This document shows positions 1 to 64,000 of a stretch of 64,000 nt of DNA, piece by piece (within the stretch, counting starts at the first letter, position 1; each line of letters begins with the position of its first letter). The stretch is from the NCBI GenBank assembly GCA_040880425.1, contig JBBDIL010000003.1, positions 9,225 through 73,224 of the forward strand, given 5' to 3'. The notes beneath the pieces were generated by a model. That model saw only the letters and a program-made list of their open reading frames with translations, ran no database searches and was not told the DNA's origin. The DNA comes from Burkholderiales bacterium (GTDB lineage Bacteria > Pseudomonadota > Gammaproteobacteria > Burkholderiales > Eutrophovitaceae). Made by a program: the position numbers and the translations under genes.

Positions 1-843
1 AAGATCGCGGTGGACGAAAACTTCGCGCTGCGAGCGGACGATCTCGATGCAGCCATTGCGCAAGACAAACGGGCCGGCGCGACGCCGATCTGCGTGGTCG
101 CCTCGCTCGGCACCACCGGCGTCGGCGCGATGGACCCTTTGCGCGCCATCGGCGAAGTCTGCCGCCGGCATGAGGTCTGGCTGCACGTGGATGCTGCCTG
201 GGCCGGGTCCGCGCTGATCCTGCCGGAGTATCGCGATCTCCTGGACGGTATCGAGCATGTAGACTCGTTCGTTTTCAATCCGCACAAGTGGCTGTTCACC
301 AATTTCGACTGTTCGGCGCATTTCGTGCGCGACCCGGATGCACTGGTGCGCACGCTGGAGATCCTCCCCGCCTACCTGAAGACGCGCGAGAAGGGACACG
401 TCATCGATTACCGCGACTGGTCGGTGCCGCTCGGTAGGCGCTTCCGCGCGCTCAAGCTGTGGTTCGTGATCCGTTCGTATGGCGTCGCCCGGCTGCGCGA
501 GATGGTCGCCGCGCATATCGACATGGCCCGCGAACTGGAAGGCTGGATCGGGGAAGCATCGGATTTCGAACTGGTGGCGCCGCGTTCTCTGGCACTGATC
601 AATTTCCGCTATCGCCCGCGGGACATCGACGACGCGGCAGCGCTCGACCGTCTGAACGAGCGCCTGCTCGAACAACTGAACGACAGCGGCAAGCTGTATC
701 TCACACAGAATCGTGTGCGCGAGCACTTTGTCATCCGCTTCTCCATTGGCCAGACCTACACGCAGCGCAGCCATGTTGAAGCCGCCTGGCGTGCCATCGC
801 GGAAACCGCGCAGTCGCTGTCACGCACAGACCCAAAGGAGTGA
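1..843 (+). CDS. PLP-dependent group II amino-acid decarboxylase (aromatic-L-amino-acid/tyrosine decarboxylase-like), 3' part; gene begins upstream of window
   Basis: Frame open from base 1 (track ORF 10..843); 'FNPHKW' PLP-lysine motif; DDC-like C-terminal domain. Confidence 0.8.
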   Translation, partial: KIAVDENFALRADDLDAAIAQDKRAGATPICVVASLGTTGVGAMDPLRAIGEVCRRHEVWLHVDAAWAGSALILPEYRDLLDGIEHVDSFVFNPHKWLFTNFDCSAHFVRDPDALVRTLEILPAYLKTREKGHVIDYRDWSVPLGRRFRALKLWFVIRSYGVARLREMVAAHIDMARELEGWIGEASDFELVAPRSLALINFRYRPRDIDDAAALDRLNERLLEQLNDSGKLYLTQNRVREHFVIRFSIGQTYTQRSHVEAAWRAIAETAQSLSRTDPKE

Positions 844-845
844 GC

Positions 846-1637
846 ATGATCATCGAACAGATCTGGACTGCAAACGCCTATCGCAACTTCAATTACCTGA
901 TCGCCTGTGCGGAATCCGGCGAGGCGCTGGCGATCGATCCGCTGGACCACGAGAAGTGCCTGGCCGCGGCAAGGAAGCGCGGCTGGGAGATTACGCAGAT
1001 TCTCAACACGCACGAACACGGCGACCACACCGGCGGCAATCGCGCGATGAAAGCCGCCACCGGCGCAAAGCTGCTGGCGCACAAGAACGCCGGCAACCGC
1101 ATCCCCGGCGTCGATCGCGGCCTCGGCGCCGGCGATGTCATCAAGGTCGGCAAATCGGTCGAACTGGAAGTGCTCGACACACCCGGGCACACGATGAGTC
1201 ATGTCTGCCTGCTGTCGCATACCGACACGCCGGCACTTTTCAGTGGCGACACGCTGTTCAATGCGGGAGCGGGCAACTGCCACAATGGCGGACATCCGAA
1301 CGAGCTGTACCAGACCTTTGTCAGCCAGCTTGCAAAGCTGCCGGAGCATACAAAGGTGTATCCGGGCCACGACTACATCGCCAACAACCTCGCCTTCACG
1401 CTGGACCGCGAGCCGGACAATGGCAAGGCAAAACAGATGCTGGAGAACGTGCACAATCAGGACCCGGCGCATGCGCTGGTTACCACGCTGGCGCTGGAAA
1501 AAGAGATCAATACCTTCTTCCGTCTGCACAGCCCGAGCGTGATCGCGCGGCTGCGCGAGGCGTTTCCCGACCTGCCCGACGAACCGGATCCGAAGACGGT
1601 GTTCCTCAGGCTGCGCGAGTTACGCAATAGCTGGTAG
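846..1637 (+). CDS. gloB: hydroxyacylglutathione hydrolase (metallo-beta-lactamase fold, glyoxalase II)
   Basis: 'THEHGDH' metal motif, 'DTPGHT'; AAGGAG 5 nt upstream of ATG 846 (track ORF starts at GTG 840). Confidence 0.85.
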   Translation: MIIEQIWTANAYRNFNYLIACAESGEALAIDPLDHEKCLAAARKRGWEITQILNTHEHGDHTGGNRAMKAATGAKLLAHKNAGNRIPGVDRGLGAGDVIKVGKSVELEVLDTPGHTMSHVCLLSHTDTPALFSGDTLFNAGAGNCHNGGHPNELYQTFVSQLAKLPEHTKVYPGHDYIANNLAFTLDREPDNGKAKQMLENVHNQDPAHALVTTLALEKEINTFFRLHSPSVIARLREAFPDLPDEPDPKTVFLRLRELRNSW

Positions 1638-1674
1638 AACCCGGACGCGCGGCCATTCCAGCAGAGAGGCAGGC

Positions 1675-2706
1675 ATGGACCTGAATCGCGAAATGTTGAA
1701 ACAGGCGGCCGCGGAAGGGTTGCTCAGCGAGCAGCAGGCCGAGCGCTTATGGCAGTTTCTGCACGCGCGCGGCGCCGACACGCCAGGCTTCCGCTTCACC
1801 CATATCCTCTACTACCTGGGCGGCATGATCGCCATCGGCGCCATGAGCCTGTTCATGACCATGGGATGGGAGCGTTTCGGCGGCTGGGGCCTGATGTGTA
1901 TCGCGCTCGCCTACGCGGTCGCCGGACTGGGCCTGACGGAGTACTTTCTGCAACGCCGGCTGCCGATTCCCGCCGGCATCACGGCGACCCTCGTCGTGGT
2001 GCTGACGCCGCTTGCCGCCTATGGACTGCAGGCCGGGCTCGGCTTGTGGGCGGAGGGCCGCATCTATCGCGACTACCACGCGTACATCGACTGGCGCTGG
2101 ATCCTGATGGAGCTGGCGACGCTCGCGGTGGCGGCAGGCATGCTCTGGCGCTATCGGCTGCCGTTCCTGCTGATGCCGGTCGCGGTGACCCTCTGGTACA
2201 TGAGCATGGACCTGACGCCGTTCCTGTTCGGCGCGGAAGCTTTCACCTGGGAACTCCGAGCCTATGTGTCGTTGTGGTTCGGTCTGCTGGTGGTGCTGCT
2301 GGCATTCTGGGTCGACGTTCGCGCGCGGCACGGCCGGGACTTTGCGTTCTGGCTTTACCTGTTCGGGGTGCTGGCGTTCTGGGGCGGCCTGTCCTCCATG
2401 GAATCCGACAGCGAGTTGAGCAAGTTCCTTTACCTCTGCATCAATCTCGCGATGATCGGCATCGGCGCCGTTCTTTCGCGCCGGGTGTTCGCCGTGTTCG
2501 GTGGTCTCGGCGCTGCTGGATACCTGGGATATCTCGCGCACAGCGTGTTCAAGGACAGCCTGATGTTCCCGTTCGTGCTGACCGCCATCGGACTGGGCGT
2601 GGTCTGGCTCGGGATCCTATGGCAGCGACATGAAAGCGCGATCTCGGCGCGGCTTCGCGCCCTGTTGCCGACGCAGTTGAGAGAATTGATGGAGACGCGG
2701 CACTGA
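1675..2706 (+). CDS. polytopic membrane protein of unknown function (DUF2157-like N-terminus)
   Basis: 343-aa ORF, soluble N-terminal helix then about 9 hydrophobic segments; no catalytic motif recognised. Confidence 0.55.
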   Translation: MDLNREMLKQAAAEGLLSEQQAERLWQFLHARGADTPGFRFTHILYYLGGMIAIGAMSLFMTMGWERFGGWGLMCIALAYAVAGLGLTEYFLQRRLPIPAGITATLVVVLTPLAAYGLQAGLGLWAEGRIYRDYHAYIDWRWILMELATLAVAAGMLWRYRLPFLLMPVAVTLWYMSMDLTPFLFGAEAFTWELRAYVSLWFGLLVVLLAFWVDVRARHGRDFAFWLYLFGVLAFWGGLSSMESDSELSKFLYLCINLAMIGIGAVLSRRVFAVFGGLGAAGYLGYLAHSVFKDSLMFPFVLTAIGLGVVWLGILWQRHESAISARLRALLPTQLRELMETRH

Positions 2707-2899
2707 TCATCACTCGCCGCGCATGGCAAAGCTTGTCGGTTGTGGACAGCGGGCCGGGAATTTTTCCCGCGATTTTGTGCTGAATTACATCGAACTTAGC
2801 CGGCATACGTGCTTCTAAGAGGATTCCTGCATCCGGATGCGCGACAATCCGTGCGTTTTCAGGTTGTTTTAAGGTTCAACAAGACTAAGGAGGATGACT

Positions 2900-3991
2900 A
2901 TGAAATTCCTGACCGCGAAACGGCCGCAGATCGCTGGGGTGCTGTTTGGCCTCATCTGTATGGCAGGTGCGCCGCTGCAGGCGGCGGACGGCGGCAAGGG
3001 AATGGCTTACGTCAGCAACCAGAACGGCGATGTCACCGTCATCGATCTGGACACGCTGGAAGTGGTTTCCGAGATAGACGTCGAAGCCGAGGGCCCGCGC
3101 GGCATCGGCCTGACGGCGGACGGCAAGTGGCTGGTCACGGCAAATGCCGATGACGGCAACCTGTCGGTGATCGACCGCAAGAGCGGGAAAGTTCTTCGGC
3201 ACATTGCAATCGGCGAGAACCCGGAGTTCGTGCGCATCCGTGGTTACCACGCGTTTGTGTCGTTCGAACCCGAGGCTCTGGGCGGCCCGCCGCCGACACC
3301 CGGTTCCGAGGAGGCAAAAGCACTCGAGCGCGAGCGCGAAGAGGAGGGCACCGAACCCGCGAAGATCGCGGTGGTCGACCTCAAGCGCGGCAAGGTGATC
3401 CGCGAGATCACCGGCGGCGTGGAAACCGAGGGCATCGAGTTCTCCGCGGACGGCAAGAAAATCATCGTCACCAACGAGGCGGACGAGAATCTCTCGGTGC
3501 ATGAAATCGCCACCGGCAAGCTGGTGAAGACGATCGACACCAGGAAGTACGGCAACCGCCCGCGCGGCATCAAGATGGCACCGGACGGAAAATCCTACGT
3601 GGCTTCGATCGAATACGGAAACAAGCTGGTCGTGCTGGACGAGAATTTCGACGTCACGAGAGTGGTCGACACCGGTGAGGTGCCATATGGCCTCGCATTC
3701 GACCGCAAGGGCGAACGTCTCTATGTAGCACTCGCGTACGGCAAGGCGCTGCAAGTGTTCGACGCCAAGACCTACAAGCCGATCAAGAGTGTTCCCACCG
3801 GCACGCGGTGCTGGCACTTCACGTTTACGCCGGACGACAGCCAGATTCTCGTGGCCTGCGGGCGCTCTCACAACGTGGTCGTAATCGACGTGAAGACGCT
3901 CGAACCGGTCAAGACGATCGAGGACAAGAAGCTGCCGTGGGGTATCGTCGCTTATCCGAAATCGGTTGGTACCCTGGACTGGCCAGAATAA
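2900..3991 (+). CDS. secreted YVTN-family beta-propeller repeat protein
   Basis: Signal peptide (MKFLTAKRPQIAGVLFGLICMAGAPLQA); repeated 'YVxNxxxxxVsVID' units; AAGGAGG 6 nt upstream of ATG 2900. Confidence 0.7.
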   Translation: MKFLTAKRPQIAGVLFGLICMAGAPLQAADGGKGMAYVSNQNGDVTVIDLDTLEVVSEIDVEAEGPRGIGLTADGKWLVTANADDGNLSVIDRKSGKVLRHIAIGENPEFVRIRGYHAFVSFEPEALGGPPPTPGSEEAKALEREREEEGTEPAKIAVVDLKRGKVIREITGGVETEGIEFSADGKKIIVTNEADENLSVHEIATGKLVKTIDTRKYGNRPRGIKMAPDGKSYVASIEYGNKLVVLDENFDVTRVVDTGEVPYGLAFDRKGERLYVALAYGKALQVFDAKTYKPIKSVPTGTRCWHFTFTPDDSQILVACGRSHNVVVIDVKTLEPVKTIEDKKLPWGIVAYPKSVGTLDWPE

Positions 3992-4127
3992 TTCTCTGGT
4001 AGCGATACCCTTGAAGGGCCTCCACACGGAGGCTCTTCGTTTTTCCTGCCACCGGTTCGTGGCTCGACCGCCGGACAAGGAATAGAATTTCCGCGTTCCT
4101 GTACATGGTCACGAGAGGTCACCCAGA

Positions 4128-4505
4128 ATGATGCTGGTTCCGGTAAAACTCGATCGAAGCCCGAACCACGGTATGGGGGTGTTTGCCACCCGGTTCATCC
4201 CCAGCGGTACGGAAGTCTGGCGCTTCATGGCCGGCTTCGACCTCGATCTCGACCCGGCGCTGGTGGAAGCGCAGCCGGCTCATATCCGAAAAGTGCTCAT
4301 GCATTATGGATACATCGATTCGCGGCTGCGGCGTTACATTCTGTGCTGTGACGACGCGCGATTCATGAACCACAGCGACGATCCGAATACCCGCTCGGAT
4401 TCTTCCACCGATTCCTACGGCGTGGATATTGCGGTGCGTGATATCGCCGAAGGGGAAGAGATCACCACGGACTACGGATTGATGGATGGACAACGACCGG
4501 CGTGA
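4128..4505 (+). CDS. SET domain-containing protein (putative protein-lysine methyltransferase)
   Basis: 'GMGVFATRFIPSGTEV', 'FMNHSDDPN', 'IAEGEEITTDY' SET-domain motifs. Confidence 0.75.
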   Translation: MMLVPVKLDRSPNHGMGVFATRFIPSGTEVWRFMAGFDLDLDPALVEAQPAHIRKVLMHYGYIDSRLRRYILCCDDARFMNHSDDPNTRSDSSTDSYGVDIAVRDIAEGEEITTDYGLMDGQRPA

Positions 4506-5172
4506 ACATGTCGCCCCGGCCGCGTGCACGCTGGACCATATCGTGGTCATAGCGCCGACTCTGAGGTCTGGTGTCGAATGGGTGCGGGACGCGCTCGGCG
4601 TCGCGCCGCAGCCTGGCGGCGCGCATCGCGAAATGGGTACGCACAACTGTCTGCTCAGGCTGGGCGAATCCGCTTACCTGGAAGTGATCGCGGTCGATGC
4701 CGACGCCCCTGCGCCGGACCGGCCGCGCTGGTTCGGCCTCGACCGGCTGGCGCTGGACGATGCGCCGCGGCTGGCTGCATGGGTTGCGCGCACGGCGGAT
4801 ATCCGCGCAGCGCATTCTGTATGCGGCGAACCCCTTGGCGGCATCGAGCGCATGAGCCGCGGCGACCTGAGTTGGCTGATCACGATTCCCGAAGACGGCA
4901 GCCTGCCGCAAGCCGGAGCGGCGCCGATGCTGATCGAGTGGGCCACGGGGACTCCGCATCCCGCCACGCGGCTGGACGATTCGCGCCACGAACTGCTGCA
5001 GCTGCAGGTGTTCCACGCGCAGCCCGACCGCATCGCCGCCGTGCTTGACTCGATCGGATTCGAAGGCGCCGTGCGGATGCACCCGTCGCCGCCGGACGCG
5101 CCGCCCTGTCTGCTGGCACGGATCCGCACGCCGAACGGCATACGTGTTCTGGGCAATGCCTTATCCGGCTGA
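4486..5172 (+). CDS. VOC/glyoxalase-like domain protein
   Basis: 'LDHIVVIAPTL...GGAHREMGTHNCLLRLGESAYLEVIAVD' resembles the glyoxalase-like domain family; 20-nt overlap with the SET gene. Confidence 0.55.
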   Translation: MDNDRREHVAPAACTLDHIVVIAPTLRSGVEWVRDALGVAPQPGGAHREMGTHNCLLRLGESAYLEVIAVDADAPAPDRPRWFGLDRLALDDAPRLAAWVARTADIRAAHSVCGEPLGGIERMSRGDLSWLITIPEDGSLPQAGAAPMLIEWATGTPHPATRLDDSRHELLQLQVFHAQPDRIAAVLDSIGFEGAVRMHPSPPDAPPCLLARIRTPNGIRVLGNALSG

Positions 5173-6231
5173 CAGCGCGCCCGGATCCATGATCTCGCCC
5201 GCGCCAGTGGCGTCGTAGCCGGGCAGCGCGGCCACGGCCTGGGCAAAGGCCGGCGAACGCAGCATTTCGCACAATGCCGGTATGGCGAATTCCGCGGTTG
5301 CTTTCGCCTCGCATGCAAGCAGATAGCGCTCGCGACAGACCGGGATGAAGTCCAGCCGGTATTGCGCGGCCGCGGACTGTACGCCGAACGCCGCGTCGGC
5401 CTGTCCCGCAGCCACCAGTGCGGCGACCGCGGCGTGCGTGGTTTCCTCCGTATCGTAGCCGGTGATACCGGCTGCATCGATGTGCTCGGCCGCGAACAGC
5501 AGATCGAGCAGTGCGCGCGTACCCGACCCGCGCTGGCGGTTGGCCATGCGCACGCCCTCGCGTGCCAGGTCCGACACCGCAAGGATGCGCTTCGGATTGC
5601 CGGCGGCAACGATGAGTCCCTGCGTGCGTGTCGCGAAGCCGATCAGGCGGCAGGCGTCGGCCGGCAGCAGGTCGGCGTACTGCCGGGCAAGCCTGGCGCC
5701 GACCGGTCCGAGCGGCACGTGAAATCCGGCCACCGCGCAGTCGCCCCGGCGCAAGGCGGCGAGCGCATCGAAACTGCCGCGAAACTGCACATCCAGGATC
5801 AGGCCGAAGCGGCCGGCAAGCTCGCGCAGCGCTGCCACGGCGAAATCGTGGCTCGCGTGCATGACCAGCAGCACCCCGCCCGTACCGCGTACCGCATTCA
5901 GCGCGGCTGCGAATTCGGACGCCAGGCTGTCCAGTTCGGGGGCCACGCGTGCGCGTGCGCGCTGACCCGCCCACAACAGGTTCCATCCGAGGGTGGTCAG
6001 CCGGGAACCTTTGCCGCGTTCCATCTCGACCAGCGGCGCACCGAGAAATGTCTGCCACCGCTCGATGAGGTTCCAGGCGTGGCGATAGGAAATGCCGGCG
6101 CGCGCGGCGGCCCGCGTCAGTTTCGATTCCTCGTGCAAGGCCTCCAGCAGCCGGATCAGCAGGAAATCGAAGTCGCGCTCCTGGCCGTCGATCGTGAAGC
6201 GCCACACGGGGCGGATGTGTACACCGATCAT
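5161..6231 (-). CDS. ModE-N-type HTH regulator fused to a periplasmic-binding-protein-like domain (probable oxyanion-responsive regulator of tup genes)
   Basis: N-terminal 'LTRAAARAGISYRHAWNLIERWQTFLGAPLVEMERGKGSRLT' ModE-like wHTH; long C-terminal PBP-like domain; adjacent to tupBCA. Confidence 0.7.
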   Translation of the reverse strand: MIGVHIRPVWRFTIDGQERDFDFLLIRLLEALHEESKLTRAAARAGISYRHAWNLIERWQTFLGAPLVEMERGKGSRLTTLGWNLLWAGQRARARVAPELDSLASEFAAALNAVRGTGGVLLVMHASHDFAVAALRELAGRFGLILDVQFRGSFDALAALRRGDCAVAGFHVPLGPVGARLARQYADLLPADACRLIGFATRTQGLIVAAGNPKRILAVSDLAREGVRMANRQRGSGTRALLDLLFAAEHIDAAGITGYDTEETTHAAVAALVAAGQADAAFGVQSAAAQYRLDFIPVCRERYLLACEAKATAEFAIPALCEMLRSPAFAQAVAALPGYDATGAGEIMDPGALSAG

Positions 6232-6395
6232 CCCGCGATTATCGCAACGATCGCCGGTCCGCGGAGGCTGGCACGAAACCGGTCGAAGATCGAAGCAACC
6301 ACCGGGAACAGCAGGAAGAATTTCGCTGCCTGGTTCTGACGGGTGTTCCAGGTGTTTTCAGGGCTTTGTTCCTGCTGGAGAGACGTGCCGGACCG

Positions 6396-7190
6396 TCAGC
6401 GTCGCGCGTTCGGGAAGAACAGCTGCTGTCCGCCGATCTCGTAGGCCGCGACCGCCGCCTGACCTTCCGGCGAGACGATCCAGTCGATGAACTTCTGCCC
6501 CGCTTCCTTCTTCACGTGTGGGTGGCGGTCCGGGTTGACGAGGATCACGCCGTACTGGTTGAACAGTCTTTGGTCGCCTTCGACCAGCACGACCAGCTCG
6601 CCGCGATTGCGGAAGGAAAGCCAGGTGCTGCGGTCGGTGAGCGCGTAGCCGTTCATCGCGCTCGCAGTGTTGAGTGTCGGGCCCATCCCGGAACCGGTCT
6701 CGCGATACCACTCGCCCCATGGGCGCCCGATACCGGCCGCCTTCCAGAACCGCAGTTCGGCGGCATGCGTGCCGCTGTTGTCGGCGCGCGAAACGAACGG
6801 CGCGCGCGCGCCGGCGATCGCCGCCAGCGCTTTTGCCACGTCGCTGCCGCGCGCCCCGGCCGGATCGGATGCCGGGCCGACTACCACGAAGTCGTTAAAC
6901 ATCACCTCGATGCGTTCGACACCGTAACCCTCAGCCACGAACCTGCGCTCGGCGGCTGCGTCGTGCACGAACACCACGTCGGCATCGCCGCGCCTGCCGA
7001 CGTCGAGCGCCTGCCCGGTGCCGAGCGCAACCACGCGCGCCTCGACGCCGGTGGCGCGGGTAAATGCCGGCAGGATCGTCCTGAACAGGCCGGACTGCTC
7101 GGTGGAAGTGGTCGAGGCAATGGTAATGAACTGCTGCGCGCCGGCGGCCTGGGCGAGCAGGAACAGGATGGTAAAAACGACGCGGTTCAT
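6396..7190 (-). CDS. tupA: tungstate/oxyanion ABC transporter substrate-binding protein
   Basis: Signal peptide from internal Met (MNRVVFTILFLLAQAAGA); 'ASTTSTEQSGL' TupA-type anion-binding motif; ATGA overlap with the upstream ATPase gene. Confidence 0.7.
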   Translation of the reverse strand: MNRVVFTILFLLAQAAGAQQFITIASTTSTEQSGLFRTILPAFTRATGVEARVVALGTGQALDVGRRGDADVVFVHDAAAERRFVAEGYGVERIEVMFNDFVVVGPASDPAGARGSDVAKALAAIAGARAPFVSRADNSGTHAAELRFWKAAGIGRPWGEWYRETGSGMGPTLNTASAMNGYALTDRSTWLSFRNRGELVVLVEGDQRLFNQYGVILVNPDRHPHVKKEAGQKFIDWIVSPEGQAAVAAYEIGGQQLFFPNARR

Positions 7191-7900
7191 GGCAGTTCTT
7201 CCTGCAGGTATGCGTGCGCTTCGGCGGAAGCCGGCGCGCCGAAGAATCGGTCGGCGGGCGTGCATTCGGTTACGCGCCCTTCATGCAGGAACACCACCGT
7301 CTCCGCCTGGCGGCGGGCAAATCCCAGATGATGGGTGGTCATCACGATCGCAGTGCCTGCCGCATGAATCTCGTGAACGAGGCGCTCGATCTCGGCGGAT
7401 GCGGCAGGATCGAGGCTGGCGGTGGGCTCGTCGAGAAACAGCACGCGCGGGCGCAGCGCCCACGCGCGGGCGAGCGCAAGCCGCTGCCGTTCGCCGCCGG
7501 ACAGCACGCGCGCCTGGCGCTGCGCGACATGTCCGAGGCCGACGCGTTCGATCGCCTCGCGCGCGCGTTGGCGCCGTTCGGCGCGGCCAACCCGGTTCAC
7601 CGCCAGCGCATAGTCGATGTTGGCGAGCGCGGGGCGGCGCAGCAACACCGCGCGCTGGAACACCATCGCCTGTTGTGCCGGCCGCCGCGTGCTGCCGGCC
7701 CAGGTGATGGTGCCCGCGTCCGGCGCGATCAGCCCGTGCAGCACGCGCAGCAGCACGCTCTTGCCGGCGCCGTTGGCGCCGAGCACCACGGTGCGGGCGA
7801 GCGCGTCGACGCGCAGGTTCACGTCTTTGAGCGCGTGGTGCGTGCCGAGCGTGACGTGCACGCCGCGCACCTCGAGCGGAAAGATCGATGCTTCAACCAT
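7187..7900 (-). CDS. tupC: ABC transporter ATP-binding protein
   Basis: Walker A 'GANGAGKS', signature 'LSGGERQR', Walker B 'LFLDEP'; start set at internal Met to fit the permease stop. Confidence 0.75.
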   Translation of the reverse strand: MVEASIFPLEVRGVHVTLGTHHALKDVNLRVDALARTVVLGANGAGKSVLLRVLHGLIAPDAGTITWAGSTRRPAQQAMVFQRAVLLRRPALANIDYALAVNRVGRAERRQRAREAIERVGLGHVAQRQARVLSGGERQRLALARAWALRPRVLFLDEPTASLDPAASAEIERLVHEIHAAGTAIVMTTHHLGFARRQAETVVFLHEGRVTECTPADRFFGAPASAEAHAYLQEELP

Positions 7901-8555
7901 GGCGGCGCACGCTCCACTCGCGGATCGCGTAGGCAAGCACGTTGAGCCCGAGTACGACGGTGATCAGCACCATGCCCAGCCAAAGTGCGAGCGGCAGATC
8001 GCCCTTGCTCGTCTCCAGCGCAATTGCGGTGGTCATCACGCGGGTGACGCCATCGATGTTGCCGCCCACGATCATCACCGCGCCGACTTCGCTGGTCGCG
8101 CGGCCGAAACCGGCGAGCACGACGGTGAGCAGAGAATAGCGGCAATCGCGCAGCAGAGTCGGAATCGCCCGCGCGCGGGAAACACCGAGTGACGTGAACT
8201 GTTCGCGATACTCGCCCCAGGCGTCGTCGACGACCTGGCGGGCGAGCGCGGAGACGATCGGCAGTACCAGTATGGTCTGCGCGATCACGATCGCGGCCGG
8301 CGTGAACAGGATGCCAAGCGATCCGAGCGGGCCGGCGCGCGAAAGCAGCAGGTAGACCGCGAGGCCGACGACCACCGAAGGCAAGCCGAGCAGTGCGTTC
8401 AGCGCGACGACCGCTGCACGGCGGCCGGGAAATCGTCCGATCGCCACCAGCGCGCCGAGCGGCAGCCCGAGCGCGCACGCCAGCAGCGTCGCCGCGAAAC
8501 TGACCTGCAGCGACAGCGAGACGATGCGCCACAGGTCCGGCGGAAATTCAGGCAT
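7893..8555 (-). CDS. tupB: ABC transporter permease
   Basis: BPD-type permease with 5-6 TM; start set at 'MPEFPPDLWRIV' (the upstream ORF extension is Arg/Pro-rich). Confidence 0.7.
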   Translation of the reverse strand: MPEFPPDLWRIVSLSLQVSFAATLLACALGLPLGALVAIGRFPGRRAAVVALNALLGLPSVVVGLAVYLLLSRAGPLGSLGILFTPAAIVIAQTILVLPIVSALARQVVDDAWGEYREQFTSLGVSRARAIPTLLRDCRYSLLTVVLAGFGRATSEVGAVMIVGGNIDGVTRVMTTAIALETSKGDLPLALWLGMVLITVVLGLNVLAYAIREWSVRRHG

Positions 8556-8794
8556 GCCGCATTCTCGCAAGGACGGTCGCCAGTGCCCATATGAAGTGCA
8601 GTGCCTATGTCTTTGATCCAGGGGCAAAACACGCCTGGGCGACGATGCCGGGAGAATTCCGCGCAGGTCGCGTTGTCTGCCCAGGGCGGTTTTCGGCAAC
8701 CGCGATTCGCCTGGCGCCGCTGCCAGGCTGCTGTGGTACGGTTGGCCCATCCGTCATGACATGACCGCCGGCGCGGCGGGTAAATTGAACAAGA

Positions 8795-9901
8795 ATGAAC
8801 ACGATCGTGCGACATCGTTTGCGCCTCGGTACCACGGCGGTGCTGCTCGCGTTGACGGGCATCGCGGACATCCCGGCATGGGCGCAGCAGCCCGCACCCG
8901 TAGTCGTTGCGACCGTACGCCAGGCACCCCTGGAACGCATGCTGCGCCTGACCGGAACGGTTACCTCGGAACGCCTGGCCGCGCTTTCGCCGCGTGTCAG
9001 CGGCCTGGTGAGCAGGATGCGCGTGGACGCGGGCGACCAGGTGAAAACCGGGGCCGTCCTGCTCGAACTCGACGCCACCATCGCGCAGCTCGCGCTTGCA
9101 CGCGCGAGCGCCGGCCTCGAGGAAGCGCGCGCGCAGCTCGAGGAAGCACAACGCCTTTACGAAGAAGCGGAGCGTTTGGTCGAGCGCGGGTTCCTGCCGG
9201 AAACGCGACTGCATGCCGCCGCAGCTGAACGGCGGGTTGCGGCGGCGACGGTGGAACGGCTGGCGGCCGAACGCAGGCAGCAGGCGGAACTGGTCGCGCG
9301 TCACAGGGTGATCGCGCCCTTCGACGGCGTCGTGGGCAGGCGTTTGGCTGACGCCGGCGAGTGGGTCGAAACCGGCACGCCCGTGCTCGAGCTGGTCGAC
9401 ACGCGGCGCTTGCGTGTCGACGTGCAGGTGCCGCAGGAGCGCTTTCATGACGTTTCGGTTGGCAGCGAGGCACGTGTCGAGCTCGATGCGTTGTCCGGCC
9501 GCGTCCTCGAGGGCAAGGTTCAGGCGCGCGTGCCGGTCAACGACCCGGGTGCGCGCACCTTTCTCGCACGTATCGTGGTCGGGGACGGCGACCGTCTGAT
9601 GACGCCGGGCATGTCGGCGCGGGTGGTGCTGACGCTCAAGAGCGGGGAGCCCGCCCTCAGCGTGCCGCGCGATGCCATCCTGCGGCGCCCCGACGGCAGT
9701 ACCAGTGTTTGGGTTCTGAACGAGGGGGAGACCCTTACGGTGTCCGAACGCCGTGTCGAACTGGTGCCATCGTTGCAGGACGCGATCGAGGTGCGCAGCG
9801 GCGTTTCCGCCGGCGAGAAGATCGTGGTGCGTGGAAACGAGACGCTGCGCGACGGGCAGCGTGTACGCATCGTCGGTTCCGGGCCCGCTGAAGGGAGCTG
9901 A
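8795..9901 (+). CDS. efflux RND transporter periplasmic adaptor (MFP) subunit
   Basis: Signal peptide, coiled-coil hairpin (LELDATIAQLALARASAGLEEARAQLEEAQRL...), barrel-sandwich and beta-barrel regions. Confidence 0.85.
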   Translation: MNTIVRHRLRLGTTAVLLALTGIADIPAWAQQPAPVVVATVRQAPLERMLRLTGTVTSERLAALSPRVSGLVSRMRVDAGDQVKTGAVLLELDATIAQLALARASAGLEEARAQLEEAQRLYEEAERLVERGFLPETRLHAAAAERRVAAATVERLAAERRQQAELVARHRVIAPFDGVVGRRLADAGEWVETGTPVLELVDTRRLRVDVQVPQERFHDVSVGSEARVELDALSGRVLEGKVQARVPVNDPGARTFLARIVVGDGDRLMTPGMSARVVLTLKSGEPALSVPRDAILRRPDGSTSVWVLNEGETLTVSERRVELVPSLQDAIEVRSGVSAGEKIVVRGNETLRDGQRVRIVGSGPAEGS

Positions 9902-9906
9902 CGCCG

Positions 9907-12900
9907 ATGCTGGAAGGCGCGATCAGACACGGCACGCTGCTCGCCATCGGCGTGCTGATCGTTTGCGTGTTCGGGGTGCTGGCCGTGATGCGCGTGCCGG
10001 TGCAGATGATCCCGGACCTCGAAACCCGCGTCATCACGGTGCGCACGTCCTGGCCGGGGGCAACCCCGCAGGACGTGGAAAAGGAGCTCCTGATCGAGCA
10101 GGAGGAATACCTCCGCAGCGTCCCTTCCCTGCAGCGCATGGTTTCCACCGCGACCATGGGCGAAGCGCGCATCGAACTCGAGTTTCCGTTCGGAGTCGAT
10201 GTCAACAATGCGCTGATCCGCGTGAACAATGCGCTCAGCCAGGTTCCAGCTTACCCGGAGAATGTAGACGAGCCGCGCCTGTATACCACGTCGTTCTCCG
10301 ACAACGCTTTCATCTTCCTGCGGGTCATGCCACTGCCGGGCAATCCGCAGGGCGTGAACATGAACATGATGCGGGATTTCATCGACGACAACGTGCGCGC
10401 GCGTTTCGAGCGCGTGCGAGACGTGTCGGAAGTCCGCATCGGCGGCGGCGCCGAACGCCAGGTGCAGATCTTCGTCGATCCGGGCCGGCTGGCCGAGCGC
10501 GGCCTCACCCTCACCGGGCTGCGTACGGCGATCCGCGAGCGCAACCTCGACGTCTCCGGGGGCGATCTGGAAAGTGGCAAGCGGCGCTACCTGCTGCGCA
10601 CGATGGGCCGCTTCGAGAACCTCGCCGACATCCAGAGCATGGTCATCGCGGAACGCGGCGGAACCATCGTGCGGTTGCGCGACGTCGCCAGCGTGCGGCT
10701 GCATCACTTCGAAATCCGCCAGCACGCGTTTACCGATGGCGAACCGATCGTCAGCCTCTCGATCCGGCGCAACCGCGGCTCGAACGTCATCGCCATCAAG
10801 GAAGCCGTCCTGCCGGTGATCGAGCAGCTGAACCGGGAAGTGCTGGAGCCCGCCGGCATGCGCATGGCGCTCACCACCGACGACGTGCGTTACGTGCAGG
10901 CGTCGATCGCCAATGTCTGGACCAATCTCGCGATCGGCGCCTGCCTGGCGACGCTGGTGATGTTCCTGTTCCTGCGTTCGGTATCGGCGACGCTGGTCGG
11001 CATCATCGGCGTGCCGATCTGCGCCATCGCCGCGTTCCTCGGCTTGCTGCTCGCCGGGCGCACCATCAACGTGATCTCACTGGCGGGCGTGGCGTTCGCG
11101 ATCGGCATGACGCTGGACAACAGCATCGTGGTGCTGGAGAGCATCGTGCGCGAGCGTGCCAGAGGGCTCGACCGTTTGCAGGCGGCGATTGCGGGCGTGC
11201 GCAGGGTATGGCCCGCGGTGCTCGCGTCCACCCTGACGACCGTGCTGGTGTTCGCTCCTGTGCTGTTCCTGGTCGAGGAAGCAGGGCAGTTGTACTCGGA
11301 TGTCGCGGTGGCGATTGCGGCGTCGATATTCGTGTCCATGCTGGTCGCGGTGACCGTGGTGCCGGCGGCAAGCGCACGCTTCGCCTTCGGGGGCGCCGCG
11401 AAGACGCAGGATGTGCCCGGCAAGCGCCGCATGGTCCGCGCGCTCGGCGCGCTGTTTGCGACGCGTCCGCGACGCACCGCCTGTCTCGTTGGCACGCTGG
11501 CAGCAATGACTGCGGCGATGGTGCTGCTGACGCCGCCGGCGGAGTACCTGCCCGAGGGCGAGGAAGCGAAATCCTTCTCCATGATGATTCCGCCGACCGG
11601 ATACAACCTGACCGAGATGTCAGCGATCGCCGATCGGCTGCATGAGGAGTTCCTGCCGCACCTGGACAGCGACCCAGGCGATTTCGATAACCGCGATGGC
11701 GCCATTCCGGCGCTCGAATACTTCATCGTCTGGGTGCGGCCGCAATACCTGCGTGTGATCGCGGAAACCAAGGATCCGAAGCACATCAATGCGCTGATGC
11801 GCGCGATCGACGCGCGCTTCGAACAGTATCCGGGCATGCGCTCGTTCTCTACGCGCGGGTCCATCATCTCCAGCAACGACGGCGGCACCCGCAGCGTCAA
11901 CCTCGATATCGCCGGCCCGGAGCTCGCTGCCATCTATGACGTCGCGCTGGCGGCCTACCTGCGCGCGCGGGAAGTATTCGACGACCCGCAGGTGCGGCCC
12001 GATCCGCCAACGCTTACGCTCGGTCAGCCGATGCTCGAACTGCGCCCGCGCTGGGAGCGTGCCGCGGAACTGGGCCTGACGACGCAGGAAGTCGGATACG
12101 CGGTCGCCGGAATGACCAACGGCGCATACGTCGACGAATTCTTCCTCGCCGACGACAAGATCGACATCTACCTGTATACGACTACCATGCCCGCCGGGCA
12201 GCTCGGCGACATCGAAAGTCTGCCGGTGTATACGCCACAGGGCACAGTCCTGCCGGTCGGCGCGATCGTGGACATGGTGGAAACGGTGGACACGGACACC
12301 ATCCGCCGTGTGGACGGTCGCCGCACGGTGACACTGAATATCATCCCGCCGCGCTCGGTGGCTCTGGAGACCGGCGTGGAGATCGTGCAGTCCGACCTGA
12401 TCGAACATCTCAGGGCGAATGGCGCCGTGCCCGCTGAGGTCAGCCTCGACATCTCGGGCGCAAGCGACCGCCTGCAGGCGACGCGTGAAGCGCTGTCCGG
12501 AAATTACGCGGTGGCCATCCTGCTGTGCTATCTGCTGCTGGTCGCGGTGTTCACCAACTGGGGCTACCCGCTGCTGATCATGACCGCGGTTCCGCTCGGC
12601 ATCGCCGGCGGCATCGTCGGTCTTTGGCTGCTGAACGTGGTCGGCGCGTGGCTGCCGGCGATCGGCCTGCAGCCGATCCGGCAGCCGCTGGACATGATCA
12701 CCATGCTCGGCTTCCTCATCCTGGTCGGCACGGTGGTGAACAACCCGATCCTGCTGGTGGATCGCGCCCTGCACAACCTGCGCAAAGCCGGCATGGATGC
12801 CGTGCAAGCGGTGAAGGACGCGGTACAGGTGCGGTTGCGCCCGATCCTGATGTCGAGCATCACCACGATATTCGGGCTGGCGCCGCTGGTGTTCATCCCC

Positions 12901-13059
12901 GGCGCCGGTACCGAACTTTATCGCGGCGTCGGCGTGATCGTATTGTTCGGTCTGATGTTCGCCACTATCGTCACGCTGGTGTTCCTGCCTTCACTGCTGG
13001 TCGAGGTGTTCACGTGGCGTTCGCGCAGGGCGGCGACTGCCGCCGCTGCGCAACCCTGA
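9907..13059 (+). CDS. efflux RND transporter permease (AcrB/HAE family)
   Basis: 1050 aa, two 6-TM bundles with large periplasmic loops, typical AcrB-family layout; 5 nt after the adaptor gene. Confidence 0.9.
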   Translation: MLEGAIRHGTLLAIGVLIVCVFGVLAVMRVPVQMIPDLETRVITVRTSWPGATPQDVEKELLIEQEEYLRSVPSLQRMVSTATMGEARIELEFPFGVDVNNALIRVNNALSQVPAYPENVDEPRLYTTSFSDNAFIFLRVMPLPGNPQGVNMNMMRDFIDDNVRARFERVRDVSEVRIGGGAERQVQIFVDPGRLAERGLTLTGLRTAIRERNLDVSGGDLESGKRRYLLRTMGRFENLADIQSMVIAERGGTIVRLRDVASVRLHHFEIRQHAFTDGEPIVSLSIRRNRGSNVIAIKEAVLPVIEQLNREVLEPAGMRMALTTDDVRYVQASIANVWTNLAIGACLATLVMFLFLRSVSATLVGIIGVPICAIAAFLGLLLAGRTINVISLAGVAFAIGMTLDNSIVVLESIVRERARGLDRLQAAIAGVRRVWPAVLASTLTTVLVFAPVLFLVEEAGQLYSDVAVAIAASIFVSMLVAVTVVPAASARFAFGGAAKTQDVPGKRRMVRALGALFATRPRRTACLVGTLAAMTAAMVLLTPPAEYLPEGEEAKSFSMMIPPTGYNLTEMSAIADRLHEEFLPHLDSDPGDFDNRDGAIPALEYFIVWVRPQYLRVIAETKDPKHINALMRAIDARFEQYPGMRSFSTRGSIISSNDGGTRSVNLDIAGPELAAIYDVALAAYLRAREVFDDPQVRPDPPTLTLGQPMLELRPRWERAAELGLTTQEVGYAVAGMTNGAYVDEFFLADDKIDIYLYTTTMPAGQLGDIESLPVYTPQGTVLPVGAIVDMVETVDTDTIRRVDGRRTVTLNIIPPRSVALETGVEIVQSDLIEHLRANGAVPAEVSLDISGASDRLQATREALSGNYAVAILLCYLLLVAVFTNWGYPLLIMTAVPLGIAGGIVGLWLLNVVGAWLPAIGLQPIRQPLDMITMLGFLILVGTVVNNPILLVDRALHNLRKAGMDAVQAVKDAVQVRLRPILMSSITTIFGLAPLVFIPGAGTELYRGVGVIVLFGLMFATIVTLVFLPSLLVEVFTWRSRRAATAAAAQP

Positions 13060-13072
13060 TCGTCGCGCCGGA

Positions 13073-14125
13073 TCAGGAAGGCAGGATCACGCCCTTGCCG
13101 GACGTCTGCGCGTCGAACAGTTTGTAGGCTTCTTCCGCCTGTTCCAGCTTCCAGCGATGGGTGAACAGCTTGTCGACCGCGACGCCGCGATCGGCGATGA
13201 AGCGCGCGCATTCGCCTTGCCCGACAGTCGAGAAGGTCCATGACCCGATCAGCGTCACCTGACGGCGCAGCAGGTCGTTGCTGACATCCAGTGTGACGCT
13301 GTCGCCTTCGCCGACGAAACAGGCTTTGCCCCAGGTGCGCACGCATTTCACCGCTTGGGTGCGCGCTTGCGGCGAGGATGACGCATCCAGGGAGAGATGC
13401 GCGCCGAGTCCATGCGTCAGATCCTTGATCGCCTGCACGACATTCTCGGTGGATTCGGGATTGATCAGCACATCAGCGCCGAATTCTTTCGCACGCGCCA
13501 GTCGCTCGTCGCTGGTGTCGAGCGCGATCACGCGCGCGCCCATGTCGGCGGCGAGCTGGGTTGCGGACAAACCGACCGGGCCCTGGCCGAAGATTGCGAT
13601 GCTGTGATCGCCCTGCAGCCCGAGCCGGTGCAACGCACCCCAGGCGGTGCCGGTGCCGCAGGAGATCGCCGCGCCGGTTTCGAAGGACAGCTCATCCGGC
13701 AGCGGCACCAGCGTGCGCGCGGGGCATTTCATGTATTTCGCGTGCGCGCCATTGCCGGTGATGCCGTACACCTCGGCCACGCCTTCGACGCACAGCTGCA
13801 TCCAGCCGGTCGAACAATGCGGGCACACGCCGCAGCCACGATAGTGATGCTGCATCACGCGCATGCCGACCTTCGCCTGTTTCTCCGATACTCCGGGGCC
13901 GACCGCCGCCACCACGCCGCAGGGTTCGTGTCCCGCGACGATCGGTCCGCTGACCTTGCCCAGGCCCAGCGACGACGCGCCGCCGGCGGCGCGGTAGAAT
14001 TTCAGGTCGCTGCCGCACATGCCCGAGGCCTTGATCTCCAGCACCACTTCCCCCGGTCCCGGCGTCGGATCCGGAAAATCCAGGATCTCGAGTTTGCGGT
14101 CTCCGCGAAATACGACGCCTTTCAT
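13073..14125 (-). CDS. zinc-dependent alcohol dehydrogenase family oxidoreductase
   Basis: 'GMCGSDLKFY', 'GHEPCG', structural-zinc Cys cluster 'CGVCPHCSTG', Rossmann 'GQGPVGL'. Confidence 0.85.
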   Translation of the reverse strand: MKGVVFRGDRKLEILDFPDPTPGPGEVVLEIKASGMCGSDLKFYRAAGGASSLGLGKVSGPIVAGHEPCGVVAAVGPGVSEKQAKVGMRVMQHHYRGCGVCPHCSTGWMQLCVEGVAEVYGITGNGAHAKYMKCPARTLVPLPDELSFETGAAISCGTGTAWGALHRLGLQGDHSIAIFGQGPVGLSATQLAADMGARVIALDTSDERLARAKEFGADVLINPESTENVVQAIKDLTHGLGAHLSLDASSSPQARTQAVKCVRTWGKACFVGEGDSVTLDVSNDLLRRQVTLIGSWTFSTVGQGECARFIADRGVAVDKLFTHRWKLEQAEEAYKLFDAQTSGKGVILPS

Positions 14126-14376
14126 GCTCTCCTCCGTTATTTTCGATTTTCAGTCCAGACTCTACCGTATCCGGTACCGGAACTGGGCGTTCCGCTCGAA
14201 GCCGGTTGCCTGGCGCCGAATGGTCGATTCGGCGTGGCAGTTGTGATCGAATACACTTTCACGAACCCGATTGCAAATGTGTGGTCCCTCCGATTTTTGC
14301 AGGCGTGACAGGAAATCTGAAACACGCATGTGGTACAGGCTGCCCCGGCCAATCTGATTGAGGAGTTCTGCGCATC

Positions 14377-14868
14377 GTGAAATCTGCATCGCCCATGCTG
14401 GTCATTGTCCTGAGCATAACGCTTTTCGACTTGGCGCACGCCGACGACACCGGCAGCCGGTTGAGCCTCCAGCTCGGCCCGCGCATCTATCACTATGATC
14501 CGGATCCGGAGCACAACAACGATACCTGGCTGACGGGCCTGGAACTGGAGTCCGCCGAACGCTGGCTCGCCGGCGCAGTCTCTTTCAGGAACTCCTTTCA
14601 CCAGCGCAGCAGCTATATCTATTTCGGCAAGCGCTGGTTTCCGGACGTCCTGCCGGAGGACGTCTATGTCAAGCTCACCGGCGGGCTGCTTCTCGGCTAC
14701 AAAGAGCCCTACGAGAACAAGATTCCGCTCAATCACCGCGACGGTATCGGCTTTGGCGTTCTTCCGGCGGTCGGCTACCAGTTCGAACGCGCCAACGTCC
14801 AGCTCGTCCTGCTCGGCACTGCCGGCCTCATGGTGACTCTTGGGGTCGATCTGCTGAAACTCGATTGA
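14377..14868 (+). CDS. small secreted beta-barrel-like protein, paralog 1 (PagP-like size and pattern; function unknown)
   Basis: Signal peptide, alternating aromatic/Gly beta-strand pattern; paralogous to 14954..15451. Confidence 0.6.
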   Translation: MKSASPMLVIVLSITLFDLAHADDTGSRLSLQLGPRIYHYDPDPEHNNDTWLTGLELESAERWLAGAVSFRNSFHQRSSYIYFGKRWFPDVLPEDVYVKLTGGLLLGYKEPYENKIPLNHRDGIGFGVLPAVGYQFERANVQLVLLGTAGLMVTLGVDLLKLD

Positions 14869-14953
14869 GCAACACTGTACCTAGTCGCGCATTTCTCGGA
14901 GGAGATCGCCTCAGGGCCGTCACCAATATCAAGATCGAAGGGACTCAAGGATC

Positions 14954-15451
14954 ATGAATCGGACAGAGCGTGCGATGTGTATCATGCTGACGTTGATTCC
15001 CCTCGCCGTGGCGTATGCCGACGAGCCCAACAATGACGGCCGGCTCATGTTTCAGTTGGGCCCATACGCCCATCATTTTGGGTACGATCCGGAGCACAAC
15101 AATTATCCGTGGATGATGGGCCTCGAATGGGAGTCGCGCGATAACTGGCTCGGAGGCGCGGCGTACTTCAGAAACTCGTTCAACCAGCCAAGTCGATACA
15201 TCTACGTCGGCAAACAATGGTTCCCCGACTTCCTGCCCGGGAACGTCTATCTGAAACTGACTGCCGGCATACTGCTTGGTTACAAGGAACCCTACGAAGA
15301 TACAATTCCATTCAACCATCGCAAAGGCATCGCCCCCGGAGTGCTGCCGGCGATCGGCTACCAGTTCGAACGCGTCAATATTCAGCTCGTTCCATTCGCC
15401 GACGCCGGTCTGCTCCTCACTTTTGGCATCGACCTGCTCAATCTGCGTTGA
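14954..15451 (+). CDS. small secreted beta-barrel-like protein, paralog 2
   Basis: About 60-65% identical to 14377..14868 over the mature region by manual alignment (DPEHNN, FRNSF, LLGYKEPYE, GVLPAxGYQFER). Confidence 0.6.
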   Translation: MNRTERAMCIMLTLIPLAVAYADEPNNDGRLMFQLGPYAHHFGYDPEHNNYPWMMGLEWESRDNWLGGAAYFRNSFNQPSRYIYVGKQWFPDFLPGNVYLKLTAGILLGYKEPYEDTIPFNHRKGIAPGVLPAIGYQFERVNIQLVPFADAGLLLTFGIDLLNLR

Positions 15452-16809
15452 GCAAGGCTGCTGCCCGCTGATCTGGCAAGGGACGGCGCGGCCTGCGCAC
15501 ATAGATTTGATGCGCGTTCTGACGCGCCAGTCGCGATAAACCCGCGGTAAACCCGCAATGCACTCAGCAGGTTCCACCACAGCAGCGAAAACGAGAGCGC
15601 AGCGGCAACGCCTGCAATGCGGGCCAACCCTTCCGGCCAGACTGTAGACGAGAGCAGCAACGCCAGCGCGGCCAGATGAATACGCGACTGAAGTCGTTGC
15701 CGCGACCGCTGCAGGATCCGGTGCAGATGGGGAACGCCTGCGGGTGTGCGTGCCTGTTCCTGCATGTGCAGCCAAAGCAGGAACGGCACGACCTTGTACA
15801 GCATGCCATTGACCACCGAGGTGGCGAAGCCGAATATCATCAGCACCCCGAGCGCGATGTCGTAGAAGCCGGCCCCTGCAATCGCCGGCTGCACCGTCGC
15901 CGCCGCGAAGGCAAGCGCGGCGAGCAGCACGCATAGCATCCCGGTGGTCCAGAGCATGGTTGTCGCATCCGGCTGGCGCCGGCGCCTGCGGTATTGAAGG
16001 TGCAGCGTGTACGCGGCGAATGTTGCCGCAGCGAGCGCAACGAAGAGCAGCGCAGTCGACCGAACAATTGAGGGCAGGGATGTCGAGAGCGCGATGGGGG
16101 TGGCCACAACGAGCGCGGCGAATAACAGCCGTGCCAGCCAGCGCACGCCTTGTTGCGGGTAGGCGGGCGTGGTCTGGAACATCGGTACCACCTGCATAGC
16201 CACTGCCGCCACCAGCAGGCCGATCCAGCCGATCAGGCCCCACTGCAGATGCAGGTCGGTCAGCGCGACAATGCGCAGAGGCCACCCGCGCGCGAGAGCA
16301 ATCGCCAGAATCGCGCCGAGCGTTATGGTTATCGCGAGGCTGAACAATGCGAGCCGTGCAACCGAGACCATCGCGTGACCGGTCCTGCTGCGCCACAACC
16401 CCCAGCCGATCGCGACGATCGCCCAGCCGAACACCGGCACCAGCACGCCTGAGGCGAGCTGCAGTAATACCGGGCTGCCGACCCAGAATCCAGTCGCGAG
16501 ACAGACCGTCCCCGATATGAGCAGCGGGTGAACCAGGCCGGTGGTGAGTCTTTGCGCGCCGACCGCAGCGCCTGCAACGACGGGGAGCACCTGCAGCAGT
16601 GCGCCGATCATCACCATCGCGAGGAAGCCCAACGTCATCAGGTGCGTGATCGCGAGCAACTGCGGTGTCCAGCGCGACTGCAGGGCATCCGGTTCGGCCC
16701 AGACCAGCAGCAATGCCGCGGCGATGCCGAACGCCGGCGCAGTGAGCAGAAAGCGCAGTGGAGCCCACAGCGGCGGCGAGCGATCGAATTCCAGCCGCGG
16801 CGCCGTCAC
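15382..16809 (-). CDS. polytopic membrane protein of unknown function (possibly distantly NnrS-like)
   Basis: 475 aa, about 12 hydrophobic segments with conserved His in TMs (THLMTLGF, DLHLQWGLIGW, LLWLHMQ); last gene of the hemerythrin/DUF2249 operon; 4-nt overlap with DUF2249. Confidence 0.5.
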   Translation of the reverse strand: MTAPRLEFDRSPPLWAPLRFLLTAPAFGIAAALLLVWAEPDALQSRWTPQLLAITHLMTLGFLAMVMIGALLQVLPVVAGAAVGAQRLTTGLVHPLLISGTVCLATGFWVGSPVLLQLASGVLVPVFGWAIVAIGWGLWRSRTGHAMVSVARLALFSLAITITLGAILAIALARGWPLRIVALTDLHLQWGLIGWIGLLVAAVAMQVVPMFQTTPAYPQQGVRWLARLLFAALVVATPIALSTSLPSIVRSTALLFVALAAATFAAYTLHLQYRRRRRQPDATTMLWTTGMLCVLLAALAFAAATVQPAIAGAGFYDIALGVLMIFGFATSVVNGMLYKVVPFLLWLHMQEQARTPAGVPHLHRILQRSRQRLQSRIHLAALALLLSSTVWPEGLARIAGVAAALSFSLLWWNLLSALRVYRGFIATGASERASNLCAQAAPSLARSAGSSLAQRRLSRSMPKVRSRPASANGTS

Positions 16810-17036
16810 GGCTCGTGCCAGATCAGTATCTCGAAGATGCCGGATGGGTGAAACCGGGAATCGTAGCGGTAGCCGTTGCGCTCAAGAATGCGGTACAGCG
16901 GCCGCGGTTCGCGGTCGATAATCATCAGCAGCCGTTCATCCGGACCCAGATCGCCGAGCGCGGACAGCACCCTCTCGAGCGGTTCCGGGGGCTCCAACCC
17001 CCGCACATCCAGCACGACGCGCGCGTCCGGTCCCAT
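16806..17036 (-). CDS. DUF2249 domain protein (TusA-like fold)
   Basis: 76 aa; 'LDVRGLEPPEPLERVLSAL...LLMIIDREPRPLYRILERNGY' typical DUF2249. Confidence 0.75.
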   Translation of the reverse strand: MGPDARVVLDVRGLEPPEPLERVLSALGDLGPDERLLMIIDREPRPLYRILERNGYRYDSRFHPSGIFEILIWHEP

Positions 17037-17042
17037 TGTGTG

Positions 17043-17492
17043 TCAACCCGACGCGCTGAGCCTCGTGGCCTCGGCCACGGTTCCTGCGTCCGCTTGAAGT
17101 ACTTCATCCAGCATCGGATAGAGCACGTTCTCTTCCTTAATGTTGTGCTGCTGCAGGAAGATCACCAGCATTTCTGCCAGATCCAGGAAGCGGTCCCGCT
17201 CGCCGTTGTCGGCCGCACGCACCATTTCCGCCATGAGCGCGCGCATCTGGTGGTGCTCCGCCCGCATCACCCGGGTCGGTCCCGAGTCCACTCCGGTGCT
17301 GCGCTCGAAGGCGGGGAAAAGCAGTTCTTCCTCGACCGACAGGTGCGTGACCATCGCATCCCGGAACGCGACGAAGTGCTGCGCACATTCCAGAATCTCG
17401 CCTTTGCCCGCGGCATTCTCCGCGAGAGAGAACTGCTCGTCGCATTGGCGATGCACGCGGCCCAGCAATTCGCTGATTTTTTCCATTTGCAT
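17043..17492 (-). CDS. hemerythrin domain-containing protein
   Basis: 149 aa from 'MQMEKISELL'; hemerythrin His/Glu pattern (HFVAFRDAMVTHLSVEEELLFP ... MRAEHHQM ... FLQQHNIKEENVLYP); FNR-like box 58 bp upstream. Confidence 0.75.
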   Translation of the reverse strand: MQMEKISELLGRVHRQCDEQFSLAENAAGKGEILECAQHFVAFRDAMVTHLSVEEELLFPAFERSTGVDSGPTRVMRAEHHQMRALMAEMVRAADNGERDRFLDLAEMLVIFLQQHNIKEENVLYPMLDEVLQADAGTVAEATRLSASG

Positions 17493-17543
17493 GACCTTTC
17501 TGCCATTGCAGAGCATCTTGACCGCTGTCTGGCCCTCCTGGCC

Positions 17544-17557
17544 TTGATTCGGGTCAA
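17544..17557. promoter_or_regulatory. FNR/Dnr-type box TTGATTCGGGTCAA upstream of the hemerythrin operon
   Basis: TTGAT-N4-GTCAA, centred about 58 bp upstream of the hemerythrin ATG. Confidence 0.5.
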
Positions 17558-18531
17558 TTTCGTGGAAAGGCATCGCGGCCCGATGTGGCGTATGCCAGCG
17601 CCGCCAGCAGCATGAGCACGGCGATACCGAGCAGATCGTGTGCAAGCACCATGGCAAACGGGAAATCCGGGCGGATGCCGAACGTGGCAACGGCTGCCTG
17701 CGCAAGTGCGACAGCCGATGTAAAGAGCGCCAGTATGCGCAGTGATCGGGCGGTATGCGAAAGCTGCAGTACCACGCCGCCTGCCGCCACCAGCAGCAAG
17801 ACCGGGGAGAGGCGCTGCGCAAGGCCGAGCGCCTGCCGTGCCGCGTCCGCCGCGGCAGGCTCCAACTGTGCCTCCAGCGCGATAAGCGGATTGAACGCCA
17901 CCAAGTCGGGTCCGCGCCACACCGCACCACATTCTGCAAGCGTCGGGCAGGCGAGCACGACATGATGCGCGTACGCCACGACATTCAGCGCGAAGTACGC
18001 TAAGCCGAGCGACAGCGCGACTGCGGCCGAACCTGCGGTTCTGCGATCCGGGTGCTCAGGCTGCCGAGAGCGGGCACGCAGGTACAGCCACCAGAGAAGC
18101 AGCAGCAGGACCGTCCCCGCCGCGACGTTGCCGAGGATCACCGACGGCGACCCGAATGATTTCGCCATCCGGCCGAGGACGGCAAGGAAAATGGTGAGCA
18201 CGATCACTGCAGTTGCAATGGTCAGGTCGCCCCGTCGCCGCGGTTTCTGCACCCAGGCCAGTCCGACCGCGAGAATCGCCACTGCTCCCATTCCCGAAGC
18301 GGCCAGCCGGTGCAGCGGCCGTGCAATACGATGCAACGGCCGCAGTTCCTCCTGTGCCTGCACCCCGTAACATTCGGGCCAGTCTTCGCAACCGAACCCG
18401 CTCGCGACCAGCCGCATGTAGCCGCTGGTGGTCAGCACCAGAAACATGAGCGCAACGCCGCCGAGCGCCGTCCACCGGAGGAGCGCGCGTTCGTTCCCGT
18501 TGTGCGCAACCAGGCGTGCTGCCCCGCTCAC
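17554..18531 (-). CDS. COX15/CtaA-family protein (Cys-pair type haem A synthase-like)
   Basis: 'GFGCEDWPECYG' and second pair 'ACPTLAECG'; His in TMs (PLHRLAASG, LAHDLLG); about 8 TM. Confidence 0.65.
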   Translation of the reverse strand: MSGAARLVAHNGNERALLRWTALGGVALMFLVLTTSGYMRLVASGFGCEDWPECYGVQAQEELRPLHRIARPLHRLAASGMGAVAILAVGLAWVQKPRRRGDLTIATAVIVLTIFLAVLGRMAKSFGSPSVILGNVAAGTVLLLLLWWLYLRARSRQPEHPDRRTAGSAAVALSLGLAYFALNVVAYAHHVVLACPTLAECGAVWRGPDLVAFNPLIALEAQLEPAAADAARQALGLAQRLSPVLLLVAAGGVVLQLSHTARSLRILALFTSAVALAQAAVATFGIRPDFPFAMVLAHDLLGIAVLMLLAALAYATSGRDAFPRN

Positions 18532-18591
18532 CCGCGCCTCATCGCGTCGAGAGACGGGAAAGCCGCGTGCTCCGATTTGCCGGCCACACGA

Positions 18592-19698
18592 TCAGACGAT
18601 CTGCACAGCATGCTCGCCGATCTGACCACGCAGGGCGGGCTCTGTCGCCCGGACCGAAGCGGCTGCCGCGCGCAACTCGTGCATTGCCCAGATGACTGCG
18701 CTCAGCAGCAGCACTGCACCGCCTTGGTGTGCTACAGCCAGCGGAACCGGAACCACCAGCAGCAGCGTCGCGACGCCGAGTGCGATCTGTATTGCAAGCG
18801 CAGCCGCCAATGCATGCACCGCAATGCGTGCGCCGCGCGGCATGCCGACGCGCTGTGCGGTCAGCCAGAATCCCGCCACTAACGCCATCAGCAGCCAGGC
18901 AATCATGCGATGGGTGAATTGCACCGTCGTCATGTTGTTGAAGAAGTTCAGCCACGACGGATCGAGCATTAGCATCCCGGGTGGCAGGAAATGCCCGTTC
19001 ATCAGCGGAAACGTGTTGTAGGCATAGCCGGCGCGGATGCCCGCGACCAGCGCCCCGCTCAGCGCCATGACGAAGATCAGCACGGCGAGGCTACCCGCAT
19101 AACCCGAGAGTCTGAGCAGTGCGCCGCTGCCGGCGGCGCGTGCGGGCCGCAGCAAATCAAGCGCGACCCACAACATCCAGCCATAGATCACAAGTGCGAG
19201 CCCGAAATGCGCAGTCAGACGCAGATGACTGACGCGCGGATTGTCCACCAGACCGCTCTTGACCATGTACCAACCCATCGCACCCTGCAAGGCGCCCAGC
19301 ACGAAGATGCCGCCGAGCTGCCAGCGCAGCGCGCCGCGAATCTCGCCGCGTACGAGAAACCATACGAAGGGAACAAGGAAAGCCAGGCCGATCGCACGCC
19401 CGAGCAGCCGGTGGAAGTATTCCCACCAGAAAATGCCCTTGAACTCCGCCAGCGACATGCCCTTGTTCACCTGAAGATACTCGGGCGTCTGCCGGTACTT
19501 CTCGAAGAGAACATCCCAGTCGTTCTGGCTGAGCGGCGGAATGGTTCCAACGATCGGTTGCCATTCCACGATCGAAAGGCCGGATTGCGTAAGGCGAGTC
19601 GCACCGCCTACCACCACCATCGCGAATACCAGCAGGCAGCAGGCGAACAGCCAAATCATGACATTGCGCTGTGCGGCATCGGCAACATTCTCGCGCAT
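18592..19698 (-). CDS. ctaA: haem A synthase (COX15/CtaA, proteobacterial type)
   Basis: '[44 protein letters not shown]...[17 protein letters not shown]' canonical COX15 N-terminus. Confidence 0.85.
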
Positions 19699-19780
19699 GG
19701 ATCGGTTCTCTCCGAAGTCTGAAGTTCGGATGGAATTCTAGACGTCAGAAATACGCCTTGCGCAGCCAGGCCGGTTTTTC

Positions 19781-19794
19781 TTGATGCGAATCAA
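19781..19794. promoter_or_regulatory. FNR/Dnr-type box TTGATGCGAATCAA in the divergent ctaA / oxidase intergenic region
   Basis: Perfect TTGAT-N4-ATCAA palindrome; about 89 bp from the ctaA start and about 100 bp from the 61-aa ORF start. Confidence 0.65.
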
Positions 19795-19886
19795 TTTCTT
19801 TCACCTGACGCGCGCGTAGCTTCGGCAACGTAGGAAACCGAACCGCAGGCAACCTGCCGCGGCACTTTACGCCGGAGATCGAAACA

Positions 19887-20072
19887 ATGGCAAACGCTGA
19901 CGATACTTCCAATGCCGGTGAGGGAACGGAAAACACAGGTGAAAAGCTGCCTGTGATGCAGCAGTTGCTCGACAACCCGTTTCTCCTGTTGTTCATCGGT
20001 GTGACCATGCCGACGGTCTTTTACATCATCTGGGGTGTGATGGAGATCGTCACCATTCCGATCGCCCAATAG
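19887..20072 (+). CDS. small single-TM protein preceding oxidase subunit II (candidate subunit IIa-like component)
   Basis: 61 aa, acidic N-terminus then one TM (FLLLFIGVTMPTVFYIIWGVMEIV); GGAG upstream; 42 nt before subunit II. Confidence 0.5.
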   Translation: MANADDTSNAGEGTENTGEKLPVMQQLLDNPFLLLFIGVTMPTVFYIIWGVMEIVTIPIAQ

Positions 20073-20114
20073 CGACGGACGCGCAAGCGGAGCGAAATAA
20101 AAGAGAGGCGAACA

Positions 20115-20660
20115 ATGAGTGCAATACTGCCGCCGAGTACCAAGGCCTGGTGGAAGCAGCCGCTGGATCGCGTGGAAGGCACCTGGATAGCGATTGCCTT
20201 CATTTGGTGCCTGATCATGTTTTTCATGATGCCGTACTGGCATGTTTTCGGAAAACAGAATCTTTCCAACGAGGCCTACCGGGTCACGCCGGAGTACTTC
20301 AGCCAGAAGACGCAGGAAATGGTCGATCAGTACACAGTCCGCACCGAGACTGATCTCCAGACACCGGTGGTACGGCCGCCCGCGGGATCCGACGTTTATC
20401 TCATTGCCCGCCTCTGGTCCTGGTGGCCGATCCTTGAACTGGAGAAGGGGCAGAGCTATCGCCTGCATCTTTCTTCCATGGACTATGTCCACTCGTTCTC
20501 CCTGCAGCCGGAGAACATGAACATCCAGGTGTTTCCCGGCTACATGGGCGTCTACACGATCACGCCAACGCGGGCAGGTACCTATTCGATCGTGTGCAAC
20601 GAGTTCTGCGGCATCGGGCACCACACGATGGTGTCGAATCTTTACGTGGTCGAGAGATAA
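20115..20660 (+). CDS. haem-copper oxidase subunit II, single-TM CuA type (B-family-like)
   Basis: One N-terminal TM; CuA motif 'CNEFCGIGHHTM' with upstream His (YVHSFSL). Confidence 0.85.
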   Translation: MSAILPPSTKAWWKQPLDRVEGTWIAIAFIWCLIMFFMMPYWHVFGKQNLSNEAYRVTPEYFSQKTQEMVDQYTVRTETDLQTPVVRPPAGSDVYLIARLWSWWPILELEKGQSYRLHLSSMDYVHSFSLQPENMNIQVFPGYMGVYTITPTRAGTYSIVCNEFCGIGHHTMVSNLYVVER

Positions 20661-20673
20661 GGGAGACCGGGCA

Positions 20674-22386
20674 ATGAACAACGCTGCAAGTTACCGCATC
20701 TGTCCGGATACCGGATTGCAGTTTCACAAGTCCGCGGAACTGCTGATGAAGGCGAACGCCGTCGCAGGGGTGCTTGCGCTGCTTGTCGGTGGCATTCTTG
20801 CGCTGCTGGTAACGCTGACGCGCTGGCCCGCGGTGCGGCTGCTGCCCGCAGACCAGTTCTACCTGGTTCTGACTGCGCACGGCATCGACATGCTGATCTT
20901 CTGGATCATCTTCTTCGAGATGGCGGTCCTGTACTTCTGCTCGTCGACCCTGCTGCGCAGCCGGCTTGCCACCCCGCGCATCGCCTGGGCGGGATTCTCG
21001 CTGATGGTGATCGGCGCGATCGTCACCAACGTCGCGATCTTCCAGGGGGGATCGAGCGTGATGATGACCTCGTATGTACCGATGCCGGCAGCGCCGCATT
21101 TCTATCTCGGGCTGATCCTGTTTGCGGTCGGTGCGCTGATTGGATGCTTCGTGTTCCTCGGCACGCTGGTGGTCGCCCGCGCGGAACGCACGTACGAGGG
21201 CTCGGTACCGCTGGTGACCTTTGGCGCGCTCACCGCCGCGATCATCGCGATATTCACGATTGCGTCCGGCGCGATCATTTTGATCCCGACTTTTCTGTGG
21301 TCGGTTGGTTACATCAACCAGATTGATCCCCTGATGTACAAGACCGTGTGGTGGGCGTTCGGCCACTCTTCGCAGCAGATCAACGTTTCTGCGCACGTGG
21401 CGGTGTGGTACGCGATCGCGGCGATCGTATTCGGCGCCAAGCCCATGTCCGAGAAGGTGAGCCGCGGGGCGTTCCTGCTGTACATCCTTTTCCTGCAGCT
21501 GGCGAGCGCGCACCATCTGCTGGCCGATCCGGGCATCAGTTCCGAATGGAAGATATTCAATACCAGCTACGCCATGTATCTCGCGGTATTGGCGAGCATG
21601 GTGCACGGGCTGACCGTGCCGGGATCGATCGAAGTCGCCCAGCGGGAGAAAGGCCTGAACCGCGGTCTGTTCGAGTGGATCCGTAAAGCACCATGGGGAA
21701 ATCCGGTGTTCTCGGGGATGTTCATTTCACTCATCGGTTTCGGTTTTCTCGGCGGCATCTCCGGCGTGATGATGGGCACAGAGCAGCTCAACATCATCAT
21801 CCACAACACCATCTACGTGCCGGGGCATTTCCACGCGACCGTGGTGGTGGGCACCACGCTCGCCTTCATGGCGTTGACCTACTTTCTTATTCCGACGCTG
21901 TTCCGGCGGGAGATGATCATGCCCGGGCTGGCGAAGTGGCAGCCCTACCTGTTCGGAATCGGGATGTCGCTGTTCTCGCTGTTCATGATGGGCGCGGGCA
22001 CGCTCGGCGTCTCGCGCCGGCACTGGGACATGGCGTTCAGCGGCGCGCAAATGCCGTACGAGTATCCCGGCACCGCCTACCTGATGATGGGGTTGATGGC
22101 GCTGGCGGGTATCGCCGCCACCGTCGGTGGCGTGATCTACCTGCTGGTGACTGTCGGCTCGCTGCTCTGGGGCCGGAGGCTGGACGCGAAGGACACCTAT
22201 ACCGCGAAACTCGTGCCGCATCGACTGCCGCCGGTCGCAGCCGCGATCGAGGGCCATGGCGGCCTCGGCATCAAGGGGTTCGCCGCACCGGGTACGTTCG
22301 TATTCGCGATGGTGTTCCTTGCGGCGTTCGTCCTGTACTACTTCGTGAACTGGAAGTACCTGTCGGAAATCTGGTACATCGGGTGA
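20674..22386 (+). CDS. haem-copper oxidase subunit I, B-family-like but lacking the HPxVY cross-link tyrosine (possible NO reductase of the B-derived NOR clades)
   Basis: Collinear with ba3 subunit I as recalled (DPLMYKTVWWAFGH..., LASAHHLLADPGISSEWK, LFEWIRKAPWGNP, HNTIYVPGHFHATV); the ba3 'GHPIVY' position reads 'GHSSQQ'. Confidence 0.8.
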   Translation: MNNAASYRICPDTGLQFHKSAELLMKANAVAGVLALLVGGILALLVTLTRWPAVRLLPADQFYLVLTAHGIDMLIFWIIFFEMAVLYFCSSTLLRSRLATPRIAWAGFSLMVIGAIVTNVAIFQGGSSVMMTSYVPMPAAPHFYLGLILFAVGALIGCFVFLGTLVVARAERTYEGSVPLVTFGALTAAIIAIFTIASGAIILIPTFLWSVGYINQIDPLMYKTVWWAFGHSSQQINVSAHVAVWYAIAAIVFGAKPMSEKVSRGAFLLYILFLQLASAHHLLADPGISSEWKIFNTSYAMYLAVLASMVHGLTVPGSIEVAQREKGLNRGLFEWIRKAPWGNPVFSGMFISLIGFGFLGGISGVMMGTEQLNIIIHNTIYVPGHFHATVVVGTTLAFMALTYFLIPTLFRREMIMPGLAKWQPYLFGIGMSLFSLFMMGAGTLGVSRRHWDMAFSGAQMPYEYPGTAYLMMGLMALAGIAATVGGVIYLLVTVGSLLWGRRLDAKDTYTAKLVPHRLPPVAAAIEGHGGLGIKGFAAPGTFVFAMVFLAAFVLYYFVNWKYLSEIWYIG

Positions 22387-22390
22387 ACAC

Positions 22391-23320
22391 ATGCGCAGCC
22401 CAAACTGCGTGACTGAGATGCAGCGCCAGGAGGTGCGCGGCCCGCGGACAAAGCTCGCCGAGGATGTGCGCGCCGTCACGGGTCTGTTCAAGATGCGCAT
22501 CGGCGTCGTCATCACCTGGACTGCGCTGGCCGCGGCCGCGACGACGCCGGGACAAGGACTCCCGGCATGGAAGTTCGCCGTACTCGCGTTCTCGGTGTTC
22601 ATCGCCTCGGCTGCCGCGGGCGCACTCAACCAGTATCTCGAGCGCGACATAGACGCGCGGATGTCACGCACCCGCAACCGTCCGTTCGTCACCGGCGCCG
22701 CGGCCCACGACGGGCGCTGGGTCTGGCTGATCATGGCGCTGACGGCCGGCGCGGTGCTGGCGGCCGCGTACTCCATCAACATGCTGACTGCGCTGTACGT
22801 GTTTCTGGGAGCGTTCTTCTACGCCGTGGTGTACACGGCGTGGCTGAAACGGCGCACCTGGATGAACATCGTGATCGGCGGACTGGCCGGCAGCTTCGCC
22901 GTGCTCGCCGGCGCAGCTGCAGTAGCGCCAGGGCTGCCGATGCAGGCGCTGATCCTGGCGATCGTGCTGTTCCTGTGGACGCCGTCGCACTTCTGGAGTC
23001 TGGCAATCGCCTACCGGGAAGATTATCTGGCGGCAAAGGTGCCGATGCTGCCGGTGGTGATCGGCAACGCCCGCACCGCGCGCGTCATCCTCGCGAACAC
23101 GGTGGTCCTTGTGGCGGTGTCCCTGCTGCCGGTGTTCTACGGCAGTGGCTGGATCTACCTTGCCGGCGCCGCGGCCGGCGGCGCCTGGTTCATCCTGCGC
23201 AATATCGACCTGGTACGCCGGCCGGACGACAGGCGCACGGCAATGAGAAGTTTCTTCGCGTCGCTGGTGCAGCTCTCGCTGCTGCTCGCCGCGGCGATGA
23301 TCGACGCGGCCCTGCTTTGA
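22391..23320 (+). CDS. ctaB: protohaem IX farnesyltransferase (haem O synthase)
   Basis: UbiA-family; 'NQYLERDIDARMSRTRNRP' motif, about 8-9 TM; start may be the internal Met at 22418. Confidence 0.85.
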   Translation: MRSPNCVTEMQRQEVRGPRTKLAEDVRAVTGLFKMRIGVVITWTALAAAATTPGQGLPAWKFAVLAFSVFIASAAAGALNQYLERDIDARMSRTRNRPFVTGAAAHDGRWVWLIMALTAGAVLAAAYSINMLTALYVFLGAFFYAVVYTAWLKRRTWMNIVIGGLAGSFAVLAGAAAVAPGLPMQALILAIVLFLWTPSHFWSLAIAYREDYLAAKVPMLPVVIGNARTARVILANTVVLVAVSLLPVFYGSGWIYLAGAAAGGAWFILRNIDLVRRPDDRRTAMRSFFASLVQLSLLLAAAMIDAALL

Positions 23321-23403
23321 AGGTGCACGTTTCGGCCGCGGAAAATGCAGATTGAGGCGGGAGCAGGGTTTTCCCGCTCTCTGCGGTGCGAGTGTGGAAC
23401 GAA

Positions 23404-24219
23404 ATGACTCGAATACGTTTCCGGTGCCTGCGATGGTTCGCTGCGACCGTGGCAGCCGTCTCGTCGCTCGGCCTCATGGCAGCGACCAGCGTGCAGCCGG
23501 ATGAAACGGCCGCGCTCGAGTTCAGCCAGGGCGTCCTCGGCAAGAGGGTGCCCGACTACGCGTTTGCGACGCATGCCGGAGAATCGCGTCGTCTGCGCGA
23601 CTACCGCGGCAAACCGCTGCTGGTGACATTCGTCTATACAGCGTGTTTCCAGGCCTGCCCGGTCGGAGTGAAATTCCTCGACCAGGCCGTGGCCCAGGCG
23701 CACAAGGTGATCGGCGCAGACCGGTTTTCCGTCGCGGTCATCGGCTTCAATCAGCCTTTCGATACGCCTGAGGCAATGCGCGCGTTCGCCGTGCGTCACG
23801 GCCTGGTTGATTCCGGGTGGGATTTCGTGAGCCCCGATGCCGGATCGGTGCAGGCGTTGACGGATGATTTCGGTTTCAGCTGGTACGCGACGCCGAAAGG
23901 GTTCGATCACATCGCGCAGGTTACGCTGCTCGATGCAGAAGGGCGCGTGTATCGGCAGATCTACGGCGAGACCTTCGAGGCGCGTGAGCTGATCGAACCC
24001 ATGAGGCAGCTCATCGCCGGGACGCCCGCCCCTGCGGGAGACTGGCGTGCATTCGTCGACAAGGTGCGCCTGTTGTGCACCGTGTACGATCGCTCCAGCG
24101 GTCGCTACCGGCTCGATTATTCTCTGTTCCTGGGTATCGCGATCGGCCTGGGCATTCTCGGTGCCGTGGTCGCCAGCCTGGTGCACGAGTGGCGGCGCAA
24201 CCGGCGTCCGGCGGTCTGA
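23404..24219 (+). CDS. SCO/SenC-family copper chaperone with C-terminal TM extension
   Basis: Thioredoxin fold with 'YTACFQACP' CxxxC and downstream His (FDHIAQV); extra C-terminal TM (LFLGIAIGLGILGAVVASLV); track ORF starts at GTG 23386. Confidence 0.75.
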   Translation: MTRIRFRCLRWFAATVAAVSSLGLMAATSVQPDETAALEFSQGVLGKRVPDYAFATHAGESRRLRDYRGKPLLVTFVYTACFQACPVGVKFLDQAVAQAHKVIGADRFSVAVIGFNQPFDTPEAMRAFAVRHGLVDSGWDFVSPDAGSVQALTDDFGFSWYATPKGFDHIAQVTLLDAEGRVYRQIYGETFEARELIEPMRQLIAGTPAPAGDWRAFVDKVRLLCTVYDRSSGRYRLDYSLFLGIAIGLGILGAVVASLVHEWRRNRRPAV

Positions 24220-24309
24220 CGCGAATCACGCTGCGCAGAAAATATCCGCGTTGCGCGCGCGGCAATGCTTCGCGACTGAGCTTCACCCCGATTCCGGATC
24301 ATAGGGTGC

Positions 24310-24323
24310 TTGATGCGCATCAA
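24310..24323. promoter_or_regulatory. FNR/Dnr-type box TTGATGCGCATCAA upstream of the cytochrome b fusion / HCO-like module
   Basis: Perfect palindrome; about 134 bp upstream of the proposed GTG 24451. Confidence 0.6.
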
Positions 24324-24450
24324 TGCACCTCCCGCGCCCCATGGAGGAGCATGCTTGGGTGAGCGTGCCGGTTTTCCCCGGTGCGCAGGACATCGGGGCG
24401 AGGATGACGGCGGCAACCATCGGGACCTGGCTTATCGTGCGGAGCGCGCG

Positions 24451-26325
24451 GTGATCGCGCCTCTGCAGCGCGGCGGGCAATGGCTGTTCATGCGCGTCGA
24501 GGGCGGATTCAATCTGTTCTTCGGGCAGGCGCTCAACCCGCTCTACCACCTGGGCGCAATCACCTTCCTGCTTTTCTGGATTGCGCTTGCGAGCGGTATC
24601 TATCTATACGTGTTCTTCGACACCAGCGTAACGGGGGCGTATGACTCGGTGGCGCGCCTGACGCACGGTCAGTGGTATCTGGGCGGCGTCATGCGCAGCC
24701 TGCATCGCTATGCATCCGACGGCATGGTCATCACCATGCTGTTGCACATGGTGCGGTATTTCGTTTTCGATCGTTACCGGAACTTCCGCTGGTTCTCCTG
24801 GGTGACCGGGGTGATTCTGCTTTGGCTGGTATACGCTTCCGGCATCAACGGCTACATGCTGCCGTGGGACCGTCTCGCCCAGTTCGTGGCGACCGCAACT
24901 GCGGAGTGGATCGACTGGTTCCCCATGTTCGCGGGCGCGCTTGCTCGCAACTTCAGCTTCGAGGGATCGGTGAACGACCGGCTCTTCTCTCTGCTGGCAT
25001 TCCTGCACATCGGTATCCCGCTCGGCCTGTTGATCGCAATGTGGGTGCACACCCAGCGCGTGCCCGGCGCCAGGAGCAGTCCGCCGCCGGCGATCGCGGC
25101 GATGACCGGCGTCGCGCTGCTGGTGCTCGCGGCGGTGAAGCCGGCGGTCAGCCAGGGGCGCGCGGATCTCTCCACCGCAGTCGCGGCGGTCGGGCTCGAC
25201 TGGTTCTACCTCCCACTCTATCCGTTGATCTACGCATGGTCGCCGCGCGATGTCTGGGCGCTGGCGCTGGGCGCAACCTTGCTGCTGTTCGCGATCCCCT
25301 GGCTTGGACGCCGGCGGCGCGAGCGGCTGGCGGAGTTCAAGGCGACTTTCCGTCCGGGCAATCTTTCTGCCCCGGTGCGTGCCGGAGAGACGCTGCTGGA
25401 AGCCGGACTGCGCCAGGGCATACCGCTGCCTTACGACTGCCGCAACGGCGGCTGCGGCGTGTGCAAGGCGGATCTGCTGCAGGGCGCCGTGGACTACGGC
25501 GTGTACCAGAAGACGGCGCTATCCGACGAGGAGAAGGAAGATGGCAGTCTGCTGCTGTGTTGCGCTACCCCGCTATCGGATGTGGACATCGAACTGGAGA
25601 CATCGCGCGAGCACACCGCCACGGTGGTGGACATGCAGCAGCTTGCGCCGGATGTCATGCTGCTCAGGCTAAGGCCCAACAGGCCGGTTTCGTACGTGGC
25701 AGGTCAGTACATCAACATCGTGCTGGAGAACGGCGATACCCGCAGCTTTTCCTTTGCGACCGCGCCTGGCGCGGGTGAACTGATCGAACTGCATGTGCGC
25801 CTGATTCCGGGCGGCAGGTTTACCACGCATGTCTTCACGCGCATGTGCGAAGGCGACCGGCTGCGTTTCCGCGGGCCGTTTGGCGCTTTCACGTTGCAGG
25901 AGGACAGTCCGAGACCGATTATCTTTGTGGCGGGCGCTACCGGATTTGCGCCGGTGAAGAGCATGCTCGAGTACGCGTTCGAGCATGGCATCCGCCGCCC
26001 CATGGTGCTGTACTGGGGTGTGCGCTCGCGTAAAGACCTGTACATGGCGGAAATGCCGGAGTGCTGGGCGCGCGAGCACCAGAATTTCAGCTTTGTGCCG
26101 GTGCTGTCCGAACCGCAGCCGGAAGATGAGTGGACCGGAAGGACCGGCATGGTGCACGAAGCAATACTCGAGGACTTCCCTACGTTGCAGGGCTACGAGC
26201 TGTACGCCTGCGGGTCGATGCAGATGGTGGAGTCCGCGCATCCGGAGTTCATCGCGCAGGGGCTGTCCGAGGATGCCTGTTTCTCCGATGCCTTCACCCA
26301 CGCAGCGCAGGGATCACCGGCATGA
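24451..26325 (+). CDS. fusion protein: di-haem cytochrome b (bc1/b6 N-terminal type) + plant-type [2Fe-2S] ferredoxin + FNR-like FAD/NAD(P)H reductase
   Basis: His pairs 14 residues apart in two helices (SLHRYASDGMVITMLLH; FLHIGIPLGLLIAMWVH), 'NGYMLPWD'; 'CRNGGCGVCK...LLCC'; 'RSFSFA', 'GPFG', 'GATGFAPVKSM'. Start moved to GTG 24451 (GGAG upstream; N-terminus aligns with the paralog; an FNR box sits at the track start 24310). Confidence 0.8.
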   Translation: MIAPLQRGGQWLFMRVEGGFNLFFGQALNPLYHLGAITFLLFWIALASGIYLYVFFDTSVTGAYDSVARLTHGQWYLGGVMRSLHRYASDGMVITMLLHMVRYFVFDRYRNFRWFSWVTGVILLWLVYASGINGYMLPWDRLAQFVATATAEWIDWFPMFAGALARNFSFEGSVNDRLFSLLAFLHIGIPLGLLIAMWVHTQRVPGARSSPPPAIAAMTGVALLVLAAVKPAVSQGRADLSTAVAAVGLDWFYLPLYPLIYAWSPRDVWALALGATLLLFAIPWLGRRRRERLAEFKATFRPGNLSAPVRAGETLLEAGLRQGIPLPYDCRNGGCGVCKADLLQGAVDYGVYQKTALSDEEKEDGSLLLCCATPLSDVDIELETSREHTATVVDMQQLAPDVMLLRLRPNRPVSYVAGQYINIVLENGDTRSFSFATAPGAGELIELHVRLIPGGRFTTHVFTRMCEGDRLRFRGPFGAFTLQEDSPRPIIFVAGATGFAPVKSMLEYAFEHGIRRPMVLYWGVRSRKDLYMAEMPECWAREHQNFSFVPVLSEPQPEDEWTGRTGMVHEAILEDFPTLQGYELYACGSMQMVESAHPEFIAQGLSEDACFSDAFTHAAQGSPA

Positions 26326-26873
26326 ACACGCGAGCCGCATCCAGCGTGACCGTGCGCTACATTGGCCAGGCGCTGCTGTATGGACTGTTTGTCACGGCCA
26401 TCGGCTATTTTTCGACTTCGCCGGAGTACACGCATCTTCGGCCGCGAGAGGCGCTGATGAAGGTCTCCTTCACGCATGCCGCACAGCGGGTCGGAGATTG
26501 CCGCATGCGCACCGATGAGGAACTCGCTCGCATGCCGCCGAACATGCGCATCCGTGAAGACTGCCCGCGCGAGCGCGCGCCGGTGACGATCGAGGTCGCT
26601 CTGGACGGACAGATGCACTTCCGCGAAGTGCTTAACCCGACCGGTTTGGCGCGCGACGGCGCGGCCTCCATGTACCGTCGCATCGTCGTCCCTGCCGGCG
26701 AGCACCATGTTGCGGCACGCCTGTCCGACCGGCGCGATGGCGCGTTCAATCATGCGAAAGAGCAGACCATTCTGCTTGCTCCGGCCGATATCCTGGTGAT
26801 TGAGTTCCATGCAACCGCCGGCGGTTTCGATTTCCTTTATCCGCTCAGGGAGGCGCAGCTTGATCGAGATTAA
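26322..26873 (+). CDS. hypothetical membrane-anchored protein (one N-terminal TM plus about 140-aa soluble domain)
   Basis: ATG 26322 overlaps the upstream stop (ATGA); TM 'IGQALLYGLFVTAIGYF'; no recognisable cofactor motif. Confidence 0.55.
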   Translation: MNTRAASSVTVRYIGQALLYGLFVTAIGYFSTSPEYTHLRPREALMKVSFTHAAQRVGDCRMRTDEELARMPPNMRIREDCPRERAPVTIEVALDGQMHFREVLNPTGLARDGAASMYRRIVVPAGEHHVAARLSDRRDGAFNHAKEQTILLAPADILVIEFHATAGGFDFLYPLREAQLDRD

Positions 26874-26930
26874 GTTTCCAGCTGTGTACCCCCTGTAGGA
26901 TGGTTTCAATGTCGGGTGGTGAACTCAATC

Positions 26931-28451
26931 ATGCTCTCGGGCATCCGGGTCTCTTTGCTGCACGGCTGGCGCGCGCTCGAGACGACGTTCGATCGAGCGT
27001 TTGGCGCACGCGACAATCCGCTGCGCCACCTGGGCGCTCTGGGTTTCTACTTCTTCTGGGTAGCGGCGGCGAGCGGGATCTACCTGTATGTGTTTTTCGA
27101 TACCAGCGTCGCCGGTGCGTACCGCAGTGTGGAGGCGCTGAGGCACCAGCCGTGGCTGATCGGCAGCGTCGCGCGCAGCCTGCATCGCTATGCTTCCGAC
27201 GGCTTCGTGGCGGTGATGTTTCTCCATCTCGTGAAGGAAACGCTGGCCGCCCACTACCGCGGATTCCGTCTGTTCTCGTGGCTTACCGGTGTGCCGCTGA
27301 TCTGGCTGGTATACGTGTCCGGAATCGGTGGCTACTGGCTGGTATGGGACCGCGTTGCGCAGTTTTCCGCTGCCGCGACGATGGAATGGCTCGACTGGCT
27401 GCCGCTTTTCGGCGAACCGCTTGCGAGAAATTTTCTGCATGCCGGCAGCGTGAGCGACCGCTTTTTCTCGTTGCTTGTGTTCGTGCACATTGGCGTGCCG
27501 CTGCTGCTGCTGCTCGGCATGTGGGTGCATATCCAGCGCGTGAGCCTGGCCGACACCGCGCCGCCGCGCCGGTTGGGCTGGGGCGTGGCTGTCGCGCTGC
27601 TCGCGCTTTCACTGCTGAAACCGGCGCTCAGCGCGCCGCCCGCCCATCTCGATACCGAACCGGCGCGCGTCGCGCTCGACTGGTTCTATCTGTTCGTGCA
27701 TCCGCTGGCCTACCGGACATCCGCCGGGTTCGCCTGGGCGCTGGTGTTCGGTGCGACCCTGTTGCTCGCCGCCGCGCCGTTGTTGTCACGCGCGCGGCCC
27801 GAACCAGTGGCGAAAGTCGATCCGGAAAACTGCAACGGCTGCGGCCGCTGCGTGGCCGATTGTCCGTACGCCGCGGTACAGCTGGTGCCGCATTCGTTGA
27901 AAGGGAAGTACCGTATGCAGGCGCAGGTCGACCCGGACCTGTGCGCAGCCTGCGGCATCTGCGCCGGCGCCTGTCCGTCCTCGACACCGTTTCGCCGGAT
28001 GGAGACGCTGGTGAGCGGTATCGACATGCCTTTGCTGCCGATCGGCGTGTTACGGGGACGGCTCGATTCTGCGCTTTCCCGGCTCGTCAGCAGACCGCGC
28101 GTGGTGATTTTCGGCTGCGAATGCGCGGCGGACGTAAACACGCTTGCGGCGCCGGGCGTTGCAAGTTTCAGCCTGCCGTGTATCGGCAACCTGCCGCCTT
28201 CGTTTGTCGAGTACGCGCTGCGCAACGGCGCGGACCGCGTGCTGGTGACTGGCTGCCGCGAGGGCGACTGCGCGTACCGGTTCGGCAATCGGTGGATCGA
28301 GCAGCGATTCTCAGGGGAGCGCGAACCTCATTTGCGCCGGCATGTGGCGCGCGAGCGCGTGCGCATCGCCTGGGCGAACGCCGGCGACGAGGAACGGCTG
28401 CGTGCTCAACTGACGGAATTCTGCGAGCCCCGGGCGCGGCGTTTGTCGTGA
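26931..28451 (+). CDS. fusion protein: di-haem cytochrome b + 2x[4Fe-4S] ferredoxin + MvhD/FlpD-like domain
   Basis: Paralogous cyt b domain (SLHRYASDGFVAVMFLH; FVHIGVPLLLLLGMWVH; GGYWLVWD); 'CNGCGRCVADCP' and 'CAACGICAGACP'; 'VVIFGCECAAD...LPCIGNLPPSFVEYALRNGADRVLVTGCREGDCAYRFGNRW' FlpD/MvhD pattern; alternative GTG start 26916. Confidence 0.8.
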   Translation: MLSGIRVSLLHGWRALETTFDRAFGARDNPLRHLGALGFYFFWVAAASGIYLYVFFDTSVAGAYRSVEALRHQPWLIGSVARSLHRYASDGFVAVMFLHLVKETLAAHYRGFRLFSWLTGVPLIWLVYVSGIGGYWLVWDRVAQFSAAATMEWLDWLPLFGEPLARNFLHAGSVSDRFFSLLVFVHIGVPLLLLLGMWVHIQRVSLADTAPPRRLGWGVAVALLALSLLKPALSAPPAHLDTEPARVALDWFYLFVHPLAYRTSAGFAWALVFGATLLLAAAPLLSRARPEPVAKVDPENCNGCGRCVADCPYAAVQLVPHSLKGKYRMQAQVDPDLCAACGICAGACPSSTPFRRMETLVSGIDMPLLPIGVLRGRLDSALSRLVSRPRVVIFGCECAADVNTLAAPGVASFSLPCIGNLPPSFVEYALRNGADRVLVTGCREGDCAYRFGNRWIEQRFSGEREPHLRRHVARERVRIAWANAGDEERLRAQLTEFCEPRARRLS

Positions 28452-28467
28452 GAGGGGGAGTCAATCC

Positions 28468-29904
28468 ATGAGATCAGGCGGTCAGGTTAACGGCACCGCA
28501 GGAACTTTCGGCCACCGTCTCGTGCTGCCGGCCCTGCCGCAGGTGCTCTATACGCTTGATGTGCCGCGGGATGCGCGCGCACGGCTGGCGCTGAACTGGA
28601 TCGTTCTCGGTCTGGTAGCGTTGATCGGAGCAGGCGTGTTTTCGGCCCTGCTGGTGGCATCGCGCACCCCCTTCGTGCAGAGCGTGTTTCCGCTGGTGGA
28701 CTTCTTCCGGGTTGCGCTGGTGGTGCATGTGGACCTTTCCGTGCTGGTCTGGTTTCTGGCGTTTGCCGGCGCGCTTTGGAGTCTGAACAGTACCCGGCGC
28801 TGGATGCCGCTGGGCTGGACTGCGCTTGCCGCCTGCGCCCTTGCCACACTGATGATGGTGATCGCACCGTTTGTCGGTCAGCCGGTGCCCATCATGAGCA
28901 ACTACATCCCGGTGCTCGACAGCCCGCTGTTTCGATGGTCACTGGTGGTGTTCGCCGCAGGGGTGGCGGCGGTTCTGCTGCGCGGCATGGGCGCGGTCCC
29001 CAAGGTGGGTGCGCAACTGGACGGAGCCGGCGTGCTGCGTTTCGGGCTGAACGCCGCGGCGATTTCAGCGGCGGTTGCGCTGGGCGCGTTCATCTGGTCC
29101 TGGCTCGCAGTGCCGCCGGCGCTCGACGGCAAGGCCTACTACGAATTGCTGTTCTGGGGCGGCGGCCACGTGCTGCAGTTCACCTGGACGCTGCTCATGT
29201 TCGCCGCATGGCTGTGGCTCGCCGGCGAAGGCGGTTGCCCGATTCCGCTCACGCCCCGCGTGACACTGCTGCTGTTCGCCATCACGCTCGCAATCGTGTT
29301 TCTGACTCCGGTGATCTATCTTGCGCACGACGTTACTTCAGTCGAGCATCACAAGCTGTTCACCTGGCAGATGCGCTTCGGCGGCGGGCTGACAATCCTG
29401 CCGATGGCGCTCGCGGTGGTGATTGCGCTGGCGCGCGCCGCGCCGGCCCGTGCCGAGGAGAAACCGCTGCGTGCGGCGCTGATCATGTCGCTCGCTCTGT
29501 TCGCCTTTGGAGGCCTGATCGGTGTGGGCATCGACGGCTCGAATGTGAAAGTCCCGGCGCATTATCACGGCAGCATCGTCGGCGTAACACTCGCGTTCAT
29601 GGGCGTGGTCTATCTCCTGCTGCCGCGCCTGGGGTTTGCGTCCCCGCCTTCGCGCGCTGCCGCACTGCAATGCTGGCTCTACGGTGCGGGGCAGATGCTG
29701 CATATCACCGGGCTGGTGTGGTCCGGCGGCTACGGCGTGCAGCGCAAGGTCGCAGGAGCGGAGCAAGGCCTGGATGCGATCGAGAAGATTGCGGGCATGG
29801 CACTGATGGGTTTCGGCGGCCTCGTCGCCGTGATCGGAGGACTGATGTTCCTGGTGATCGTGCTGCGCGTGCTGGCGCGCGGACGTACGGGTGCGCCACG
29901 GTAG
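28468..29904 (+). CDS. orphan haem-copper-oxidase subunit I-like protein (12-TM core, no cognate subunit II)
   Basis: All six canonical HCO His present: H87 (VVHVD), H234 (GGGHVLQF), H294/H295 (VEHHK), H365/H367 (VPAHYHGSIVGVTLAF, compare VPGHFHATVVVGTTLAF in the 570-aa subunit I); Phe, not Tyr, at His234+4; GGGGGAG SD. Confidence 0.7.
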   Translation: MRSGGQVNGTAGTFGHRLVLPALPQVLYTLDVPRDARARLALNWIVLGLVALIGAGVFSALLVASRTPFVQSVFPLVDFFRVALVVHVDLSVLVWFLAFAGALWSLNSTRRWMPLGWTALAACALATLMMVIAPFVGQPVPIMSNYIPVLDSPLFRWSLVVFAAGVAAVLLRGMGAVPKVGAQLDGAGVLRFGLNAAAISAAVALGAFIWSWLAVPPALDGKAYYELLFWGGGHVLQFTWTLLMFAAWLWLAGEGGCPIPLTPRVTLLLFAITLAIVFLTPVIYLAHDVTSVEHHKLFTWQMRFGGGLTILPMALAVVIALARAAPARAEEKPLRAALIMSLALFAFGGLIGVGIDGSNVKVPAHYHGSIVGVTLAFMGVVYLLLPRLGFASPPSRAAALQCWLYGAGQMLHITGLVWSGGYGVQRKVAGAEQGLDAIEKIAGMALMGFGGLVAVIGGLMFLVIVLRVLARGRTGAPR

Positions 29905-29928
29905 CGGGCGCGGGTGCGGTGGCGTGAC

Positions 29929-30369
29929 ATGACGACGAACCCGGATCTCCCTCTGGTGTATTCCTGCTCTGGATACTCGAGCGCGGCGCAGATGGCGAAC
30001 TACCTCGCGCTCCGGCTGGATCGTATCGGTGCGGCGGAAATGTCGTGCATCGCGGGCGTGGGCGGCGCCGTGCCGCATCTGGTCCGGATCGCACGATCCG
30101 GACGACCGATCGTGGCGATCGACGGTTGCCAGCTGGTGTGCACGGCGAGCTGCCTCGGTCGGCAAGGCCTGCAGCCGGTACTGCACCGCGTCCTGTCCGA
30201 CCACGGTGTGCGCAAGCGCTATCACACCGAATTCGACGAGCGGGAAGCGCAGCGCCTGCTGTCGGAACTGCTGCCGGCGGTCGAACACGCGCGCCGCGGC
30301 GCACGGGAATTGCCGGCGCTCCCCGGCGGCGCGGGCGCAGACGGCGGCGCACCGGGCGGGCATCGGTGA
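29929..30369 (+). CDS. DGC-domain putative metal-binding protein
   Basis: 'VYSCSGYSSAAQ...', 'AIDGCQLVC' DGC motif; GTGA overlap with ubiU. Confidence 0.6.
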   Translation: MTTNPDLPLVYSCSGYSSAAQMANYLALRLDRIGAAEMSCIAGVGGAVPHLVRIARSGRPIVAIDGCQLVCTASCLGRQGLQPVLHRVLSDHGVRKRYHTEFDEREAQRLLSELLPAVEHARRGARELPALPGGAGADGGAPGGHR

Positions 30370-31379
30370 GCGGGCGCGCGCCCATCGAACTGGTCTGCCC
30401 CGCCGGCAGCCTGGCCGCGCTCAAGGCCGCGGTCGACGCCGGTGCCGACTGCGTGTATCTCGGTTTTCGCGACGACACGAACGCGCGCAACTTCAAGGGT
30501 CTGAACCTGGACGCGGCGGATCTTGCGGACGGATTGCGCTACGCGCACGCGCGCGGCCGGCGCGTGTTCGTGGCGATCAACACCTATGCGCAGGCGGGCG
30601 CCTTCGAGCGCTGGTGCCAGGCAGTCGACCGGGCGGCGCAGCTCGGTGCCGATGCGGTGATTCTGGCCGACCCTGCGCTGCTGCAGTACGCCGCTTCGGC
30701 ACAACCGGATCTGCGCCGGCACCTGTCGGTGCAGGGTTCGGCCACCACGTACGAGGCGATCAACTTCTACCGCAGACAGTTCGGCGTGTGCCGCGCTGTG
30801 CTGCCACGTGTGCTGGCGCTGCCGCAGATCGAGAAGCTGATGCAGCATGCCGAAACGGAGATCGAGGTGTTCGGCTTCGGCAGCCTGTGCGTGATGGTGG
30901 AAGGCCGCTGCGCGCTGTCGTCCTACGTCACCGGGCAGTCGCCGAATACGGCAGGCGCGTGTTCCCCGGCTGGCGCGGTACGCTGGCAGCAGACGCCGCG
31001 GGGCCTGGAATCGCGGCTCTCGGATGTGCTGATCAACTGCTATGCCGACGGCGAAAAGGCCGCGTATCCGACGCTGTGCAAGGGGCGCTATCGCGTCGAC
31101 GACGACGTCTACTACGCGATCGAGGAGCCGGCCAGCCTGAACACGCTCGCGCTGCTGCCGGAATTGCTGCGCATCGGCGTCTCGGCGATCAAGATCGAAG
31201 GCCGCCAGCGCAGCGTGGCCTATGTGGCGGAAGTCACGCGTACCTGGCGCGCGGCGATCGACGTTTGTGCCGCCGATCCCGCACGTTTCGCGCCGCGCGG
31301 CGCCTGGATGTCGCAGCTCGACCGGCTGGCCGAGGGCCAGCAGCACACGCTCGGTGCGTACCACCGGCCATGGCGGTGA
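30366..31379 (+). CDS. ubiU: U32-family protein UbiU (O2-independent ubiquinone hydroxylation)
   Basis: 'IELVCPAGSLAALKAAVDAGADCVYLGFRDDTNARNF' peptidase-U32 N-terminus, Cys cluster (CVMVEGRCALSS...C); followed by ubiV and an SCP2 gene; start set at GTG 30366. Confidence 0.75.
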   Translation: MSGRAPIELVCPAGSLAALKAAVDAGADCVYLGFRDDTNARNFKGLNLDAADLADGLRYAHARGRRVFVAINTYAQAGAFERWCQAVDRAAQLGADAVILADPALLQYAASAQPDLRRHLSVQGSATTYEAINFYRRQFGVCRAVLPRVLALPQIEKLMQHAETEIEVFGFGSLCVMVEGRCALSSYVTGQSPNTAGACSPAGAVRWQQTPRGLESRLSDVLINCYADGEKAAYPTLCKGRYRVDDDVYYAIEEPASLNTLALLPELLRIGVSAIKIEGRQRSVAYVAEVTRTWRAAIDVCAADPARFAPRGAWMSQLDRLAEGQQHTLGAYHRPWR

Positions 31380-31383
31380 CGCG

Positions 31384-32286
31384 GTGAAACTCGCGCTCGG
31401 ACCGCTGCTGTACTACTGGCCCCGCGACGCGGTGTTCGCTTTCTACGAGCGTGTCTCCCGGGCGCCGGTGGACATCGTCTATCTCGGTGAAGTCGTCTGC
31501 TCGCGTCGGCGCGAGCTGCGCATGCAGGACTTGATGGAGATTGCGGACGGACTGGCGCGTGCCGGCAAACAGGTGGTGCTTTCCACGCTGGCCCTGCCCG
31601 AGACCGACGCCGACCTGCGCCAGGTAAAGAAGGTGTGCGACAACAGCCGCCACGTGGTCGAGGCGAACGACATGGCGGCGGTCCACATGCTTTCACGCGC
31701 CGGGACCGCATTCGTCTCGGGACCGCACGTCAACGTCTACAACGGGCCCACCCTCAGGCTGCTGAGCGGACTCGGAGCCGAGCGCTGGGTCATGCCGCTG
31801 GAGCTGGCGTCGGACGCGCTCGCGGCGATCCTGCGCGACCGGCCGGAAGGCATGGAAACCGAGGTGTTCGTGCTCGGACGCATGCCGCTTGCGTTCTCGG
31901 CGCGATGCTTCACCGCACGCCATTACGATCGCGCCAAGGACGACTGCGGTTTCATGTGCCGGGATCACCCGGACGGTCTCGCTTTGCAGACACGCGAGCG
32001 TTCGCCCTTCCTCGTATTGAACGGCATCCAGACCCAGTCGTGGCGCGTGTACAACCTCGCGCGCGAACTACCGGCGCTCGCCGCAGCCGGTGTGGACGTG
32101 GTGCGCATCAGCCCGCAGTCAGTCGATACCATCGAGTTGCTGGAATGCGTGCGTGCGATGCTCGACCGGAATCCGGTGCCGGAGGGGCAGCTCGCGCATC
32201 TGGACGCATTGCTGCCGGCGGAAAGCTGTAACGGTTACTGGCACGGGCTGCCCGGCATGACGCGTGCGCCGGCAGAACCGGCATGA
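31384..32286 (+). CDS. ubiV: U32-family protein UbiV
   Basis: 'KLALGPLLYYWPRDAVFAFYERV...VDIVYLGEVVCSRRRE' YhbV-like; partner of ubiU; start set at GTG 31384. Confidence 0.75.
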   Translation: MKLALGPLLYYWPRDAVFAFYERVSRAPVDIVYLGEVVCSRRRELRMQDLMEIADGLARAGKQVVLSTLALPETDADLRQVKKVCDNSRHVVEANDMAAVHMLSRAGTAFVSGPHVNVYNGPTLRLLSGLGAERWVMPLELASDALAAILRDRPEGMETEVFVLGRMPLAFSARCFTARHYDRAKDDCGFMCRDHPDGLALQTRERSPFLVLNGIQTQSWRVYNLARELPALAAAGVDVVRISPQSVDTIELLECVRAMLDRNPVPEGQLAHLDALLPAESCNGYWHGLPGMTRAPAEPA

Positions 32287-32777
32287 GTTTCTTCCCGCTG
32301 CCGTTTCCATCGTCTCTCGTCGACGCACGGGCGATGATCTCTTCGCTTGCCGGCCTGCCGGGTTCGCTGGCGCTCGTGACTGCATTGAACGTCGCCTTCG
32401 AGAGATTTCCGGAGGGACTCGATTCTCTGGAGGGTAAGCGCGTGTGCATGCATACGACCGATCTGGGATTGCGCGCCTATCTCACACTCCGCGGCCAGGC
32501 GTTCGTGGTCTGCCACCCGGTATCGGATCCGGATGTCCTGATCCGGGCAAGTGCGGCGGACTTTTTTCGACTCGCGAGCCGAAAAGCGGACGCCGACACG
32601 CTGTTCTTCGCGCGTCGCCTGCTGATCGAAGGCGACACCGAGGCAGGACTCCTGCTGAAGAATGCGCTGGATGCGCTTGACCTGGCCCGGCTGCTGCACA
32701 ATCCGCCTGCTCTGCATCGGCTTCTGGCGGTGCTCCGCGCAAGCTTCCGCGGTCCGGCTGTCAAACCCTGGAGCTAA
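32283..32777 (+). CDS. ubiT: SCP2 domain protein UbiT (ubiquinone biosynthesis accessory factor)
   Basis: SCP2 sterol-carrier pattern ('IRASAADFFRLASRKADADTLFFARRLLIEGDTEAGLLLKNALD'); ATGA overlap with ubiV. Confidence 0.7.
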   Translation: MSFFPLPFPSSLVDARAMISSLAGLPGSLALVTALNVAFERFPEGLDSLEGKRVCMHTTDLGLRAYLTLRGQAFVVCHPVSDPDVLIRASAADFFRLASRKADADTLFFARRLLIEGDTEAGLLLKNALDALDLARLLHNPPALHRLLAVLRASFRGPAVKPWS

Positions 32778-32947
32778 GAGGTTCCGATCAGAGAAAAGGT
32801 CAGCAGCGCGGCGCCGAGAATGATCGCAAAGAAGACGATGTCACGATGCTTCAAACGCGCGCCGCGTTTGCGTTCGATCCGGTCGAGCAGCCAGTCGGAA
32901 AAGAAATACAGACCGATGCCGATCAGAGTGAAGTAGACGAGCTCCAT
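32774..32947 (-). CDS. possible small two-TM membrane protein (57 aa; below the ORF-track cutoff)
   Basis: Manual translation: MELVYFTLIGIGLYFFSDWLLDRIERKRGARLKHRDIVFFAIILGAALLTFSLIGTS*; two hydrophobic helices around a basic loop. Confidence 0.35.
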   Translation of the reverse strand: MELVYFTLIGIGLYFFSDWLLDRIERKRGARLKHRDIVFFAIILGAALLTFSLIGTS

Positions 32948-32983
32948 CGATTAGTCCGTAATTGCGCGCCTGCGGGAGAGGTC

Positions 32984-33056
32984 CATCCCCGGGGCGGGGG
33001 AAGTCCGAAGGGGTGTGTCGCCCCGGGGATGAAAGGCGGGAGGAGACATTCCCGCC
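32984..33056 (-). terminator. GC-rich hairpins downstream of the 166-aa gene (possible terminator)
   Basis: 11-bp inverted repeat CATCCCCGGGG/CCCCGGGGATG (32984..32994 / 33021..33031) and stem GGCGGGA/TCCCGCC (33035..33056) with a short TTTC tail on the minus strand. Confidence 0.3.
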
Positions 33057-33068
33057 CGTCCTCATTGA

Positions 33069-33569
33069 TCAATCTTTCGGGAGTTTGAAGCCGGGGTGAT
33101 CGAAGTAGGCTGCGTAGTTGTGTAGTGCGTGTACTACCGTAACTGCGCCATCCCTTTGCCCCGGGCCCGACTGCTCTCCTTTCATGGCCCTTGTTCCCTG
33201 CATGATATCGGCGAGCACGAGGTGCAGCATGCCATCCGCGTCCGCCGGTAGCTTGCAGTTCTTGAATATATAGGCGATGTCCTCGTCGATTGTCTTTCCC
33301 AGAGCAGCGTAGTCGGCCCCACCCAACCTGTCGTCATGGATTGCCGGAAGCTTGGCATTGACTGCATTGCGAATGCGAGTCATGGCCAATCTCAATGGAG
33401 CATCGGTTTGCCACTTCTTGCCATCGTCCAGAACAAGCCTGCCATGGTCGGCATCGTGCCGATGTTCGTCCGCGGCGTGTCCCGTAGCGAACTGCGTCCA
33501 TATAAATGAAACCAGGACCAGCATCAACATCAGGCCGAGGAACCGGTAAAGCGTGTACATGGGATTCAT
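33069..33569 (-). CDS. hypothetical exported/anchored protein with His-rich segment
   Basis: N-terminal TM/signal anchor, 'HAADEHRHDADHG'; sits at the downstream (3') end of the MacAB-like exporter genes on the same strand. Confidence 0.5.
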   Translation of the reverse strand: MNPMYTLYRFLGLMLMLVLVSFIWTQFATGHAADEHRHDADHGRLVLDDGKKWQTDAPLRLAMTRIRNAVNAKLPAIHDDRLGGADYAALGKTIDEDIAYIFKNCKLPADADGMLHLVLADIMQGTRAMKGEQSGPGQRDGAVTVVHALHNYAAYFDHPGFKLPKD

Positions 33570-33730
33570 GGAATGTTCCTAATTTGCGGAAAACAAACTC
33601 CACAGCAGCTAAGCGGTTGATGACAAGTTTTTTCCAAAATATCCTCAACGGCTGCGGGAGACCTTGATATGTGTTAAGAAACTGGAGCCATGACACGAAT
33701 TGGTTTACGCCTGATGAAGGGAGTGCTGAT

Positions 33731-34462
33731 TCATCCGAAGCCGCGTCCTTCGCCGGCCTCCTCGAAAGTCTTGCCGTCGCGGATGTGATACAGGCGCTTG
33801 AAAGTCGGGATGATCTTCTCGTCGTGGGTGACGACAATGATCGCTGTGCGATATTGGCTCGCAAGCTGATTGAGGATACGGATGACCGTTAGGGCTCGCT
33901 CGCTATCGAGCGGTGCCGTCGGCTCATCGGCGAGGATCACGGGCGGCCTGTTGGCGAGCGCGCGGGCAATGGCGACGCGCTGTTGTTCGCCGCCCGACAA
34001 CTCGACGATCCGGGCGGCAGCGCGATGCGCCACGTCGAGTGCGCCCAGTATCTCCAGCGCGCGTCGCCGCGCATCGCCGTTTGCCATCCCCGCCAGCATC
34101 GGCAGCAATGCCACGTTATCGGTCGCGTTGAGAAACGGGATCAGATAGGGGGCCTGGAAGATGAAACCGATGCGATCGCGTCTAAGCGCGCGCAGGTCGC
34201 TGATCTTCCATCCGTTGTCGTAAATGGCTTCCCCGTCGAGGATCATTCTTCCGGCGCTCGGTTCGATCACTGCACCGAGGCACTTGAGCAAGGTGGTTTT
34301 TCCGGAACCGCTCGGCCCGATCAGCCCGACGACCTCACCCGCCAGGATTTCCATGTTTACGTCGTTGAGAGCGTTCACGGCGGTATCGCCGGAACCGTAG
34401 CGCTTCGACAGGTTCTCGATGCGGATCGCGGGACGTGAAGTGGGAAACACCATGGGCCTCAA
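33731..34462 (-). CDS. ABC transporter ATP-binding protein (MacB/LolD family)
   Basis: Walker A 'GPSGSGKTT', 'LSGGEQQRVAIARAL', 'ILADEPT'. Confidence 0.85.
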   Translation of the reverse strand: MRPMVFPTSRPAIRIENLSKRYGSGDTAVNALNDVNMEILAGEVVGLIGPSGSGKTTLLKCLGAVIEPSAGRMILDGEAIYDNGWKISDLRALRRDRIGFIFQAPYLIPFLNATDNVALLPMLAGMANGDARRRALEILGALDVAHRAAARIVELSGGEQQRVAIARALANRPPVILADEPTAPLDSERALTVIRILNQLASQYRTAIIVVTHDEKIIPTFKRLYHIRDGKTFEEAGEGRGFG

Positions 34463-35652
34463 CCGCCTATTGCAGTGGCAGGGTCGACGCGCAGTGCCGC
34501 GCGGATCGCGAGCAGACTTGCTGCCGCGCAGATCACCATTACCGCTACCAGGCCGCGCACTGTGTCTTCAGGTACAAGCAGCACGTACTTCGGAAAAACA
34601 GGTGCCCATAGCGTTGCCGCGGTTTTCCCAATCATGAAGCCGAGCACCCCGAGGCCTAGTGCCTCCTGGAGAATCATCCCCGCAATGGTGCGGTTCTTCG
34701 TGCCGATCAGTTTCAGCACGGCGATCTCCTTTATCTTGTTCAGCGTCATCGTATAAATGATGAAAGACACGATCGCCGCGCTGACCACCGCGAGGATCAC
34801 CAGAAACAACCCGATCTGGCGTGCCGAAGTGGCGATCAGTTTTGCCACCAGAATCTCCTCCATCTGCACCCGTGTGTACGCCTGCAGGCGTTTCCAACGC
34901 ATGATTTCCACGCCGACTGCATCGGCTTTCCACCCCGGGGCAACGCGCACCAGCACAGCATTGACGTTGCTGCTTTTCACCTGGCTTTCCTGGATTGCTT
35001 CGAGCAGTCCCGGAACGCCGGGGCGATTGAGCTCCGGATTTGCCTCGGTACGGGCCCGCTCGTTGTGGATTGAGTCGCTGTCCTTGAGAAACTGCGCTTC
35101 CTGCGCGTCCCTGAGGGGAATAAACAGCATCGGATCGCCGGCAGAGGACACCATACGGCGTGTGAGTCCCACCACCGTGTACTCGTGGCGACGGATGCGC
35201 ACGCGCTCACCAATTCGGAAGCCGGTAGTGACGTCGGCGATCGCCTCGTAATGCGCGCGCGTAATGCGTCTGCCGGCAACGAGATAGGACGGTTCGCCGG
35301 GTCGGTCGCGCTCGAAGCCGACCACCATTGCGCGCACGTCCTCGGCGCCGCGCTGCACCTGCATGGTCAGATAGGTGACGTTGCCGGCTGCGGCGACGCC
35401 CGGCAGGCCGAGCAGGCTGCGGTACACGTCGTCGCGGATAGTGGACGGTTCGGCATATGGCCCAAGTGTCCCTTGCTGAACCACCCAGATATCTGCGCCA
35501 CTGTTGTGCAGCAGCACTTTTGCGTCGTCCACCATGCCGCGATATACGCCCGCCATGGTGAGTGTGGTACCGATCAGCAGTCCGAGTCCGATGGCCGTGA
35601 GAACGTATCTGCCCCAGGCATGAAGAATGTCCCGGCTCGCGAGGTTGATCAT
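34459..35652 (-). CDS. ABC transporter permease (FtsX/MacB type)
   Basis: TM1, large periplasmic domain, 3 C-terminal TM; ATGA-type overlaps with neighbours. Confidence 0.8.
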   Translation of the reverse strand: MINLASRDILHAWGRYVLTAIGLGLLIGTTLTMAGVYRGMVDDAKVLLHNSGADIWVVQQGTLGPYAEPSTIRDDVYRSLLGLPGVAAAGNVTYLTMQVQRGAEDVRAMVVGFERDRPGEPSYLVAGRRITRAHYEAIADVTTGFRIGERVRIRRHEYTVVGLTRRMVSSAGDPMLFIPLRDAQEAQFLKDSDSIHNERARTEANPELNRPGVPGLLEAIQESQVKSSNVNAVLVRVAPGWKADAVGVEIMRWKRLQAYTRVQMEEILVAKLIATSARQIGLFLVILAVVSAAIVSFIIYTMTLNKIKEIAVLKLIGTKNRTIAGMILQEALGLGVLGFMIGKTAATLWAPVFPKYVLLVPEDTVRGLVAVMVICAAASLLAIRAALRVDPATAIGG

Positions 35653-36851
35653 CGCGCGGCCCGCGTTCCGGGCAGGCCTGGGACTGAAAGCAGCTTGTCG
35701 ACCTTCACTTTCTGCCCCGCGGACAGTTCCAGCGGACTGTAGAGCACGACTTCATCGTTCGCTGCGAGCCCGCTTAGTACCTGGGTGCGCCCGTCCAGTG
35801 TCCGCACTCCTGTGCTAATCGGAACGAAGTGCGTCCGTCCGTCACGGATCTGCCACACGCCGTGCTGTCCGTCTGCCCGGGCGAGTGCGGCGCTCGGAAT
35901 CCAGACCGCATCCTGCACCGCCGGCAGCCGGACGGTTACTTCCGCCAGGTCGCCGAGGGGCACTCCTGCCGGTCGACCGTCGAATGCGATGTTTACCATG
36001 CGTTCTTCCGTTACCGGATCGCCCGCCTCTTCTATTCGCGCCACGTGTCCTTGCAGCGTCGCCGATGGCCGCGAACGCAATGCGATCTCTGCCGCGTGGC
36101 CGACCGCTATGCCCTCGGCACGGCCCTGATCGATGCGCGCTCGAACCCAGTAGCTTTCGGGTTGCACCATGCGCAGCACGGCCTGACCCGGCACCACGGT
36201 GCTGCCGGGTTCGACGTCGCGGGCGATAACCAGGCTATCAGCGGGACTCTTGAGCAGGAGATCGCCGCGTAGTCGAGACAACCCTTTGTGCTCAGCTGTT
36301 ACACGCGACAGATCGCGTTGCGCTGCCGCCAACTGAGCGCGTGCACTCGCGACGGCCGAAATGGCTGCGGCAGCATCGTGCTGTCTCGCATCGACCGCCT
36401 CGGCGCTTACGAAGCCGACAAGGCCGAGTTCAGCGTATCGTTTGGCGCTGGCTTCTGCCATTTGCCTGCGGCTCTGCGCCTCGTGCAGGCTGGCTGCCGC
36501 CGCGTCAACATTATGCGCGGCGCGCTGCCGCGCAAACTCCGCAGCAGCCAGACGCATGTCGAAATCTACCGCATCCATCTCGGCGACGACCTGACCGGCG
36601 CGGACCCGGTCGCCCTGGTCAACAAAGATGTGCTTTACGCGCCCGGGCTGCGTCGGGCCAACAGCGTAGGCATAGCGTGCCTCCACAACCCCGATACCGA
36701 AAATCTCGGGCTGCAAAGTCCCCTGTGCGGCACTTGCCGTCCCTACGCGCACGGTCGCCATCGGTCCCTGCGTGACAACGACCCAAAGAAAGCCTGCCAT
36801 TACCGCGGCCAGCACGCCGAACAGCGATAGTTTTTGCGCGCGGGCGTTCAT
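35649..36851 (-). CDS. efflux periplasmic adaptor (HlyD/MFP family)
   Basis: Signal anchor, coiled coil, barrel-sandwich motifs. Confidence 0.8.
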   Translation of the reverse strand: MNARAQKLSLFGVLAAVMAGFLWVVVTQGPMATVRVGTASAAQGTLQPEIFGIGVVEARYAYAVGPTQPGRVKHIFVDQGDRVRAGQVVAEMDAVDFDMRLAAAEFARQRAAHNVDAAAASLHEAQSRRQMAEASAKRYAELGLVGFVSAEAVDARQHDAAAAISAVASARAQLAAAQRDLSRVTAEHKGLSRLRGDLLLKSPADSLVIARDVEPGSTVVPGQAVLRMVQPESYWVRARIDQGRAEGIAVGHAAEIALRSRPSATLQGHVARIEEAGDPVTEERMVNIAFDGRPAGVPLGDLAEVTVRLPAVQDAVWIPSAALARADGQHGVWQIRDGRTHFVPISTGVRTLDGRTQVLSGLAANDEVVLYSPLELSAGQKVKVDKLLSVPGLPGTRAAR

Positions 36852-37495
36852 GACCGCTTCCGCTGTGAGCGGTTCCGGTGCGAAGCCTTGCGGTCCCGGA
36901 TGCCCTCGAGAAAGATCGGAAAGACGCGTCGGGCCTGCTGCACCATGTTGCCAGCGGCGTGTCCACCGCCGTAGATCGATGTCTGCATGACCAAACCCTG
37001 CACTGTCCCGATGAACAGCGTGGCTGCGTCCTGCGCGTCCACGTCGGAACGCACCAGGCCCATTCTCTTGCTGTCTTCGAATAACTCTACGAGCCGTGCG
37101 CGATAGGTGCTCATCATTTCACGTACCAGCGGTGTTAGCTTCGAGCCGCGAGCCTGCTGCAGTTGCCGAAACAGCAATCTCGGGATTGCCGGGTGCTCCG
37201 CTACGAAGCCCACGTGGGCGTAGAACATGCGCTCCAGCATCTCCAGGGGATGTGAGCCGCCGGCGGCGGCGGCGTCCGTCACGGACAGCAGTCGGCTACC
37301 CGCCCAGCTGAGTACCGCAATCCAGATCGATTCTTTGGTCGGGAAGTGTCGGAAAATCGCGCCCTGCGTGACTCCCACCGCCTGCGCCATGTCCAGCGTG
37401 GTGATGTTTTCCACATCCTGTTCGCCGACGAGGTTGACCGCCGCGCGAACGATCTGCTGCTGACGCTCATCTGCTTTGAGTCGTTCTCTGGACAC
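36848..37495 (-). CDS. TetR/AcrR family transcriptional regulator
   Basis: N-terminal HTH 'ITTLDMAQAVGVTQGAIFRHFPTKESI'; first gene of the exporter operon. Confidence 0.85.
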   Translation of the reverse strand: MSRERLKADERQQQIVRAAVNLVGEQDVENITTLDMAQAVGVTQGAIFRHFPTKESIWIAVLSWAGSRLLSVTDAAAAGGSHPLEMLERMFYAHVGFVAEHPAIPRLLFRQLQQARGSKLTPLVREMMSTYRARLVELFEDSKRMGLVRSDVDAQDAATLFIGTVQGLVMQTSIYGGGHAAGNMVQQARRVFPIFLEGIRDRKASHRNRSQRKRS

Positions 37496-37553
37496 GACGA
37501 ACCTCCAAGTAAGTGATTGGGCACTATCTTAGAGTTGTGCGGCCAAGTGTTTC

Positions 37554-37567
37554 TTAATCTGCATCAA
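37554..37567. promoter_or_regulatory. FNR-like box TTAATCTGCATCAA upstream of nrdD
   Basis: One mismatch to TTGAT-N4-ATCAA; about 110 bp upstream of the nrdD start. Confidence 0.45.
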
Positions 37568-37671
37568 GAAAAACGGACTACGCACCGCATCCTGCCGGCT
37601 CGTGCATTGCTGCCTACCAGGTGTTGGCCTAGTGTTCGCTGGGAACACAAGATCTTGGGAGGAAAGACACG

Positions 37672-39714
37672 GTGCTTGCGGCGAGTGAGGTGGCGAAGAA
37701 CACACAGCATCCGGCCCTGCCGAAGCAGGTCCTCAAGCGCGACGGGACCGTGGTGGCGTTCGATGCGGACAAGATCACGAATGCGATCGCCCGCGCCGGC
37801 GGTGCCACCGGCGAATTCGGAGCCGAGGAAGCGGAGCGACTGTCGGCCCTTGTGACCAAGGTTCTCGCCTATCGCAAGCAAGCCGAAGCATTGCACATCG
37901 AGCGCATCCAGGACCTCGTCGAGCAGACGCTGGTCGCTGCCGACCATTTCAGGACCGCTCGCGCGTACATCGTCTACCGGGAACAGCATCGCAAGCTGCG
38001 CACCGACCGCCGAACGCTGGTCGACGTGGCGGCCTCGATTGACGAGTACTTGCAGCGCCAGGACTGGCGCATCAATGCCAACGCCAACCAGGGCTATTCG
38101 CTGGGCGGACTGATCCTGAACGTCTCCGGCAAGGTGATCGCCAATTACTGGCTCAGTCACGTCTACCCGCCCGAAGTCGGCGAGGCGCATCGCGCGGGTG
38201 ATATCCACATACACGATCTCGACATGCTCGCCGGCTACTGCGCCGGCTGGTCGCTGCGCACGCTGCTGGCCGAAGGCCTGAACGGCGTGCCGGGCAAAGT
38301 GGAGGCGGCGCCGCCGAAGCACATGTCGAGCGCGGTCGGGCAGATCGTCAACTTTCTCGGCACGCTGCAGAACGAGTGGGCCGGCGCGCAGGCGTTCAGT
38401 TCCTTCGATACCTACATGGCCCCATATGTGCGCAAGGATCGCATGAGCTATGCAGAGGTCAGGCAGTGCATCCAGGAGCTGATCTACAACCTGAACGTGC
38501 CGTCACGCTGGGGCACGCAGACGCCGTTCACCAATCTGACCTTCGACTGGACCTGCCCCGAGGACCTGAAACTGCAGGTGCCGGTGATCGCCGGGTGCGA
38601 AATGCCGTTTGCCTACGGCGAGCTGCAGGCCGAGATGGACATGATCAACCGTGCGTACATCGAAGTAATGACCACGGGCGACGCCAAAGGGCGGGTTTTT
38701 ACCTTTCCGATTCCGACCTACAACGTGACGCGCGATTTCCCCTGGGAGCATCCGAATACCGAGCTGCTGTTCGCCATGACCGCGAAGTACGGGTTGCCGT
38801 ATTTCCAGAATTTCATCAACTCGGACCTGCAGCCGAACATGATCCGCTCCATGTGCTGCCGGCTGCAGCTGGATCTGCGCGAGCTGCTGAAGCGGGGCAA
38901 TGGCCTGTTCGGCTCCGCCGAGCAGACGGGATCGCTCGGCGTGGTAACCGTAAACTGCGCCAGGCTGGGCTATCTGCATAAGGACGACGAGGCCGCTCTA
39001 TTCGTGCGGGCGGAGGCTCTTGCCGGACTGGCGAAAACCAGCCTGGAAATCAAGCGCAAGGTGATCCAGCGCCACATGGACGAAGGGCTGTTTCCATACA
39101 CGAAGCGTTACCTGGGGACGCTGCGCAACCACTTCTCGACGGTGGGGGTAAACGGCATCAACGAGATGATCCGCAACTTCAGCGACGATGCGTACGACAT
39201 TACGGATCCGCGCGGCCACGCGATGGCATGCCGGCTGCTCGACCGGCTGCGCGCACGCCTGCTGCGGTTCCAGGACGAAACCGGGCACATGTACAACCTC
39301 GAGGCGACCCCGGCGGAAGGCACCACCTACCGCTTTGCAAAGGAAGACCGCAAGCGCTGGCCGGACATCCTCCAGGCCGGCACGCCCGACATGCCCTACT
39401 ACACCAATTCCTCTCAGCTCCCGGTCGGTTTCACCGACGATCCGTTCGAGGCGCTCGAGCGTCAGGACGAGCTGCAATGCAAGTACACGGGCGGCACCGT
39501 GCTCCACCTGTACATGAGCGAACACATCAGTTCGCCAAGAGCTTGCATGACCCTCGTGCGTCGCGCGCTCGAACGTTTCCGTCTCCCATACATCACGGTG
39601 ACACCGACGTTTTCCATCTGCCCGAAACATGGCTATCTCTCCGGAGAGTACGAGTTCTGTCCGAAGTGCGACGAGATCCTCCTCGCACGGAAACGTCATG
39701 CAGTGGCAGCGTAA
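37672..39714 (+). CDS. nrdD: anaerobic ribonucleoside-triphosphate reductase, large fragment (ATP-cone, barrel, Zn site) ending before the glycyl-radical motif
   Basis: ATP-cone 'VLKRDGTVVAFDADKITNAIARA'; class III core; Zn site 'CPKHGYLSGEYEFCPKCD'; stops 11 codons later with no RVxGY motif; GGGAGG SD before GTG 37672. Confidence 0.85.
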   Translation: MLAASEVAKNTQHPALPKQVLKRDGTVVAFDADKITNAIARAGGATGEFGAEEAERLSALVTKVLAYRKQAEALHIERIQDLVEQTLVAADHFRTARAYIVYREQHRKLRTDRRTLVDVAASIDEYLQRQDWRINANANQGYSLGGLILNVSGKVIANYWLSHVYPPEVGEAHRAGDIHIHDLDMLAGYCAGWSLRTLLAEGLNGVPGKVEAAPPKHMSSAVGQIVNFLGTLQNEWAGAQAFSSFDTYMAPYVRKDRMSYAEVRQCIQELIYNLNVPSRWGTQTPFTNLTFDWTCPEDLKLQVPVIAGCEMPFAYGELQAEMDMINRAYIEVMTTGDAKGRVFTFPIPTYNVTRDFPWEHPNTELLFAMTAKYGLPYFQNFINSDLQPNMIRSMCCRLQLDLRELLKRGNGLFGSAEQTGSLGVVTVNCARLGYLHKDDEAALFVRAEALAGLAKTSLEIKRKVIQRHMDEGLFPYTKRYLGTLRNHFSTVGVNGINEMIRNFSDDAYDITDPRGHAMACRLLDRLRARLLRFQDETGHMYNLEATPAEGTTYRFAKEDRKRWPDILQAGTPDMPYYTNSSQLPVGFTDDPFEALERQDELQCKYTGGTVLHLYMSEHISSPRACMTLVRRALERFRLPYITVTPTFSICPKHGYLSGEYEFCPKCDEILLARKRHAVAA

Positions 39715-39726
39715 AGAAAGATGTAA

Positions 39727-39878
39727 CCGCAGAGACACCGAGGCGCGGAGATAAAGAGAACAGAAAGCGATTGGCAAGCCATGCGAGTGCTTTGGGCATT
39801 GATGACCAAGACAACCGTTTCCTGCTGCCTCGGTCTTCGTGCCGGATACGCCTCCCGTGCTTGACTGTACCTCTGCGG
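39727..39878. repeat. intergenic inverted-repeat element, copy 1 (between the nrdD large fragment and the B12-rSAM gene)
   Basis: CCGCAGAG (39727)/CTCTGCGG (39871) and CCGAGGC (39738)/GCCTCGG (39827); shares 'TCTTCGTGCC' and a 'GAC(C)AAG' core with copy 3. Confidence 0.5.
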
Positions 39879-39897
39879 TAAATGAAGGATTTTTTTT

Positions 39898-41760
39898 ATG
39901 AAACTGTTGTTGATCAACCCGAAATACCCGGAAAGCTTCTGGAGCTTCAAGTGGGCTGTGAAGGAGGTTCTGCCGCGCAAGCGTGCGGTGAATCCGCCGC
40001 TCGGCCTTGCGACGCTGGCGGCACTGAGCCCGACGGGCTGGGATGTCACCATCGTCGACGAGAACGTGGAATCGATCCTGCTTGCGCCGGATGCCGATCT
40101 GGTGGGTGTGTGCGGCATGGGAGTGCAATTCCCGAGGCAGACGGAGCTGCTCGCCTTCTATAGAGAGGCGGGCTATCCGACCGTCGCAGGAGGCAGCTTT
40201 GCCTCGCTCTGCCCGGAACGCTACGTGCCGCTGGCCGACAGTGTGGTTGCGGGAGAAGCCGAGTACATCTGGAAGCGGTTCTGTGCTGACTTCGAGACCG
40301 GCCGGGCGCAGCCGCTCTACCGCGAAACCGGAACGGTTTCGCTGTCCGATTCCCCGGTGCCGCGTTTCGACCTGCTCAAAATCGGGAAATACACGACGGC
40401 GACCTTGCAGTTCTCACGCGGATGCCCGTACATGTGCGAGTTCTGCGACATCATTGTCATGTTCGGCCGCAAGCCGCGGCACAAGAGTGTCGAGCAGGTC
40501 GGTCGCGAGCTTGACGCATTGCGCGCGACCGGTGCGCGCAATGCATTCTTCGTCGATGACAATCTGATCGGCCATCGCGCGGCGGCAAAAGAGCTGCTGC
40601 GCTACCTGGCGGAGTACCAGCGGCAACACGGTTACCCGTTCAATTTCGGTACGGAAGTGTCGCTCAACCTTGCGCAGGACAAGGAACTGCTTGAGCTGTT
40701 CCGGGCGGCGGGGTTCTCCTGGGTATTCGTGGGCATCGAATCTTCCGACCCGGAGGCGCTGAAGCAGACGCGCAAGACGCAGAATACGCACGAAGACGTA
40801 CTGACTTCGGTGCGCCGCATCTATGCACACGATATCGACGTGCTGGGCGGTTTCATCGTCGGCTTCGATTCGGACACCGAGGCAACCTTCGGACACCAGG
40901 AACGCTTTATCCTGGATTCCGGCGTGCAGGCGGCGATGGTCGGTCTGCTGACCGCGCTGCCGAAGACGCCCTTGTACCAGCGGCTCGAAAAGGAAGGCAG
41001 GTTGCGTCCGGACGTCGCCGGAACGGACAACACCAAGCCGGCGACCAACGTCGAACCAAAGCACATGTCCTACGAGGCGATGGTGGCAGGCTACGAGACC
41101 ATGTACCGGCGGCTCACCAGACCCGCGGCGATAGCGGAACGCATCCGCAACAAATTGCGCTACATGCGAGCGCCGGTCTACCAGGGCGAGTATTCGACCG
41201 TGGATCGTATCGGCATCATCTGGCGGCTGCTGACGAAGGGGATCCTGCCCGGCGGCCTGCCGCGCATATGGCATTTCCTGTTTTCTTTGCCGCTGTTCGC
41301 GCCGCGCAAGCTGCCGGTGGCGATCGTGGACTGGATTGCGGGTCTGTCCATGCGCGATTACGTGCAGCGGCATTTCCCGATTGCACCGAGCGATGCCGGC
41401 AGGGCTCAGCAACTGTTCGAGGCATTGCTGCAGGGTGCCCGCCGTCACGGTGCAGCTGTCAGAGTGTCGTTGTCGTTGCGTACGGTGGCGCCTTCAGTGT
41501 CGATCAGCCTGCGCGGTGGTCTGCCGGGTGCGTTCTTCCGGCGTGCGGCGCGTAAACTGGATCGCCTGCTTTCCAGAACGCAGGCCAGCGTCACGCTGCG
41601 TATCGATGCATTGCGTGAGTCCGAACTGCCCCACCTTCATCGCCTGCTCGAACGTCTCGCCCGGCATGGCGACCGCATTTCCGTGATCGTCAGCAAGCGC
41701 CTGCGGGGTGTGGTGAAAATCGATTCGTCGGTATTCCGGCTCGTGCTCGCGCGAGAGTAA
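39898..41760 (+). CDS. B12-binding-domain radical SAM protein (DUF4070-type C-terminus)
   Basis: N-terminal B12-binding-like domain (LLLINPKYPE...), 'SRGCPYMCEFCDI' CxxxCxxC; lies between the two nrdD pieces. Confidence 0.8.
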   Translation: MKLLLINPKYPESFWSFKWAVKEVLPRKRAVNPPLGLATLAALSPTGWDVTIVDENVESILLAPDADLVGVCGMGVQFPRQTELLAFYREAGYPTVAGGSFASLCPERYVPLADSVVAGEAEYIWKRFCADFETGRAQPLYRETGTVSLSDSPVPRFDLLKIGKYTTATLQFSRGCPYMCEFCDIIVMFGRKPRHKSVEQVGRELDALRATGARNAFFVDDNLIGHRAAAKELLRYLAEYQRQHGYPFNFGTEVSLNLAQDKELLELFRAAGFSWVFVGIESSDPEALKQTRKTQNTHEDVLTSVRRIYAHDIDVLGGFIVGFDSDTEATFGHQERFILDSGVQAAMVGLLTALPKTPLYQRLEKEGRLRPDVAGTDNTKPATNVEPKHMSYEAMVAGYETMYRRLTRPAAIAERIRNKLRYMRAPVYQGEYSTVDRIGIIWRLLTKGILPGGLPRIWHFLFSLPLFAPRKLPVAIVDWIAGLSMRDYVQRHFPIAPSDAGRAQQLFEALLQGARRHGAAVRVSLSLRTVAPSVSISLRGGLPGAFFRRAARKLDRLLSRTQASVTLRIDALRESELPHLHRLLERLARHGDRISVIVSKRLRGVVKIDSSVFRLVLARE

Positions 41761-41778
41761 AGCAGGAAGCAGAGGCGC

Positions 41779-41914
41779 AAAACACGAAGGCACGAAGAAA
41801 GACAAACCCGGAAGAGAAGCCCAAAGCAATGGCCGCAAACACAGAGTCCGACAAGACTTCTACGCCCTTGGGTCTCCGGGGTCATGTCGGTGTTCCTGGT
41901 GTTTCGCTTCCGGG
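41779..41914. repeat. intergenic inverted-repeat element, copy 2 (between the B12-rSAM gene and the NrdD glycyl-radical ORF)
   Basis: 19 nt 'AAACACGAAGGCACGAAGA' identical to the copy 3 left arm; 'CAGAGTCCGACAAG' and 'GTGTTTCGCT' also shared with copy 3. Confidence 0.6.
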
Positions 41915-41941
41915 AGGCGCGTTTTTTTGTTGAAGGAGGAG

Positions 41942-42127
41942 ATGATGACAGTACGGACTCAAACAACCCAAACGCAAATCAGGCTGCGCGACGAGGAGAG
42001 GCAGCGATGCGAGGTCTGGACGCGGGTGATGGGGTATCACCGGCCGGTGGCATCGTTCAACATCGGCAAACAGGGCGAGCACCGCGAGCGAAGGTTCTTC
42101 GATGAGTCATGCGCGAGCCTGTCCTGA
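41942..42127 (+). CDS. stand-alone glycyl-radical C-terminal piece of NrdD (61 aa from ATG 41942)
   Basis: 'CEVWTRVMGYHRPVASFNIGKQGEHRERRFF' is the class III RNR glycyl-radical motif; GAAGGAGGAG immediately upstream of ATGATG 41942; different frame from the large fragment. Confidence 0.7.
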   Translation: MMTVRTQTTQTQIRLRDEERQRCEVWTRVMGYHRPVASFNIGKQGEHRERRFFDESCASLS

Positions 42128-42860
42128 AACGGCAAGCCGTATGCGCGCGTGCCGGTCATCCGTCGACGTTTTTCGCGTCGGCGGGTTCGTGCCGTTCTCC
42201 ACGGTCGACTTTCCCGGCAAACTCGCCGCGGTTGTGTTCTGTCAGGGCTGCCCGTGGCGCTGTTCCTATTGCCACAATACGCACCTTCAGTCCCGGCGGG
42301 CACAGACGCCCTACGCCTGGCGCGATCTGCTTGCGCAACTGTCGGCCCGCCGTGGAATGCTCGATGCAGTGGTGTTCAGTGGCGGCGAACCCACTGCACA
42401 GGTTTCGCTGCCGCGTGCCGCCGCGCACGTGCACGGCGCCGGCTTCCGCGTCGGTCTGCATACCGCGGGCGTCTATCCGGATCGTCTGCAGCAGACGCTA
42501 CCTTTGCTGGACTGGGTAGGCATCGACATCAAGACGGTTCCGATGGAGTACGCCTCGCTCACCGGGGCAGGCAACGCCGCCGGCCGCGCGTGGGAGAGCC
42601 TGCGGTTGATCCTCTCCAGCGGGGTCGACTACGAAGTGCGCACCACCGTGCACCCCGATCTGGTCACGGCACGCCACCTTCGCAGGCTCGCGCTCGGGCT
42701 TGCACATTTCGGCGTCCGCCGTTATGCGTTGCAGGCCTTCCGGCCGCAGGGCTGCGACGATGGCCAGCTGGCGCGCTCGGTGGCGCCGGACTATCTGACC
42801 CCGCGCCTCGGCAGGGAGATTGGCTCGCTGTTCGAGCATTTCGAAATACGAGGTGGCTGA
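42102..42860 (+). CDS. nrdG: anaerobic ribonucleotide reductase activating protein (radical SAM)
   Basis: 'VGGFVPFSTVDFPGKLAAVVFCQGCPWRCSYCHN'; alternative start ATG 42141. Confidence 0.85.
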   Translation: MSHARACPETASRMRACRSSVDVFRVGGFVPFSTVDFPGKLAAVVFCQGCPWRCSYCHNTHLQSRRAQTPYAWRDLLAQLSARRGMLDAVVFSGGEPTAQVSLPRAAAHVHGAGFRVGLHTAGVYPDRLQQTLPLLDWVGIDIKTVPMEYASLTGAGNAAGRAWESLRLILSSGVDYEVRTTVHPDLVTARHLRRLALGLAHFGVRRYALQAFRPQGCDDGQLARSVAPDYLTPRLGREIGSLFEHFEIRGG

Positions 42861-43173
42861 CCGAGTGATCGTTGCGTGTCCTTGATCCGGATTAAGCAAT
42901 CGACCGCCGGGCCGAGCCAAGACATAAAACAATGAAAATCACCAGGCCGTTTTCGGTAGCCCGCGTAGCGCAAGTTACGCAAAGGCGCCTGATCCCATGG
43001 AACGTTGCCGCAACATAATTCGCACAGGTAGCAGACCGCGGCGGCGAAGTCCTCCAATCGTCTTCACAGCTTCAACGTCGCGTTCCCGCTGCCCCGGCGA
43101 TGTCGGGAACGGATGGCGCCCGCCGCTGCCGGTGACCTTTGCCATCGTTCACATTGCTGCAAGGAGAAACTCG

Positions 43174-43251
43174 ATGAGACAGTGGACAGATCCGGCATAC
43201 AGCGACATTCGCCTTGGCTTCGAAGTCACCGCGTACGTCTACGTTCGCTGA
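43174..43251 (+). CDS. pqqA: PQQ precursor peptide PqqA (25 aa)
   Basis: MRQWTDPAYSDIRLGFEVTAYVYVR: W..P, E-x3-Y (EVTAY) signature; AAGGAGA 6 nt upstream. Confidence 0.85.
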   Translation: MRQWTDPAYSDIRLGFEVTAYVYVR

Positions 43252-43321
43252 GGTTGAGCGGGGGCTTGTGCCAGAGCGTACGGCGCAAGCGCCCCGTGCT
43301 CGCCATACCGAGACTCAGCCC

Positions 43322-43615
43322 ATGAGCGTCCAAAATCATTTCGAGACGGATGATCTTCCAACTCTTAATCCGTTGTTCATGTTCCGCTGGGAAGAAACCC
43401 AGCACGCGTATGTGCTGCTGTACCCGGAGGGCGTGGTCAAGCTCAACGATACGGCGGGGGAGATCCTGAAACGGTGTACCGGAAAGCTGACGGTGGCGGA
43501 ACTGACTGCCGAACTTGGGCGGCTGTTCGACGCAGACCCACAGCAGCTCGAAGGCAGCGTCCTGAAATTTCTGGAGGTGTCGCATGCCAAAGGATGGATC
43601 CGTCGTCAGGCTTGA
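43322..43615 (+). CDS. pqqD: PQQ biosynthesis peptide chaperone PqqD
   Basis: 'FMFRWEETQHAYVLLYPEGVVKLNDTAGEILKRC...TVAELTAEL' PqqD pattern; start at the internal Met of track ORF 43214..43615. Confidence 0.8.
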   Translation: MSVQNHFETDDLPTLNPLFMFRWEETQHAYVLLYPEGVVKLNDTAGEILKRCTGKLTVAELTAELGRLFDADPQQLEGSVLKFLEVSHAKGWIRRQA

Positions 43616-44726
43616 CGGCGAAGGCAAGCCGCTGTGGCTTGTTCTGGAGCTGACTTACCGCTGCCCGCTTGCCTGCCCGTGGTGCAGCAATCCGGTCGAC
43701 TACGCGCGCTACGAGAACGAGCTTTCCACCGAGGAGTGGAAGCGCGTGCTGCGAGAAGGGCGCGAACTCGGCGCACTGCAGCTCGGATTCACCGGTGGGG
43801 AGCCGATGCTGCGGAAGGATCTGGAGGAGCTGGTCGGCGAGGCGCACCGGCTTGGCTACTACACCAACCTGATCACCTCGGGTATCGGCTTGAACGAGCC
43901 GCGGCTGATTGCTCTCAAGAACGCGGGACTCAACCAGATCCAGCTGTCCATCCAGTCGAGCCGCAGGGACATGACCGACGCACTGGTCGGAACCCGTGCG
44001 TTCGATCACAAGCTGAAGGTCGCGCGGCTGATCAAAGCATACGGCTTTCCGATGGTGCTGAACGTTCCCGTGTTCCGGCAGAACGTCGAGCTCGCGGCGG
44101 AAATACTGGATATGGCAGAGGACATCGGCACGGACTATCTCGAATTCGCCAACATCCAGTACTACAACTGGGCCATGGTCAACCGCGACGAACTGTTGCC
44201 CTCGCTGCAGCAGTTGCAGAGTGCCGAAGCGGTGGTGCAGAAGGCGCGCAAGCGGCTCGAGGGCAGGATGACGATTTACTTCGTGATCCCGGACTATTAC
44301 GAACAGCGGCCCAAGGCCTGTATGAACGGATGGGGTTCGATTCATCTGACCATCGCGCCCGATGGTGCTGCCCTTCCGTGCCAGGAGGCGCGGGTCATCG
44401 AGGAACTCGCCTTTCCTACGGTTCGCGAGAAAAGCCTTGCCTGGCTATGGAACGAATCCCCAGCCTTTCGCAAATTCCGCGGCAACGACTGGATGAAGGA
44501 GCCGTGCCGCAGTTGCAGCGAGAACGAGAAAGATTACGGCGGCTGCCGCTGTCAGGCGCTGCTACTGACCGGTGATGCTGCCAATACCGACCCTGCATGC
44601 GCGAAATCGCCGCATCATCATGTGATCGTCGAGGCGGTGGCGCGCGCCAATGACCCTGCTCGCGCGCAGCAGCCGCTGGTGATGCGCCGCGTCGGAACAA
44701 GCGAAGTCGATATCGCGCTCGGATGA
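43584..44726 (+). CDS. pqqE: PQQ biosynthesis radical SAM/SPASM enzyme PqqE
   Basis: 'PLWLVLELTYRCPLACPWCSNP' and C-terminal SPASM Cys (CRSCSENEKDYGGCRCQA). Confidence 0.85.
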   Translation: MPKDGSVVRLDGEGKPLWLVLELTYRCPLACPWCSNPVDYARYENELSTEEWKRVLREGRELGALQLGFTGGEPMLRKDLEELVGEAHRLGYYTNLITSGIGLNEPRLIALKNAGLNQIQLSIQSSRRDMTDALVGTRAFDHKLKVARLIKAYGFPMVLNVPVFRQNVELAAEILDMAEDIGTDYLEFANIQYYNWAMVNRDELLPSLQQLQSAEAVVQKARKRLEGRMTIYFVIPDYYEQRPKACMNGWGSIHLTIAPDGAALPCQEARVIEELAFPTVREKSLAWLWNESPAFRKFRGNDWMKEPCRSCSENEKDYGGCRCQALLLTGDAANTDPACAKSPHHHVIVEAVARANDPARAQQPLVMRRVGTSEVDIALG

Positions 44727-44857
44727 AGAACCCGTTCGACTCAGCCTTCGGCACCATCGTGCTCGGCGTCGGCCTTACTGTCGGGCTCTGGTTGCTCGCA
44801 CGCTGGTGCGTCGCCGGATTCTGATGCCTGTGATCGACGCGTGAAGGAACTGAGCCA

Positions 44858-45016
44858 CGGAGGACACGGAAAAGAAACGAGAAAGGCGATGAGATCTGGA
44901 ACCACTTGCGCCGGGCTGGCACTCCGAATAGGCAGGGCTGTTCGAGTGCACAAGACGCTGCAATGCCCGCGCCGGAATATCCGGTGTCGAATCTTCGACT
45001 CTCGCCGTGTCCTCCG
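44858..45016. repeat. intergenic inverted-repeat element, copy 4 (after pqqE)
   Basis: 12-bp termini CGGAGGACACGG (44858..44869) / CCGTGTCCTCCG (45005..45016); left arm resembles copy 5 (GAGGACACGG). Confidence 0.5.
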
Positions 45017-45028
45017 GGGTGAGATTAT

Positions 45029-45538
45029 TTGATGGAAACGCAAACGCTCGATCTTCTGCTGCGCTGGCTGCATTTCTTCGCCGGGATCGTGTGGATCGGC
45101 CACAACTACTCCACGCTGATCCAGCGCCCGGGCTACTTGCCGCTGACCGCGGCCGAGCTGGTGAACGAGGGCAGCCCGCGCTTCATGGGCCTGCTCGCCC
45201 GCGAGCACGGCATCTTCCGCTGGGCCGCGGTGGTGGCTTGGACGACGGGCATGTTGATGCTGTGGCAGCGCGGCTGGCTGGTTGACGCGATTACTCTCTC
45301 GGGGTACGCGGCGGTCATTGGTCTGGGCACGTGGATCGGCACTTTCATGATGCTCAACGTATGGTTCGTGCTCTGGCCGCACCAGAAGAAGGTGCTCGGT
45401 TTTGTGGCGGCGCCGGTTGATGAGCGCCTGCGCGCGTCGCGTGTGACCTTTCTGTCTGCGCGGGTCAACACGATGCTGTCGATCCCGCTGCTGTTCTTCA
45501 TGGCCTCTGCGCAGCACGGCGCTTTCCTGTATGGCTGA
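45029..45538 (+). CDS. four-TM membrane protein (urate-hydroxylase PuuD N-terminal-like?)
   Basis: 'LRWLHFFAGIVWIGHNY', 'NVWFVLWPHQKK' resemble that family from memory; function unknown. Confidence 0.45.
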   Translation: MMETQTLDLLLRWLHFFAGIVWIGHNYSTLIQRPGYLPLTAAELVNEGSPRFMGLLAREHGIFRWAAVVAWTTGMLMLWQRGWLVDAITLSGYAAVIGLGTWIGTFMMLNVWFVLWPHQKKVLGFVAAPVDERLRASRVTFLSARVNTMLSIPLLFFMASAQHGAFLYG

Positions 45539-46631
45539 CGGCGCAGTCCTGGAAACGCGGCGCGGCGGCTGCGTTCGGTCAGTCGGCGGTACCGTGAGTT
45601 TCTCAGCGTCGGGCGGACATCTGCCGAACGAGGTGCTCGCACAGGCGATACGCGAGCTTTCGGAGTGGCGCGGTACCGGACAGGGTGTCCTGGAGCTGCC
45701 GTTTACCGGGCCTGCATTCAAAGATCTGCAAGCCGGAGCAATGAGCTCTCTCCGCGCGCTGTTACGCTTGCCCGAGGGTTATCGCGTACTGTTCATGCAG
45801 GGCGGGGCTTCTACACAGTTTTCACTGGTGCCGATGAACCTGCTTCGCGGGAAAGAGACGGCTTCTTATACCGACACCGGCTATTGGTCGAAGCGCGCGA
45901 TTGCGGAGGCGCTGCGCTATTGCAGAATCGAGCTTCTGCCACCGCATGGCCTACCGGCTACGCCGGGCACCGCGTACCTGCATGTGACTTCGAACGAAAC
46001 CGCTGACGGCTGGCAGTATCGTGAGTTTCCGGATACCGGTGGCCTGCCGCTGGTTGCAGACATGACTTCGGATTTTCTGACGCGGCCGATAGATGTCTCG
46101 CGTTTCGGCCTGATCTATGCCAGCGCGCAGAAAAACATCGGCGTGGCCGGGTTGACCGTGGTTATCGTCCGCGAAGACCTCCTGGGCGGCGCGCATATGC
46201 TCACGCCATCTGCCTTCGACTACCGGATGCAGGCGCAAAGCGACTCGCTTTACAACACACCGCCCGTGTTCGCAGTGCATGTCGCCGGACTGGTGTTCGC
46301 ATGGCTGTTGGCCCAGGGTGGGCTGGAGTCGATGCAGGCTGCAGCCAGACGCAAGAGTTTATGCCTGTACGATGTGATCGACCGATCGGACGGATTTTAT
46401 CGATGCCAGGTTGCGCCGGAAGCCAGATCCTGCGTGAGTGTCTGCTTCAGGCTCGCCGGCACTGCGTTGACTCGCGCTTTTCTGGGCGAGGCGGAATCGG
46501 AGGGTTTCCTGCATCTCGCCGGTCATTCGCGAGTTGGGGGCATTCGCGCGAGCCTGTACAACGCGGTGAGTGAAGAGGCTGCGACGGCACTCGCGGAATT
46601 CATGCAGGATTTCGCAAACAGGCGCGGTTGA
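45531..46631 (+). CDS. phosphoserine aminotransferase-like class V aminotransferase
   Basis: 'FSASGGHLPNEVL', 'VLFMQGGASTQF', 'YASAQKNIGVAGLTVVIV' (PLP Lys); likely start GTG 45594. Confidence 0.75.
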   Translation: MADGAVLETRRGGCVRSVGGTVSFSASGGHLPNEVLAQAIRELSEWRGTGQGVLELPFTGPAFKDLQAGAMSSLRALLRLPEGYRVLFMQGGASTQFSLVPMNLLRGKETASYTDTGYWSKRAIAEALRYCRIELLPPHGLPATPGTAYLHVTSNETADGWQYREFPDTGGLPLVADMTSDFLTRPIDVSRFGLIYASAQKNIGVAGLTVVIVREDLLGGAHMLTPSAFDYRMQAQSDSLYNTPPVFAVHVAGLVFAWLLAQGGLESMQAAARRKSLCLYDVIDRSDGFYRCQVAPEARSCVSVCFRLAGTALTRAFLGEAESEGFLHLAGHSRVGGIRASLYNAVSEEAATALAEFMQDFANRRG

Positions 46632-47536
46632 GGCATTCCGTGATCCGCCGGGGGTGGATGCCGCACGCTGCGCAACGCGCGGCGCTTCTGCGGCTTAAGT
46701 TTGGCGCGGCGCCCGGGCGTACGCGCCTTCCGGAGGGCGGCTCGTTCACAACGATGGGACTCGTATTTCCGTCGCGCGTGGGAATGGCCGCCGGTCTGGA
46801 CCGCTACGGCAGCATGGCTCATCTTGCACACCGGATCGGGCTCGGATTTGTGGAGACGGGCACCGTCACGCCGCGCGCCGAACCGGAACACAATCGCGGC
46901 ATTGACGAACTGTTGCGAAACCTGGAGCGCCACGGCTGGGCGGATTCCAGCGCGCGCGCCGACCGTGCCAGGCTTGGCATCAGCATTGCGCGCAACTCCT
47001 CGACGCCGCACACCGATGCCTGGTGCGATTTTGCCGAATGCATGGAACGCGCCTGGCACCTCGCCGACTACTTTGCGCTGAATCTCGGCTCCCTTATGCC
47101 CGTGATGCTGAAAGACCGTGAACTGCTGCGCGGATTTCTGGAACGCATCGCGAACTGCCGGCGCGCACTGCAATTTGAGCGATATCGGTGCGTGCCGATG
47201 GTGGTGAAGTTGCAGCTCCGCGAAGGCGCATGGGGTGACACCGTGCGTGCTGCCGAGAGCGTCGTCGCGGCGGGCCTGGAAGGCTTTCTCGCGGTCACCT
47301 GCGACAATCGCACGACCGGATCAGCGTCTGCCGGCGCCTTGAAGGACCTGGCAGATATTGTCGACGGCCGATGCGTAATCCTGTCCGTCGGCGGCATCCG
47401 CACGCCGGCGGTCGCCATCGAACGACTGCAAGCCGGTGCGGCCCTGGTTCAGATACATCGCGCGCTGATCTGGCCAGGCCCACGTGTTGCACGGACGATC
47501 TCAGCGGCGCTTGCCGTCGCTGCAAAGCGTTTTTAG
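46628..47536 (+). CDS. dihydroorotate dehydrogenase-family flavoprotein (divergent, short)
   Basis: 'MGLVFPSRVGMAAGLDRYGS', 'GFVETGTVTPRAEP', C-terminal 'SVGGIRTPAVAIERLQAGAALVQIHRALIWPGP'. Confidence 0.6.
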   Translation: MRHSVIRRGWMPHAAQRAALLRLKFGAAPGRTRLPEGGSFTTMGLVFPSRVGMAAGLDRYGSMAHLAHRIGLGFVETGTVTPRAEPEHNRGIDELLRNLERHGWADSSARADRARLGISIARNSSTPHTDAWCDFAECMERAWHLADYFALNLGSLMPVMLKDRELLRGFLERIANCRRALQFERYRCVPMVVKLQLREGAWGDTVRAAESVVAAGLEGFLAVTCDNRTTGSASAGALKDLADIVDGRCVILSVGGIRTPAVAIERLQAGAALVQIHRALIWPGPRVARTISAALAVAAKRF

Positions 47537-48045
47537 CGCAATTCCTTCAGGTAGAGGATGATTTTGCGTCGCACCTCGGGATCACGTTGTCGGTAGAACA
47601 TCGTGATTCCCGGTACCCAGCGCTGTGTATCGGTGATGAAGACGTTCAGCGTGGACTCATTCCATTCCATTCCTTCGAACGCGGCCCGAAACTCCTTGGA
47701 GTAGGCATAACCCTCGACCGTTCCTGCAATGCGTCCGTATACACCGCGCAGGTGGGGGCCGTATGGCGGCGACACCGCGATGCGCTCGCCTTCGATCGTG
47801 TGCGCATGAACCAGCACGTCGGTCGCGGTATTATTGTCACCGTGATCGAGTGCAGCCCATACAGGCTGTGCCAATGGATGCATGTCGAGGTTGCGCGCCG
47901 CAGTAGTCTCAGGGCTGCCGTGGCACATCACGCATTCCTTCTCATAGAGTTTTGCGCCCTCCTCGAAGTCGCTGGCCAACGCGCTCGCGGCACTCGTGAA
48001 AATCAGTGCCGCCATCAAGCCCGCCGTTGCGATCCTGCCGTTCAT
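47533..48045 (-). CDS. class I c-type cytochrome (c2-like with insertion)
   Basis: Signal peptide from internal Met (MNGRIATAGLMAALIFTSAASALA), 'CVMCH', distal 'GITMFY', C-terminal 'ILYLKEL'; GGAGGG SD. Confidence 0.75.
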   Translation of the reverse strand: MNGRIATAGLMAALIFTSAASALASDFEEGAKLYEKECVMCHGSPETTAARNLDMHPLAQPVWAALDHGDNNTATDVLVHAHTIEGERIAVSPPYGPHLRGVYGRIAGTVEGYAYSKEFRAAFEGMEWNESTLNVFITDTQRWVPGITMFYRQRDPEVRRKIILYLKELR

Positions 48046-48126
48046 ATTGCTACCCTCCGCATGATGCAGTGCATCAAGAATGAATACACCCAATTGCCAA
48101 CCTAGTCCCCGGCGCCGCAATGGGCC

Positions 48127-48140
48127 TTGACCCACATCAA
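48127..48140. promoter_or_regulatory. FNR/Dnr-like box TTGACCCACATCAA upstream of the c2-like cytochrome gene
   Basis: One mismatch; centred about 88 bp upstream of ATG 48045. Confidence 0.45.
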
Positions 48141-48271
48141 GCCGGTTTGCCGCATCCTTCGAGCCAGGCATCAAACCGGGAGTGGATTGCGTCTGATTCT
48201 GTCAGATGGGTCGGATCGCAGGCAAGCGCCGATACGCAATGGCGACACAAAGGTGCGTCCAGCGTTGTTGG

Positions 48272-49846
48272 TCAGTGACTCGTGCCGCGGGAACGGGTGA
48301 TCTTGTTGTACACGTTGTATTTGCCCGATGGTTTGTTCATCGGCAGGCGTTTGACTTCCTCCAGCGTATTCGCATCGTAAATCACCAGCGCGCCTTCCAG
48401 GTCCCAGACGCTTGCGAGCGCGTAGCGTCCGTCGCGGGTGAATTCGATATGCGCCGCGGTCTTTCCAGGCGACGGTGTCAGGTTTCGCACGACCTCCAGG
48501 GCGAGCTTGTCGATGACCTGCAGCGTATCCCGCGTCGGGCCGTTCATGCCATCTACCCATGCATAGCGGCTCTCCTCGTGACTGCGCAGGAAGAAGCCCG
48601 GTCCCGCGGTCTCGATCTGTTTTACGGTCTCCCAGGTTTGCATGTCGATTACGGTGACCAAGCCATGCGCGAGGTTCGGCGTGGCCATCACTCGTCGGCC
48701 GTTGAGTTCCCAGTTGATGCCTGAGCCGAGGTGCGGCAGTCCGGTAAGTGCAACATCCGCGATCTTTCGGCGAACGTCGAGATTGACCACCTGGCCTTTC
48801 CCGCCGCCTCGCTCCGCGCCGACTACATAAGCGTAGCTTGGGTCAAAGAAGAAGTCGTCCAGAATCGCATCGAGCGGAATCCGTCGGATGGGAAAAGGGC
48901 CTCGCGCGGCAACGCCCTCCTTCAGCCGGTAGTCGTGTACCAGACCTTCGTAGACCGGCTCCGCGCCGACGCGGTAGGGAATCTCCCAGATTTCCGGCAC
49001 GTCCTTCAGTGCCGCGACGAAGCTGCCGCGCGGCGCGGCATCGTAAACCGCGGACACACGCGAGGAAGTGCCGGAGAGGTCGGCAACCGGAATGATCTTC
49101 ACCGGTGCGAGGTCGACCGCATCGAGCACTACCAGCGTGTGCGGCAGGTAATTGGCCACCATCGCGTAGCGCCCGTCGGAAGACAATGCCAGGTTTCGGG
49201 TGTTGATCCCGGCGCGAACCTCCGCCACGGTCTTGAGGTTCCAGATGTCGAATTTGGAGATCCAGCCGTCGCGCGAAGCGAAATAGACGTAGCGTCCATC
49301 GGGCGAGAACTTCGGGCCGCCGTGGAGCGCATAGTGTGTGCGAATACGCGCGAGCGGCTCGAAGCGGTCGCCGTCGAGAATGGTTGCATGATGGTCTCCG
49401 GTTTCCACCACGACAAACAGGTTGAGCGGATCGGCGTCGAACGCCGGCTGGTCTGGCAGGCTCCCGGACGCGTGATGCACGCGGCGGGAATCGGCGATTT
49501 GCGGCAGATCCCACTGCGGCACCCGTTCCAACGGGCGATATATATAGTCCACGAGTGCCTGCGTATCCTGCGCGGAAAGCTGGTTGGAGAAGCCGGGCAT
49601 CTGCGTCGCGATCCGCCCGTCCGCAATAATGCGTGCGGCCTCGCCCGGTTTTACACGCGAAAGATTCTCCGGCAGCAGAGCTGGGCCCATCCCGCCAAGC
49701 CGGTCAGCCCCGTGACACGACGCGCAGTGCTGGCGGTACAGCTCGTCGGGCTCGGCCGCCAGGGTAGTCTGCGCAACGGCCAGGAGGATTAAACACGGTA
49801 GAAACGAAACACGAAGGCACGAAGACACGAAGAAAAGAAGAATCAC
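48272..49846 (-). CDS. nirN: cytochrome cd1-like dihydro-haem d1 dehydrogenase NirN
   Basis: 'CASCHG' c-domain plus cd1 beta-propeller (homologous to NirS/NirF here); start set at GTG 49846 (or 49828), giving a signal peptide ...FLPCLILLAVAQTTLA/AEP; the long 838-aa track ORF is not credible. Confidence 0.8.
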   Translation of the reverse strand: MILLFFVSSCLRVSFLPCLILLAVAQTTLAAEPDELYRQHCASCHGADRLGGMGPALLPENLSRVKPGEAARIIADGRIATQMPGFSNQLSAQDTQALVDYIYRPLERVPQWDLPQIADSRRVHHASGSLPDQPAFDADPLNLFVVVETGDHHATILDGDRFEPLARIRTHYALHGGPKFSPDGRYVYFASRDGWISKFDIWNLKTVAEVRAGINTRNLALSSDGRYAMVANYLPHTLVVLDAVDLAPVKIIPVADLSGTSSRVSAVYDAAPRGSFVAALKDVPEIWEIPYRVGAEPVYEGLVHDYRLKEGVAARGPFPIRRIPLDAILDDFFFDPSYAYVVGAERGGGKGQVVNLDVRRKIADVALTGLPHLGSGINWELNGRRVMATPNLAHGLVTVIDMQTWETVKQIETAGPGFFLRSHEESRYAWVDGMNGPTRDTLQVIDKLALEVVRNLTPSPGKTAAHIEFTRDGRYALASVWDLEGALVIYDANTLEEVKRLPMNKPSGKYNVYNKITRSRGTSH

Positions 49847-49990
49847 CGGGAATCGCGCATGGCGTACGTGAGTACGTGGCCAATTCGCGGCGTTGACCGG
49901 AACAGCCGTTGCGAATACGGGGAAAAGTGCGTCGTCCCAAAGAAACAGTCCGACAAGTATTCCTTCGTGTCTTCGTGCCTTCGTGTTTCG
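49801..49990. repeat. intergenic inverted-repeat element, copy 3 (between nirJ and nirN)
   Basis: Perfect 28-bp inverted repeat CGAAACACGAAGGCACGAAGACACGAAG (49805..49832) / reverse complement (49963..49990) around 130 bp. Confidence 0.75.
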
Positions 49991-50049
49991 CTCTTTCATG
50001 CGGTTCTCGCATTTCACGTTTTCTCGGGTCTTCGTGTACCGCATCTGCG

Positions 50050-51261
50050 TCATTCCGGTAATACCGTCGCGGTGCGCTGCCGGCGGGAGTAGGGCGTTAC
50101 GCTCAGGCGTTCGCGTGAGCTCTCGACGCCGATCTCTTCGTCTTCCAGATAGCAGCCGGGGTCCTCCTCCCAGGGGTCGCCGGTAAGCTGCCATGCGCGG
50201 GTGCGCGTGTTTCCGCCGCAAACGTCGAGAAAACCGCACTCGCGGCAGCGGCCTTTCACCGGTCGCGGCCGCCGCCTGAGTCCCGCCATGAGCGAGTCGG
50301 TCGCATCGGACCAGATTTCTGAAAAGCGACGTTCGCGCACATTGCCGAGCGTGTATTCCCACCACATCGTGTCCGGGTGCACGTTGCCGAGATTGTCGAT
50401 ATTGGCGATACCGACGCCGGTGGCGTTGCCACCCCATTGGCGCAGCCGCGCGCGCAGCGCGGGTTCGGCTTGGGGATGGTGGCGTTTGACCCACAGCAGC
50501 AGCCAGGCCGCGTCGGCGTCGTTGTTGCCGGTGACGAACTCGGTCGGCAGACCTCGCTCGAGGTGATCCCACGCCGCCCGGATGAGCAGGTCGATCGCCC
50601 ATCGCGCGGAGAGATGCATGGCATCGCGCGCACGGTTGACGTTGCCGCGGCCCGCGTAATTCAGGTGTGACAGGTAGAACTTGTCCACGCGTTCCCGCTC
50701 TACCAGCGCCAGCAGCTGCGGCAGGTGCGGTGCGTTGTCGCCTGTCAGCGTAAAGCGCACGCCCGCCTTGATGCCGGCATCCCGGCACAACCGTAAGCCT
50801 TCGAGCGCGCCGTCGAAGGCGCCCGCCTTGCGGCGAAAGCGGTCGTGCGTATCGCCGATGCCATCCAGGCTGATTCCCACATAATCGAAGCCGATTGCCC
50901 TGATCGCGTTCAGGTTATGCTGGTCGATCAGAGTGCCGTTGGTGGACAGCCCGACGTAAAAACCCAGGCTCTTTGCGCGCCCGGCGATCGTGAAAATGTC
51001 CGGGTGCAGCAATGGTTCCCCGCCGGACAGAATCAGCACCTGTACGCCGAAACGCCTGAGGTCATCCATCACGCCGAAGATTTCCGGCGTTGTCAGCTCG
51101 CCCGCAAAGTCGTGGTCCGTCGAGATCGAATAACAATGCTGGCACGCCAGGTTGCAGCGCCGGATCAAGTTCCAGATCACCACCGGCCCGGAAGGCGCGC
51201 GTTGCGACGAGGGCGCTGGCTGCCCGCGGATTCCCTTCAGATACTGTGTCAATCGGAACAT
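50050..51261 (-). CDS. nirJ: haem d1 biosynthesis radical SAM protein NirJ
   Basis: 'VIWNLIRRCNLACQHCYS' CxxxCxxC; C-terminal auxiliary Cys cluster (CRECGFLDVCGG). Confidence 0.9.
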   Translation of the reverse strand: MFRLTQYLKGIRGQPAPSSQRAPSGPVVIWNLIRRCNLACQHCYSISTDHDFAGELTTPEIFGVMDDLRRFGVQVLILSGGEPLLHPDIFTIAGRAKSLGFYVGLSTNGTLIDQHNLNAIRAIGFDYVGISLDGIGDTHDRFRRKAGAFDGALEGLRLCRDAGIKAGVRFTLTGDNAPHLPQLLALVERERVDKFYLSHLNYAGRGNVNRARDAMHLSARWAIDLLIRAAWDHLERGLPTEFVTGNNDADAAWLLLWVKRHHPQAEPALRARLRQWGGNATGVGIANIDNLGNVHPDTMWWEYTLGNVRERRFSEIWSDATDSLMAGLRRRPRPVKGRCRECGFLDVCGGNTRTRAWQLTGDPWEEDPGCYLEDEEIGVESSRERLSVTPYSRRQRTATVLPE

Positions 51262-51431
51262 CGATCGCTCCTAAGTTTGTGTTCGCGTGAACTGACCGGG
51301 AAAAGAACGGCTGCCCACCAAGCGCACCGAAGCCAGCAGGAAATCATCCGGACCGGCATTGTCGTCTTTACGAGCATTGCGCTCCGTGGCTGCCTTCGCG
51401 TCGAGCCTTTCCTTCCGGTGCTCAGCCACGG

Positions 51432-51926
51432 CTATGTCAGCCTCAGTCCGGTCTTTTTCAGAATCCGGCTGCTGTAGAGCACTTCGTGACTGCGAAGTGC
51501 AGATCCGAGAAGCTGCGCGATTTGGTGCACCTTGCTCTCGACCTCGCCGCGATCGTGTCCGTGCACCATCGCGAACAGGTTATAGGGCCACAGCGGCGGA
51601 TGCCGGCTGCGCAGGTAGCAGTGGCTTGCAAGACCGCCATTGGCTACCCGCATGGCAAGACTGTCCACCGCCGCATCGTCAACGTCCCATACCGACATCC
51701 CGTTTGCGACGTATCCGATCGCGTAGTGATTCGGCACCGCCGCGATGCGCCGGATCACACCGATGTCCAGCATGCGCTGCATGCGCCGCATTACGTTTTC
51801 CGGCGTCGTGTCCACCCATGCCGCGATGTCATGGTACGGGCGAGGTGTAAGCGGAAGTCCCGCCTGCGTGGCTCTGACAATGGCCGTATCCAGCGCGTCG
51901 AGTACCGGTTCGGTCGCCATGTTCAT
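51432..51926 (-). CDS. nirH: sirohaem decarboxylase subunit NirH (Lrp/AsnC-like)
   Basis: AsnC-type fold, 'LPLTPRPYHDIA'; start ambiguous (51953/51926/51920). Confidence 0.75.
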   Translation of the reverse strand: MNMATEPVLDALDTAIVRATQAGLPLTPRPYHDIAAWVDTTPENVMRRMQRMLDIGVIRRIAAVPNHYAIGYVANGMSVWDVDDAAVDSLAMRVANGGLASHCYLRSRHPPLWPYNLFAMVHGHDRGEVESKVHQIAQLLGSALRSHEVLYSSRILKKTGLRLT

Positions 51927-51930
51927 GTGG

Positions 51931-52383
51931 TCAGACCGGGAGATCGAGCGCAACGAAATACTCGCGCAGTTTGTGGAACTCGAACACGGGATACCCGCAA
52001 CTCCGCTCTATGTCGAACAACGTGCGCGCGATATCCGGCCGCCCTGCAGCGGCGATCACAAACCACATGTTCAGCGCATGTTCGCGTCGGTAATTGTGCG
52101 CGACCTCCGGGAAAGCATTGACGATTCCGGTGACCCGTTCGTAATCATGCTCGGGTACCTGGATCGCGGCCAGCGTGTAGGCGCCTCCCAGGCGTTCCGC
52201 CTGATACAGCGGGCCAAACCGCGTGAGCGTGCCCTCGGCAAGCAGACGCCTCAAACGTTCAATCAGCGATTCCTCTGAAAGCCCGAGTTCTGCGGCCAGC
52301 TGCAGATACGGCCGGTCGCAGACCGGAAAGCCTTGCTGCAGACGGTTCAGGATCCGGCGATAGTCTTCATCTAGCTTCTGCAT
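51931..52383 (-). CDS. nirG: sirohaem decarboxylase subunit NirG
   Basis: 'LDEDYRRILNRLQQGFPVCDRPY'; start at the internal Met of track ORF. Confidence 0.75.
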   Translation of the reverse strand: MQKLDEDYRRILNRLQQGFPVCDRPYLQLAAELGLSEESLIERLRRLLAEGTLTRFGPLYQAERLGGAYTLAAIQVPEHDYERVTGIVNAFPEVAHNYRREHALNMWFVIAAAGRPDIARTLFDIERSCGYPVFEFHKLREYFVALDLPV

Positions 52384-53344
52384 ATCGCGCACCCTGTTGT
52401 TTGAAGCGCCGCAGGCCGAACAGAATCTGTTGGGAGTAATGCGCCAGCCCGCAGCTCTGGCCAAGCGAGTCGATCGTGGCCTTGACCAGGTTACGGTTAC
52501 CGCCGTGGATCATGCAGTACAGATTGAAGGGCCACGCCTCGGGATCGCGTGCGCGCCGGTAGCACAGATTGACCAACCCGGTGCCGGCTGCCGCCATGCC
52601 ATGCATGTCAACTGTTTCGTCCGGCACGTCCCACACGACCATCGCATTTTCGGTGAAGCCCAGTTCCCTGTGGCGCACGATCACGCCGATGCGCCGCAGT
52701 GCGCCGAGTGAAAGCCAGTTTTCCAGCGTGTCGATCACCTCGCTCTCGTTCATGCCGCACAGCTCACCGAGCAACGCATACGGCCGGGCCGCCAGCGGCA
52801 GCCCCTCGCCCAGCGCTGCGAGCAGCGCCCGCTCGGGTGCCGTCAGGCAGAGCGGACGGGCAGGCGGCCGCGCACACGTTACCGCGCGCGGCGAACGCCG
52901 GCGTGCGAGATCGAAGCCGAGATCGATGTGATACTCGGCGAGCAGCGGCAGCCGCATGACCGGCAGTGCGCAACTGGTTTCGATGCGCGCGATCGTCTGG
53001 ATGAGCGCATTCCCGTCCGACGCAGCGATCACGAACCAAAGGTTGACCACGTGATCGCGCTGGTAGTTATGGTTGACTTCCGGAATGGCGCTGACCTGCC
53101 GTGCGACCGAGTCCAGTCGCGATGCCGGCACCTGCATTGCTGCGAGCGTGCTTGCACCAAAGGCGCCGGGGCGATAGGTTGCGCCGACGCGACTGACCTT
53201 GCCGTCGAAGCGCAATCGCGCAAGCGCGGCCAGAACGCCGCCCACATCGTGGCCTAGTTGCATCGCGATCTGGTCATAAGGCTCGGACACCAGCGGAAAG
53301 CCGCGCTGGAAATCGTTCAGCAGCCGGTCTTCCAGCGCGTTCAT
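52367..53344 (-). CDS. nirDL: sirohaem decarboxylase NirD-NirL fusion
   Basis: Two tandem AsnC-like modules (LLNDFQRGFPLVSEPY...; LLAALGEGLPLAARPY...) in one 325-aa ORF. Confidence 0.8.
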   Translation of the reverse strand: MNALEDRLLNDFQRGFPLVSEPYDQIAMQLGHDVGGVLAALARLRFDGKVSRVGATYRPGAFGASTLAAMQVPASRLDSVARQVSAIPEVNHNYQRDHVVNLWFVIAASDGNALIQTIARIETSCALPVMRLPLLAEYHIDLGFDLARRRSPRAVTCARPPARPLCLTAPERALLAALGEGLPLAARPYALLGELCGMNESEVIDTLENWLSLGALRRIGVIVRHRELGFTENAMVVWDVPDETVDMHGMAAAGTGLVNLCYRRARDPEAWPFNLYCMIHGGNRNLVKATIDSLGQSCGLAHYSQQILFGLRRFKQQGARYAEAR

Positions 53345-54523
53345 TCAGAATCCAATCCGGAAAGCGCGCGCAGTGAAGAAAATGCCGCTCGGCTTGTCTG
53401 CCGGAACCACGGCGATACGCTGAAGGCTCGCCGTGTCGTACACCACGACCCGGTCGTCGTCGCGTGCCGAGATCCAGACAGACTCGCCGCGTGGCGTGAA
53501 CTCCATGTGCAGTACCGCACGTCCGGGCTCCAGCGTGTCGGTCACCTCGAGCCGCTCGGTATCGATTACCTGCACGCGCCCGTTGTCGGGGAAGGCAAAG
53601 CTCGTCCATACTTGCCTGCCGTCGGGCCGCGCCATTACGAACACCGGTTGCCCCGCAACCGGGATGCGCCCCACTTCCTGCCAGGTCCCGGTGTCGATGA
53701 CCAGCACTTCGTGACGGCCGACGGCGGGCAGGAATGCACGGCTGCCCGCGACGGCCCAGCCGCGAAGATGCGGCATTTTGTAGACGGGCAGACGCTCTTC
53801 ACCTCGACCGTAGCCGTCGAGCACGCGGCTGACGCCTTGTTCCGGATACCAAAGATCGAGCAGTGCAACGCCGTCCTCGCCGAACAGACCCGCGAGGTAG
53901 TACCGCCCGCCCGGAGTGATCAGGGCGTCGTAAGGCTGGCGGCCGATGTTGCGAAACTTCGTGAGCTTCGGCACGCGCGGTTCGGACAAGTCGGCGATCC
54001 AGATCTCGCCGGCATCGAACAGGCTGAATACGAAACGATTGCCCGGCGCGTCTGCCAGTCCGACAACCTTCGAGCGAGCGCCGTCGCCACCGTACTCCGC
54101 CGGAATATCCGCAAGCAGCTCGAGCGAGTCCGCTGAGAAAACTCTCACGCCGCCGGGTTCGTAATTCTGCGCGACGACGAAGCGGCCATCCTGGGATATT
54201 GCACCGCCGATGCTGTTGCCCGCCTGTATGACGCGTGCTTCGATCCTTGCCAGCAGCAGGTCGACCTTGGTGAGGCCGCCATCACGCCCGAACACGAACG
54301 CGTAACGACCGTCGCGCGAGTACACCGCCGATGCATGTGACAGATCGCCCAGTCCCTCGACTCGCGCGAGGCTCGCGCGTGCGCTCGTGTCGATGATCTG
54401 CAGGGACCCCGCGGCGCGCTCGACAACGATTCCGAGATCGCCGGTTCCGCGCAATGGCGTCTGTGCACCGACTGCCCCGGCGAGCAGCAGGGCCGCAGCG
54501 GCGATTGCCCCGCTAGTCCTCAT
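53345..54523 (-). CDS. nirF: haem d1 biosynthesis protein NirF (cd1-like propeller, no haem c motif)
   Basis: Signal peptide; propeller homologous to the NirS C-domain; no CxxCH. Confidence 0.85.
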   Translation of the reverse strand: MRTSGAIAAAALLLAGAVGAQTPLRGTGDLGIVVERAAGSLQIIDTSARASLARVEGLGDLSHASAVYSRDGRYAFVFGRDGGLTKVDLLLARIEARVIQAGNSIGGAISQDGRFVVAQNYEPGGVRVFSADSLELLADIPAEYGGDGARSKVVGLADAPGNRFVFSLFDAGEIWIADLSEPRVPKLTKFRNIGRQPYDALITPGGRYYLAGLFGEDGVALLDLWYPEQGVSRVLDGYGRGEERLPVYKMPHLRGWAVAGSRAFLPAVGRHEVLVIDTGTWQEVGRIPVAGQPVFVMARPDGRQVWTSFAFPDNGRVQVIDTERLEVTDTLEPGRAVLHMEFTPRGESVWISARDDDRVVVYDTASLQRIAVVPADKPSGIFFTARAFRIGF

Positions 54524-54890
54524 CTGCCAGGCCTTTCAACAGAACTTCCACCAGCCAGGCCGCTTCGCTTTCGTTCAAAAACGCGCTCCATCCGGGCATC
54601 GCGCTGCCGGGCCGGCCATGGAGGATCACGTGCCGAAGATTCTCTGCAGACCTGCTGCGCAGATCGGCGGCAAGCAACGGCGGCCCCAGACCGCCTGCGA
54701 GGCTCAGACCGTGACAGGAGCCGCAGTCATGACGCAACAGATGGAGCAGCTCCATGCCTCGCGCAGGTTCTGGTGCTGCAATTTCCGTGGCGCGAGCGTC
54801 CGCCAATACAAGAATTGCGATTGCTGCCAGGGCGGCTGTCAGTTTCTCCGTACGCAGTCGCATGTGTTTCGCTGGTTTGATGGTCGTCAC
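54513..54890 (-). CDS. nirC: cytochrome c55X NirC
   Basis: 'CGSCHG', 'GRPGSAMPGW'; start uncertain (GTG 54890 or ATG 54863). Confidence 0.75.
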   Translation of the reverse strand: MTTIKPAKHMRLRTEKLTAALAAIAILVLADARATEIAAPEPARGMELLHLLRHDCGSCHGLSLAGGLGPPLLAADLRSRSAENLRHVILHGRPGSAMPGWSAFLNESEAAWLVEVLLKGLADED

Positions 54891-54934
54891 ATCGAGTGTG
54901 CAGAATGATTCTGCTTTGTTTGTGAGCCAACCTG

Positions 54935-54948
54935 TTGACGAAGGTCAA
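54935..54948. promoter_or_regulatory. FNR/Dnr-like box TTGACGAAGGTCAA upstream of nirC
   Basis: Palindromic TTGAC-N4-GTCAA just downstream of the nirM terminator. Confidence 0.5.
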
Positions 54949-54965
54949 GCCGCGCTTTCGTGCAG

Positions 54966-54995
54966 ACAAAAAAGCGGGGGACGCGAAGTCCCCCA
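54966..54995 (-). terminator. rho-independent terminator after nirM
   Basis: Minus strand reads GGGGGAC-TTCGC-GTCCCCC followed by GCTTTTTTG. Confidence 0.7.
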
Positions 54996-55083
54996 ATAAT
55001 GGTGGAGTGAACGATATGGAGAACGTCCTCTTCTATATACCTCTCCTTTCTCTCCCGTACAGGGAGCATTGCGAATGCAGTAC

Positions 55084-55413
55084 CTACCGGGCCAGGACCC
55101 AGCTCACCAGGATGGTGAGTTCTGCATCGCTTATTCGTCCCTTGTGCGGCGGCATCGGGATCGCACCCCAGACGCCGCTCCCGCCATCTCGCACTTTCTT
55201 TTCCAGGTTCGCCTGTGCACCGGCGTCGCCGTTGTACTTGGCGGCGATTTCCTGGTACGCCGGTCCGACCAATTTCTTGTCGAGCGCATGACAGGCCGAG
55301 CAGCCTTTGTCCTTGTTAAGTTTCTCCGCGTCGGCCGCATGCGCAATGACAGCATTGAAGAACACGGCGGCGGCTAACGCTGCGATCAGGATGGCCAAAA
55401 TGTCGGATTTCAT
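55084..55413 (-). CDS. nirM: cytochrome c551/c552 (NirM)
   Basis: 'CSACHALDKKLVGPAYQEIAAKY...GVWGAIPMPP' class ID cytochrome c. Confidence 0.85.
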   Translation of the reverse strand: MKSDILAILIAALAAAVFFNAVIAHAADAEKLNKDKGCSACHALDKKLVGPAYQEIAAKYNGDAGAQANLEKKVRDGGSGVWGAIPMPPHKGRISDAELTILVSWVLAR

Positions 55414-55425
55414 CGCGCGTGCTCC

Positions 55426-57247
<1,822 letters not shown>

Positions 57248-57297
57248 TTTTTCGGGAATGGCCCTTCGGTTAGAGTGGCCTTCGAGGAGAAGAACAA

Positions 57298-58722
57298 ATG
57301 GATTACTTCCCGGCGTTTTTCGATATCAGGAGCAGGCCTTGCCTGGTCGTAGGCGGAGGCGAGGTCGCGAGCCGCAAGGCCGCTCTGCTGCAAAAGGCGG
57401 GTGCACGCGTGACCATGGTCTCACCGGAACTAAGCCCGTCGTCCACGCGCATGGTTCAAAGCGGCGACGTGGTGCACATACCGGCACGTTTCACGGCCGA
57501 ACACCTGCGCGGTGTGGTTCTGGTGATTGCCGCTACCAACGATGCTGCGGTAAACGAAGCGGTCTTCAGGGCCGCGAGCGAGTTGCATCTGCCGGTGAAC
57601 GTAGTGGATGCGCCGCACTTGTGTTCATTCATCGTGCCGTCGATCGTCGACCGCTCGCCTGTCGTCATCGCGATAGGCAGCAGTGGCAAGGCGCCGGTGC
57701 TGGCGCGGCAGTTGCGCACGCGCCTTGAGGGTCTGATCCCGCAGTCAGTGGGACGCCTGGCGGTGCTTGCCGGTGCTTTTCGCGAGCATGCGAAGAAACG
57801 CTTCCCGCAGGTCGAGCAAAGGCGCAGATTCTGGGAAGGCATTCTCGATGGGCCGATCGCGGAAATGGTGTACTCGGGCCAGGAGGCGGCAGCGCGCCAC
57901 GCGCTACTGGACGTGCTGAACCGCGGCGGCACCGGTTCGCGGAGCCCCGGCGAGGTTTATCTAATTGGCGCCGGGCCCGGCAATCCAGACCTGCTGACTT
58001 TCCGCGCATTGCGGCTCATGCAGAAGGCGGATGTCGTGGTGTATGACCATCTGGTTGGCGAAGGTATCCTCGAACTCGTCCGGCGCGACGCGCAGCTCGT
58101 CTATGCGGGCAAAGAGAGCAACAATCACGCGCTGCCGCAGCCGGACATCAATGCTTTACTGGTGCGCATGGCGAAGGAAGGCAAATGCGTGGTGCGGCTG
58201 AAAGGCGGAGACCCGTTTATCTTTGGTCGCGGCGGCGAGGAGATGGAAGCGCTGGTGGAACACGACATACGATTTGAAGTAGTGCCCGGGGTCACGGCTG
58301 CATGCGGGGTGTCCTGTTACGCGGGCATCCCGCTTACGCACCGCGACTACGCGCAGTCCGTGGTTTTCGTTACCGGGCATCTCAGGGACGGCAGCGTGAA
58401 TCTCGATTTTGCGGCGCTCGCGCGCCCGGCGCAGACCGTGGTGATCTACATGGGGGTCGGCGGCCTGGCGCAGATCTGCGAACAATTGATCGTGCATGGC
58501 CAGCGGGCGGACATGCCCGCCGCGGTGGTCGAGCGCGGCGCAACCGACCGGCAGCGTGTCGTGACCGCCACGCTCGCGACACTACCCGCGCGCGCAGCAC
58601 AGGCCTGCGTGAAACCTCCGGCACTGGTGATCGTAGGGGAGGTTGTCGCACTGCATGACCGGCTTGCCTGGTACGGCAACGCGTCAGCCGATGCCGGACG
58701 GGAGGTGGCATCCGCAGTCTGA
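57298..58722 (+). CDS. cysG: sirohaem synthase (precorrin-2 dehydrogenase/ferrochelatase + uroporphyrinogen-III C-methyltransferase)
   Basis: N-terminal 'VVGGGEVASRKA' Rossmann; C-terminal 'VYLIGAGPGNPDLLT', 'VVRLKGGDPFIFGRGGEE'. Confidence 0.9.
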   Translation: MDYFPAFFDIRSRPCLVVGGGEVASRKAALLQKAGARVTMVSPELSPSSTRMVQSGDVVHIPARFTAEHLRGVVLVIAATNDAAVNEAVFRAASELHLPVNVVDAPHLCSFIVPSIVDRSPVVIAIGSSGKAPVLARQLRTRLEGLIPQSVGRLAVLAGAFREHAKKRFPQVEQRRRFWEGILDGPIAEMVYSGQEAAARHALLDVLNRGGTGSRSPGEVYLIGAGPGNPDLLTFRALRLMQKADVVVYDHLVGEGILELVRRDAQLVYAGKESNNHALPQPDINALLVRMAKEGKCVVRLKGGDPFIFGRGGEEMEALVEHDIRFEVVPGVTAACGVSCYAGIPLTHRDYAQSVVFVTGHLRDGSVNLDFAALARPAQTVVIYMGVGGLAQICEQLIVHGQRADMPAAVVERGATDRQRVVTATLATLPARAAQACVKPPALVIVGEVVALHDRLAWYGNASADAGREVASAV

Positions 58723-58826
58723 TCTGCTCGTGACGCTGCGGCGACCTGTTTCCCGCGCCGGAATAAAGCCCCATAATCCGCGTCTGGCGAAGCCAATGCT
58801 CCTGAAGAAGGGGCGCGAGCAGACGC

Positions 58827-59519
58827 GTGCCGACCGTTCCAATAAAAACCCAGGCCTTTCTCAGCAACCTGCCGCTGTTCCGCGAGCTCGCGCCCGAGGA
58901 GATCGAGTTGATCGCGGCCGGTACCCGCGAAGTTCGGATCAGACGCGGCGATATGCTGTTTCAGAAGGGCGACCCGTGCCGCGGCTTTCATATCGTGGTC
59001 TATGGGCAGATCAAACTGCTGTTCATAACGCCCCAGGGTGATGAGAAGGTCATCGAGATCATGGGCCCCGGCCAGAGCTTCGGCGAGGCGGTGATGTTCA
59101 TGGAAAAGCCCTATGTGGTGTCGTCGCAGGCGCTCGCGGACTCGCTTTTGCTGCACGTATCCAGGGATGTCGTGTTCGAGGGGATCGATCGTGACGCCAA
59201 GTTCGCGCGCCGGATGATCGCGGGGCTGAGCCGGCGCCTGCATCATCTGGTCAGCGACGTGGAGGCATACTCTCTGCGCTCCGCCACGCAGCGCGTGATT
59301 GGGTATCTGCTGCGCCCGGAGCACGATCACGACGACGAGGGCAAGGGCACTGTGGTTACGCTGCCGGCGACAAAGTCGGTTATCGCGTCCCGCCTCAACA
59401 TTACGCCGGAGCACTTTTCACGCATCCTCCACGAATTGGGCGAAAAGCATCTGATCGAGGTAGACGGCCGCAATGTCCGGATTCTCGATACCGATCGGTT
59501 ACGTGTTTTCGAGGGCTGA
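58827..59519 (+). CDS. Crp/Fnr-family regulator, Dnr/NnrR type (no N-terminal Cys cluster)
   Basis: cNMP-like domain; HTH 'IASRLNITPEHFSRILHEL' with the E--SR recognition motif that reads TTGAT half-sites. Confidence 0.8.
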   Translation: MPTVPIKTQAFLSNLPLFRELAPEEIELIAAGTREVRIRRGDMLFQKGDPCRGFHIVVYGQIKLLFITPQGDEKVIEIMGPGQSFGEAVMFMEKPYVVSSQALADSLLLHVSRDVVFEGIDRDAKFARRMIAGLSRRLHHLVSDVEAYSLRSATQRVIGYLLRPEHDHDDEGKGTVVTLPATKSVIASRLNITPEHFSRILHELGEKHLIEVDGRNVRILDTDRLRVFEG

Positions 59520-59537
59520 AGCCCGTATCTGCAAGGC

Positions 59538-59551
59538 TTGATCTGTATCAG
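59538..59551. promoter_or_regulatory. FNR/Dnr-like box TTGATCTGTATCAG upstream of the NMO-family gene
   Basis: One mismatch; centred about 69 bp upstream of ATG 59614. Confidence 0.4.
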
Positions 59552-59613
59552 GGACGCCTTCCCTGGTAGCGCGTACCGTGTGCGGCCTGCGATTCAAAGA
59601 GGAACAGGGCGAA

Positions 59614-60774
59614 ATGTCGATGCCCGAATTGCCGTGCTGGGGGCTGAGAGGACGCCAGCTCAAACCCGTGGTCCAGGGCGGAATGGGAATCGGCGTGTCG
59701 GCTCATCGGCTTGCAGGCAGCGTTGCGAAGGCGGGTGCGATGGGGACGGTCGCAAGCATAGACCTGCGGCACCACCATCCGGATCTGATGGAACGATGCA
59801 AGGGTACGCGCGACAGGGCCGCGATCGACCGCGTGAATCTGGAGGCGCTCGATCGTGAAGTCCGCTTGGCGCTGGCGTTGTCCGAAGGGCGGGGCGCGAT
59901 CGCTGTAAACGTCATGAAGGCAGTCAGCGCGCATGCGGATTATGTTCGCCAAGCTTGCGAGAGCGGCGCGCACGCGATCGTAATGGGTGCCGGCTTGCCT
60001 TTCGATCTCCCGGACTTGGCCGCCGAACATCCCCACGTCGCATTGGTGCCCATCCTGTCCGATGCGCGGGGCATTCAGATCGTTATCAGGAAATGGATGC
60101 GCAAGAATCGTTTGCCCGACGGCATCGTAATCGAGCATCCGCGATACGCGGCGGGCCATATCGGCGCGACGCGAAGCGAGGAGATCGACGATCCGCGTTT
60201 TGATTTCGCTCGCGTGATGGAAGAAGCGCAGAACATTTTCCGGAATCTCGGCATAGAGCGCGAAGCAATTCCGCTGATTGCGGCGGGCGGCGTGCATACT
60301 CACGAGCAGGTGCGTGCACTACTGGCAATGGGTGCTTCCGCGGTGCAGATTGGCACGGCGTTCGCCGTGACGGAGGAAGGTGATGCACACCCGAATTTCA
60401 AGAGGGTGCTGGCAGAGGCTCGGCCCGAGGATATCGTCACCTTTATCAGCGTCGCCGGACTACAGGCCCGCGGGGTGTTGACCCCGTGGCTCGTAAACTA
60501 TCTGCGGCGTGAGTCGCGGCTGCAGGCCAATGCCAAGGCTGATCTACGCCGGTGCGTACCCGGATTCCAGTGCCTGACAGCGTGCGGTTTGCGTGACGGA
60601 ATCGCGCGCTTCGGACAATTCTGCATTGAGATGCGGTTGGCCGATGCGCTAAAGGGCGATATTGGCAAAGGCCTGTTCTTTCGCGGATCGGAGAGACTGC
60701 CTTTTGGTACTGCGATCCGCCCGGTGCGCGAATTGATCGACTACTTACTGCACGGGCGCATGCCCGCCCTTTGA
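59614..60774 (+). CDS. nitronate monooxygenase (2-nitropropane dioxygenase-like) family flavoprotein
   Basis: 'VVQGGMGIGVS', 'AGGV'; start at ATG 59614. Confidence 0.7.
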   Translation: MSMPELPCWGLRGRQLKPVVQGGMGIGVSAHRLAGSVAKAGAMGTVASIDLRHHHPDLMERCKGTRDRAAIDRVNLEALDREVRLALALSEGRGAIAVNVMKAVSAHADYVRQACESGAHAIVMGAGLPFDLPDLAAEHPHVALVPILSDARGIQIVIRKWMRKNRLPDGIVIEHPRYAAGHIGATRSEEIDDPRFDFARVMEEAQNIFRNLGIEREAIPLIAAGGVHTHEQVRALLAMGASAVQIGTAFAVTEEGDAHPNFKRVLAEARPEDIVTFISVAGLQARGVLTPWLVNYLRRESRLQANAKADLRRCVPGFQCLTACGLRDGIARFGQFCIEMRLADALKGDIGKGLFFRGSERLPFGTAIRPVRELIDYLLHGRMPAL

Positions 60775-61005
60775 CCGCGGGCCATCGTCCAGCAAGTATC
60801 TTTCGGAATCCTCCGTAAGTTCAGCGGCACCTTCATCCTCGACAGGCGGGTGCCTTTCTGCTGCGTTCGCACTCAAGACAGGCGGCAAAGTCACGCAAAG
60901 TGGTAATCTTCTCGCAGGTTCCTGTGCCGTCTGCCGCGGGCGTTCATCACGTCGAGTATTGCTGGATTCCTTCCGCAGATGGTTTCGTATCCAGTGGAGG
61001 AGTAA

Positions 61006-61431
61006 ATGACAAAACGAGCATTCATCAATCCCGAACGCGTGAGACGCATCGGCGCGTTCTCACATGCCGTGGCTTCGACAGGGGGCGTCACCGTGCATGT
61101 AAGCGGGCAAGTGGCGGTGGACGCGGACGGCAAGGTCATTGCGCCGGGCGACATGAAAGCGCAGGCCACGGCCGTGTTCGACAACCTCGGCCACATCCTC
61201 AAGGAGGCCGGCGGAAGCTACGATGACGTAGTCAAGCTGACGCACTACGTGGTCGACCTGAAACCGGAGCACAGGCCGGTCATCACCGAGATCCGCAACC
61301 GCCACGTCAATCAGACCAACCCCCCGGCCAGCACCATGATCGGCGTGCCGGCATTGGTCATGGACGGACTGGTGATCGAGGTCGAGGTGATCGCGGTAAT
61401 CGACGAATCCCGCGCGAAGCATTTGTTTTGA
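61006..61431 (+). CDS. RidA/YjgF family protein
   Basis: 'GAFSHAVASTGGVTVHVSGQVAVD...', C-terminal 'IEVEVIAV'. Confidence 0.8.
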   Translation: MTKRAFINPERVRRIGAFSHAVASTGGVTVHVSGQVAVDADGKVIAPGDMKAQATAVFDNLGHILKEAGGSYDDVVKLTHYVVDLKPEHRPVITEIRNRHVNQTNPPASTMIGVPALVMDGLVIEVEVIAVIDESRAKHLF

Positions 61432-61457
61432 CGACGCATCGAGTGAACCACTGAGGA

Positions 61458-61594
61458 CACGGCGGAAAACCGGAAAACGAAGCAGCCAGCAGGACACCGG
61501 GGGCACCAGGAAAAGCGAGACGAACCTTCGAGGAAGTTCTTCTCGACCTTAGCGCTCCTTTGCGTACCGATTCTATTTCCGGTTTTCCTCCGTG
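61458..61594. repeat. intergenic inverted-repeat element, copy 5 (after the RidA gene)
   Basis: 19-bp termini CACGGCGGAAAACCGGAAA (61458..61476) / TTTCCGGTTTTCCTCCGTG (61576..61594), 18/19 complementary. Confidence 0.6.
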
Positions 61595-61628
61595 GTAGAA
61601 ATGCATTTTCAGGAGACAGGGAAAGGCT

Positions 61629-62399
61629 ATGAGCAGATTTGCAAACAAGGTGGTGGTGATTACCGGCGGCGGCAGCGGCATCGGGCTGGCAGCGGTGAAG
61701 CGGTTCGCGCAGGAAGGCGCGAAGCTGATGCTGGCCGGGCGCAACGAGCAGGCGCTGAAGGATGCGGTGAGCGGGGCGGGCGCAAAGAACGCCGCGTACA
61801 GGGTGACGGACGTGACGCGGCCGGAGGACAACGAAAGGCTGATCGCGGCGGCCGAGGAGAAATTCGGCGGCATCGATGCGTTTGTCGCCAACGCCGGCAC
61901 CGAGGGTGCGGCAGCGCCGATCGTCGACTATCCGCTCGATGTCTTTGACCAGGTGATGGCGGTGAACGTGCGCGGCGTGTTTCTGGGGCTGAAGTACGCG
62001 ATCCCGGCACTGAAGAAGCGCGTCGGCGGCAGCATCGTGATCGTGTCTTCGATCGGCGGCATCAAGGCGCGCGGCCAGGGGAATTCCGCCTATATCGCCA
62101 GCAAGCACGCTGAGATCGGCCTGATGCGTACCGCGTCCGTGGAGTGCGCGCCGTTCGGTATCCGTGTCAACTGCGTATTGCCTGGGCCGACCGATACCCG
62201 CATGATCCGCAACATCGAAAAGGACCGTTCGCCCGGCGCACCGGAGAAGGCGCGCGAGGCGATTCTCGCGGGACTTCCGCTCAAGCGCTACGGCACGGCG
62301 GAGGAAATCGCGAACCTGATATCGTTTCTGGCGTCCGACGAAGCGAGCATCTGCACCGGCGGCGTATATCTTGCCGACGGCGGGTTGTCGGCGATCTGA
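61629..62399 (+). CDS. SDR family oxidoreductase
   Basis: 'TGGGSGIG', 'NAG', 'YIASKHA' catalytic YxxxK. Confidence 0.85.
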   Translation: MSRFANKVVVITGGGSGIGLAAVKRFAQEGAKLMLAGRNEQALKDAVSGAGAKNAAYRVTDVTRPEDNERLIAAAEEKFGGIDAFVANAGTEGAAAPIVDYPLDVFDQVMAVNVRGVFLGLKYAIPALKKRVGGSIVIVSSIGGIKARGQGNSAYIASKHAEIGLMRTASVECAPFGIRVNCVLPGPTDTRMIRNIEKDRSPGAPEKAREAILAGLPLKRYGTAEEIANLISFLASDEASICTGGVYLADGGLSAI

Positions 62400-62479
62400 G
62401 CGGTGCGGCCAACGCACAGCGGAGCTGGGGAACGCTGCAGGGACTGATCGGGCACGGACTGCTTCAAGGGAGGCGTTCG

Positions 62480-63541
62480 GTGACATCGTTGCGGGTGGAA
62501 GAATATCGACATGCAGCCACGCGTGCCGGCCTCGTGTATGTTTCGGACGGCCTCGCCGGTATCCGCCGAAAGCGGGCGGGCAAAGGTTGGGCGTACTATG
62601 CGCCGGACGGGGCGCGCATCGCGGACGCGAGGGAACGCAAACGGATCGCCTCGCTGGTGATCCCGCCCGCATGGACCGATGTCTGGATCTGCCCGGACCC
62701 CAAGGGCCATATCCAGGCCACCGCGCGCGACGCTCGCGGGCGCAAGCAGTACCGTTACCATCCGATGTATCGGGCTGCGCGCGATACCTCCAAGTTCGGC
62801 CGCATCCTGGAGTTCAGCGAGGTGCTGCCGCAGATTCGCGAACAGGTGGAACGCGACCTGCGCGCGCGCGACCTCACGCGGCGCCAGATTCTCGCCACCG
62901 TGGTGCGCCTGCTCGCGAGAGGATTCGAGCAGCATGCGGATCGACCGGATGCCCGCGAGAATCGTTCCTACGGGCTGACGACGCTGCACGGACGGCACGT
63001 TGCCATCAAGGGAGCGGAACTGCGATTCAGTTTTCGGGGGAAGAGCGGGGTGCAGCACACGGTTGCGGTGAACGATCGCCGTCTCGCGCGCATCGTCCGG
63101 CAATGCGTCGACCTGCCCGGACGCGAACTGTTCAAATTCCTCGATGCTTCCGGCGCGCGGCAGACAGTTTCGTCGGACGACGTAAATGCGTATCTGCGGC
63201 AGATCACCGGGCGCGATATCACCGCCAAGGATTTCCGCACCTGGGGCGGAACCATGATGGCGGCGCAGCAGCTGCGGGACATCGGCCCTGCGGCAAGCCG
63301 GCGCGAAGCCGAACGCAACGTCGTGCGCGTGATCGATACCGTCGCCGAACGCCTTGGCAACACGCGCGCGGTCTGCCGCAAGTATTACGTTCACCCCGGA
63401 CTTCTCGACGCCTATCTCGATGGCCGTGTCGCGCCGGTGCCGGCCGACAAGCCCCCCGCGCGCGCGGCCCAGCCGACCCCTGCGCTGCGGCGAGAGGAAG
63501 TAGCGGTGCTGCAGCTGCTGCAGGAAGTGCTCGCACCTTGA
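62480..63541 (+). CDS. DNA topoisomerase IB (poxvirus-like bacterial type)
   Basis: 'LVYVSDGLAGIRRKRAGKGWAYY', 'IPPAWTDVWICPDPKGHIQATARDARGRKQYRYHP', 'CRKYYVHP' (active-site Tyr region); AGGGAGG SD before GTG 62480. Confidence 0.8.
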   Translation: MTSLRVEEYRHAATRAGLVYVSDGLAGIRRKRAGKGWAYYAPDGARIADARERKRIASLVIPPAWTDVWICPDPKGHIQATARDARGRKQYRYHPMYRAARDTSKFGRILEFSEVLPQIREQVERDLRARDLTRRQILATVVRLLARGFEQHADRPDARENRSYGLTTLHGRHVAIKGAELRFSFRGKSGVQHTVAVNDRRLARIVRQCVDLPGRELFKFLDASGARQTVSSDDVNAYLRQITGRDITAKDFRTWGGTMMAAQQLRDIGPAASRREAERNVVRVIDTVAERLGNTRAVCRKYYVHPGLLDAYLDGRVAPVPADKPPARAAQPTPALRREEVAVLQLLQEVLAP

Positions 63542-63551
63542 TGGGCATGTC

Positions 63552-64000
63552 GTGAGAACGGAGCATCAAGCCGAAGCGTTTCCGACCGAGCTGCACCAGG
63601 AACGTTTGCGCACAGTACTGCAGGCGCTGCTCAGGAGCGGTGCGCAAAGCGTGCTCGACCTCGGTTGCGGTTCGGGTGCGCTCTTGCGACTGCTGATGAG
63701 CGAACCCCAGTTCACGCGGATCACCGGCGTGGATACTTCGATCGAAGCGCTGTCGGTTGCAGAGCAGGAGTTGTGTGGCGGCCCTTGTCCGGAAGGCGAA
63801 CGCGTGTCCCTGCTGCACGCCTCGTATGCAGACAGCGATCGGCGCCTGGAAGGTTACGATGCGGCGGCGATGGTGGAGACGATCGAGCATGTCGATCCGA
63901 GCCGGCTGTCGACCGTTGAACAGGCCGTATTTGCGCGGTATCGCCCGAAAACGGTGGTGATGACTACGCCGAACATCGAATACAACGTGTTGTTCGGCAT
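63552..64000 (+). CDS. class I SAM-dependent methyltransferase (Hen1-like methyltransferase domain), 5' part; runs off the window
   Basis: Manual translation from GTG 63552: '...[16 protein letters not shown]...ITGVDTS...YDAAAMVETIEHVDPSRL...VVMTTPNIEYNVLFG'; absent from the track because there is no stop in the window. Confidence 0.6.
   Translation, partial: MRTEHQAEAFPTELHQERLRTVLQALLRSGAQSVLDLGCGSGALLRLLMSEPQFTRITGVDTSIEALSVAEQELCGGPCPEGERVSLLHASYADSDRRLEGYDAAAMVETIEHVDPSRLSTVEQAVFARYRPKTVVMTTPNIEYNVLFG

Follow-up and report, generated by a model that had tools for sequence, protein, structure and literature searches.

The window analysed here is a stretch of 64,000 nucleotides from a Burkholderiales genome. 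It carries nirS, two unusual haem-copper (HCO) loci and, in an island of 45 kb, ten palindromic boxes of the FNR/Dnr type. The features are as follows, in order of position.

15382-16809, minus strand: 475-aa membrane protein
16806-17036, minus strand: DUF2249-like protein, 76 aa
17043-17492, minus strand: hemerythrin with weak YtfE/RIC/DnrN similarity, under the family cutoffs
17544..17557, minus strand: box TTGATTCGGGTCAA in front of the hemerythrin operon (ATG ~17492), CAAGAT at N23
17554-18531, minus strand: second CtaA-like membrane protein
18592-19698, minus strand: ctaA/COX15 (Pfam)
19781..19794, both directions: perfect box TTGATGCGAATCAA between divergent ctaA and the HCO1 operon
19887..24219, plus strand: HCO1 operon, beginning with a conserved 61-aa ORF
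20115-20660, plus strand: CuA-type subunit II of HCO1 (COX2 domain, Pfam)
20674-22386, plus strand: HCO1 subunit I, 570 aa, B-family-like, Gln for the cross-link Tyr
22418-23320, plus strand: ctaB, in the HCO1 operon
23449-24219, plus strand: SCO1, in the HCO1 operon
24310..24323, plus strand: perfect palindrome box TTGATGCGCATCAA in front of the HCO2 module
24451..32777, plus strand: HCO2 module and trailing genes
26860..26873, plus strand: box TTGATCGAGATTAA, 64 nt 5′ of the cytochrome b/4Fe-4S gene, TAGGAT at N22
28468-29904, plus strand: HCO2 subunit I, divergent, 478 aa
37554..37567, both directions: box TTAATCTGCATCAA between tetR (minus) and nrdD (plus)
37672-39714, plus strand: nrdD
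39898-41760, plus strand: B12-binding radical SAM gene
42141-42860, plus strand: nrdG-like activase
42882..42895, plus strand: box TTGATCCGGATTAA, ~290 nt upstream of the PqqA-like peptide gene (~43174)
47533-48045, minus strand: c-type cytochrome, 170 aa
48127..48140, minus strand: box TTGATGTGGGTCAA (gene strand) in front of the c-type cytochrome, TAGGTT at N22
54935..54948, minus strand: box TTGACGAAGGTCAA, CAGAAT at N21
55426-57153, minus strand: nirS, AATCCT at N22 from box 57234
57234..57247, both directions: single box TTGATGCGAGTCAA between nirS (minus) and cysG/nirE (plus)
57298-58722, plus strand: cysG/nirE, TAGAGT at N23 from box 57234
58827-59519, plus strand: DNR-like Crp/Fnr regulator (cNMP-binding and HTH_Crp_2 domains, Pfam)
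59538..59551, plus strand: box TTGATCTGTATCAG in front of the NMO-family flavoprotein gene, TACCGT at N22
59614-60774, plus strand: NMO-family flavoprotein gene

All ten sites lie within 0-2 mismatches of the palindrome TTGAT-N4-ATCAA. The nine boxes listed by the first-pass annotation (19781, 24310, 57234, 17544, 54935, 48127, 37554, 59538 and 42882) are all present at the positions it gave, and a tenth, at 26860, was missing from that listing and was detected by the scan. Boxes 19781 and 24310 match perfectly, one mismatch is present in each of the boxes at 17544, 37554, 42882, 48127, 57234 and 59538, and box 54935, with two mismatches against the strict consensus, is a symmetric TTGAC..GTCAA variant. 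Once gene calls are corrected, nine of the ten boxes are intergenic, the exception being 26860, which sits in the final codons of orf175. Box 17544 overlaps the stop codon of the ctaA-like gene and counts as intergenic because the ORF at 16815-17615 (plus strand) is a false antisense call; ORF reading shows that the real genes there are those for the hemerythrin, the DUF2249 protein and the 475-aa membrane protein on the minus strand. The TTGATGCG half said to be common to the boxes at 19781, 24310 and 57234 is literally shared by them, but the exact half-site is not kept in relatives, which carry TTGATT, TTGATC or TTGATA at the same promoters. We rejected it as a conserved feature and describe the CG centre and the C flank instead.

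The window contains 9 matches to the consensus at one mismatch or fewer where 0.89 would be expected, and not one of 100 shuffles came up to nine. It makes up 1.7 % of the genome length yet holds 9 of the 128 genome-wide matches. The first-pass annotation had proposed a scan with a PWM; trained solely on sites outside the window, the matrix gave at least 14 bits at 119 sites genome-wide, 9 of them in the window. It had also held that a genome-wide frequency equal to random expectation would speak against the regulon, and the frequency is not of that kind: the motif is ~10-fold enriched between genes, with 52 intergenic matches where 19 controls with permuted half-sites gave 2-18. Of the perfect sites, 8 lie between genes and 1 in coding sequence; taken as density over the whole genome, intergenic sites exceed coding ones by a factor of 58 when perfect and of 4.3 when they carry one mismatch. 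A chance origin of the boxes in the window is excluded.

The boxes are also placed like promoter elements. Genome-wide, TAnnnT peaks at N21-22 behind intergenic boxes (21 of 104 directions versus ~0.4 per other offset), and the same count gave no spacing peak for boxes inside genes. Nine of the ten window boxes are followed, toward a gene, by an nAnnnT hexamer at N20-24. A -10-like hexamer at N21-23 gives a predicted box centre between -40.5 and -42.5, the position typical of FNR-type class II promoters, and the pattern scan found no full sigma-70 promoter with a -35 element at any box. Syntenic relatives keep both box and spacing at the nirS/cysG, HCO1/ctaA, HCO2-module, hemerythrin, nrdD, cytochrome c and pqqA promoters, so that 7 of the 10 boxes are conserved at orthologous promoters. 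A box with N22-23 spacing is retained in G003, G007, G008, G036 and G037 while the surrounding spacer diverges.

The nirS/cysG box is kept in six relatives (G003, G036, G037, G039, G043 and G044). Immediately behind the strong terminator (54975-54995, minus strand) that closes the nirS-cytochrome c unit comes box 54935, likely the promoter for nirC-nirF-nirDLGH-nirJ-nirN (48272-54755); a matching box was not seen in relatives.

On the plus strand, box 19781 is followed by TAGCTT at N22, which gives a predicted centre of -41.5 for the HCO1 operon. The arrangement recurs in G003, G007, G008, G036 and G037, where N22 leads to TAGCCT, TACCGT or TAATTT, and boxes are present at this promoter also in G021 and G041-G045. 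In the ctaA direction the hexamer is TAGAAT at N40 (predicted centre ~-59.5), and ctaA has its own conserved -10 (TAGAAT/TACAAT), which places the box near -60/-68. The proposed inclusion of the haem A genes in the regulon holds well for ctaB, which with sco1 lies inside the HCO1 operon, and less well for ctaA, whose box is off -41.5. The best solved relative of HCO1 subunit I is ba3, with GHSSQQ aligned to GHPIVY. HCO1 combines the features expected of eNOR/sNOR, namely descent from the B family without the cross-link Tyr, a CuA subunit and haem A genes nearby, and so appears to be eNOR-like, with eNOR and sNOR both candidate families. No cNOR/qNOR-type HCO was found in this nirS genome. The search for nosZ by PF18764 gave no match anywhere, controls included, and is therefore uninformative.

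The HCO2 module starts with a fusion of cytochrome b, 2Fe-2S and FAD/NAD domains, a 175-aa protein and a fusion of cytochrome b, 2x4Fe-4S and FlpD; behind HCO2 subunit I follow a DGC protein, a UbiU/UbiV-like U32 pair and a UbiT-like SCP2 protein. Box 24310 has a degenerate -10, GAGCAT at N23, and relatives show TAGAGT, TAGATT or TAGCAT at N22. Among wider Burkholderiales loci, 31 of 60 (<3 expected) have a box in the interval from sco1 to the first cytochrome b gene, and 30 of these 31 have nAnnnT at N21-23. In several Comamonadaceae loci without the box sco1 abuts the cytochrome b gene, which suggests one operon. Box 26860 is likely an internal promoter, and the cytochrome b/4Fe-4S gene is preceded by similar boxes in L031, L073 and L097.

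The genes for the hemerythrin, the DUF2249-like protein and the 475-aa protein (15382..17492, minus strand) are closely packed and likely form one operon. Perfect boxes with CAGAAT or AACAAT at N23 stand at the hemerythrin promoter in G003, G007 and G008; the trio is kept in G003, G008 and G037 and adjoins HCO2 in L040 and L049. In NCBIfam, the hemerythrin, DUF2249 and 475-aa proteins, the ctaA-like gene, HCO2 and Dnr all obtained no name above cutoff.

For the remaining boxes the picture is more varied. Box 37554 has TAAGAT at N22 toward tetR and CATCCT at N20 toward nrdD, and upstream of nrdD there are two boxes in G003 and one or more in G037. Box 42882 has no -10-like hexamer at N21-23; with its flanks (CCTTRATCCGGATYAAG) it is the only conserved piece of its spacer between G000 and G003, and the PqqA-like peptide gene is followed by pqqD and a radical SAM/SPASM gene. 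The cytochrome c box is kept in G001, G003 and G007 with TAGGTT, TAAGGT or TAGTTT, and the NMO-family gene behind box 59538 is absent at the corresponding place in G001 and G003.

The regulator encoded in the window has, as first described, an E--SR helix (EHFSR) and no N-terminal Cys cluster, and it is DNR-like. Its best solved-structure match is P. aeruginosa DNR 3DKW (7.7e-43, full length, PE(T/H)FSRI conserved), compared to ~8e-9 for FNR-type regulator entries (5CVR and related). It contains a single Cys. The haem-ligand histidines of P. aeruginosa DNR are His139 and His187. In the alignment His139 is kept and His187 is replaced by Arg, so that the Pseudomonas mechanism of NO sensing cannot be taken for granted. 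The regulator gene is two genes away from nirS, an adjacency that is widespread, and in other lineages it is found directly behind HCO2 and beside nirS. There is no box between cysG and dnr; located 105 nt behind cysG without a box of its own, dnr is possibly co-transcribed from box 57234. The genome encodes three regulators with the E--SR helix: the Dnr-like protein, a true FNR (C2:26704-27330; CxxCx5C plus a central Cys, ETVSR, best solved-structure match 5CVR, 2.5e-62) and an FNR-like paralogue on C35 (ETVSR).

The presence of these three raises the question of which one reads the boxes. The same consensus, with the same N21-22 spacing, fronts ccoN, hemN (adjoining fnr), usp, CBS, hemerythrin paralogues and other low-oxygen genes outside the island. 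Because a true FNR is present and ccoN, hemN and usp share the consensus, the bare motif points to low-oxygen control and not to NO control. The earlier argument that co-regulation with nirS places the HCO loci in NO metabolism was sustained as regards the shared regulon, with a caveat as regards the signal, the bare consensus being not NO-specific. The connection of the HCO loci to NO is better carried by an island-specific sub-motif common with nirS, by strict co-occurrence and synteny with nirS and dnr, and by the absence of cNOR/qNOR.

As to the sub-motif, the island boxes have a flanking C (CTTGAT..ATCAAG) and a CG or CA centre, unlike the ccoN/hemN boxes. Within the same genomes a CG centre occurs in 21 of 34 nirS, HCO1, HCO2 and hemerythrin boxes and in 0 of 22 ccoN/hemN boxes, and the flanking C in relatives is found in 32/54 versus 10/40 half-sites; these counts pool non-independent orthologous promoters and at the level of promoter families amount to 4 versus 2. 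In this genome the flanking C is present in 15 of 20 half-sites of the window and 25 of 90 elsewhere. The CA/TG centre is common among non-island boxes too. The published DNR motif is CTTGATnnnnATCAAG, and the window boxes show the C/G-flanked palindrome by which DNR boxes were defined (Rodionov et al. 2005, PMC1274295). When a discriminant was trained solely on relatives, 9 of the 10 window boxes came out on the nir/HCO side, and of the 45 other boxes 34 came out on the FNR side; the nrdD, pqqA, NMO and cytochrome c boxes fell on the nir/HCO side though their orthologues were outside the training set, and box 54935 fell on the FNR side. Flank and centre favour, short of proof, Dnr as the putative reader of the island boxes. 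The GTCAA half-site was considered as a Dnr marker and rejected, as ccoN and many further sites carry it too.

Every genome in which HCO1 and HCO2 were found also had nirS and a Dnr orthologue, apart from incomplete ones: G023 (89 % complete) has neither, and in G008 (67 %) and G021 (86 %) a Dnr orthologue was not detected. Among the complete genomes tested none carries the HCO without Dnr or nirS, and for that reason co-occurrence cannot separate FNR from Dnr control.

Taken together, enrichment, class II -10 spacing, conservation in relatives and a DNR-like regulator in the island support a shared FNR/Dnr-type regulon of nirS, both HCO operons, the hemerythrin operon, nrdD and others, as the first-pass annotation had proposed. 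We think it probable that the boxes are working Crp/Fnr activator sites that co-switch the island and are most likely read by the DNR-like regulator. From the computed sites, enrichment, spacing, conservation and regulator inventory we infer the binding regulator, its signal and the transcription starts. The activator would be a dimer of the Crp/Fnr family whose recognition helix is E--SR, and the boxes it binds would mostly be centred ~41.5 bp upstream of the start; with a -10 hexamer and no -35 (class II activation), the bound dimer is proposed to recruit RNA polymerase directly. Single boxes at nirS/cysG and ctaA/HCO1 would each serve divergent genes. Switched on jointly would be nirS and haem d1 synthesis, the eNOR-like operon with ctaB and SCO1, the second haem-copper/cytochrome b module with UbiUVT behind it, the hemerythrin operon, nrdDG, c-type cytochromes, the PqqA-like peptide operon and the NMO-type flavoprotein. 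The DNR-like regulator is expected to be NO-responsive, and the oxygen-sensing FNR probably acts above it or in parallel, an arrangement known from the Anr-Dnr cascade of Pseudomonas.

Alternatively, the boxes could all be part of a single general regulon for low oxygen, with the Cys-cluster FNR as its reader, perhaps together with the C35 paralogue, and Dnr would add little beyond nirS. The shared box would then mean that the HCO operons are made at scarce oxygen and would say nothing on NO. The true FNR, the consensus and N21-22 spacing shared with ccoN, hemN, usp, CBS and the hemerythrin paralogues, and the FNR-type score of box 54935 are in line with this; nrdD and ubiUVT are typically oxygen-regulated, and Dnr and Anr boxes have been called indistinguishable (PMC5398030). 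We nevertheless regard it as rather unlikely, as the island boxes differ from those of ccoN/hemN in flank and centre both here and in relatives, the DNR-like gene lies within the island and elsewhere directly behind HCO2 and beside nirS, and, incomplete genomes aside, HCO1/HCO2 accompany nirS and Dnr. That only a few boxes function (nirS, perhaps HCO1) and the others arose by chance or are decaying in AT-richer spacers is largely refuted and highly improbable: box 42882 does lack a -10, the gene behind 59538 is missing from this place in G001 and G003, 37554 has its better -10 toward tetR and 54935 has two mismatches, but the shuffles, the permuted controls, the conserved orthologous promoters and the sharp spacing peak all contradict it.

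Under control by the DNR-like regulator, a further step is conceivable, and we offer it only tentatively: flanking C plus CG centre (CTTGATnCGnATCAAG) may be a code dividing promoters between NO-sensing Dnr and oxygen-sensing FNR, and the HCO2/cytochrome b module, the hemerythrin-DUF2249-membrane trio, the PqqA-like operon and nrdD may be NO-induced partners of eNOR-based denitrification. If true, promoters would be split despite the same E--SR helix and core box, where the literature says 'indistinguishable', and annotators could tell FNR boxes under NO control from those under O2 control. As a switch this is ordinary, FNR/DNR regulons being textbook knowledge for denitrifiers; the value lies in what gets assigned. 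In a nirS organism without cNOR/qNOR, a conserved box ties an eNOR-like enzyme, haem A and copper assembly genes, the HCO2 module and the hemerythrin trio to nitrite reduction, across many uncultured and a few cultured Burkholderiales. This gives a testable handle on enzymes thought to account for a large share of environmental N2O production.

Among known systems, the eNOR operons (Murali et al. 2024, PMC11214002) resemble the island in the B-family-derived HCO without cross-link Tyr, the CuA subunit, the reported ctaA/ctaB neighbours, the adjoining nirS, and the cytochrome b/Fe-S protein and hemerythrin that travel along; regulation is untreated in that paper, where 'FNR' and 'regulat' occur nowhere. 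The class II promoters of E. coli FNR likewise have TTGAT-N4-ATCAA at -41.5 (predicted here), a -10 without a -35 and a regulator with the E--SR helix, whereas the likely reader here is without the [4Fe-4S] Cys cluster and the island boxes have a distinctive flank and centre. In Dinoroseobacter shibae a single bidirectional Fnr/Dnr site at -39.5/-41.5 serves nirS and the divergent nosR2, mainly dependent on DnrD (PMC5398030). The single bidirectional boxes, here with a predicted centre near -40/-41.5, and the several Crp/Fnr paralogues (there FnrL and DnrD) with one motif are alike; the partner genes here are cysG-dnr and ctaA/HCO1, and that system is backed by mutants, reporters and RNA-seq, while the island is known in silico only. 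Similar in layout is the Pseudomonas/beta-proteobacterial DNR regulon (PMC1274295), which has a haem-type, Cys-less Crp/Fnr activator gene beside nirS, extended boxes of the published DNR motif in front of denitrification genes, a separate oxygen-sensing FNR/Anr with a wider regulon including ccoN and hemN, and nrdD, ubiUVT-type and hemerythrin/DnrN-like genes as associated members. The island differs in that His187 is Arg, no box stands directly before dnr and there is no norCB/qNOR; its NO-reductase targets would be the eNOR-like haem-copper operon and the second HCO/cytochrome b module.

A pattern scan of the 64-kb window for the FNR/Dnr-type palindrome TTGAT-N4-ATCAA (TTGATNNNNATCAA, at most one mismatch allowed) recovered nine sites against 0.89 expected, a number reached in none of 100 dinucleotide-preserving shuffles. 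The first-pass annotation had listed nine boxes of a shared FNR/Dnr regulon. Eight of them are among the scan matches, and the remaining one, box 54935 (boxes are named by their start in the window), is a symmetric variant with two mismatches, TTGACGAAGGTCAA. The scan additionally gave box 26860. The window (G000:C3:9225-73224) holds 9 of the 128 matches in its genome (G000, 3.86 Mb, 62.7 % GC). With corrected gene calls all boxes are intergenic but 26860, which lies within the last codons of orf175; box 17544 overlaps a stop codon. The genes of the island are:

15382-17492, minus: hemerythrin, DUF2249-like protein, 475-aa membrane protein
17554-19698, minus: CtaA-like gene, ctaA
19887-24219, divergent from ctaA: HCO1, the B-family-like haem-copper operon (61-aa conserved ORF, CuA subunit II, 570-aa B-family-like subunit I, ctaB, SCO1)
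24451-32777 overall: HCO2, the second, divergent haem-copper/cytochrome b module; first part, cyt b/2Fe-2S/FAD-NAD fusion, 175-aa protein, cyt b/2x4Fe-4S/FlpD fusion
up to 32777: remainder of HCO2, 478-aa divergent HCO subunit I, DGC protein, UbiU/V-like proteins, UbiT-like protein
beyond the HCO2 module, minus: tetR and efflux operon
37672-42860: nrdD, B12 radical SAM gene, nrdG
beyond nrdG: PqqA-like peptide gene, pqqD, SPASM radical SAM gene
between the pqq genes and the nir cluster, minus: 170-aa cytochrome c
48272-57153, minus: nirN-J-H-G-DL-F-C, cytochrome c, nirS
57298-59519: cysG/nirE and Crp/Fnr regulator
beyond the regulator: NMO-type flavoprotein

Two adjacent paralogous genes (14377-14868 and 14954-15451, plus strand) encode signal-peptide proteins of ~165 aa with near-identical motifs LQLGP..YH.DPDPEHNN..W..GLE.ES; Pfam gave no match for either protein.

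The genome is ~88 % coding. Its perfect boxes are intergenic in eight cases and coding in one, and one-mismatch boxes number 44 and 75, respectively (density ratio 4.3); two-mismatch boxes showed no intergenic enrichment genome-wide. Match frequency exceeds random expectation, with 52 intergenic TTGAT matches vs 2-18 for 19 control palindromes with permuted half-sites. A PWM trained only on sites outside the window scored at least 14 bits at nine window sites, out of 119 in the genome.

Behind the intergenic boxes of the genome, TAnnnT peaks exactly 21-22 nt past the last box base (21 of 104 directions, background ~0.4 per offset), and no such peak was seen for intragenic boxes. If the hexamer occupies -12 to -7, this spacing would centre the box at -40.5/-41.5, as in class II FNR promoters. 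A centre near -41.5 is thus predicted in silico genome-wide, but not at ctaA. There, a conserved TAGAAT/TACAAT lies at N40 (nucleotides from the last base of the box to the hexamer), and at N49 in the relatives G003, G007 and G008, so the box common to ctaA and HCO1 would sit near -60/-68, class I at best. Inclusion of the haem A genes in the regulon therefore holds for ctaB, inside the box-fronted HCO1 operon, but is weakened for ctaA by this hexamer of its own. The pattern scan found a full -35/-10 promoter at none of the window boxes.

Candidate -10-like hexamers behind the window boxes (box, gene or operon, hexamer and spacing)
19781, HCO1 operon: TAGCTT at N22
26860, cyt b/4Fe-4S gene: TAGGAT at N22
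48127, cytochrome c: TAGGTT at N22
59538, NMO: TACCGT at N22
57234, cysG: TAGAGT at N23
57234, nirS: AATCCT at N22
17544, hemerythrin: CAAGAT at N23
54935, nirC: CAGAAT at N21
24310, HCO2 module: GAGCAT at N23
37554, tetR / nrdD: TAAGAT at N22 / CATCCT at N20
42882, pqqA region: none

On the minus strand, a strong intrinsic terminator (54975-54995; GGGGGACTTCGCGTCCCCC and a run of T) separates box 54935 from the nirS-cytochrome c unit, so that the nir cluster is predicted to be transcribed as two units. This arrangement fits box 54935 as a predicted internal promoter for nirC-nirN. A two-mismatch box, TTGATATGTGTTAA (33664-33677; TATTTT at N22, minus strand), precedes a 166-aa ORF (33069-33569) without family match and may be one more regulon member.

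The regulator encoded in the window (58827-59519) has cNMP-binding and HTH_Crp_2 domains and an EHFSR helix. As had been described from the sequence, it is Dnr-like and lacks the FNR Cys cluster: among solved structures P. aeruginosa DNR is closest (3DKW, 7.7e-43, full length), whereas FNR-type entries (5CVR and related) match at only ~8e-9. In the alignment to DNR, His139 and His200 are kept and His187 is replaced by Arg. If His187 is the haem ligand of P. aeruginosa DNR, the window regulator may bind haem or sense NO differently. Encoded outside the window are a true FNR (CxxCx5C, central Cys, ETVSR helix; 5CVR at 2.5e-62), an FNR-like paralogue whose Cys motif is CxxC alone, an NnrR-like and a Crp/Vfr-like protein.

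Outside the window, sites of the TTGAT consensus precede ccoN, usp, CBS and hemN, the last of these divergent from fnr; they also stand before the genes for a NarX-like kinase, two further hemerythrins, phosphoketolase, a GroEL paralogue and one more Crp-type regulator. The bare consensus hence defines a general low-oxygen regulon of ~50 sites, and Dnr and Anr boxes have been termed indistinguishable (PMC5398030). Taken alone, the consensus cannot link the HCO loci to NO. The true fnr and hemN are divergent at G000:C2:26686-28933 with a perfect box, TTGATCTCAATCAA, in between; TAGAGT stands at N22 on the hemN side. The fnr start is 35 nt from the centre of this box, and fnr may thus be autoregulated. 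ccoN, with its own box, is 12 kb away. A further Crp-type HTH regulator, with a recognition helix other than E--SR, is encoded at G000:C11:128766-129554 (minus strand) behind an FNR-type box of its own (TAGTGT at N21), a hint at a regulatory cascade.

We compared the boxes of nirS, HCO1, HCO2 and hemerythrin with those of ccoN and hemN in G000 and 10 or 11 further genomes (for example, island-type CTTGATGCGCATCAAT vs ccoN form TTTGATCTACGTCAAG). A CG centre is present in 21/34 of the former and 0/22 of the latter, CG or CA/TG in 28/34 vs 3/22, and an A/T-only centre in 3/34 vs 14/22. Within G000, five of ten window boxes have the CG centre vs 2/45 elsewhere. Half-sites are flanked by C in 15/20 cases in the window vs 25/90 elsewhere in G000, and in 32/54 vs 10/40 in the relatives. 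The C-flanked window boxes have the form of the DNR motif CTTGATnnnnATCAAG derived from beta-proteobacterial denitrification genes by Rodionov et al. (PMC1274295).

A log-odds discriminant trained on relatives only (leave-one-out correct in 24/30 and 18/20) assigned nine of ten window boxes to the nir/HCO side and 34 of the 45 other G000 boxes to the FNR side. These nine include boxes whose orthologues were outside the training set: nrdD (+8.6), pqqA (+7.2), NMO (+2.6), cytochrome c (+1.4) and 26860 (+1.0). Box 54935 is the sole exception (-9.1). As orthologous promoters are not independent, this evidence is suggestive, not proof. The claim that boxes shared with nirS tie the HCO loci to NO thus does not follow from the bare consensus alone, also found at ccoN and hemN, but gains a suggestive grouping of the HCO operons with nirS from a possible Dnr-specific sub-motif.

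The genome (98.7 % complete, with nirS) contains only four HCO-superfamily genes (aa3, cbb3, HCO1, HCO2), and no cNOR or qNOR was found in it. In a set of 41 relatives, HCO1 and HCO2 are almost confined to genomes with nirS and a Dnr orthologue, and nirS and Dnr are likewise present in 5/5 distant module carriers. HCO1 is related to ba3, with GHSSQQ where ba3 has GHPIVY (Gln for the cross-link Tyr).

The island is syntenic in two family relatives (G003, G007) and carried in part by G008, G021, G036, G037 and G039. In relatives the N22-23 hexamer is kept while the intervening sequence diverges.

Relatives with orthologous boxes
hemerythrin: G003, G007, G008
HCO1/ctaA: G003, G007, G008, G021, G036, G037, G041-G045
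HCO2 module: G003, G007, G008, G036, G037
nirS: G003, G036, G037, G039, G042, G043, G044
nrdD: G003, G037
cytochrome c: G001, G003, G007
pqqA spacer: G003

In 80 wider loci retrieved with the HCO2 protein as query (Casimicrobiaceae, Comamonadaceae, Pelomicrobium, Noviherbaspirillum, Quisquiliibacterium and others), HCO1-ctaB-sco1 nearly always adjoins the HCO2 module, often with dnr and nirS next door. Candidate cultured carriers of the island are Quisquiliibacterium transsilvanicum DSM 29781, Noviherbaspirillum sp. ST 5-3 and Pelomicrobium sp. G1. A box separates sco1 from the first cytochrome b gene in 31 of 60 loci having both genes (background 0.17 per kb), with nAnnnT at N21-23 behind 30 of the 31. 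In box-less loci (several Comamonadaceae; L056-L096) sco1 abuts the cyt b fusion gene, making HCO1 and HCO2 one long operon; dnr and nirN/nirS lie directly behind HCO2 in these Comamonadaceae loci. At L112 (G036:C4:147323) ubiU-ubiV-ubiT stand apart from the HCO2 module with their own box, CTGATGCGCATCAA, so the O2-independent ubiquinone genes stay in the regulon even when moved.

In the closest relative, of the same genus (L023, G001:C86 ~6460-8650), the gene for the 475-aa membrane protein is reduced to a 130-aa fragment that directly adjoins a remnant of nrdG (48 aa); behind them come the cytochrome c gene, preceded by its box, and dnr, which carries an in-frame TAG. Searches of this 92 % complete genome found no nirS, HCO1 or HCO2, and the whole island seems lost.

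Taken as a set, the window boxes probably form a denitrification regulon of the familiar DNR/FNR type, with a predicted textbook class II architecture. Its novelty would lie in membership, placing under such boxes the eNOR-like HCO1 operon, the uncharacterised HCO2/cytochrome b module, the hemerythrin trio and, as further predicted members, the PqqA-like peptide operon and the NMO-type gene; the putative sub-motif would be a second new element. eNOR is a proven NO reductase with a modified haem a that requires microoxic conditions, and its reported ctaA/ctaB neighbours are shared by HCO1, here regarded as eNOR-like (family eNOR or sNOR). The defining eNOR paper (Murali et al. 2024, PMC11214002) does not treat regulation. 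The bidirectional boxes of the window, known from sequence, resemble those proven in D. shibae (PMC5398030).

What the first reader, a model, noticed from the sequence alone, without database searches (positions are those of the whole stretch)
19887..24219. B-family-like oxidase operon whose subunit I has HSSQQ in place of the HPxVY cross-link tyrosine motif, with ctaB and SCO: sNOR-like candidate NO reductase
As I recall the Thermus ba3 sequence, subunit I is collinear with it through the catalytic core, but 'WWTGHPIVY' reads 'WWAFGHSSQQ'. The Tyr that is covalently linked to the CuB His in O2-reducing HCOs is therefore absent at that position. Subunit II keeps a full CuA site. The operon carries an SCO/SenC gene and is preceded by a perfect FNR/Dnr box sharing the TTGATGCG core with the nirS box. 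Comparative genomics has proposed B-derived NOR clades (sNOR/eNOR/bNOR), with sNOR described next to senC in ammonia oxidisers. This locus fits that picture, but the adjacent ctaA/ctaB haem A/O genes are more typical of oxidases.
Basis: partly seen in the sequence, partly recalled or inferred. Interest (0 to 1): 0.7.

Follow-up and report, generated by a model that had tools for sequence, protein, structure and literature searches.

The report
eNOR-type nitric oxide reductase operon
This is an operon for eNOR, a known nitric-oxide-reducing relative of B-type cytochrome oxidases that uses haem A, sitting in a denitrification island of an uncultured Burkholderiales bacterium and labelled in databases as a cbb3-type oxidase; it is a clear but ordinary member of a published family, not an sNOR.

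Summary
Subunit I (20674-22386) aligns with Thermus ba3 over residues 30-493. It keeps all six metal and haem histidines, but reads GH231-S-S-Q-Q235, with Gln235 at the position of the cross-link Tyr237. Subunit II has a complete CuA site. ctaB, an SCO gene and a perfect FNR/Dnr box are present.

The family call needs correcting. In the published scheme the residue at this position is Asn in sNOR and Gln in eNOR.

GHS[SA]QQ is present in all 80 related genome loci. A Gln-bearing clade is separated from canonical HPxVY oxidases (91-97% NJ bootstrap). It includes a Thermus plasmid gene with the His/Lys haem ligation reported for some eNORs, Thermomicrobium and a haloarchaeon. A 2026 preprint describes the same operon in Ferrigenium straubiae.

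The less-charted part lies downstream. Two cytochrome b fusion proteins, a membrane-anchored beta-sandwich protein and a second haem-copper-oxidase paralogue without the His-His pair follow eNOR in about 90% of loci.

Verdict: new member of a known kind, modest interest.

The parts
19781..19794 (.). Perfect FNR/Dnr-type box TTGATGCGAATCAA in the divergent ctaA / eNOR promoter region
   Evidence: It lies 93 bp upstream of the ATG at 19887 and 83 bp from the ctaA start at 19698. FNR-like boxes occur upstream in 28 of 72 related loci, 12 of them perfect.
19887..20072 (+). 61-aa single-helix membrane protein, probably a small third subunit placed like ba3 subunit IIa (cbaD)
   Evidence: Conserved in 75 of 80 loci. 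A small ORF also precedes subunit II in the Defluviimonas, Thermus and Thermomicrobium loci. No Pfam match. The subunit role is inferred from gene order only.
20115..20660 (+). eNOR subunit II: one TM helix plus a cupredoxin domain with a full CuA site (H126, C161, C165, H169, M172)
   Evidence: Pfam COX2. Best PDB matches are the ba3 CuA domain at E about 3e-15, with the ligands aligned. Residue numbers.
20674..22386 (+). eNOR subunit I (570 aa): haem ligands H69/H387 (low-spin) and H385 (high-spin); metal-B ligands H231, H280, H281; Gln235 in place of the cross-link Tyr
   Evidence: [quoted passage not shown]
21349..21378 (+). Active-site motif WWAFGHSSQQ (residues 226-235)
   Evidence: Alignment to ba3. 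Invariant in the Gln clade and Tyr in every other group compared.
22391..23320 (+). ctaB, haem O synthase. It may supply the prenylated haem precursor for eNOR (inferred).
   Evidence: TIGR01473 at 264 bits, above its cut-off. Present in 43 of 51 long loci.
23386..24219 (+). SCO1/SenC copper chaperone with a CxxxC motif, probably for CuA assembly
   Evidence: PF02630. Present in 49 of 51 long loci.
18592..19698 (-). ctaA / COX15 haem A synthase, transcribed divergently from the shared FNR/Dnr box
   Evidence: PF02628 at 368 bits. Present in 19 of 80 loci.
17554..18531 (-). Second, divergent CtaA-like membrane protein with Cys pairs in both halves
   Evidence: PF02628 at 51 bits. Weak homologues (27-37% identity) in 16 of 80 loci.
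17043..17495 (-). Hemerythrin-domain protein (DnrN/YtfE-like), with an FNR-like box at 17544-17557 upstream
   Evidence: PF01814; weak RIC/DnrN matches in NCBIfam. The start codon is inferred.
24310..24323 (.). Second perfect FNR/Dnr box, TTGATGCGCATCAA, ahead of the downstream module
24490..26325 (+). Cytochrome b (N-terminal) - 2Fe-2S ferredoxin - FAD/NAD(P) reductase fusion
   Evidence: Pfam domains. Present in 35 of 51 long loci. Same architecture as 'Cytbc1CCC-like protein 1' of F. straubiae. Start uncertain (24451 GTG or 24490 ATG).
26322..26873 (+). 183-aa protein: one TM helix plus a beta-sandwich domain; no known family
   Evidence: No Pfam or NCBIfam match. AF2 pLDDT 92. Only generic beta-sandwich fold matches. 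Present in 49 of 51 loci, usually directly upstream of HCO2.
26916..28451 (+). Cytochrome b (N-terminal) - 2x[4Fe-4S] - FlpD/MvhD-like fusion
   Evidence: Pfam. Present in 50 of 51 long loci. An imperfect FNR-like box lies at 26860-26873.
28468..29904 (+). HCO2: a 478-aa divergent haem-copper-oxidase-fold paralogue. It keeps the haem ligands and the first metal-B His, has Phe at the Tyr position, and lacks the canonical His-His pair.
   Evidence: hhalign probability 100% with a gap at the HH position. AF2 pLDDT 83, TM 0.70 to ba3. Present in 45 of 51 loci. Listed as 'eNOR scaffold protein' in the F. straubiae supplement.
30384..32777 (+). ubiU, ubiV, ubiT: O2-independent ubiquinone biosynthesis
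   Evidence: NCBIfam equivalog models, all above their cut-offs.
58827..59519 (+). Crp/FNR-family regulator without the FNR Cys cluster (Dnr/NnrR type), with an E-x-x-S-R recognition helix; candidate binder of the TTGAT-N4-ATCAA boxes
   Evidence: Pfam cNMP_binding plus HTH_Crp_2; sequence. Binding is inferred.
55426..57153 (-). nirS (cytochrome cd1 nitrite reductase), the NO source. Its upstream box at 57234-57247 shares TTGATGCG.

Best explanation
The locus encodes an eNOR-family nitric oxide reductase with its own cofactor-assembly genes. The eNOR family is a B-family-derived, CuA-containing, haem-A-type haem-copper oxidoreductase.

Proposed mechanism:
- A Dnr-type regulator, encoded in the window, would switch on the divergent ctaA and eNOR transcription units through the box at 19781-19794 when oxygen is low and NO or nitrite is present.
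- CtaB and CtaA make the prenylated, formylated haem, and SCO loads copper into CuA.
- In the enzyme, electrons pass from a periplasmic carrier to CuA (H126, C161, C165, H169, M172 of subunit II), then to the low-spin haem (H69/H387), then to the binuclear site. That site is the high-spin haem (H385) plus a metal held by H231, H280 and H281.
- There, 2 NO + 2 e- + 2 H+ give N2O + H2O. This two-electron reaction does not need the His-Tyr cofactor, and Gln235 occupies its place.
- Protons probably come from the cytoplasm through a K-channel-like path (S259, Y246, T314, H311, S308, and perhaps E21 of subunit II). That would make the reaction electrogenic.

Shown here: gene content, ligand conservation, the Tyr-to-Gln replacement, clade membership, synteny and the regulatory boxes.

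Inferred from published work on relatives: NO reductase activity, lack of O2 reduction, and haem As content.

Inferred only: the identity of the B metal, proton uptake, and regulator binding.
For: 1. Gln235 aligns with ba3 Tyr237, and all six His ligands are kept.
2. Published diagnostics give Gln for eNOR, Asn for sNOR, Glu for cNOR/qNOR and Tyr for oxidases (PMC8756737).
3. R. marinus eNOR reduces NO, does not reduce O2, and contains haem As. Many eNOR operons carry ctaA, and the M. magneticum AMB-1 neighbourhood has ctaA and ctaB (PMC11214002 and its preprint). Here ctaB is in the operon and ctaA is divergent.
4. NJ trees show the Gln-bearing clade monophyletic in 97.5% and 91.5% of 200 bootstraps, separate from HPxVY oxidases. 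The clade holds the window protein, Burkholderiales MAGs, Defluviimonas at 63% identity, a T. thermophilus plasmid gene at 47%, T. roseum at 43% and Natrarchaeobius at 41%.
5. The Thermus member has GHGAQQ plus H-F-K, the His/Lys low-spin ligation that Murali et al. report for some eNORs.
6. K-channel positions are kept: S308, T314, Y246 and S259, with H311 in place of T312. This matches the published description of eNOR.
7. The F. straubiae operon classified as eNOR has the same genes in the same order. They are eNOR II, eNOR I, haem o synthase, sco1, a cyt b-FeS-FAD-NADH fusion, a hypothetical protein, a subunit-I-like 'scaffold' protein and a cyt b-FeS/FlpD fusion. eNOR I/II were its most abundant haem-copper transcripts under denitrifying conditions, and the proteins were found in the proteome.
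8. Context: nirS, nirF/DL/J, a Dnr-type regulator, and 9 FNR-type boxes against 0.89 expected.
Against: - No activity, haem or metal data exist for this protein or for any close (>60% identity) relative. Function is transferred from an enzyme whose sequence I could not retrieve. Its identity to this protein is therefore unknown. The distant Gln-clade members I could retrieve are 41-47% identical.
- I could not place R. marinus Rmar_0161, an sNOR, a bNOR, a gNOR or an nNOR sequence in the tree, because none was retrievable. The trees are simple NJ trees.
- One Tyr, Y299, is invariant and specific to the Gln clade. Its distance from H231 could not be measured because no model coordinates were available.
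- Haem A synthase needs O2, yet the operon sits in an FNR/Dnr-controlled anaerobic island (nrdDG, ubiUVT). This is left unexplained.
- The measured turnover of R. marinus eNOR is low (0.68 NO per second), so a detoxifying rather than respiratory role is possible.
Confidence: 0.85

Rival explanations
1. It is an sNOR: the senC-linked NO reductase of ammonia oxidisers.
For: It has lost the Tyr, has a CuA subunit, and has an SCO/SenC gene two genes downstream. sNOR is also derived from the B family.
Against: The sNOR active-site residue is Asn; here it is Gln. sNOR is reported to lack the Ser309 equivalent and to have a different channel; S308 is present here. No Asn-type sequence appears among the full-length proteins in the 150 best cluster representatives, or among the nine plasmid hits whose sequences I read. 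The haem A genes and the operon layout match eNOR.
Confidence: 0.03
2. It is still an O2-reducing B-type oxidase whose cross-link Tyr has moved to another helix, as in cbb3 oxidases.
For: A Tyr migration did occur in the C family. The Gln clade has a clade-specific invariant Tyr, Y299, and also Y270 on helix VII. The haem A genes are typical of oxidases.
Against: The cbb3-like position, 6 residues before the HH pair, is Leu274. Y270 is also present in the Tyr-retaining 'QY' relatives, so it is not a replacement. Y299 lies about 9 residues above S308 on helix VIII, probably too far from H231; this is an inference. Murali et al. found no migrated Tyr in models of these families, and R. marinus eNOR showed no O2 reduction.
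Confidence: 0.05
3. The enzyme acts on a different substrate or has a mainly protective role, for example NO scavenging during microaerobic growth. It would work as part of a larger complex with the downstream cytochrome b fusions and HCO2, rather than as a stand-alone respiratory NOR.
For: The downstream module accompanies eNOR in 45-50 of 51 long loci. R. marinus eNOR turns over slowly. The M. magnetotacticum homologue was purified as a haemoprotein without a known activity. A hemerythrin/RIC-like gene lies next to the locus. The F. straubiae authors propose a supercomplex.
Against: N2O production from NO was shown directly for a family member. The nirS context and the Dnr boxes fit a denitrification step.
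Confidence: 0.07

Closest known systems
eNOR of Rhodothermus marinus DSM 4252 (Rmar_0161; Murali et al. 2024, PMC11214002)
   Same: B-family-derived; CuA subunit II; Gln in place of the cross-link Tyr; three His for the B metal; K-channel-like residues; link to haem A biosynthesis.
   Different: It comes from another phylum, and I could not retrieve its sequence, so its identity to this protein is unknown. The downstream cytochrome b / HCO2 module was not checked in R. marinus.
eNOR operon of Ferrigenium straubiae KS (bioRxiv 10.64898/2026.01.22.701106)
   Same: As described there, the same genes in the same order: eNOR II, eNOR I, haem o synthase, sco1, cyt b-FeS-FAD-NADH fusion, hypothetical protein, subunit-I-like 'scaffold' protein, cyt b-FeS/FlpD fusion. 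It is expressed under denitrifying conditions.
   Different: In F. straubiae a PerM gene lies between the 'scaffold' gene and the second cytochrome b fusion, and there is no ctaA in the operon. Here two CtaA-type genes lie divergently upstream and ubiUVT follow.
'Cytochrome a1-like' haemoprotein of Magnetospirillum magnetotacticum (Tamegai 1993; Tanimura and Fukumori 2000, as cited in PMC11214002)
   Same: A haem-a-containing member of the haem-copper family without cytochrome c oxidase activity, now assigned to eNOR. ctaA and ctaB lie in the neighbourhood in M. magneticum AMB-1.
   Different: One Magnetospirillaceae MAG locus (L057) is 76-77% identical.
Thermus thermophilus cytochrome ba3 (B-family O2 reductase, PDB 1EHK/3S8F)
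   Same: Collinear fold (E about 5e-47); all His ligands; CuA site; small-ORF / subunit II / subunit I gene order; K-channel Ser, Thr and Tyr positions.
   Different: About 27-30% identity. Y237 is replaced by Q235, P234-I235-V236 by S-S-Q, T312 by H311 and P308 by Ala. ba3 has haem b at the low-spin site.
sNOR (norSY-senC of ammonia oxidisers) and bNOR (qCuANOR of Bacillus azotoformans)
   Same: B-derived, Tyr-less, CuA-type NO reductases. sNOR is linked to senC.
   Different: Published active-site residue: Asn in sNOR. bNOR is reported to have the same active site as sNOR. sNOR lacks the Ser309 equivalent. bNOR is restricted to Bacillales.

Membership tests
eNOR | Gln at the position of the cross-linked Tyr (ba3 Y237), the criterion used to define eNOR sequences in PMC8756737 after Hemp and Gennis 2008 | tested here: met
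   Q235 aligns with Y237. The column is invariant Gln in the clade and Tyr in the QY and B groups. 80 of 80 loci carry GHS[SA]QQ.
eNOR | Three His ligands for the B metal and the His ligands of both haems are retained | tested here: met
   H231, H280, H281, H69, H385 and H387.
eNOR | CuA-containing cupredoxin subunit II encoded immediately upstream | tested here: met
   H126, C161, C165, H169 and M172 align with the ba3 CuA ligands.
eNOR | Branches with eNOR sequences and apart from canonical B-family oxidases | tested here: inconclusive
   The Gln clade is monophyletic at 91.5-97.5% NJ bootstrap and separate from HPxVY oxidases. It includes a Thermus member with the His/Lys ligation reported for some eNORs, and a haloarchaeal member. 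The characterised R. marinus sequence and curated sNOR, bNOR, gNOR and nNOR references could not be included.
eNOR | Conserved K-channel-like polar residues resembling those of the B family | tested here: met
   S308 (for S309), T314 (for T315), Y246 (for Y248), S259 (for S261), and H311 in place of T312.
eNOR | Haem A-type cofactor (haem As), with ctaA/ctaB often in the operon | tested here: met
   The gene-level part is met: ctaB is in the operon and ctaA is divergent. The haem content itself cannot be tested with these tools.
eNOR | Reduces NO to N2O and does not reduce O2 | not testable with these tools
   Shown only for R. marinus eNOR.
sNOR | Asn at the cross-link Tyr position (same active site as bNOR) | tested here: not met
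   The residue is Gln235.
sNOR | Ser309 equivalent missing, replaced by a Glu at a different site | tested here: not met
   S308 is present and nearly invariant. The sNOR-specific Glu position is not defined in the text available to me.
B-family O2 reductase | His-Tyr cross-link motif H-P-x-V-Y on helix VI | tested here: not met
   The motif is H-S-S-Q-Q. There is no Tyr at the cbb3-type helix VII position, which is L274.
cNOR/qNOR | Glu ligand for FeB; a cytochrome c subunit or a fused N-terminal domain; relation to the C family | tested here: not met
   The best structural relatives by sequence are ba3 oxidases, and subunit II is a CuA cupredoxin.

The most novel reading that the evidence does not exclude
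The proteobacterial eNOR may not be a two-subunit enzyme. It could be the core of a conserved module of about ten genes. In that module a second, HH-less haem-copper-fold protein (HCO2) sits with a membrane-anchored beta-sandwich partner and two cytochrome b fusion proteins. One fusion carries 2Fe-2S, FAD and NAD(P) domains; the other carries two 4Fe-4S clusters and an MvhD-like domain. Together they could form a new membrane redox complex that links cytoplasmic NAD(P)H or ferredoxin-level carriers to NO reduction, to haem or cofactor maturation under low oxygen, or to reverse electron flow.

HCO2 would be a haem-copper-fold protein that keeps both haems but has lost the canonical B-metal site. 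The F. straubiae preprint has noticed the genes, calling them 'scaffold protein' and 'quinol:NAD+ oxidoreductase'. No function has been established, and the preprint calls the two cytochrome b fusion genes 'rather unusual', whereas they recur in most related loci examined here.
Probability: 0.3. Interest if true: 0.6.

Novelty: new member of a known kind. Interest (0 to 1): 0.3.

Why it matters
eNOR genes are routinely annotated as cbb3-type or generic cytochrome c oxidase subunit I, and this one is too (MEX0957763.1). Genomes that carry nirS but no cNOR or qNOR are then read as incomplete denitrifiers or NO accumulators. Calling this locus correctly gives the Burkholderiales MAG a route from nitrite to N2O that may also conserve energy. 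This bears on N2O budgets and on reading denitrification potential from metagenomes.

The family and its link to haem A are already published, so the finding adds no new principle. The open questions lie elsewhere. One is the tightly co-inherited downstream module (HCO2 and the cytochrome b fusions). The other is how an O2-dependent haem A pathway serves an enzyme under anaerobic-type control.

Tried and rejected
- **Genome-collection scan.** I used a 6-sequence alignment in the hope of reaching Rhodothermus, Magnetospirillum and Accumulibacter. Only the 80 closest loci (at least 71% identity) came back, so no characterised eNOR sequence was obtained.
- **sNOR reference.** I looked for one among plasmid-borne homologues from genera listed as sNOR hosts. 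The Deinococcus and Geobacillus hits, and also the Brevibacillus, Methylobacterium, Rhizobium and Caballeronia hits, all carry the Tyr and are ordinary oxidases. No direct sNOR comparison was therefore possible.
- **Supplements.** The supplementary data of the two key papers are not held.
- **HCO2 identity.** I asked whether HCO2 could be the published 'N2O red' or gNOR family. The text gives too little to decide. HCO2 lacks a cupredoxin partner by fold search, and its His-His pair is absent rather than replaced by Asp, so I did not file it under either family.
- **The 183-aa protein.** I tested whether it is a cupredoxin-like subunit II. The AF2 model is confident, but Foldseek gives only generic beta-sandwich matches with TM about 0.36. 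Inconclusive.
- **Structure model of subunit I.** I did not build one, because the tool returns no coordinates and the Tyr-to-His distances could not have been measured.


Full report
**What is there.** The interval 19887-24219 holds five co-oriented genes:
- a 61-aa single-helix ORF (19887-20072);
- a 181-aa cupredoxin subunit II (20115-20660; Pfam COX2);
- a 570-aa haem-copper subunit I (20674-22386; Pfam COX1 at 236 bits, far below every NCBIfam oxidase cut-off);
- haem O synthase ctaB (22391-23320; TIGR01473 above its cut-off);
- an SCO1/SenC protein with a CxxxC motif (23386-24219).

Transcribed divergently are a COX15/CtaA haem A synthase (18592-19698), a second weak CtaA-like gene (17554-18531) and a hemerythrin-domain gene. 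[quoted passage not shown]

**Checking the observation.** phmmer against PDB sequences puts T. thermophilus ba3 first (E about 5e-47) and aligns residues 30-493 with ba3 26-488. A-family oxidases score E of 5e-11 or worse.
- 'WWAFGHSSQQ' lies opposite 'FWWTGHPIVY', so H231 corresponds to H233 and Q235 to Y237.
- H69, H280/H281 and H385/H387 match ba3 H72, H282/H283 and H384/H386.
- Subunit II aligns best with the ba3 CuA domain. H126, C161, C165, H169 and M172 lie opposite the CuA ligands.
- TTGATGCGAATCAA at 19781-19794 is a perfect TTGAT-N4-ATCAA box, 93 bp before the first ATG.
- The box upstream of nirS (57234-57247) shares TTGATGCG, as does a second perfect box at 24310-24323.
- The window has 9 such boxes with at most 1 mismatch, against 0.89 expected. 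None of 100 shuffles reached 9.

The Tyr-to-Gln change is not an error. 119 of the 120 best database homologues and all 80 related genome loci read GHS[SA]QQ.

**Which family.** Murali et al. 2024 (PMC11214002) describe four B-family-related, Tyr-less families with homologues of the CuA subunit: eNOR, sNOR, gNOR and nNOR. bNOR is a further B-derived NOR.
- They purified eNOR from Rhodothermus marinus. It reduces NO (0.68 per second) and does not reduce O2.
- It carries a modified haem A (haem As) in both haem sites.
[quoted passage not shown] - Schwartz et al. 2022 (PMC8756737) defined eNOR sequences by a conserved Gln at the cross-link Tyr position. Their table, after Hemp and Gennis 2008, lists oxidases Y, cNOR and qNOR E, sNOR N, and eNOR Q.
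- Murali et al. add that the Ser309 equivalent is kept in eNOR, bNOR and B1 oxidases but is missing in sNOR.

Here the residue is Gln and S308 occupies the Ser309 position. The other K-channel positions are also kept: T314 for T315, Y246 for Y248 and S259 for S261, with H311 for T312. By every sequence criterion I could find, this is an eNOR and not an sNOR.

**Relatives and phylogeny.** A search of 1.84 billion cluster representatives gave three kinds of full-length relatives:
- Gln-type: GH..QQ, 41-54% identity, including a Natrarchaeobius protein;
- Tyr-retaining archaeal 'GH..QY' proteins: 33-45% identity, from Hodarchaeales and Thermoproteota;
- canonical GHP.VY B oxidases: 26-30% identity.

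No sequence with Asn at this position was among the full-length proteins in the top 150 representatives.

tblastn against plasmids added named Gln-type members:
- Defluviimonas (63% identity), with the same operon;
- T. thermophilus plasmid genes (45-47% identity);
- the Thermomicrobium roseum megaplasmid (43% identity).

The Thermus protein reads GHGAQQ and H-F-K at the haem-ligand motif. This is the His/Lys low-spin ligation that Murali et al. report for 'some eNORs'. It ties this clade to their family independently of the Gln.

In NJ trees with 200 bootstraps, the Gln clade is monophyletic in 97.5% of replicates (7 members) and 91.5% (10 members). It is separate from the canonical B clade.

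Limits: these are distance trees. The R. marinus protein and reference sNOR, bNOR, gNOR and nNOR sequences could not be retrieved. The genome scan returned only the 80 closest loci. The plasmid hits from Deinococcus and Geobacillus, genera listed for sNOR, turned out to be ordinary Tyr-bearing oxidases.

**A relocated tyrosine?** The cbb3-type position, six residues before the HH pair on helix VII, is Leu274.
- Y270 is conserved, but it is also present in the Tyr-retaining QY relatives, so it is not a replacement.
- Y246 is the universal K-channel Tyr.
- The only Tyr that is invariant and specific to the Gln clade is Y299, near the top of helix VIII (ba3 L301). By helix geometry it should lie well above S308 and away from H231. 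I could not measure this.
- Murali et al. state that models of these families show no migrated Tyr.

**Context and regulation.** The window is an anaerobic and denitrification island.
- It holds nirS (55426-57153), nirF-, nirDL- and nirJ-type genes, cysG, nrdD and nrdG.
- It holds ubiU, ubiV and ubiT for O2-independent ubiquinone synthesis.
- It holds a Crp/FNR-family regulator without the FNR Cys cluster and with an E-x-x-S-R recognition helix (58827-59519). This is a plausible Dnr/NnrR-type binder of the boxes.
- FNR-like boxes lie upstream of the operon in 28 of 72 related loci.

One tension remains. Haem A synthase needs O2, yet the genes share an anaerobic-type box. The same puzzle is raised for Ferrigenium straubiae.

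**Prior description of the operon.** A 2026 preprint on F. straubiae KS (10.64898/2026.01.22.701106) reclassifies its 'second coxAB' as eNOR.
- It lists the operon as eNOR II, eNOR I, haem o synthase, sco1 and an 'eNOR scaffold protein of unknown function'.
- It adds two genes with cytochrome b domains: one with FeS, FAD and NADH domains, the other with FeS domains.
- eNOR I/II were the most abundant haem-copper transcripts under denitrifying Fe(II) oxidation, and the proteins were in the proteome.
- Its supplement shows that the 'scaffold protein' is a hypothetical protein assigned to KO K02274 (oxidase subunit I). It is preceded by another hypothetical protein.

That is the arrangement found downstream here.

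**The downstream module (outside the finding's coordinates).** After the second perfect box (24310) come:
- a cytochrome b / 2Fe-2S / FAD-NAD(P) fusion (about 24490-26325);
- a 183-aa protein (26322-26873);
- a cytochrome b / 2x[4Fe-4S] / FlpD fusion (26916-28451);
- a 478-aa haem-copper-like protein, 'HCO2' (28468-29904).

Among 51 related loci with at least 8 kb downstream of subunit I, the counts are: SCO 49, cyt b-FeS 50, the 183-aa gene 49, HCO2 45 and cyt b-FNR 35. The 183-aa gene usually lies directly before HCO2.

HCO2 has no PDB sequence match and only 41.6 bits to Pfam COX1.
- Profile-profile alignment to the eNOR/B profile gives 100% probability (E 2e-39).
- Its AF2 model (pLDDT 83) superposes on ba3 at TM 0.70.
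- Across 118 homologues it keeps H87, H234, H365 and H367. Phe sits at the Tyr position.
- The canonical His-His pair falls in an alignment gap. A nearby E293-H294 is conserved, but H295 is His in only half of the sequences.
- The 183-aa protein is one TM helix plus a confident beta-sandwich (pLDDT 92), without a specific fold match.

The function of this module is unknown. Its near-obligate linkage to proteobacterial eNOR is the most interesting lead from this locus.

**Verdict.** The best explanation is an eNOR operon with dedicated haem A and copper assembly genes under Dnr/FNR-type control (confidence about 0.85). The family, its haem A link and even this operon layout are published, so the locus is a new member of a known kind. 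Interest is modest (0.3).

Noticed in passing
window 28468-29904 (+): A second, very divergent haem-copper-oxidase-fold protein (HCO2, MEX0957769.1). It keeps the haem ligands and one metal-B His, has Phe at the Tyr position, and lacks the canonical His-His pair. It follows eNOR in 45 of 51 long related loci. The F. straubiae preprint supplement calls it 'eNOR scaffold protein'. Its function is unknown.
   Followed up: partly
window 24490-26325 (+) and 26916-28451 (+): Two membrane cytochrome b (N-terminal) fusion proteins. One carries 2Fe-2S ferredoxin plus FAD/NAD(P) reductase domains. The other carries two 4Fe-4S clusters plus an FlpD/MvhD-like domain. Each has its own FNR-like box (24310 perfect, 26860 imperfect). 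They are conserved next to eNOR in 35 and 50 of 51 loci. The preprint calls them 'rather unusual', but they are the rule in this clade.
   Followed up: partly
window 26322-26873 (+): A 183-aa protein with no known family: one TM helix plus a beta-sandwich with two invariant Cys (AF2 pLDDT 92). It usually lies directly upstream of HCO2, in the position of a subunit II. Fold search found no cupredoxin match.
   Followed up: partly
window 17554-18531 (-): A second, weakly CtaA-like membrane protein with CxxxxxC pairs in both halves, next to the canonical COX15-type ctaA. Two haem A synthase-like genes share an FNR/Dnr box in an anaerobic island, although haem A synthesis needs O2.
   Followed up: no
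window 30384-32777 (+); 37672-39714 and 42102-42860 (+): ubiU/ubiV/ubiT (O2-independent ubiquinone synthesis) directly follow HCO2. The anaerobic ribonucleotide reductase genes nrdD and nrdG lie nearby. FNR-like boxes sit at 37554 and 42882.
   Followed up: no
window 48272-57153 (-), 57298-58722 (+), 58827-59519 (+): A nir cluster: nirS, nirF-like, nirDL, nirJ-type radical SAM and a long cd1-domain ORF. cysG is divergent, and a Dnr/NnrR-type Crp-family regulator follows. No cNOR or qNOR gene was seen in the window.
   Followed up: partly
window 15382-16809 (-) / 14945-16768 (-): Two long overlapping ORFs without family matches, next to the hemerythrin gene. One gives a faint NnrS match (E 0.24). 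It is unclear which one, if either, is real.
   Followed up: no
proteins P0181, P0197, P0207: Cluster representatives about 30% identical to subunit I. They are full length (about 550 aa) but lack all haem and metal histidines. They form their own clade in 99.5% of bootstraps: a ligand-less haem-copper-oxidase-like family.
   Followed up: no
proteins P0131, P0132, P0135, P0155: The closest Tyr-retaining relatives of the eNOR clade are 'GH..QY' proteins. Two could be traced to archaeal MAGs (Hodarchaeales, Thermoproteota). They share the eNOR-type Gln at +3, the helix II Glu and Y270. They look like the oxidase lineage from which eNOR arose.
   Followed up: no
L083 7983-9665 (T. thermophilus plasmid pHB5018d): A Thermus plasmid eNOR homologue with GHGAQQ and H-F-K (Lys in place of the low-spin haem His). 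It is followed by an Rrf2-family regulator and a DUF542 gene, and a multicopper oxidase-domain gene lies nearby. It is annotated as a cbb3-type oxidase.
   Followed up: partly

Follow-up and report, generated by a model that had tools for sequence, protein, structure and literature searches.

A putative accessory module of eNOR-type nitric oxide reductase operons, with a possible role in haem a maturation, in a Burkholderiales bacterium

An operon closely resembling the one analysed here has been described in Ferrigenium straubiae, where it was classed as eNOR and comprises genes for eNOR II, eNOR I, a haem o synthase, Sco1, Cytbc1CCC-like protein 1, a hypothetical protein, an 'eNOR scaffold protein', PerM and Cytbc1CCC-like protein 2 (bioRxiv 10.64898/2026.01.22.701106). 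Its proteins were detected without being characterised: the F. straubiae proteome includes Sco1 and the counterparts of the proteins that we term A, C and D, with D at a level between those of eNOR and Sco1. The counterpart of D, named 'eNOR scaffold protein of unknown function' in the preprint, is reported there to be very common in eNOR operons, and no analysis of it is offered. The same preprint flags the supply of haem a to eNOR under anoxia as unsolved. In the study of the Rhodothermus marinus eNOR, haem As is reported to occupy both haem sites of eNOR, and CtaA to depend on O2 (Murali et al. 2024, PMC11214002).

The window, i.e. the whole stretch of DNA that we analysed, comprises 64,000 nt of a Burkholderiales bacterium (Eutrophovitaceae; GCA_040880425.1, JBBDIL010000003.1, positions 9,225 to 73,224). 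Between its positions 20115 and 24219 the genes for eNOR II, eNOR I, ctaB (a haem O synthase of the UbiA family, 22391-23320, forward strand; Pfam UbiA, 182 bits) and a SCO1/SenC copper chaperone-like protein (23386-24219, forward strand; Pfam SCO1-SenC) lie immediately 5' of the genes A, B, C and D, an order which is conserved among the 160 related loci compared. Among 51 genome loci whose upstream sequence spans 8 kb or more, eNOR-I is present in 49, ctaB in 47, SCO in 49, B in 49, C in 47 and A in 41, and the synteny of A to D in related genomes, suggested as a check by an earlier sequence-only reading of this DNA, is thus strong. Judging from these sequences, A to D constitute a widespread accessory module of eNOR-type nitric oxide reductase operons, and the function which we assign to it below is a prediction. 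The four genes are best read as the second half of an eNOR operon under FNR/Dnr control, which here continues into a DGC-domain gene and ubiUVT. On the other side of the eNOR genes, a COX15-type haem A synthase gene, ctaA (18592-19698, reverse strand; Pfam COX15-CtaA, 368 bits), is accompanied by a divergent ctaA-like paralogue with two Cys pairs (17554-18531, reverse strand; 51.5 bits), which in many related eNOR-type loci is found directly 3' of D or A.

The gene content of the F. straubiae operon is that of the window and its order almost so, as matched by annotation and domains rather than by sequence. A corresponds to Cytbc1CCC-like protein 1 and C to Cytbc1CCC-like protein 2, the domain make-up of both fusions being identical, and the scaffold protein is annotated, like D, as cytochrome c oxidase subunit I (KEGG K02274). 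The two operons differ in that the window has the order A-B-C-D without PerM instead of A-B-D-PerM-C, and in that its module has a perfect FNR/Dnr box of its own and runs on into the DGC gene and ubiUVT. The view that no characterised complex has this composition was borne out.

The box in front of the module (TTGATGCGCATCAA, 24310-24323) had already been recognised in the sequence-only reading, as had the tight packing of A, B, C, D, a fifth gene (E) and ubiUVT behind it, and both were confirmed. A second FNR/Dnr-type box (TTGATGCGAATCAA, 19781-19794) is located between the divergent ctaA and the gene for eNOR subunit II. The pattern TTGAT-N4-ATCAA occurs at two sites in the 64 kb (0.02 expected) and TTGA-N6-TCAA at six (0.54 expected); of 80 related loci, 22 have a box of the latter type between senC and the gene for the first cytochrome b fusion. 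The 671-aa open reading frame of A is over-extended, as its homologues begin with M-x3-5-LQRAGQW, which places the probable start at GTG 24451; the box is therefore 128 bp upstream of A and not inside the gene.

The earlier premise that the window, which has nirS, lacks an NO reductase is wrong, because the eNOR II and I genes precede A to D in the same conserved cluster. Subunit II (20115-20660, forward strand; Pfam COX2), a single transmembrane helix with a cupredoxin domain and the CuA motif CNEFCGIGHHTM, is encoded directly 5' of subunit I in 49 related loci. Subunit I (20674-22386, forward strand; Pfam COX1, 236 bits) is a B-family-related haem-copper oxidase (HCO) protein with Thermus thermophilus ba3 as closest PDB relative; Y237 aligns with a Gln in GHSSQQ, and the cross-link Tyr is thus replaced by Gln, the residue used as diagnostic criterion for eNOR (PMC8756737). 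The pair at 20115-22386 resembles the R. marinus eNOR (PMC11214002) in its B-family-related subunit I, the Gln in place of the cross-link Tyr, the CuA-bearing subunit II and the presence of ctaA homologues within the locus. This likeness concerns the upstream genes and not D: in contrast to eNOR, D has no CuA partner, its Tyr/Gln position is occupied by Phe, and the tri-His site is not conserved in its family.

D (28468-29904, forward strand) is an HCO subunit-I-like membrane protein with a Pfam COX1 match of only 41.6 bits, though above the gathering score. Its assignment as an HCO-type protein holds, but it is not the orphan it was taken for, since a CuA subunit II and a subunit I are encoded about 4-8 kb upstream in the same cluster. 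No PDB chain was matched by sequence, profile search included, but D has an HCO subunit-I fold: the AF2 model (pLDDT 87.6) has ba3 as top Foldseek match (E=2e-8, TM 0.70, 19% identity), with the haem ligands on the same helices as in this B-family enzyme. In contrast to ba3, D lacks the cross-link Tyr and helix XIII, its loops are shorter, and the CuB ligands are not conserved family-wide. Profile comparison identifies D as a paralogue, though a divergent one, of eNOR subunit I, which is its nearest detectable relative (hhalign E=6e-29). This kinship would suit a D that is a permanent non-catalytic subunit of eNOR, a pseudo-enzyme paired with subunit I, with A and C providing an electron entry independent of cytochrome c; so would the 'scaffold protein' name, its frequency in eNOR operons and its abundance in F. 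straubiae between eNOR and Sco1 (bioRxiv 10.64898/2026.01.22.701106). We regard such a role as very unlikely, as D homologues also occur without eNOR, adjoining ctaA alone or the assembly genes of A-family oxidases, and as the R. marinus eNOR was isolated in active form, its subunit composition not being stated in the sections considered (PMC11214002).

All six canonical histidines noticed earlier are indeed present in D (H87, H234, H294, H295, H365 and H367) and align with those of the eNOR subunit I family (hhalign), but as a set they are not a family property. Among 124 representatives, H234 and H365 are His in all, H87 in 123 and H367 in 122, whereas the helix-VII metal ligands H294 and H295 are His in only 36 and 8, respectively. 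The family thus keeps the low-spin bis-His site, the proximal His of the high-spin haem, the distal H234, Gln237 and the Arg/Lys pair that binds propionates, and does not retain the other two CuB/FeB ligands, so that a canonical binuclear centre in D seems unlikely. According to PMC11214002, every other HCO family conserves the CuB histidines completely, the first exception being gNOR, in which one His is replaced by Asp. The eNOR-linked subclade to which D belongs retains H234, H294 and E293; among 81 close relatives H294 is kept in 79 and H295 in 26.

The most constant genomic partners of D are the genes for haem A and haem O synthase. Where 5 kb or more is available on either side of D (72 loci), ctaA or ctaB was found in 70, eNOR-I in 61 and cytochrome b fusions in 62; 12 of 13 divergent D proteins (<55% identity) have ctaA or ctaB nearby, while only five have eNOR, a cytochrome b fusion or B. 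Across the family, the link of D is with genes for haem A/O synthase rather than with cytochrome b fusions or NO reductases. Pairs of ctaA and D occur without an oxidase or a cytochrome b fusion nearby, as in Rickettsiales-like MAGs, where a divergent ctaA-D pair is conserved beside the ALA synthase gene in otherwise differing neighbourhoods (L093, L095, L167-L170), and elsewhere D adjoins A-family cox operons with SURF1, SCO, ctaA and ctaB (L100, L165). One natural D::CtaB fusion directly follows eNOR II and I (P0237/L082), one clade shows the arrangement ResB-CcsA-D::TPR followed by a CycH-like TPR protein, and a single in-frame cytochrome b::D fusion precedes nirS.

Because D travels with genes of haem A/O synthesis, we favour, if tentatively, a role of A to D in haem-a maturation and electron relay for eNOR, and consider D more likely to help make or load the haem of eNOR than to be a new NO reductase. 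D would be a haem-a/o handling protein, a subunit-I-shaped scaffold accepting farnesylated haem from CtaB/CtaA for delivery to eNOR subunit I, both sites of which require haem As. A and C would act as membrane-spanning relays, A from NAD(P)H via FAD, a [2Fe-2S] cluster and haem bH to haem bL, and C from a ferredoxin-type donor via two [4Fe-4S] clusters and an MvhD-type cluster to bH and bL. They would thereby bring cytoplasmic reducing power to haem centres at the outer side of the membrane, probably to a haem A synthase (CtaA or its ctaA-like paralogue), to the haems of D, or to both. In this way the synthesis and loading of haem a would be possible at low O2. Yeast Cox15 reportedly depends on a ferredoxin and a ferredoxin reductase (Yah1/Arh1), and we know of no identified reductant of bacterial CtaA. 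The proposed role of A would be analogous to that of the ferredoxin system of mitochondrial CtaA/Cox15, in that an NAD(P)H-ferredoxin-type reductase feeds a membrane haem A synthase, and that of D to the haem-a chaperone Surf1/Shy1, a dedicated protein handing haem a to subunit I. These factors share gene neighbourhoods with D (ctaA, ctaB, SCO, SURF1), but there is no homology: D has an HCO fold, unlike Surf1, and the di-haem cytochrome b fusion of A is found in none of the known CtaA reductases, so that the likeness is one of working mode and not of membership. The eNOR synteny, the ctaA/ctaB neighbours, the D::CtaB fusion, the lost metal ligands and the reductase class of A speak for this role.

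A different picture is obtained if D is taken as the subunit in which an unconventional NO reductase (or micro-oxic O2 reductase), or an NO-detoxifying enzyme, carries out catalysis, with the di-haem b domains conducting electrons across the membrane from cytoplasmic NAD(P)H in the case of A and from ferredoxin-type donors in that of C. The topology, with cytoplasmic Fe-S/flavin modules, a six-helix cytochrome b and the haems of D near the outer face, would allow it, and the FNR/Dnr box within a denitrification island, the six histidines, the H234, H294 and E293 of the subclade and the cytochrome b::D fusion upstream of nirS agree with it. We nevertheless think it improbable: an eNOR is already encoded next door, the tri-His site is not conserved in the D family, unlike in other HCO families (PMC11214002), many D homologues occur with ctaA/ctaB and without a nearby cytochrome b fusion, subunit II or NO reductase, and other clades have D fused to CtaB or placed after ResB-CcsA. 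A sideways passage of these electrons to the low-spin haem of D and from there to its high-spin haem is similarly doubtful. Of the reductase proposed in the sequence-only reading, the domain architectures, the synteny of A to D, the plausibility of an electron relay and the cytochrome b::D fusion speak in its favour, while the upstream eNOR, the unconserved metal site and the ctaA/ctaB link speak against it.

Several observations on D run counter to a haem-a role as well. D keeps a complete two-haem electron-transfer layout; invariant polar residues by its former active site (Y146, E226, Q237, and H412 in most clades) would also suit catalysis; and with H294 in 79 of 81 members of the eNOR-linked subclade, these proteins may have a 2-His(+Glu) metal site. 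The cytochrome b::D fusion suggests that cytochrome b exchanges electrons directly with D, not necessarily with CtaA, and loci with D only imply that D works without A or C. Also counting against the assignment, its support consists of gene context and conservation. As ctaA and ctaB are often part of HCO operons, because the enzyme needs haem o/a, D as a haem-a-containing enzyme is compatible with these neighbours too.

The domain composition of the two fusion proteins, as read earlier from the letters, was confirmed by Pfam scan. A (24451-26325, forward strand; Pfam, NCBIfam, homologue starts, conservation) consists of a six-helix cytochrome b, a cytoplasmic [2Fe-2S] ferredoxin and an FAD/NAD(P)H reductase (Cytochrome_B, Fer2, FAD_binding_6 and NAD_binding_1, all above gathering scores). 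C (26916-28451, forward strand, possibly starting at ATG 26931; Pfam, NCBIfam, conservation) combines cytochrome b with a 2x[4Fe-4S] ferredoxin and an MvhD/FlpD-like domain (Cytochrome_B, 2x Fer4 and FlpD, above gathering scores). Both have four haem His; the predicted pairs 14 residues apart (i/i+14, helices B and D) are present and at least 95% conserved (51 and 67 homologues), and a transmembrane di-haem cytochrome b with an Fe-S/flavin module attached on the cytoplasmic side is plausible as an electron relay. The reductase half of A is closest to the oxygenase reductase components BenC, MmoC and AntC and to NAD(P)H-flavin reductase (NCBIfam, below equivalog cut-offs). Its [2Fe-2S]-FAD-NAD(P)H arrangement is also that of NqrF, BenC and MmoC, but all NCBIfam scores are far under the equivalog cut-offs.

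With the cytochrome b of bc1 and b6f complexes A and C share the four-His di-haem bundle and Qo-region motifs, i.e. a cd-loop Y-x-L-P-W-D (YMLPWD in A) and a PEWY-like ef-loop D-W-F(Y) (DWFY in A, DWF in C), which are at least 95% conserved; in contrast to these complexes they have no Rieske or cytochrome c1/f partner and no helices after F, and characterised bc complexes are not known to contain fusions of cytochrome b with cytoplasmic Fe-S or flavin domains. The Qo-like motifs suggest quinol chemistry, which would be superfluous in a haem-a maturation module. Carriers of the module include Noviherbaspirillum, Ramlibacter, Rhizobacter, Steroidobacter and Quisquiliibacterium, largely heterotrophic genera without an evident requirement for reverse electron flow. 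This bears on the model of Becker et al. (2026), in which A is a quinol:NAD+ oxidoreductase and A, C and eNOR form a supercomplex. The Qo-pocket elements, the tight linkage to eNOR and the presence of the proteins in an autotrophic Fe(II)-oxidising denitrifier which needs reverse electron flow are in line with it (bioRxiv 10.64898/2026.01.22.701106). The heterotrophy of carriers such as Ramlibacter, the absence of A at about a fifth of the loci and of a Rieske-type partner from the cluster, and a flow of electrons from outside to inside which would oppose the membrane potential make us doubt it; moreover, it has no role for D and leaves the link of D with ctaA/ctaB unexplained. We consider it equally unlikely that the large free energy of NO reduction enables quinol to reduce NAD(P)+ or ferredoxin, and a Qo-type split of quinol electrons between eNOR/D and the bL-bH-Fe-S chain, as an example of how this might work, is no more probable.

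B (26322-26873, forward strand) has an N-terminal transmembrane helix and a beta-sandwich domain (AF2 model, pLDDT 93), presumably periplasmic, with invariant C60/C81 and an NMR...CPRER motif. It matched no Pfam or NCBIfam family, and its model gave no cupredoxin or other convincing fold match in the PDB; in a haem-a maturation module B would probably be a periplasmic cap or partner of D. The five-gene unit proposed initially stands for A-B-C-D and not for E, a DGC-domain protein (29914-30369, forward strand; Pfam DGC, 104 bits, above the gathering score): E is adjacent in only 2 of 46 loci, as is ubiU, its stop overlaps the ubiU start (GTGA), and it belongs with ubiUVT and not with the redox module. 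The genes ubiU (30366-31379), ubiV (31384-32286) and ubiT (32283-32777), all on the forward strand, follow directly as had been noted, and all three pass the NCBIfam equivalog cut-offs for O2-independent ubiquinone biosynthesis.

Judged from its sequence, the gene pair at 20115-22386 encodes an eNOR-type enzyme. The window is thus not short of an NO reductase, contrary to what the sequence-only reading had taken as its premise. The 570-aa subunit I (eNOR I, 20674-22386) is related to the B family of haem-copper oxidases (HCOs), its closest chains in the PDB being those of T. thermophilus ba3 (E ~1e-47), and A-family chains were matched at E values of at least 5e-11. Tyr237 of ba3 is aligned with a glutamine (GHPIVY versus GHSSQQ); such a replacement of the cross-linked Tyr by Gln is a criterion for recognising eNOR subunit I (PMC8756737), and the window's subunit I shows it. 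The 181-aa ORF next to it (eNOR II, 20115-20660) carries the CuA motif H...CNEFCGIGHHTM of a subunit II and matches Pfam COX2. An assignment to sNOR (norSY-senC of ammonia oxidisers), initially suggested by senC, was dropped because Gln occupies the position of the cross-linked Tyr, because the Ser equivalent to S309 of ba3 is kept, because ctaA genes are located in the locus, and because the syntenic operon of F. straubiae is classed as eNOR. The eNOR of R. marinus has NO reductase activity and contains haem As at both sites, much of the NO reduction and N2O production in the environment is thought to be due to eNOR-type enzymes, and haem A synthase (CtaA) requires O2 (PMC11214002).

Between this pair and the genes A to D, which form the core of the module, lie ctaB (22391-23320) and SCO1/senC (23386-24219). 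The perfect FNR/Dnr box reported in front of the gene array is real: TTGATGCGCATCAA at 24310-24323 follows the pattern TTGAT-N4-ATCAA, which upstream of an operon predicts an FNR/Anr/Dnr-type promoter, and is located 128 bp upstream of the start of A. A motif scan of the window, whose G+C content is 63%, found two such sites in 64 kb against 0.02 expected, and six sites of the looser form TTGA-N6-TCAA against 0.54 expected. The second perfect box (19781-19794) has a divergent ctaA gene on one side and eNOR subunit II on the other, and a TTGA-N6-TCAA box (17544-17557) is found within a minus-strand gene string (15382-18531). Three more FNR/Dnr-type boxes (48127-48140, 54935-54948 and 57234-57247), one of them in a nirS-nirE-like divergent intergenic region, belong to the nirS/haem d1 part of the island, and a CRP/FNR-family regulator is encoded at 58827-59519. 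The entire window looks like a single low-oxygen regulon. The genes following the box at 24310-24323 are co-directional, separated by no more than 43 bp or overlapping by 4 bp, and no convincing candidate for an intrinsic terminator was found within the array from A to ubiT. While the array as first observed stood, its gene starts and unit boundaries needed correction. Homologues of A start with M-x3-5-LQRAGQW, which places the real start of A at GTG 24451 and the box outside the gene; ubiU starts at GTG 30366, overlapping the stop codon of E (GTGA, 30366-30369).

The module is widely conserved. A scan of one genome per species (185,579 species) yielded at least 600 pattern-matching stretches, at least 595 of which encode relatives of D (595 of 600 among the matches listed), and the best 80 of the 600 listed stretches were analysed by tblastn. 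Among the 51 of these loci whose sequence extends 8 kb or more upstream of D, a subunit I at least 50% identical to that of the window, SCO1/SenC and B were each present in 49, ctaB and C each in 47, and A in 41. A CuA-type subunit II gene is located immediately 5' of subunit I in 49 of the best 80 loci, and 22 of these 80 have a TTGA-N6-TCAA box between SCO and the first cytochrome b fusion gene. Two gene orders predominate, II-I-ctaB-SCO-A-B-C-D, as in the window, and II-I-ctaB-SCO-C-B-D-A. Of the five-gene unit proposed earlier, A-B-C-D is therefore conserved across loci, but E and ubiU each occur in only 2 of the 46 loci (from the best 80) with enough flanking sequence. The window's own FNR/Dnr box and the read-through into the DGC-ubiUVT genes are a local peculiarity.

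E (29914-30369) encodes a Pfam DGC protein (PF08859), and the three genes following it, as proposed, are ubiU, ubiV and ubiT, all exceeding the NCBIfam equivalog cut-offs (542, 389 and 117 bits versus 440, 275 and 46.9). In every case the DGC gene adjoins ubiUVT, either before ubiU or after ubiT (window 29914-32777; L002 11564-14589; L053 15596-18470; L058 12052-14955; L059 10997-13909), so that E belongs with ubiUVT. This constant adjacency and the GTGA overlap suggest that the DGC protein is an as yet undescribed accessory protein of O2-independent ubiquinone synthesis; a literature search for DGC-domain proteins with UbiUVT found nothing.

The domain calls made earlier for A, C, D and E were upheld by Pfam, with a COX1 match of only 41.6 bits for D. 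A (24451-26325) consists of Cytochrome_B, Fer2, FAD_binding_6 and NAD_binding_1 domains, and C (26916-28451) of Cytochrome_B, two Fer4 and FlpD domains, the Cytochrome_B scores of their N-terminal domains being 73 and 55 bits, respectively. Both are six-helix cytochromes b that keep four haem ligands, arranged as in bc1/b6f-type proteins in two i/i+14 His pairs on helices B and D; these pairs, already noted in the sequence-only reading, are at least 95% conserved. Both also keep the cd-loop motif Y-x-L-P-W-D, and the ef-loop motif D-W-F(Y) resembles the PEWY of a complete Qo site but differs from it. Among the genes identified in the conserved cluster, we noticed neither a Rieske protein nor cytochrome c1. 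By the positive-inside rule, and because NAD(P)H is needed, the Fe-S and flavin domains of A and C would lie on the cytoplasmic side. The reductase half of A is nearest to NAD(P)H-flavin reductases and to oxygenase reductase components (BenC, MmoC, AntC), and the soluble half of C resembles the ferredoxin-MvhD tail of HdrA2, with all NCBIfam scores of these halves far below the equivalog cut-offs. B (26322-26873) matched no Pfam or NCBIfam family; it comprises a transmembrane helix and a beta-sandwich (AF2 pLDDT 93) with an invariant Cys pair. Foldseek found no convincing fold relative of B, and nothing that matched a cupredoxin or a cytochrome. A degenerate cupredoxin subunit II was considered for B and set aside, as only generic beta-sandwich matches (TM ~0.35) were obtained despite the confident AF2 model.

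The operon of the window adds a further example to a type that previous work had noted. The complex was rightly called uncharacterised, but the operon has already been described in F. straubiae, where a preprint terms such an arrangement 'a very common observation' and reports two 'rather unusual' cytochrome b fusions, cyt b/Fe-S/FAD/NADH and cyt b/Fe-S (bioRxiv 10.64898/2026.01.22.701106). By gene order and annotation, 2878407319 of F. straubiae corresponds to A, 2878407320 (hypothetical) to B, 2878407323 (ferredoxin/F420-hydrogenase delta subunit) to C, and the scaffold protein gene 2878407321 (KEGG: cytochrome c oxidase subunit I) to D. Like the 'eNOR scaffold protein', D is annotated as HCO subunit I, encoded after the genes for eNOR II/I, haem o synthase and Sco1, and flanked by the cytochrome b fusions, a correspondence drawn from gene order and annotation only. 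That D is a purely structural subunit of eNOR seems very unlikely to us. In the F. straubiae proteome table, values are given for eNOR II, eNOR I, Sco1, A, D and C; haem o synthase and PerM have no values, and B is unlisted (bioRxiv 10.64898/2026.01.22.701106). The authors proposed that the cyt b/Fe-S/FAD/NADH fusion is a quinol:NAD+ oxidoreductase and suggested a supercomplex coupling NO reduction to NAD+ reduction (bioRxiv 10.64898/2026.01.22.701106). A and C appear capable of binding quinol, which is in favour of such a coupling, yet we consider it improbable for the module as a whole; its more specific form, a Qo-type split of quinol electrons tying NO reduction to NAD(P)+ reduction, is highly improbable.

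D (28468-29904) matched no solved structure in the PDB by sequence, either as a single sequence or as a profile. Its AlphaFold (AF2) model (pLDDT 87.6, pTM 0.89) predicts the twelve-helix subunit-I fold, and in Foldseek this model matched subunit I of all HCO families (TM 0.57-0.72), best ba3 (E=2e-8, 19% identity) and most weakly cNOR and qNOR. Profile-profile comparison linked the D family to that of the neighbouring eNOR I with 99.8% probability (E=6e-29, 26% identity, 443 columns) and with all canonical histidines in register. D is thus a shortened paralogue of eNOR/B-type subunit I, from which the helix VII-VIII loop and the C-terminal helix are missing. Among 1.84 billion representatives, the D profile detected 789 proteins at E<=1e-30 and only 1,719 at E<=1e-3; the profile therefore does not reach ordinary HCOs. 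With ~1,700 clusters at 50% identity matching its profile, the D family is large and distinct. In public records, D (window 28468-29904) would inflate the terminal oxidase counts of genome surveys.

All six canonical HCO histidines are present in the window's D, as had been reported, but not throughout its family, for which we determined conservation in 124 representatives and in 81 close, eNOR-linked relatives. The low-spin haem ligands H87 (123/124 and 81/81) and H367 (122/124 and 81/81) and the proximal ligand of the high-spin haem, H365 (124/124 and 81/81), are retained as in a catalytic subunit I, and so is the first CuB-site histidine, H234 (124/124 and 81/81). The helix-VII metal ligands are a different matter: H294 is a His in 36/124 representatives and 79/81 close relatives, and H295 in 8/124 and 26/81. 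Three CuB/FeB histidines are therefore not a feature of the family, though the window's D has them, and the canonical binuclear centre assumed for D does not hold family-wide. D has neither the cross-linked Tyr of O2 reductases nor the Glu four residues after the first His of cNOR and qNOR; in its motif G-H234-V-L-Q237-F238 a Phe, found in 94 of the 124 representatives, is at +4 and occupies the Tyr/Gln position. Hardly any variation occurs in the family at Gln237, Tyr146, Trp230 and the pair Arg426/Lys427. No subunit carrying CuA, haem c or a cupredoxin fold accompanies D as a partner; its only constant small partner is B, and no such subunit was found at divergent D loci.

These results bear on the model in which A to E form an unconventional NO or O2 reductase fed by NAD(P)H or quinol, of which the architecture and the synteny stood, whereas the missing NO reductase and the canonical binuclear centre did not. 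D retains the full two-haem layout and invariant polar residues, H234, H294 and E293 are kept in its eNOR-linked subclade, and direct electron exchange is argued for by a cyt b::D fusion, found on a single metagenome contig (P0121; L081 2-3889), which has a C-type membrane domain without the Fe-S tail and is followed by nirS. However, with eNOR already encoded in the window and no conserved canonical binuclear centre in the D family, an NAD(P)H-fed reductase is unlikely. Such an enzyme would add a new device to bioenergetics, as would a module in which NO reduction is coupled to that of NAD(P)+. Our literature search on HCO homologues without CuB ligands found nothing, and annotated plasmid records gave no match to D. 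A role of D as a sensor or regulator was set aside, the locus being devoid of signalling domains.

The wider genomic context of D was examined in 80 metagenome loci around more distant relatives and in several long contigs. Among 72 loci that extend for 5 kb or more on either side of D, ctaA or ctaB is present in 70, cytochrome b fusions in 62 and eNOR I in 61; in the 13 of these with a D of less than 55% identity, ctaA or ctaB is found in 12, and eNOR, a cytochrome b fusion or B in only 5. D occurs in three contexts. The first, in uncultured Rickettsiales-like Alphaproteobacteria, is a divergent ctaA (COX15)-D pair with an intergenic gap of 48-227 bp. The pair adjoins an ALA synthase gene in Rickettsiales-like MAGs (L093, L095, L167-L170; for ALA synthase and pair together, L093 7611-12128, L095 7378-11317, L167 4525-8365 and L169 4641-8419), and the remaining neighbours vary by genome, with no oxidase, cytochrome b fusion or B within 7-10 kb of the pairs. 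In the protein search, only uncultured Rickettsiales and Alphaproteobacteria MAGs carried the divergent D clades. In the second context D lies among ctaB, ctaA-type and SCO genes (L100, L120, L165), sometimes ending an A-family cox operon with SURF1. The third is the eNOR cluster as in the window; in many eNOR-type loci a gene of the type of the window's divergent ctaA-like gene (17554-18531) is located directly 3' of D or A. A single metagenome contig encodes a fusion of D with the haem O synthase CtaB, right after eNOR II/I and before SCO (P0237; L082 419-5620). D::TPR fusions occur in a clade whose D genes follow ResB-CcsA, of the system II pathway of cytochrome c biogenesis, and precede the gene of a CycH-like TPR protein. 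A distant clade of the D family (L084 1-6882; L086 281-2486), which lacks H294, H295 and H412 and often has a C-terminal TPR domain, is likewise placed after ResB and CcsA, and its neighbours are a decahaem-type cytochrome c and a CycH-like TPR protein. As far as we could find, no publication has linked the D family to haem A/O synthase genes.

The data favour the view that D, a derivative of subunit I, handles haem and is not a reductase, because its metal-B ligands decay while the haem sites stay, because its universal partners are the two enzymes making haem o and haem a, to one of which (CtaB) it can be fused, because it is encoded beside the oxidase-assembly genes of two different HCO families, and because another D clade is located in a cytochrome c haem-attachment cluster. 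Together with the modified haem a at both sites of eNOR, the O2-dependence of CtaA and the question of haem a supply under anoxia, which the F. straubiae preprint raised (bioRxiv 10.64898/2026.01.22.701106), these features of D led us to propose a role in haem maturation. D would receive haem o or haem a and pass it on, and A and C would ferry cytoplasmic electrons across the membrane to outer-face haem centres of haem A synthase and/or D. Mitochondrial Cox15 has been reported to need ferredoxin and ferredoxin reductase, a parallel to an electron supply by A and C. Taken as one reading, the hand-over by D and the relay by A and C are a serious but tentative possibility. If the module does mature the haem-a cofactor, this would explain how denitrifiers build eNOR at very low O2, point to the reductant of bacterial haem A synthase, and mean that D should not be counted as an oxidase or NO reductase in genome surveys.

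A machine for low-O2 or O2-independent synthesis and insertion of haem a, with D holding haem o in a subunit-I-like pocket, is quite unlikely in our view. In such a machine the di-haem cytochrome b fusions would link cytoplasmic NAD(P) or ferredoxin by electron transfer to that site on the outer face or to the ctaA-like paralogue, and the haem a(s) for eNOR would then be made under anoxia. It would resolve the paradox of eNOR depending on an O2-dependent cofactor and supply the redox partner that is missing for bacterial haem A synthase. What the accessory module does can be approached by experiment, and its cultured carriers (Noviherbaspirillum sp. ST 5-3, Quisquiliibacterium transsilvanicum DSM 29781, Pelomicrobium sp. 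G1 and the F. straubiae culture KS) make the question directly testable.

The minus-strand string at 15382-18531 is made up of the ctaA-like gene, genes for a hemerythrin-domain protein (17043-17501) and a DUF2249/TusA-like protein (16806-17036), and the gene of a 475-aa membrane protein belonging to no Pfam family (15382-16809). Many related loci, for example L102, L104, L127 and L142, also have a ctaA-like gene and then DUF2249 downstream of the module. In the nir part of the island, a 169-aa membrane protein encoded at 45029-45538 shows a weak match to Urate_ox_N (PF06181).
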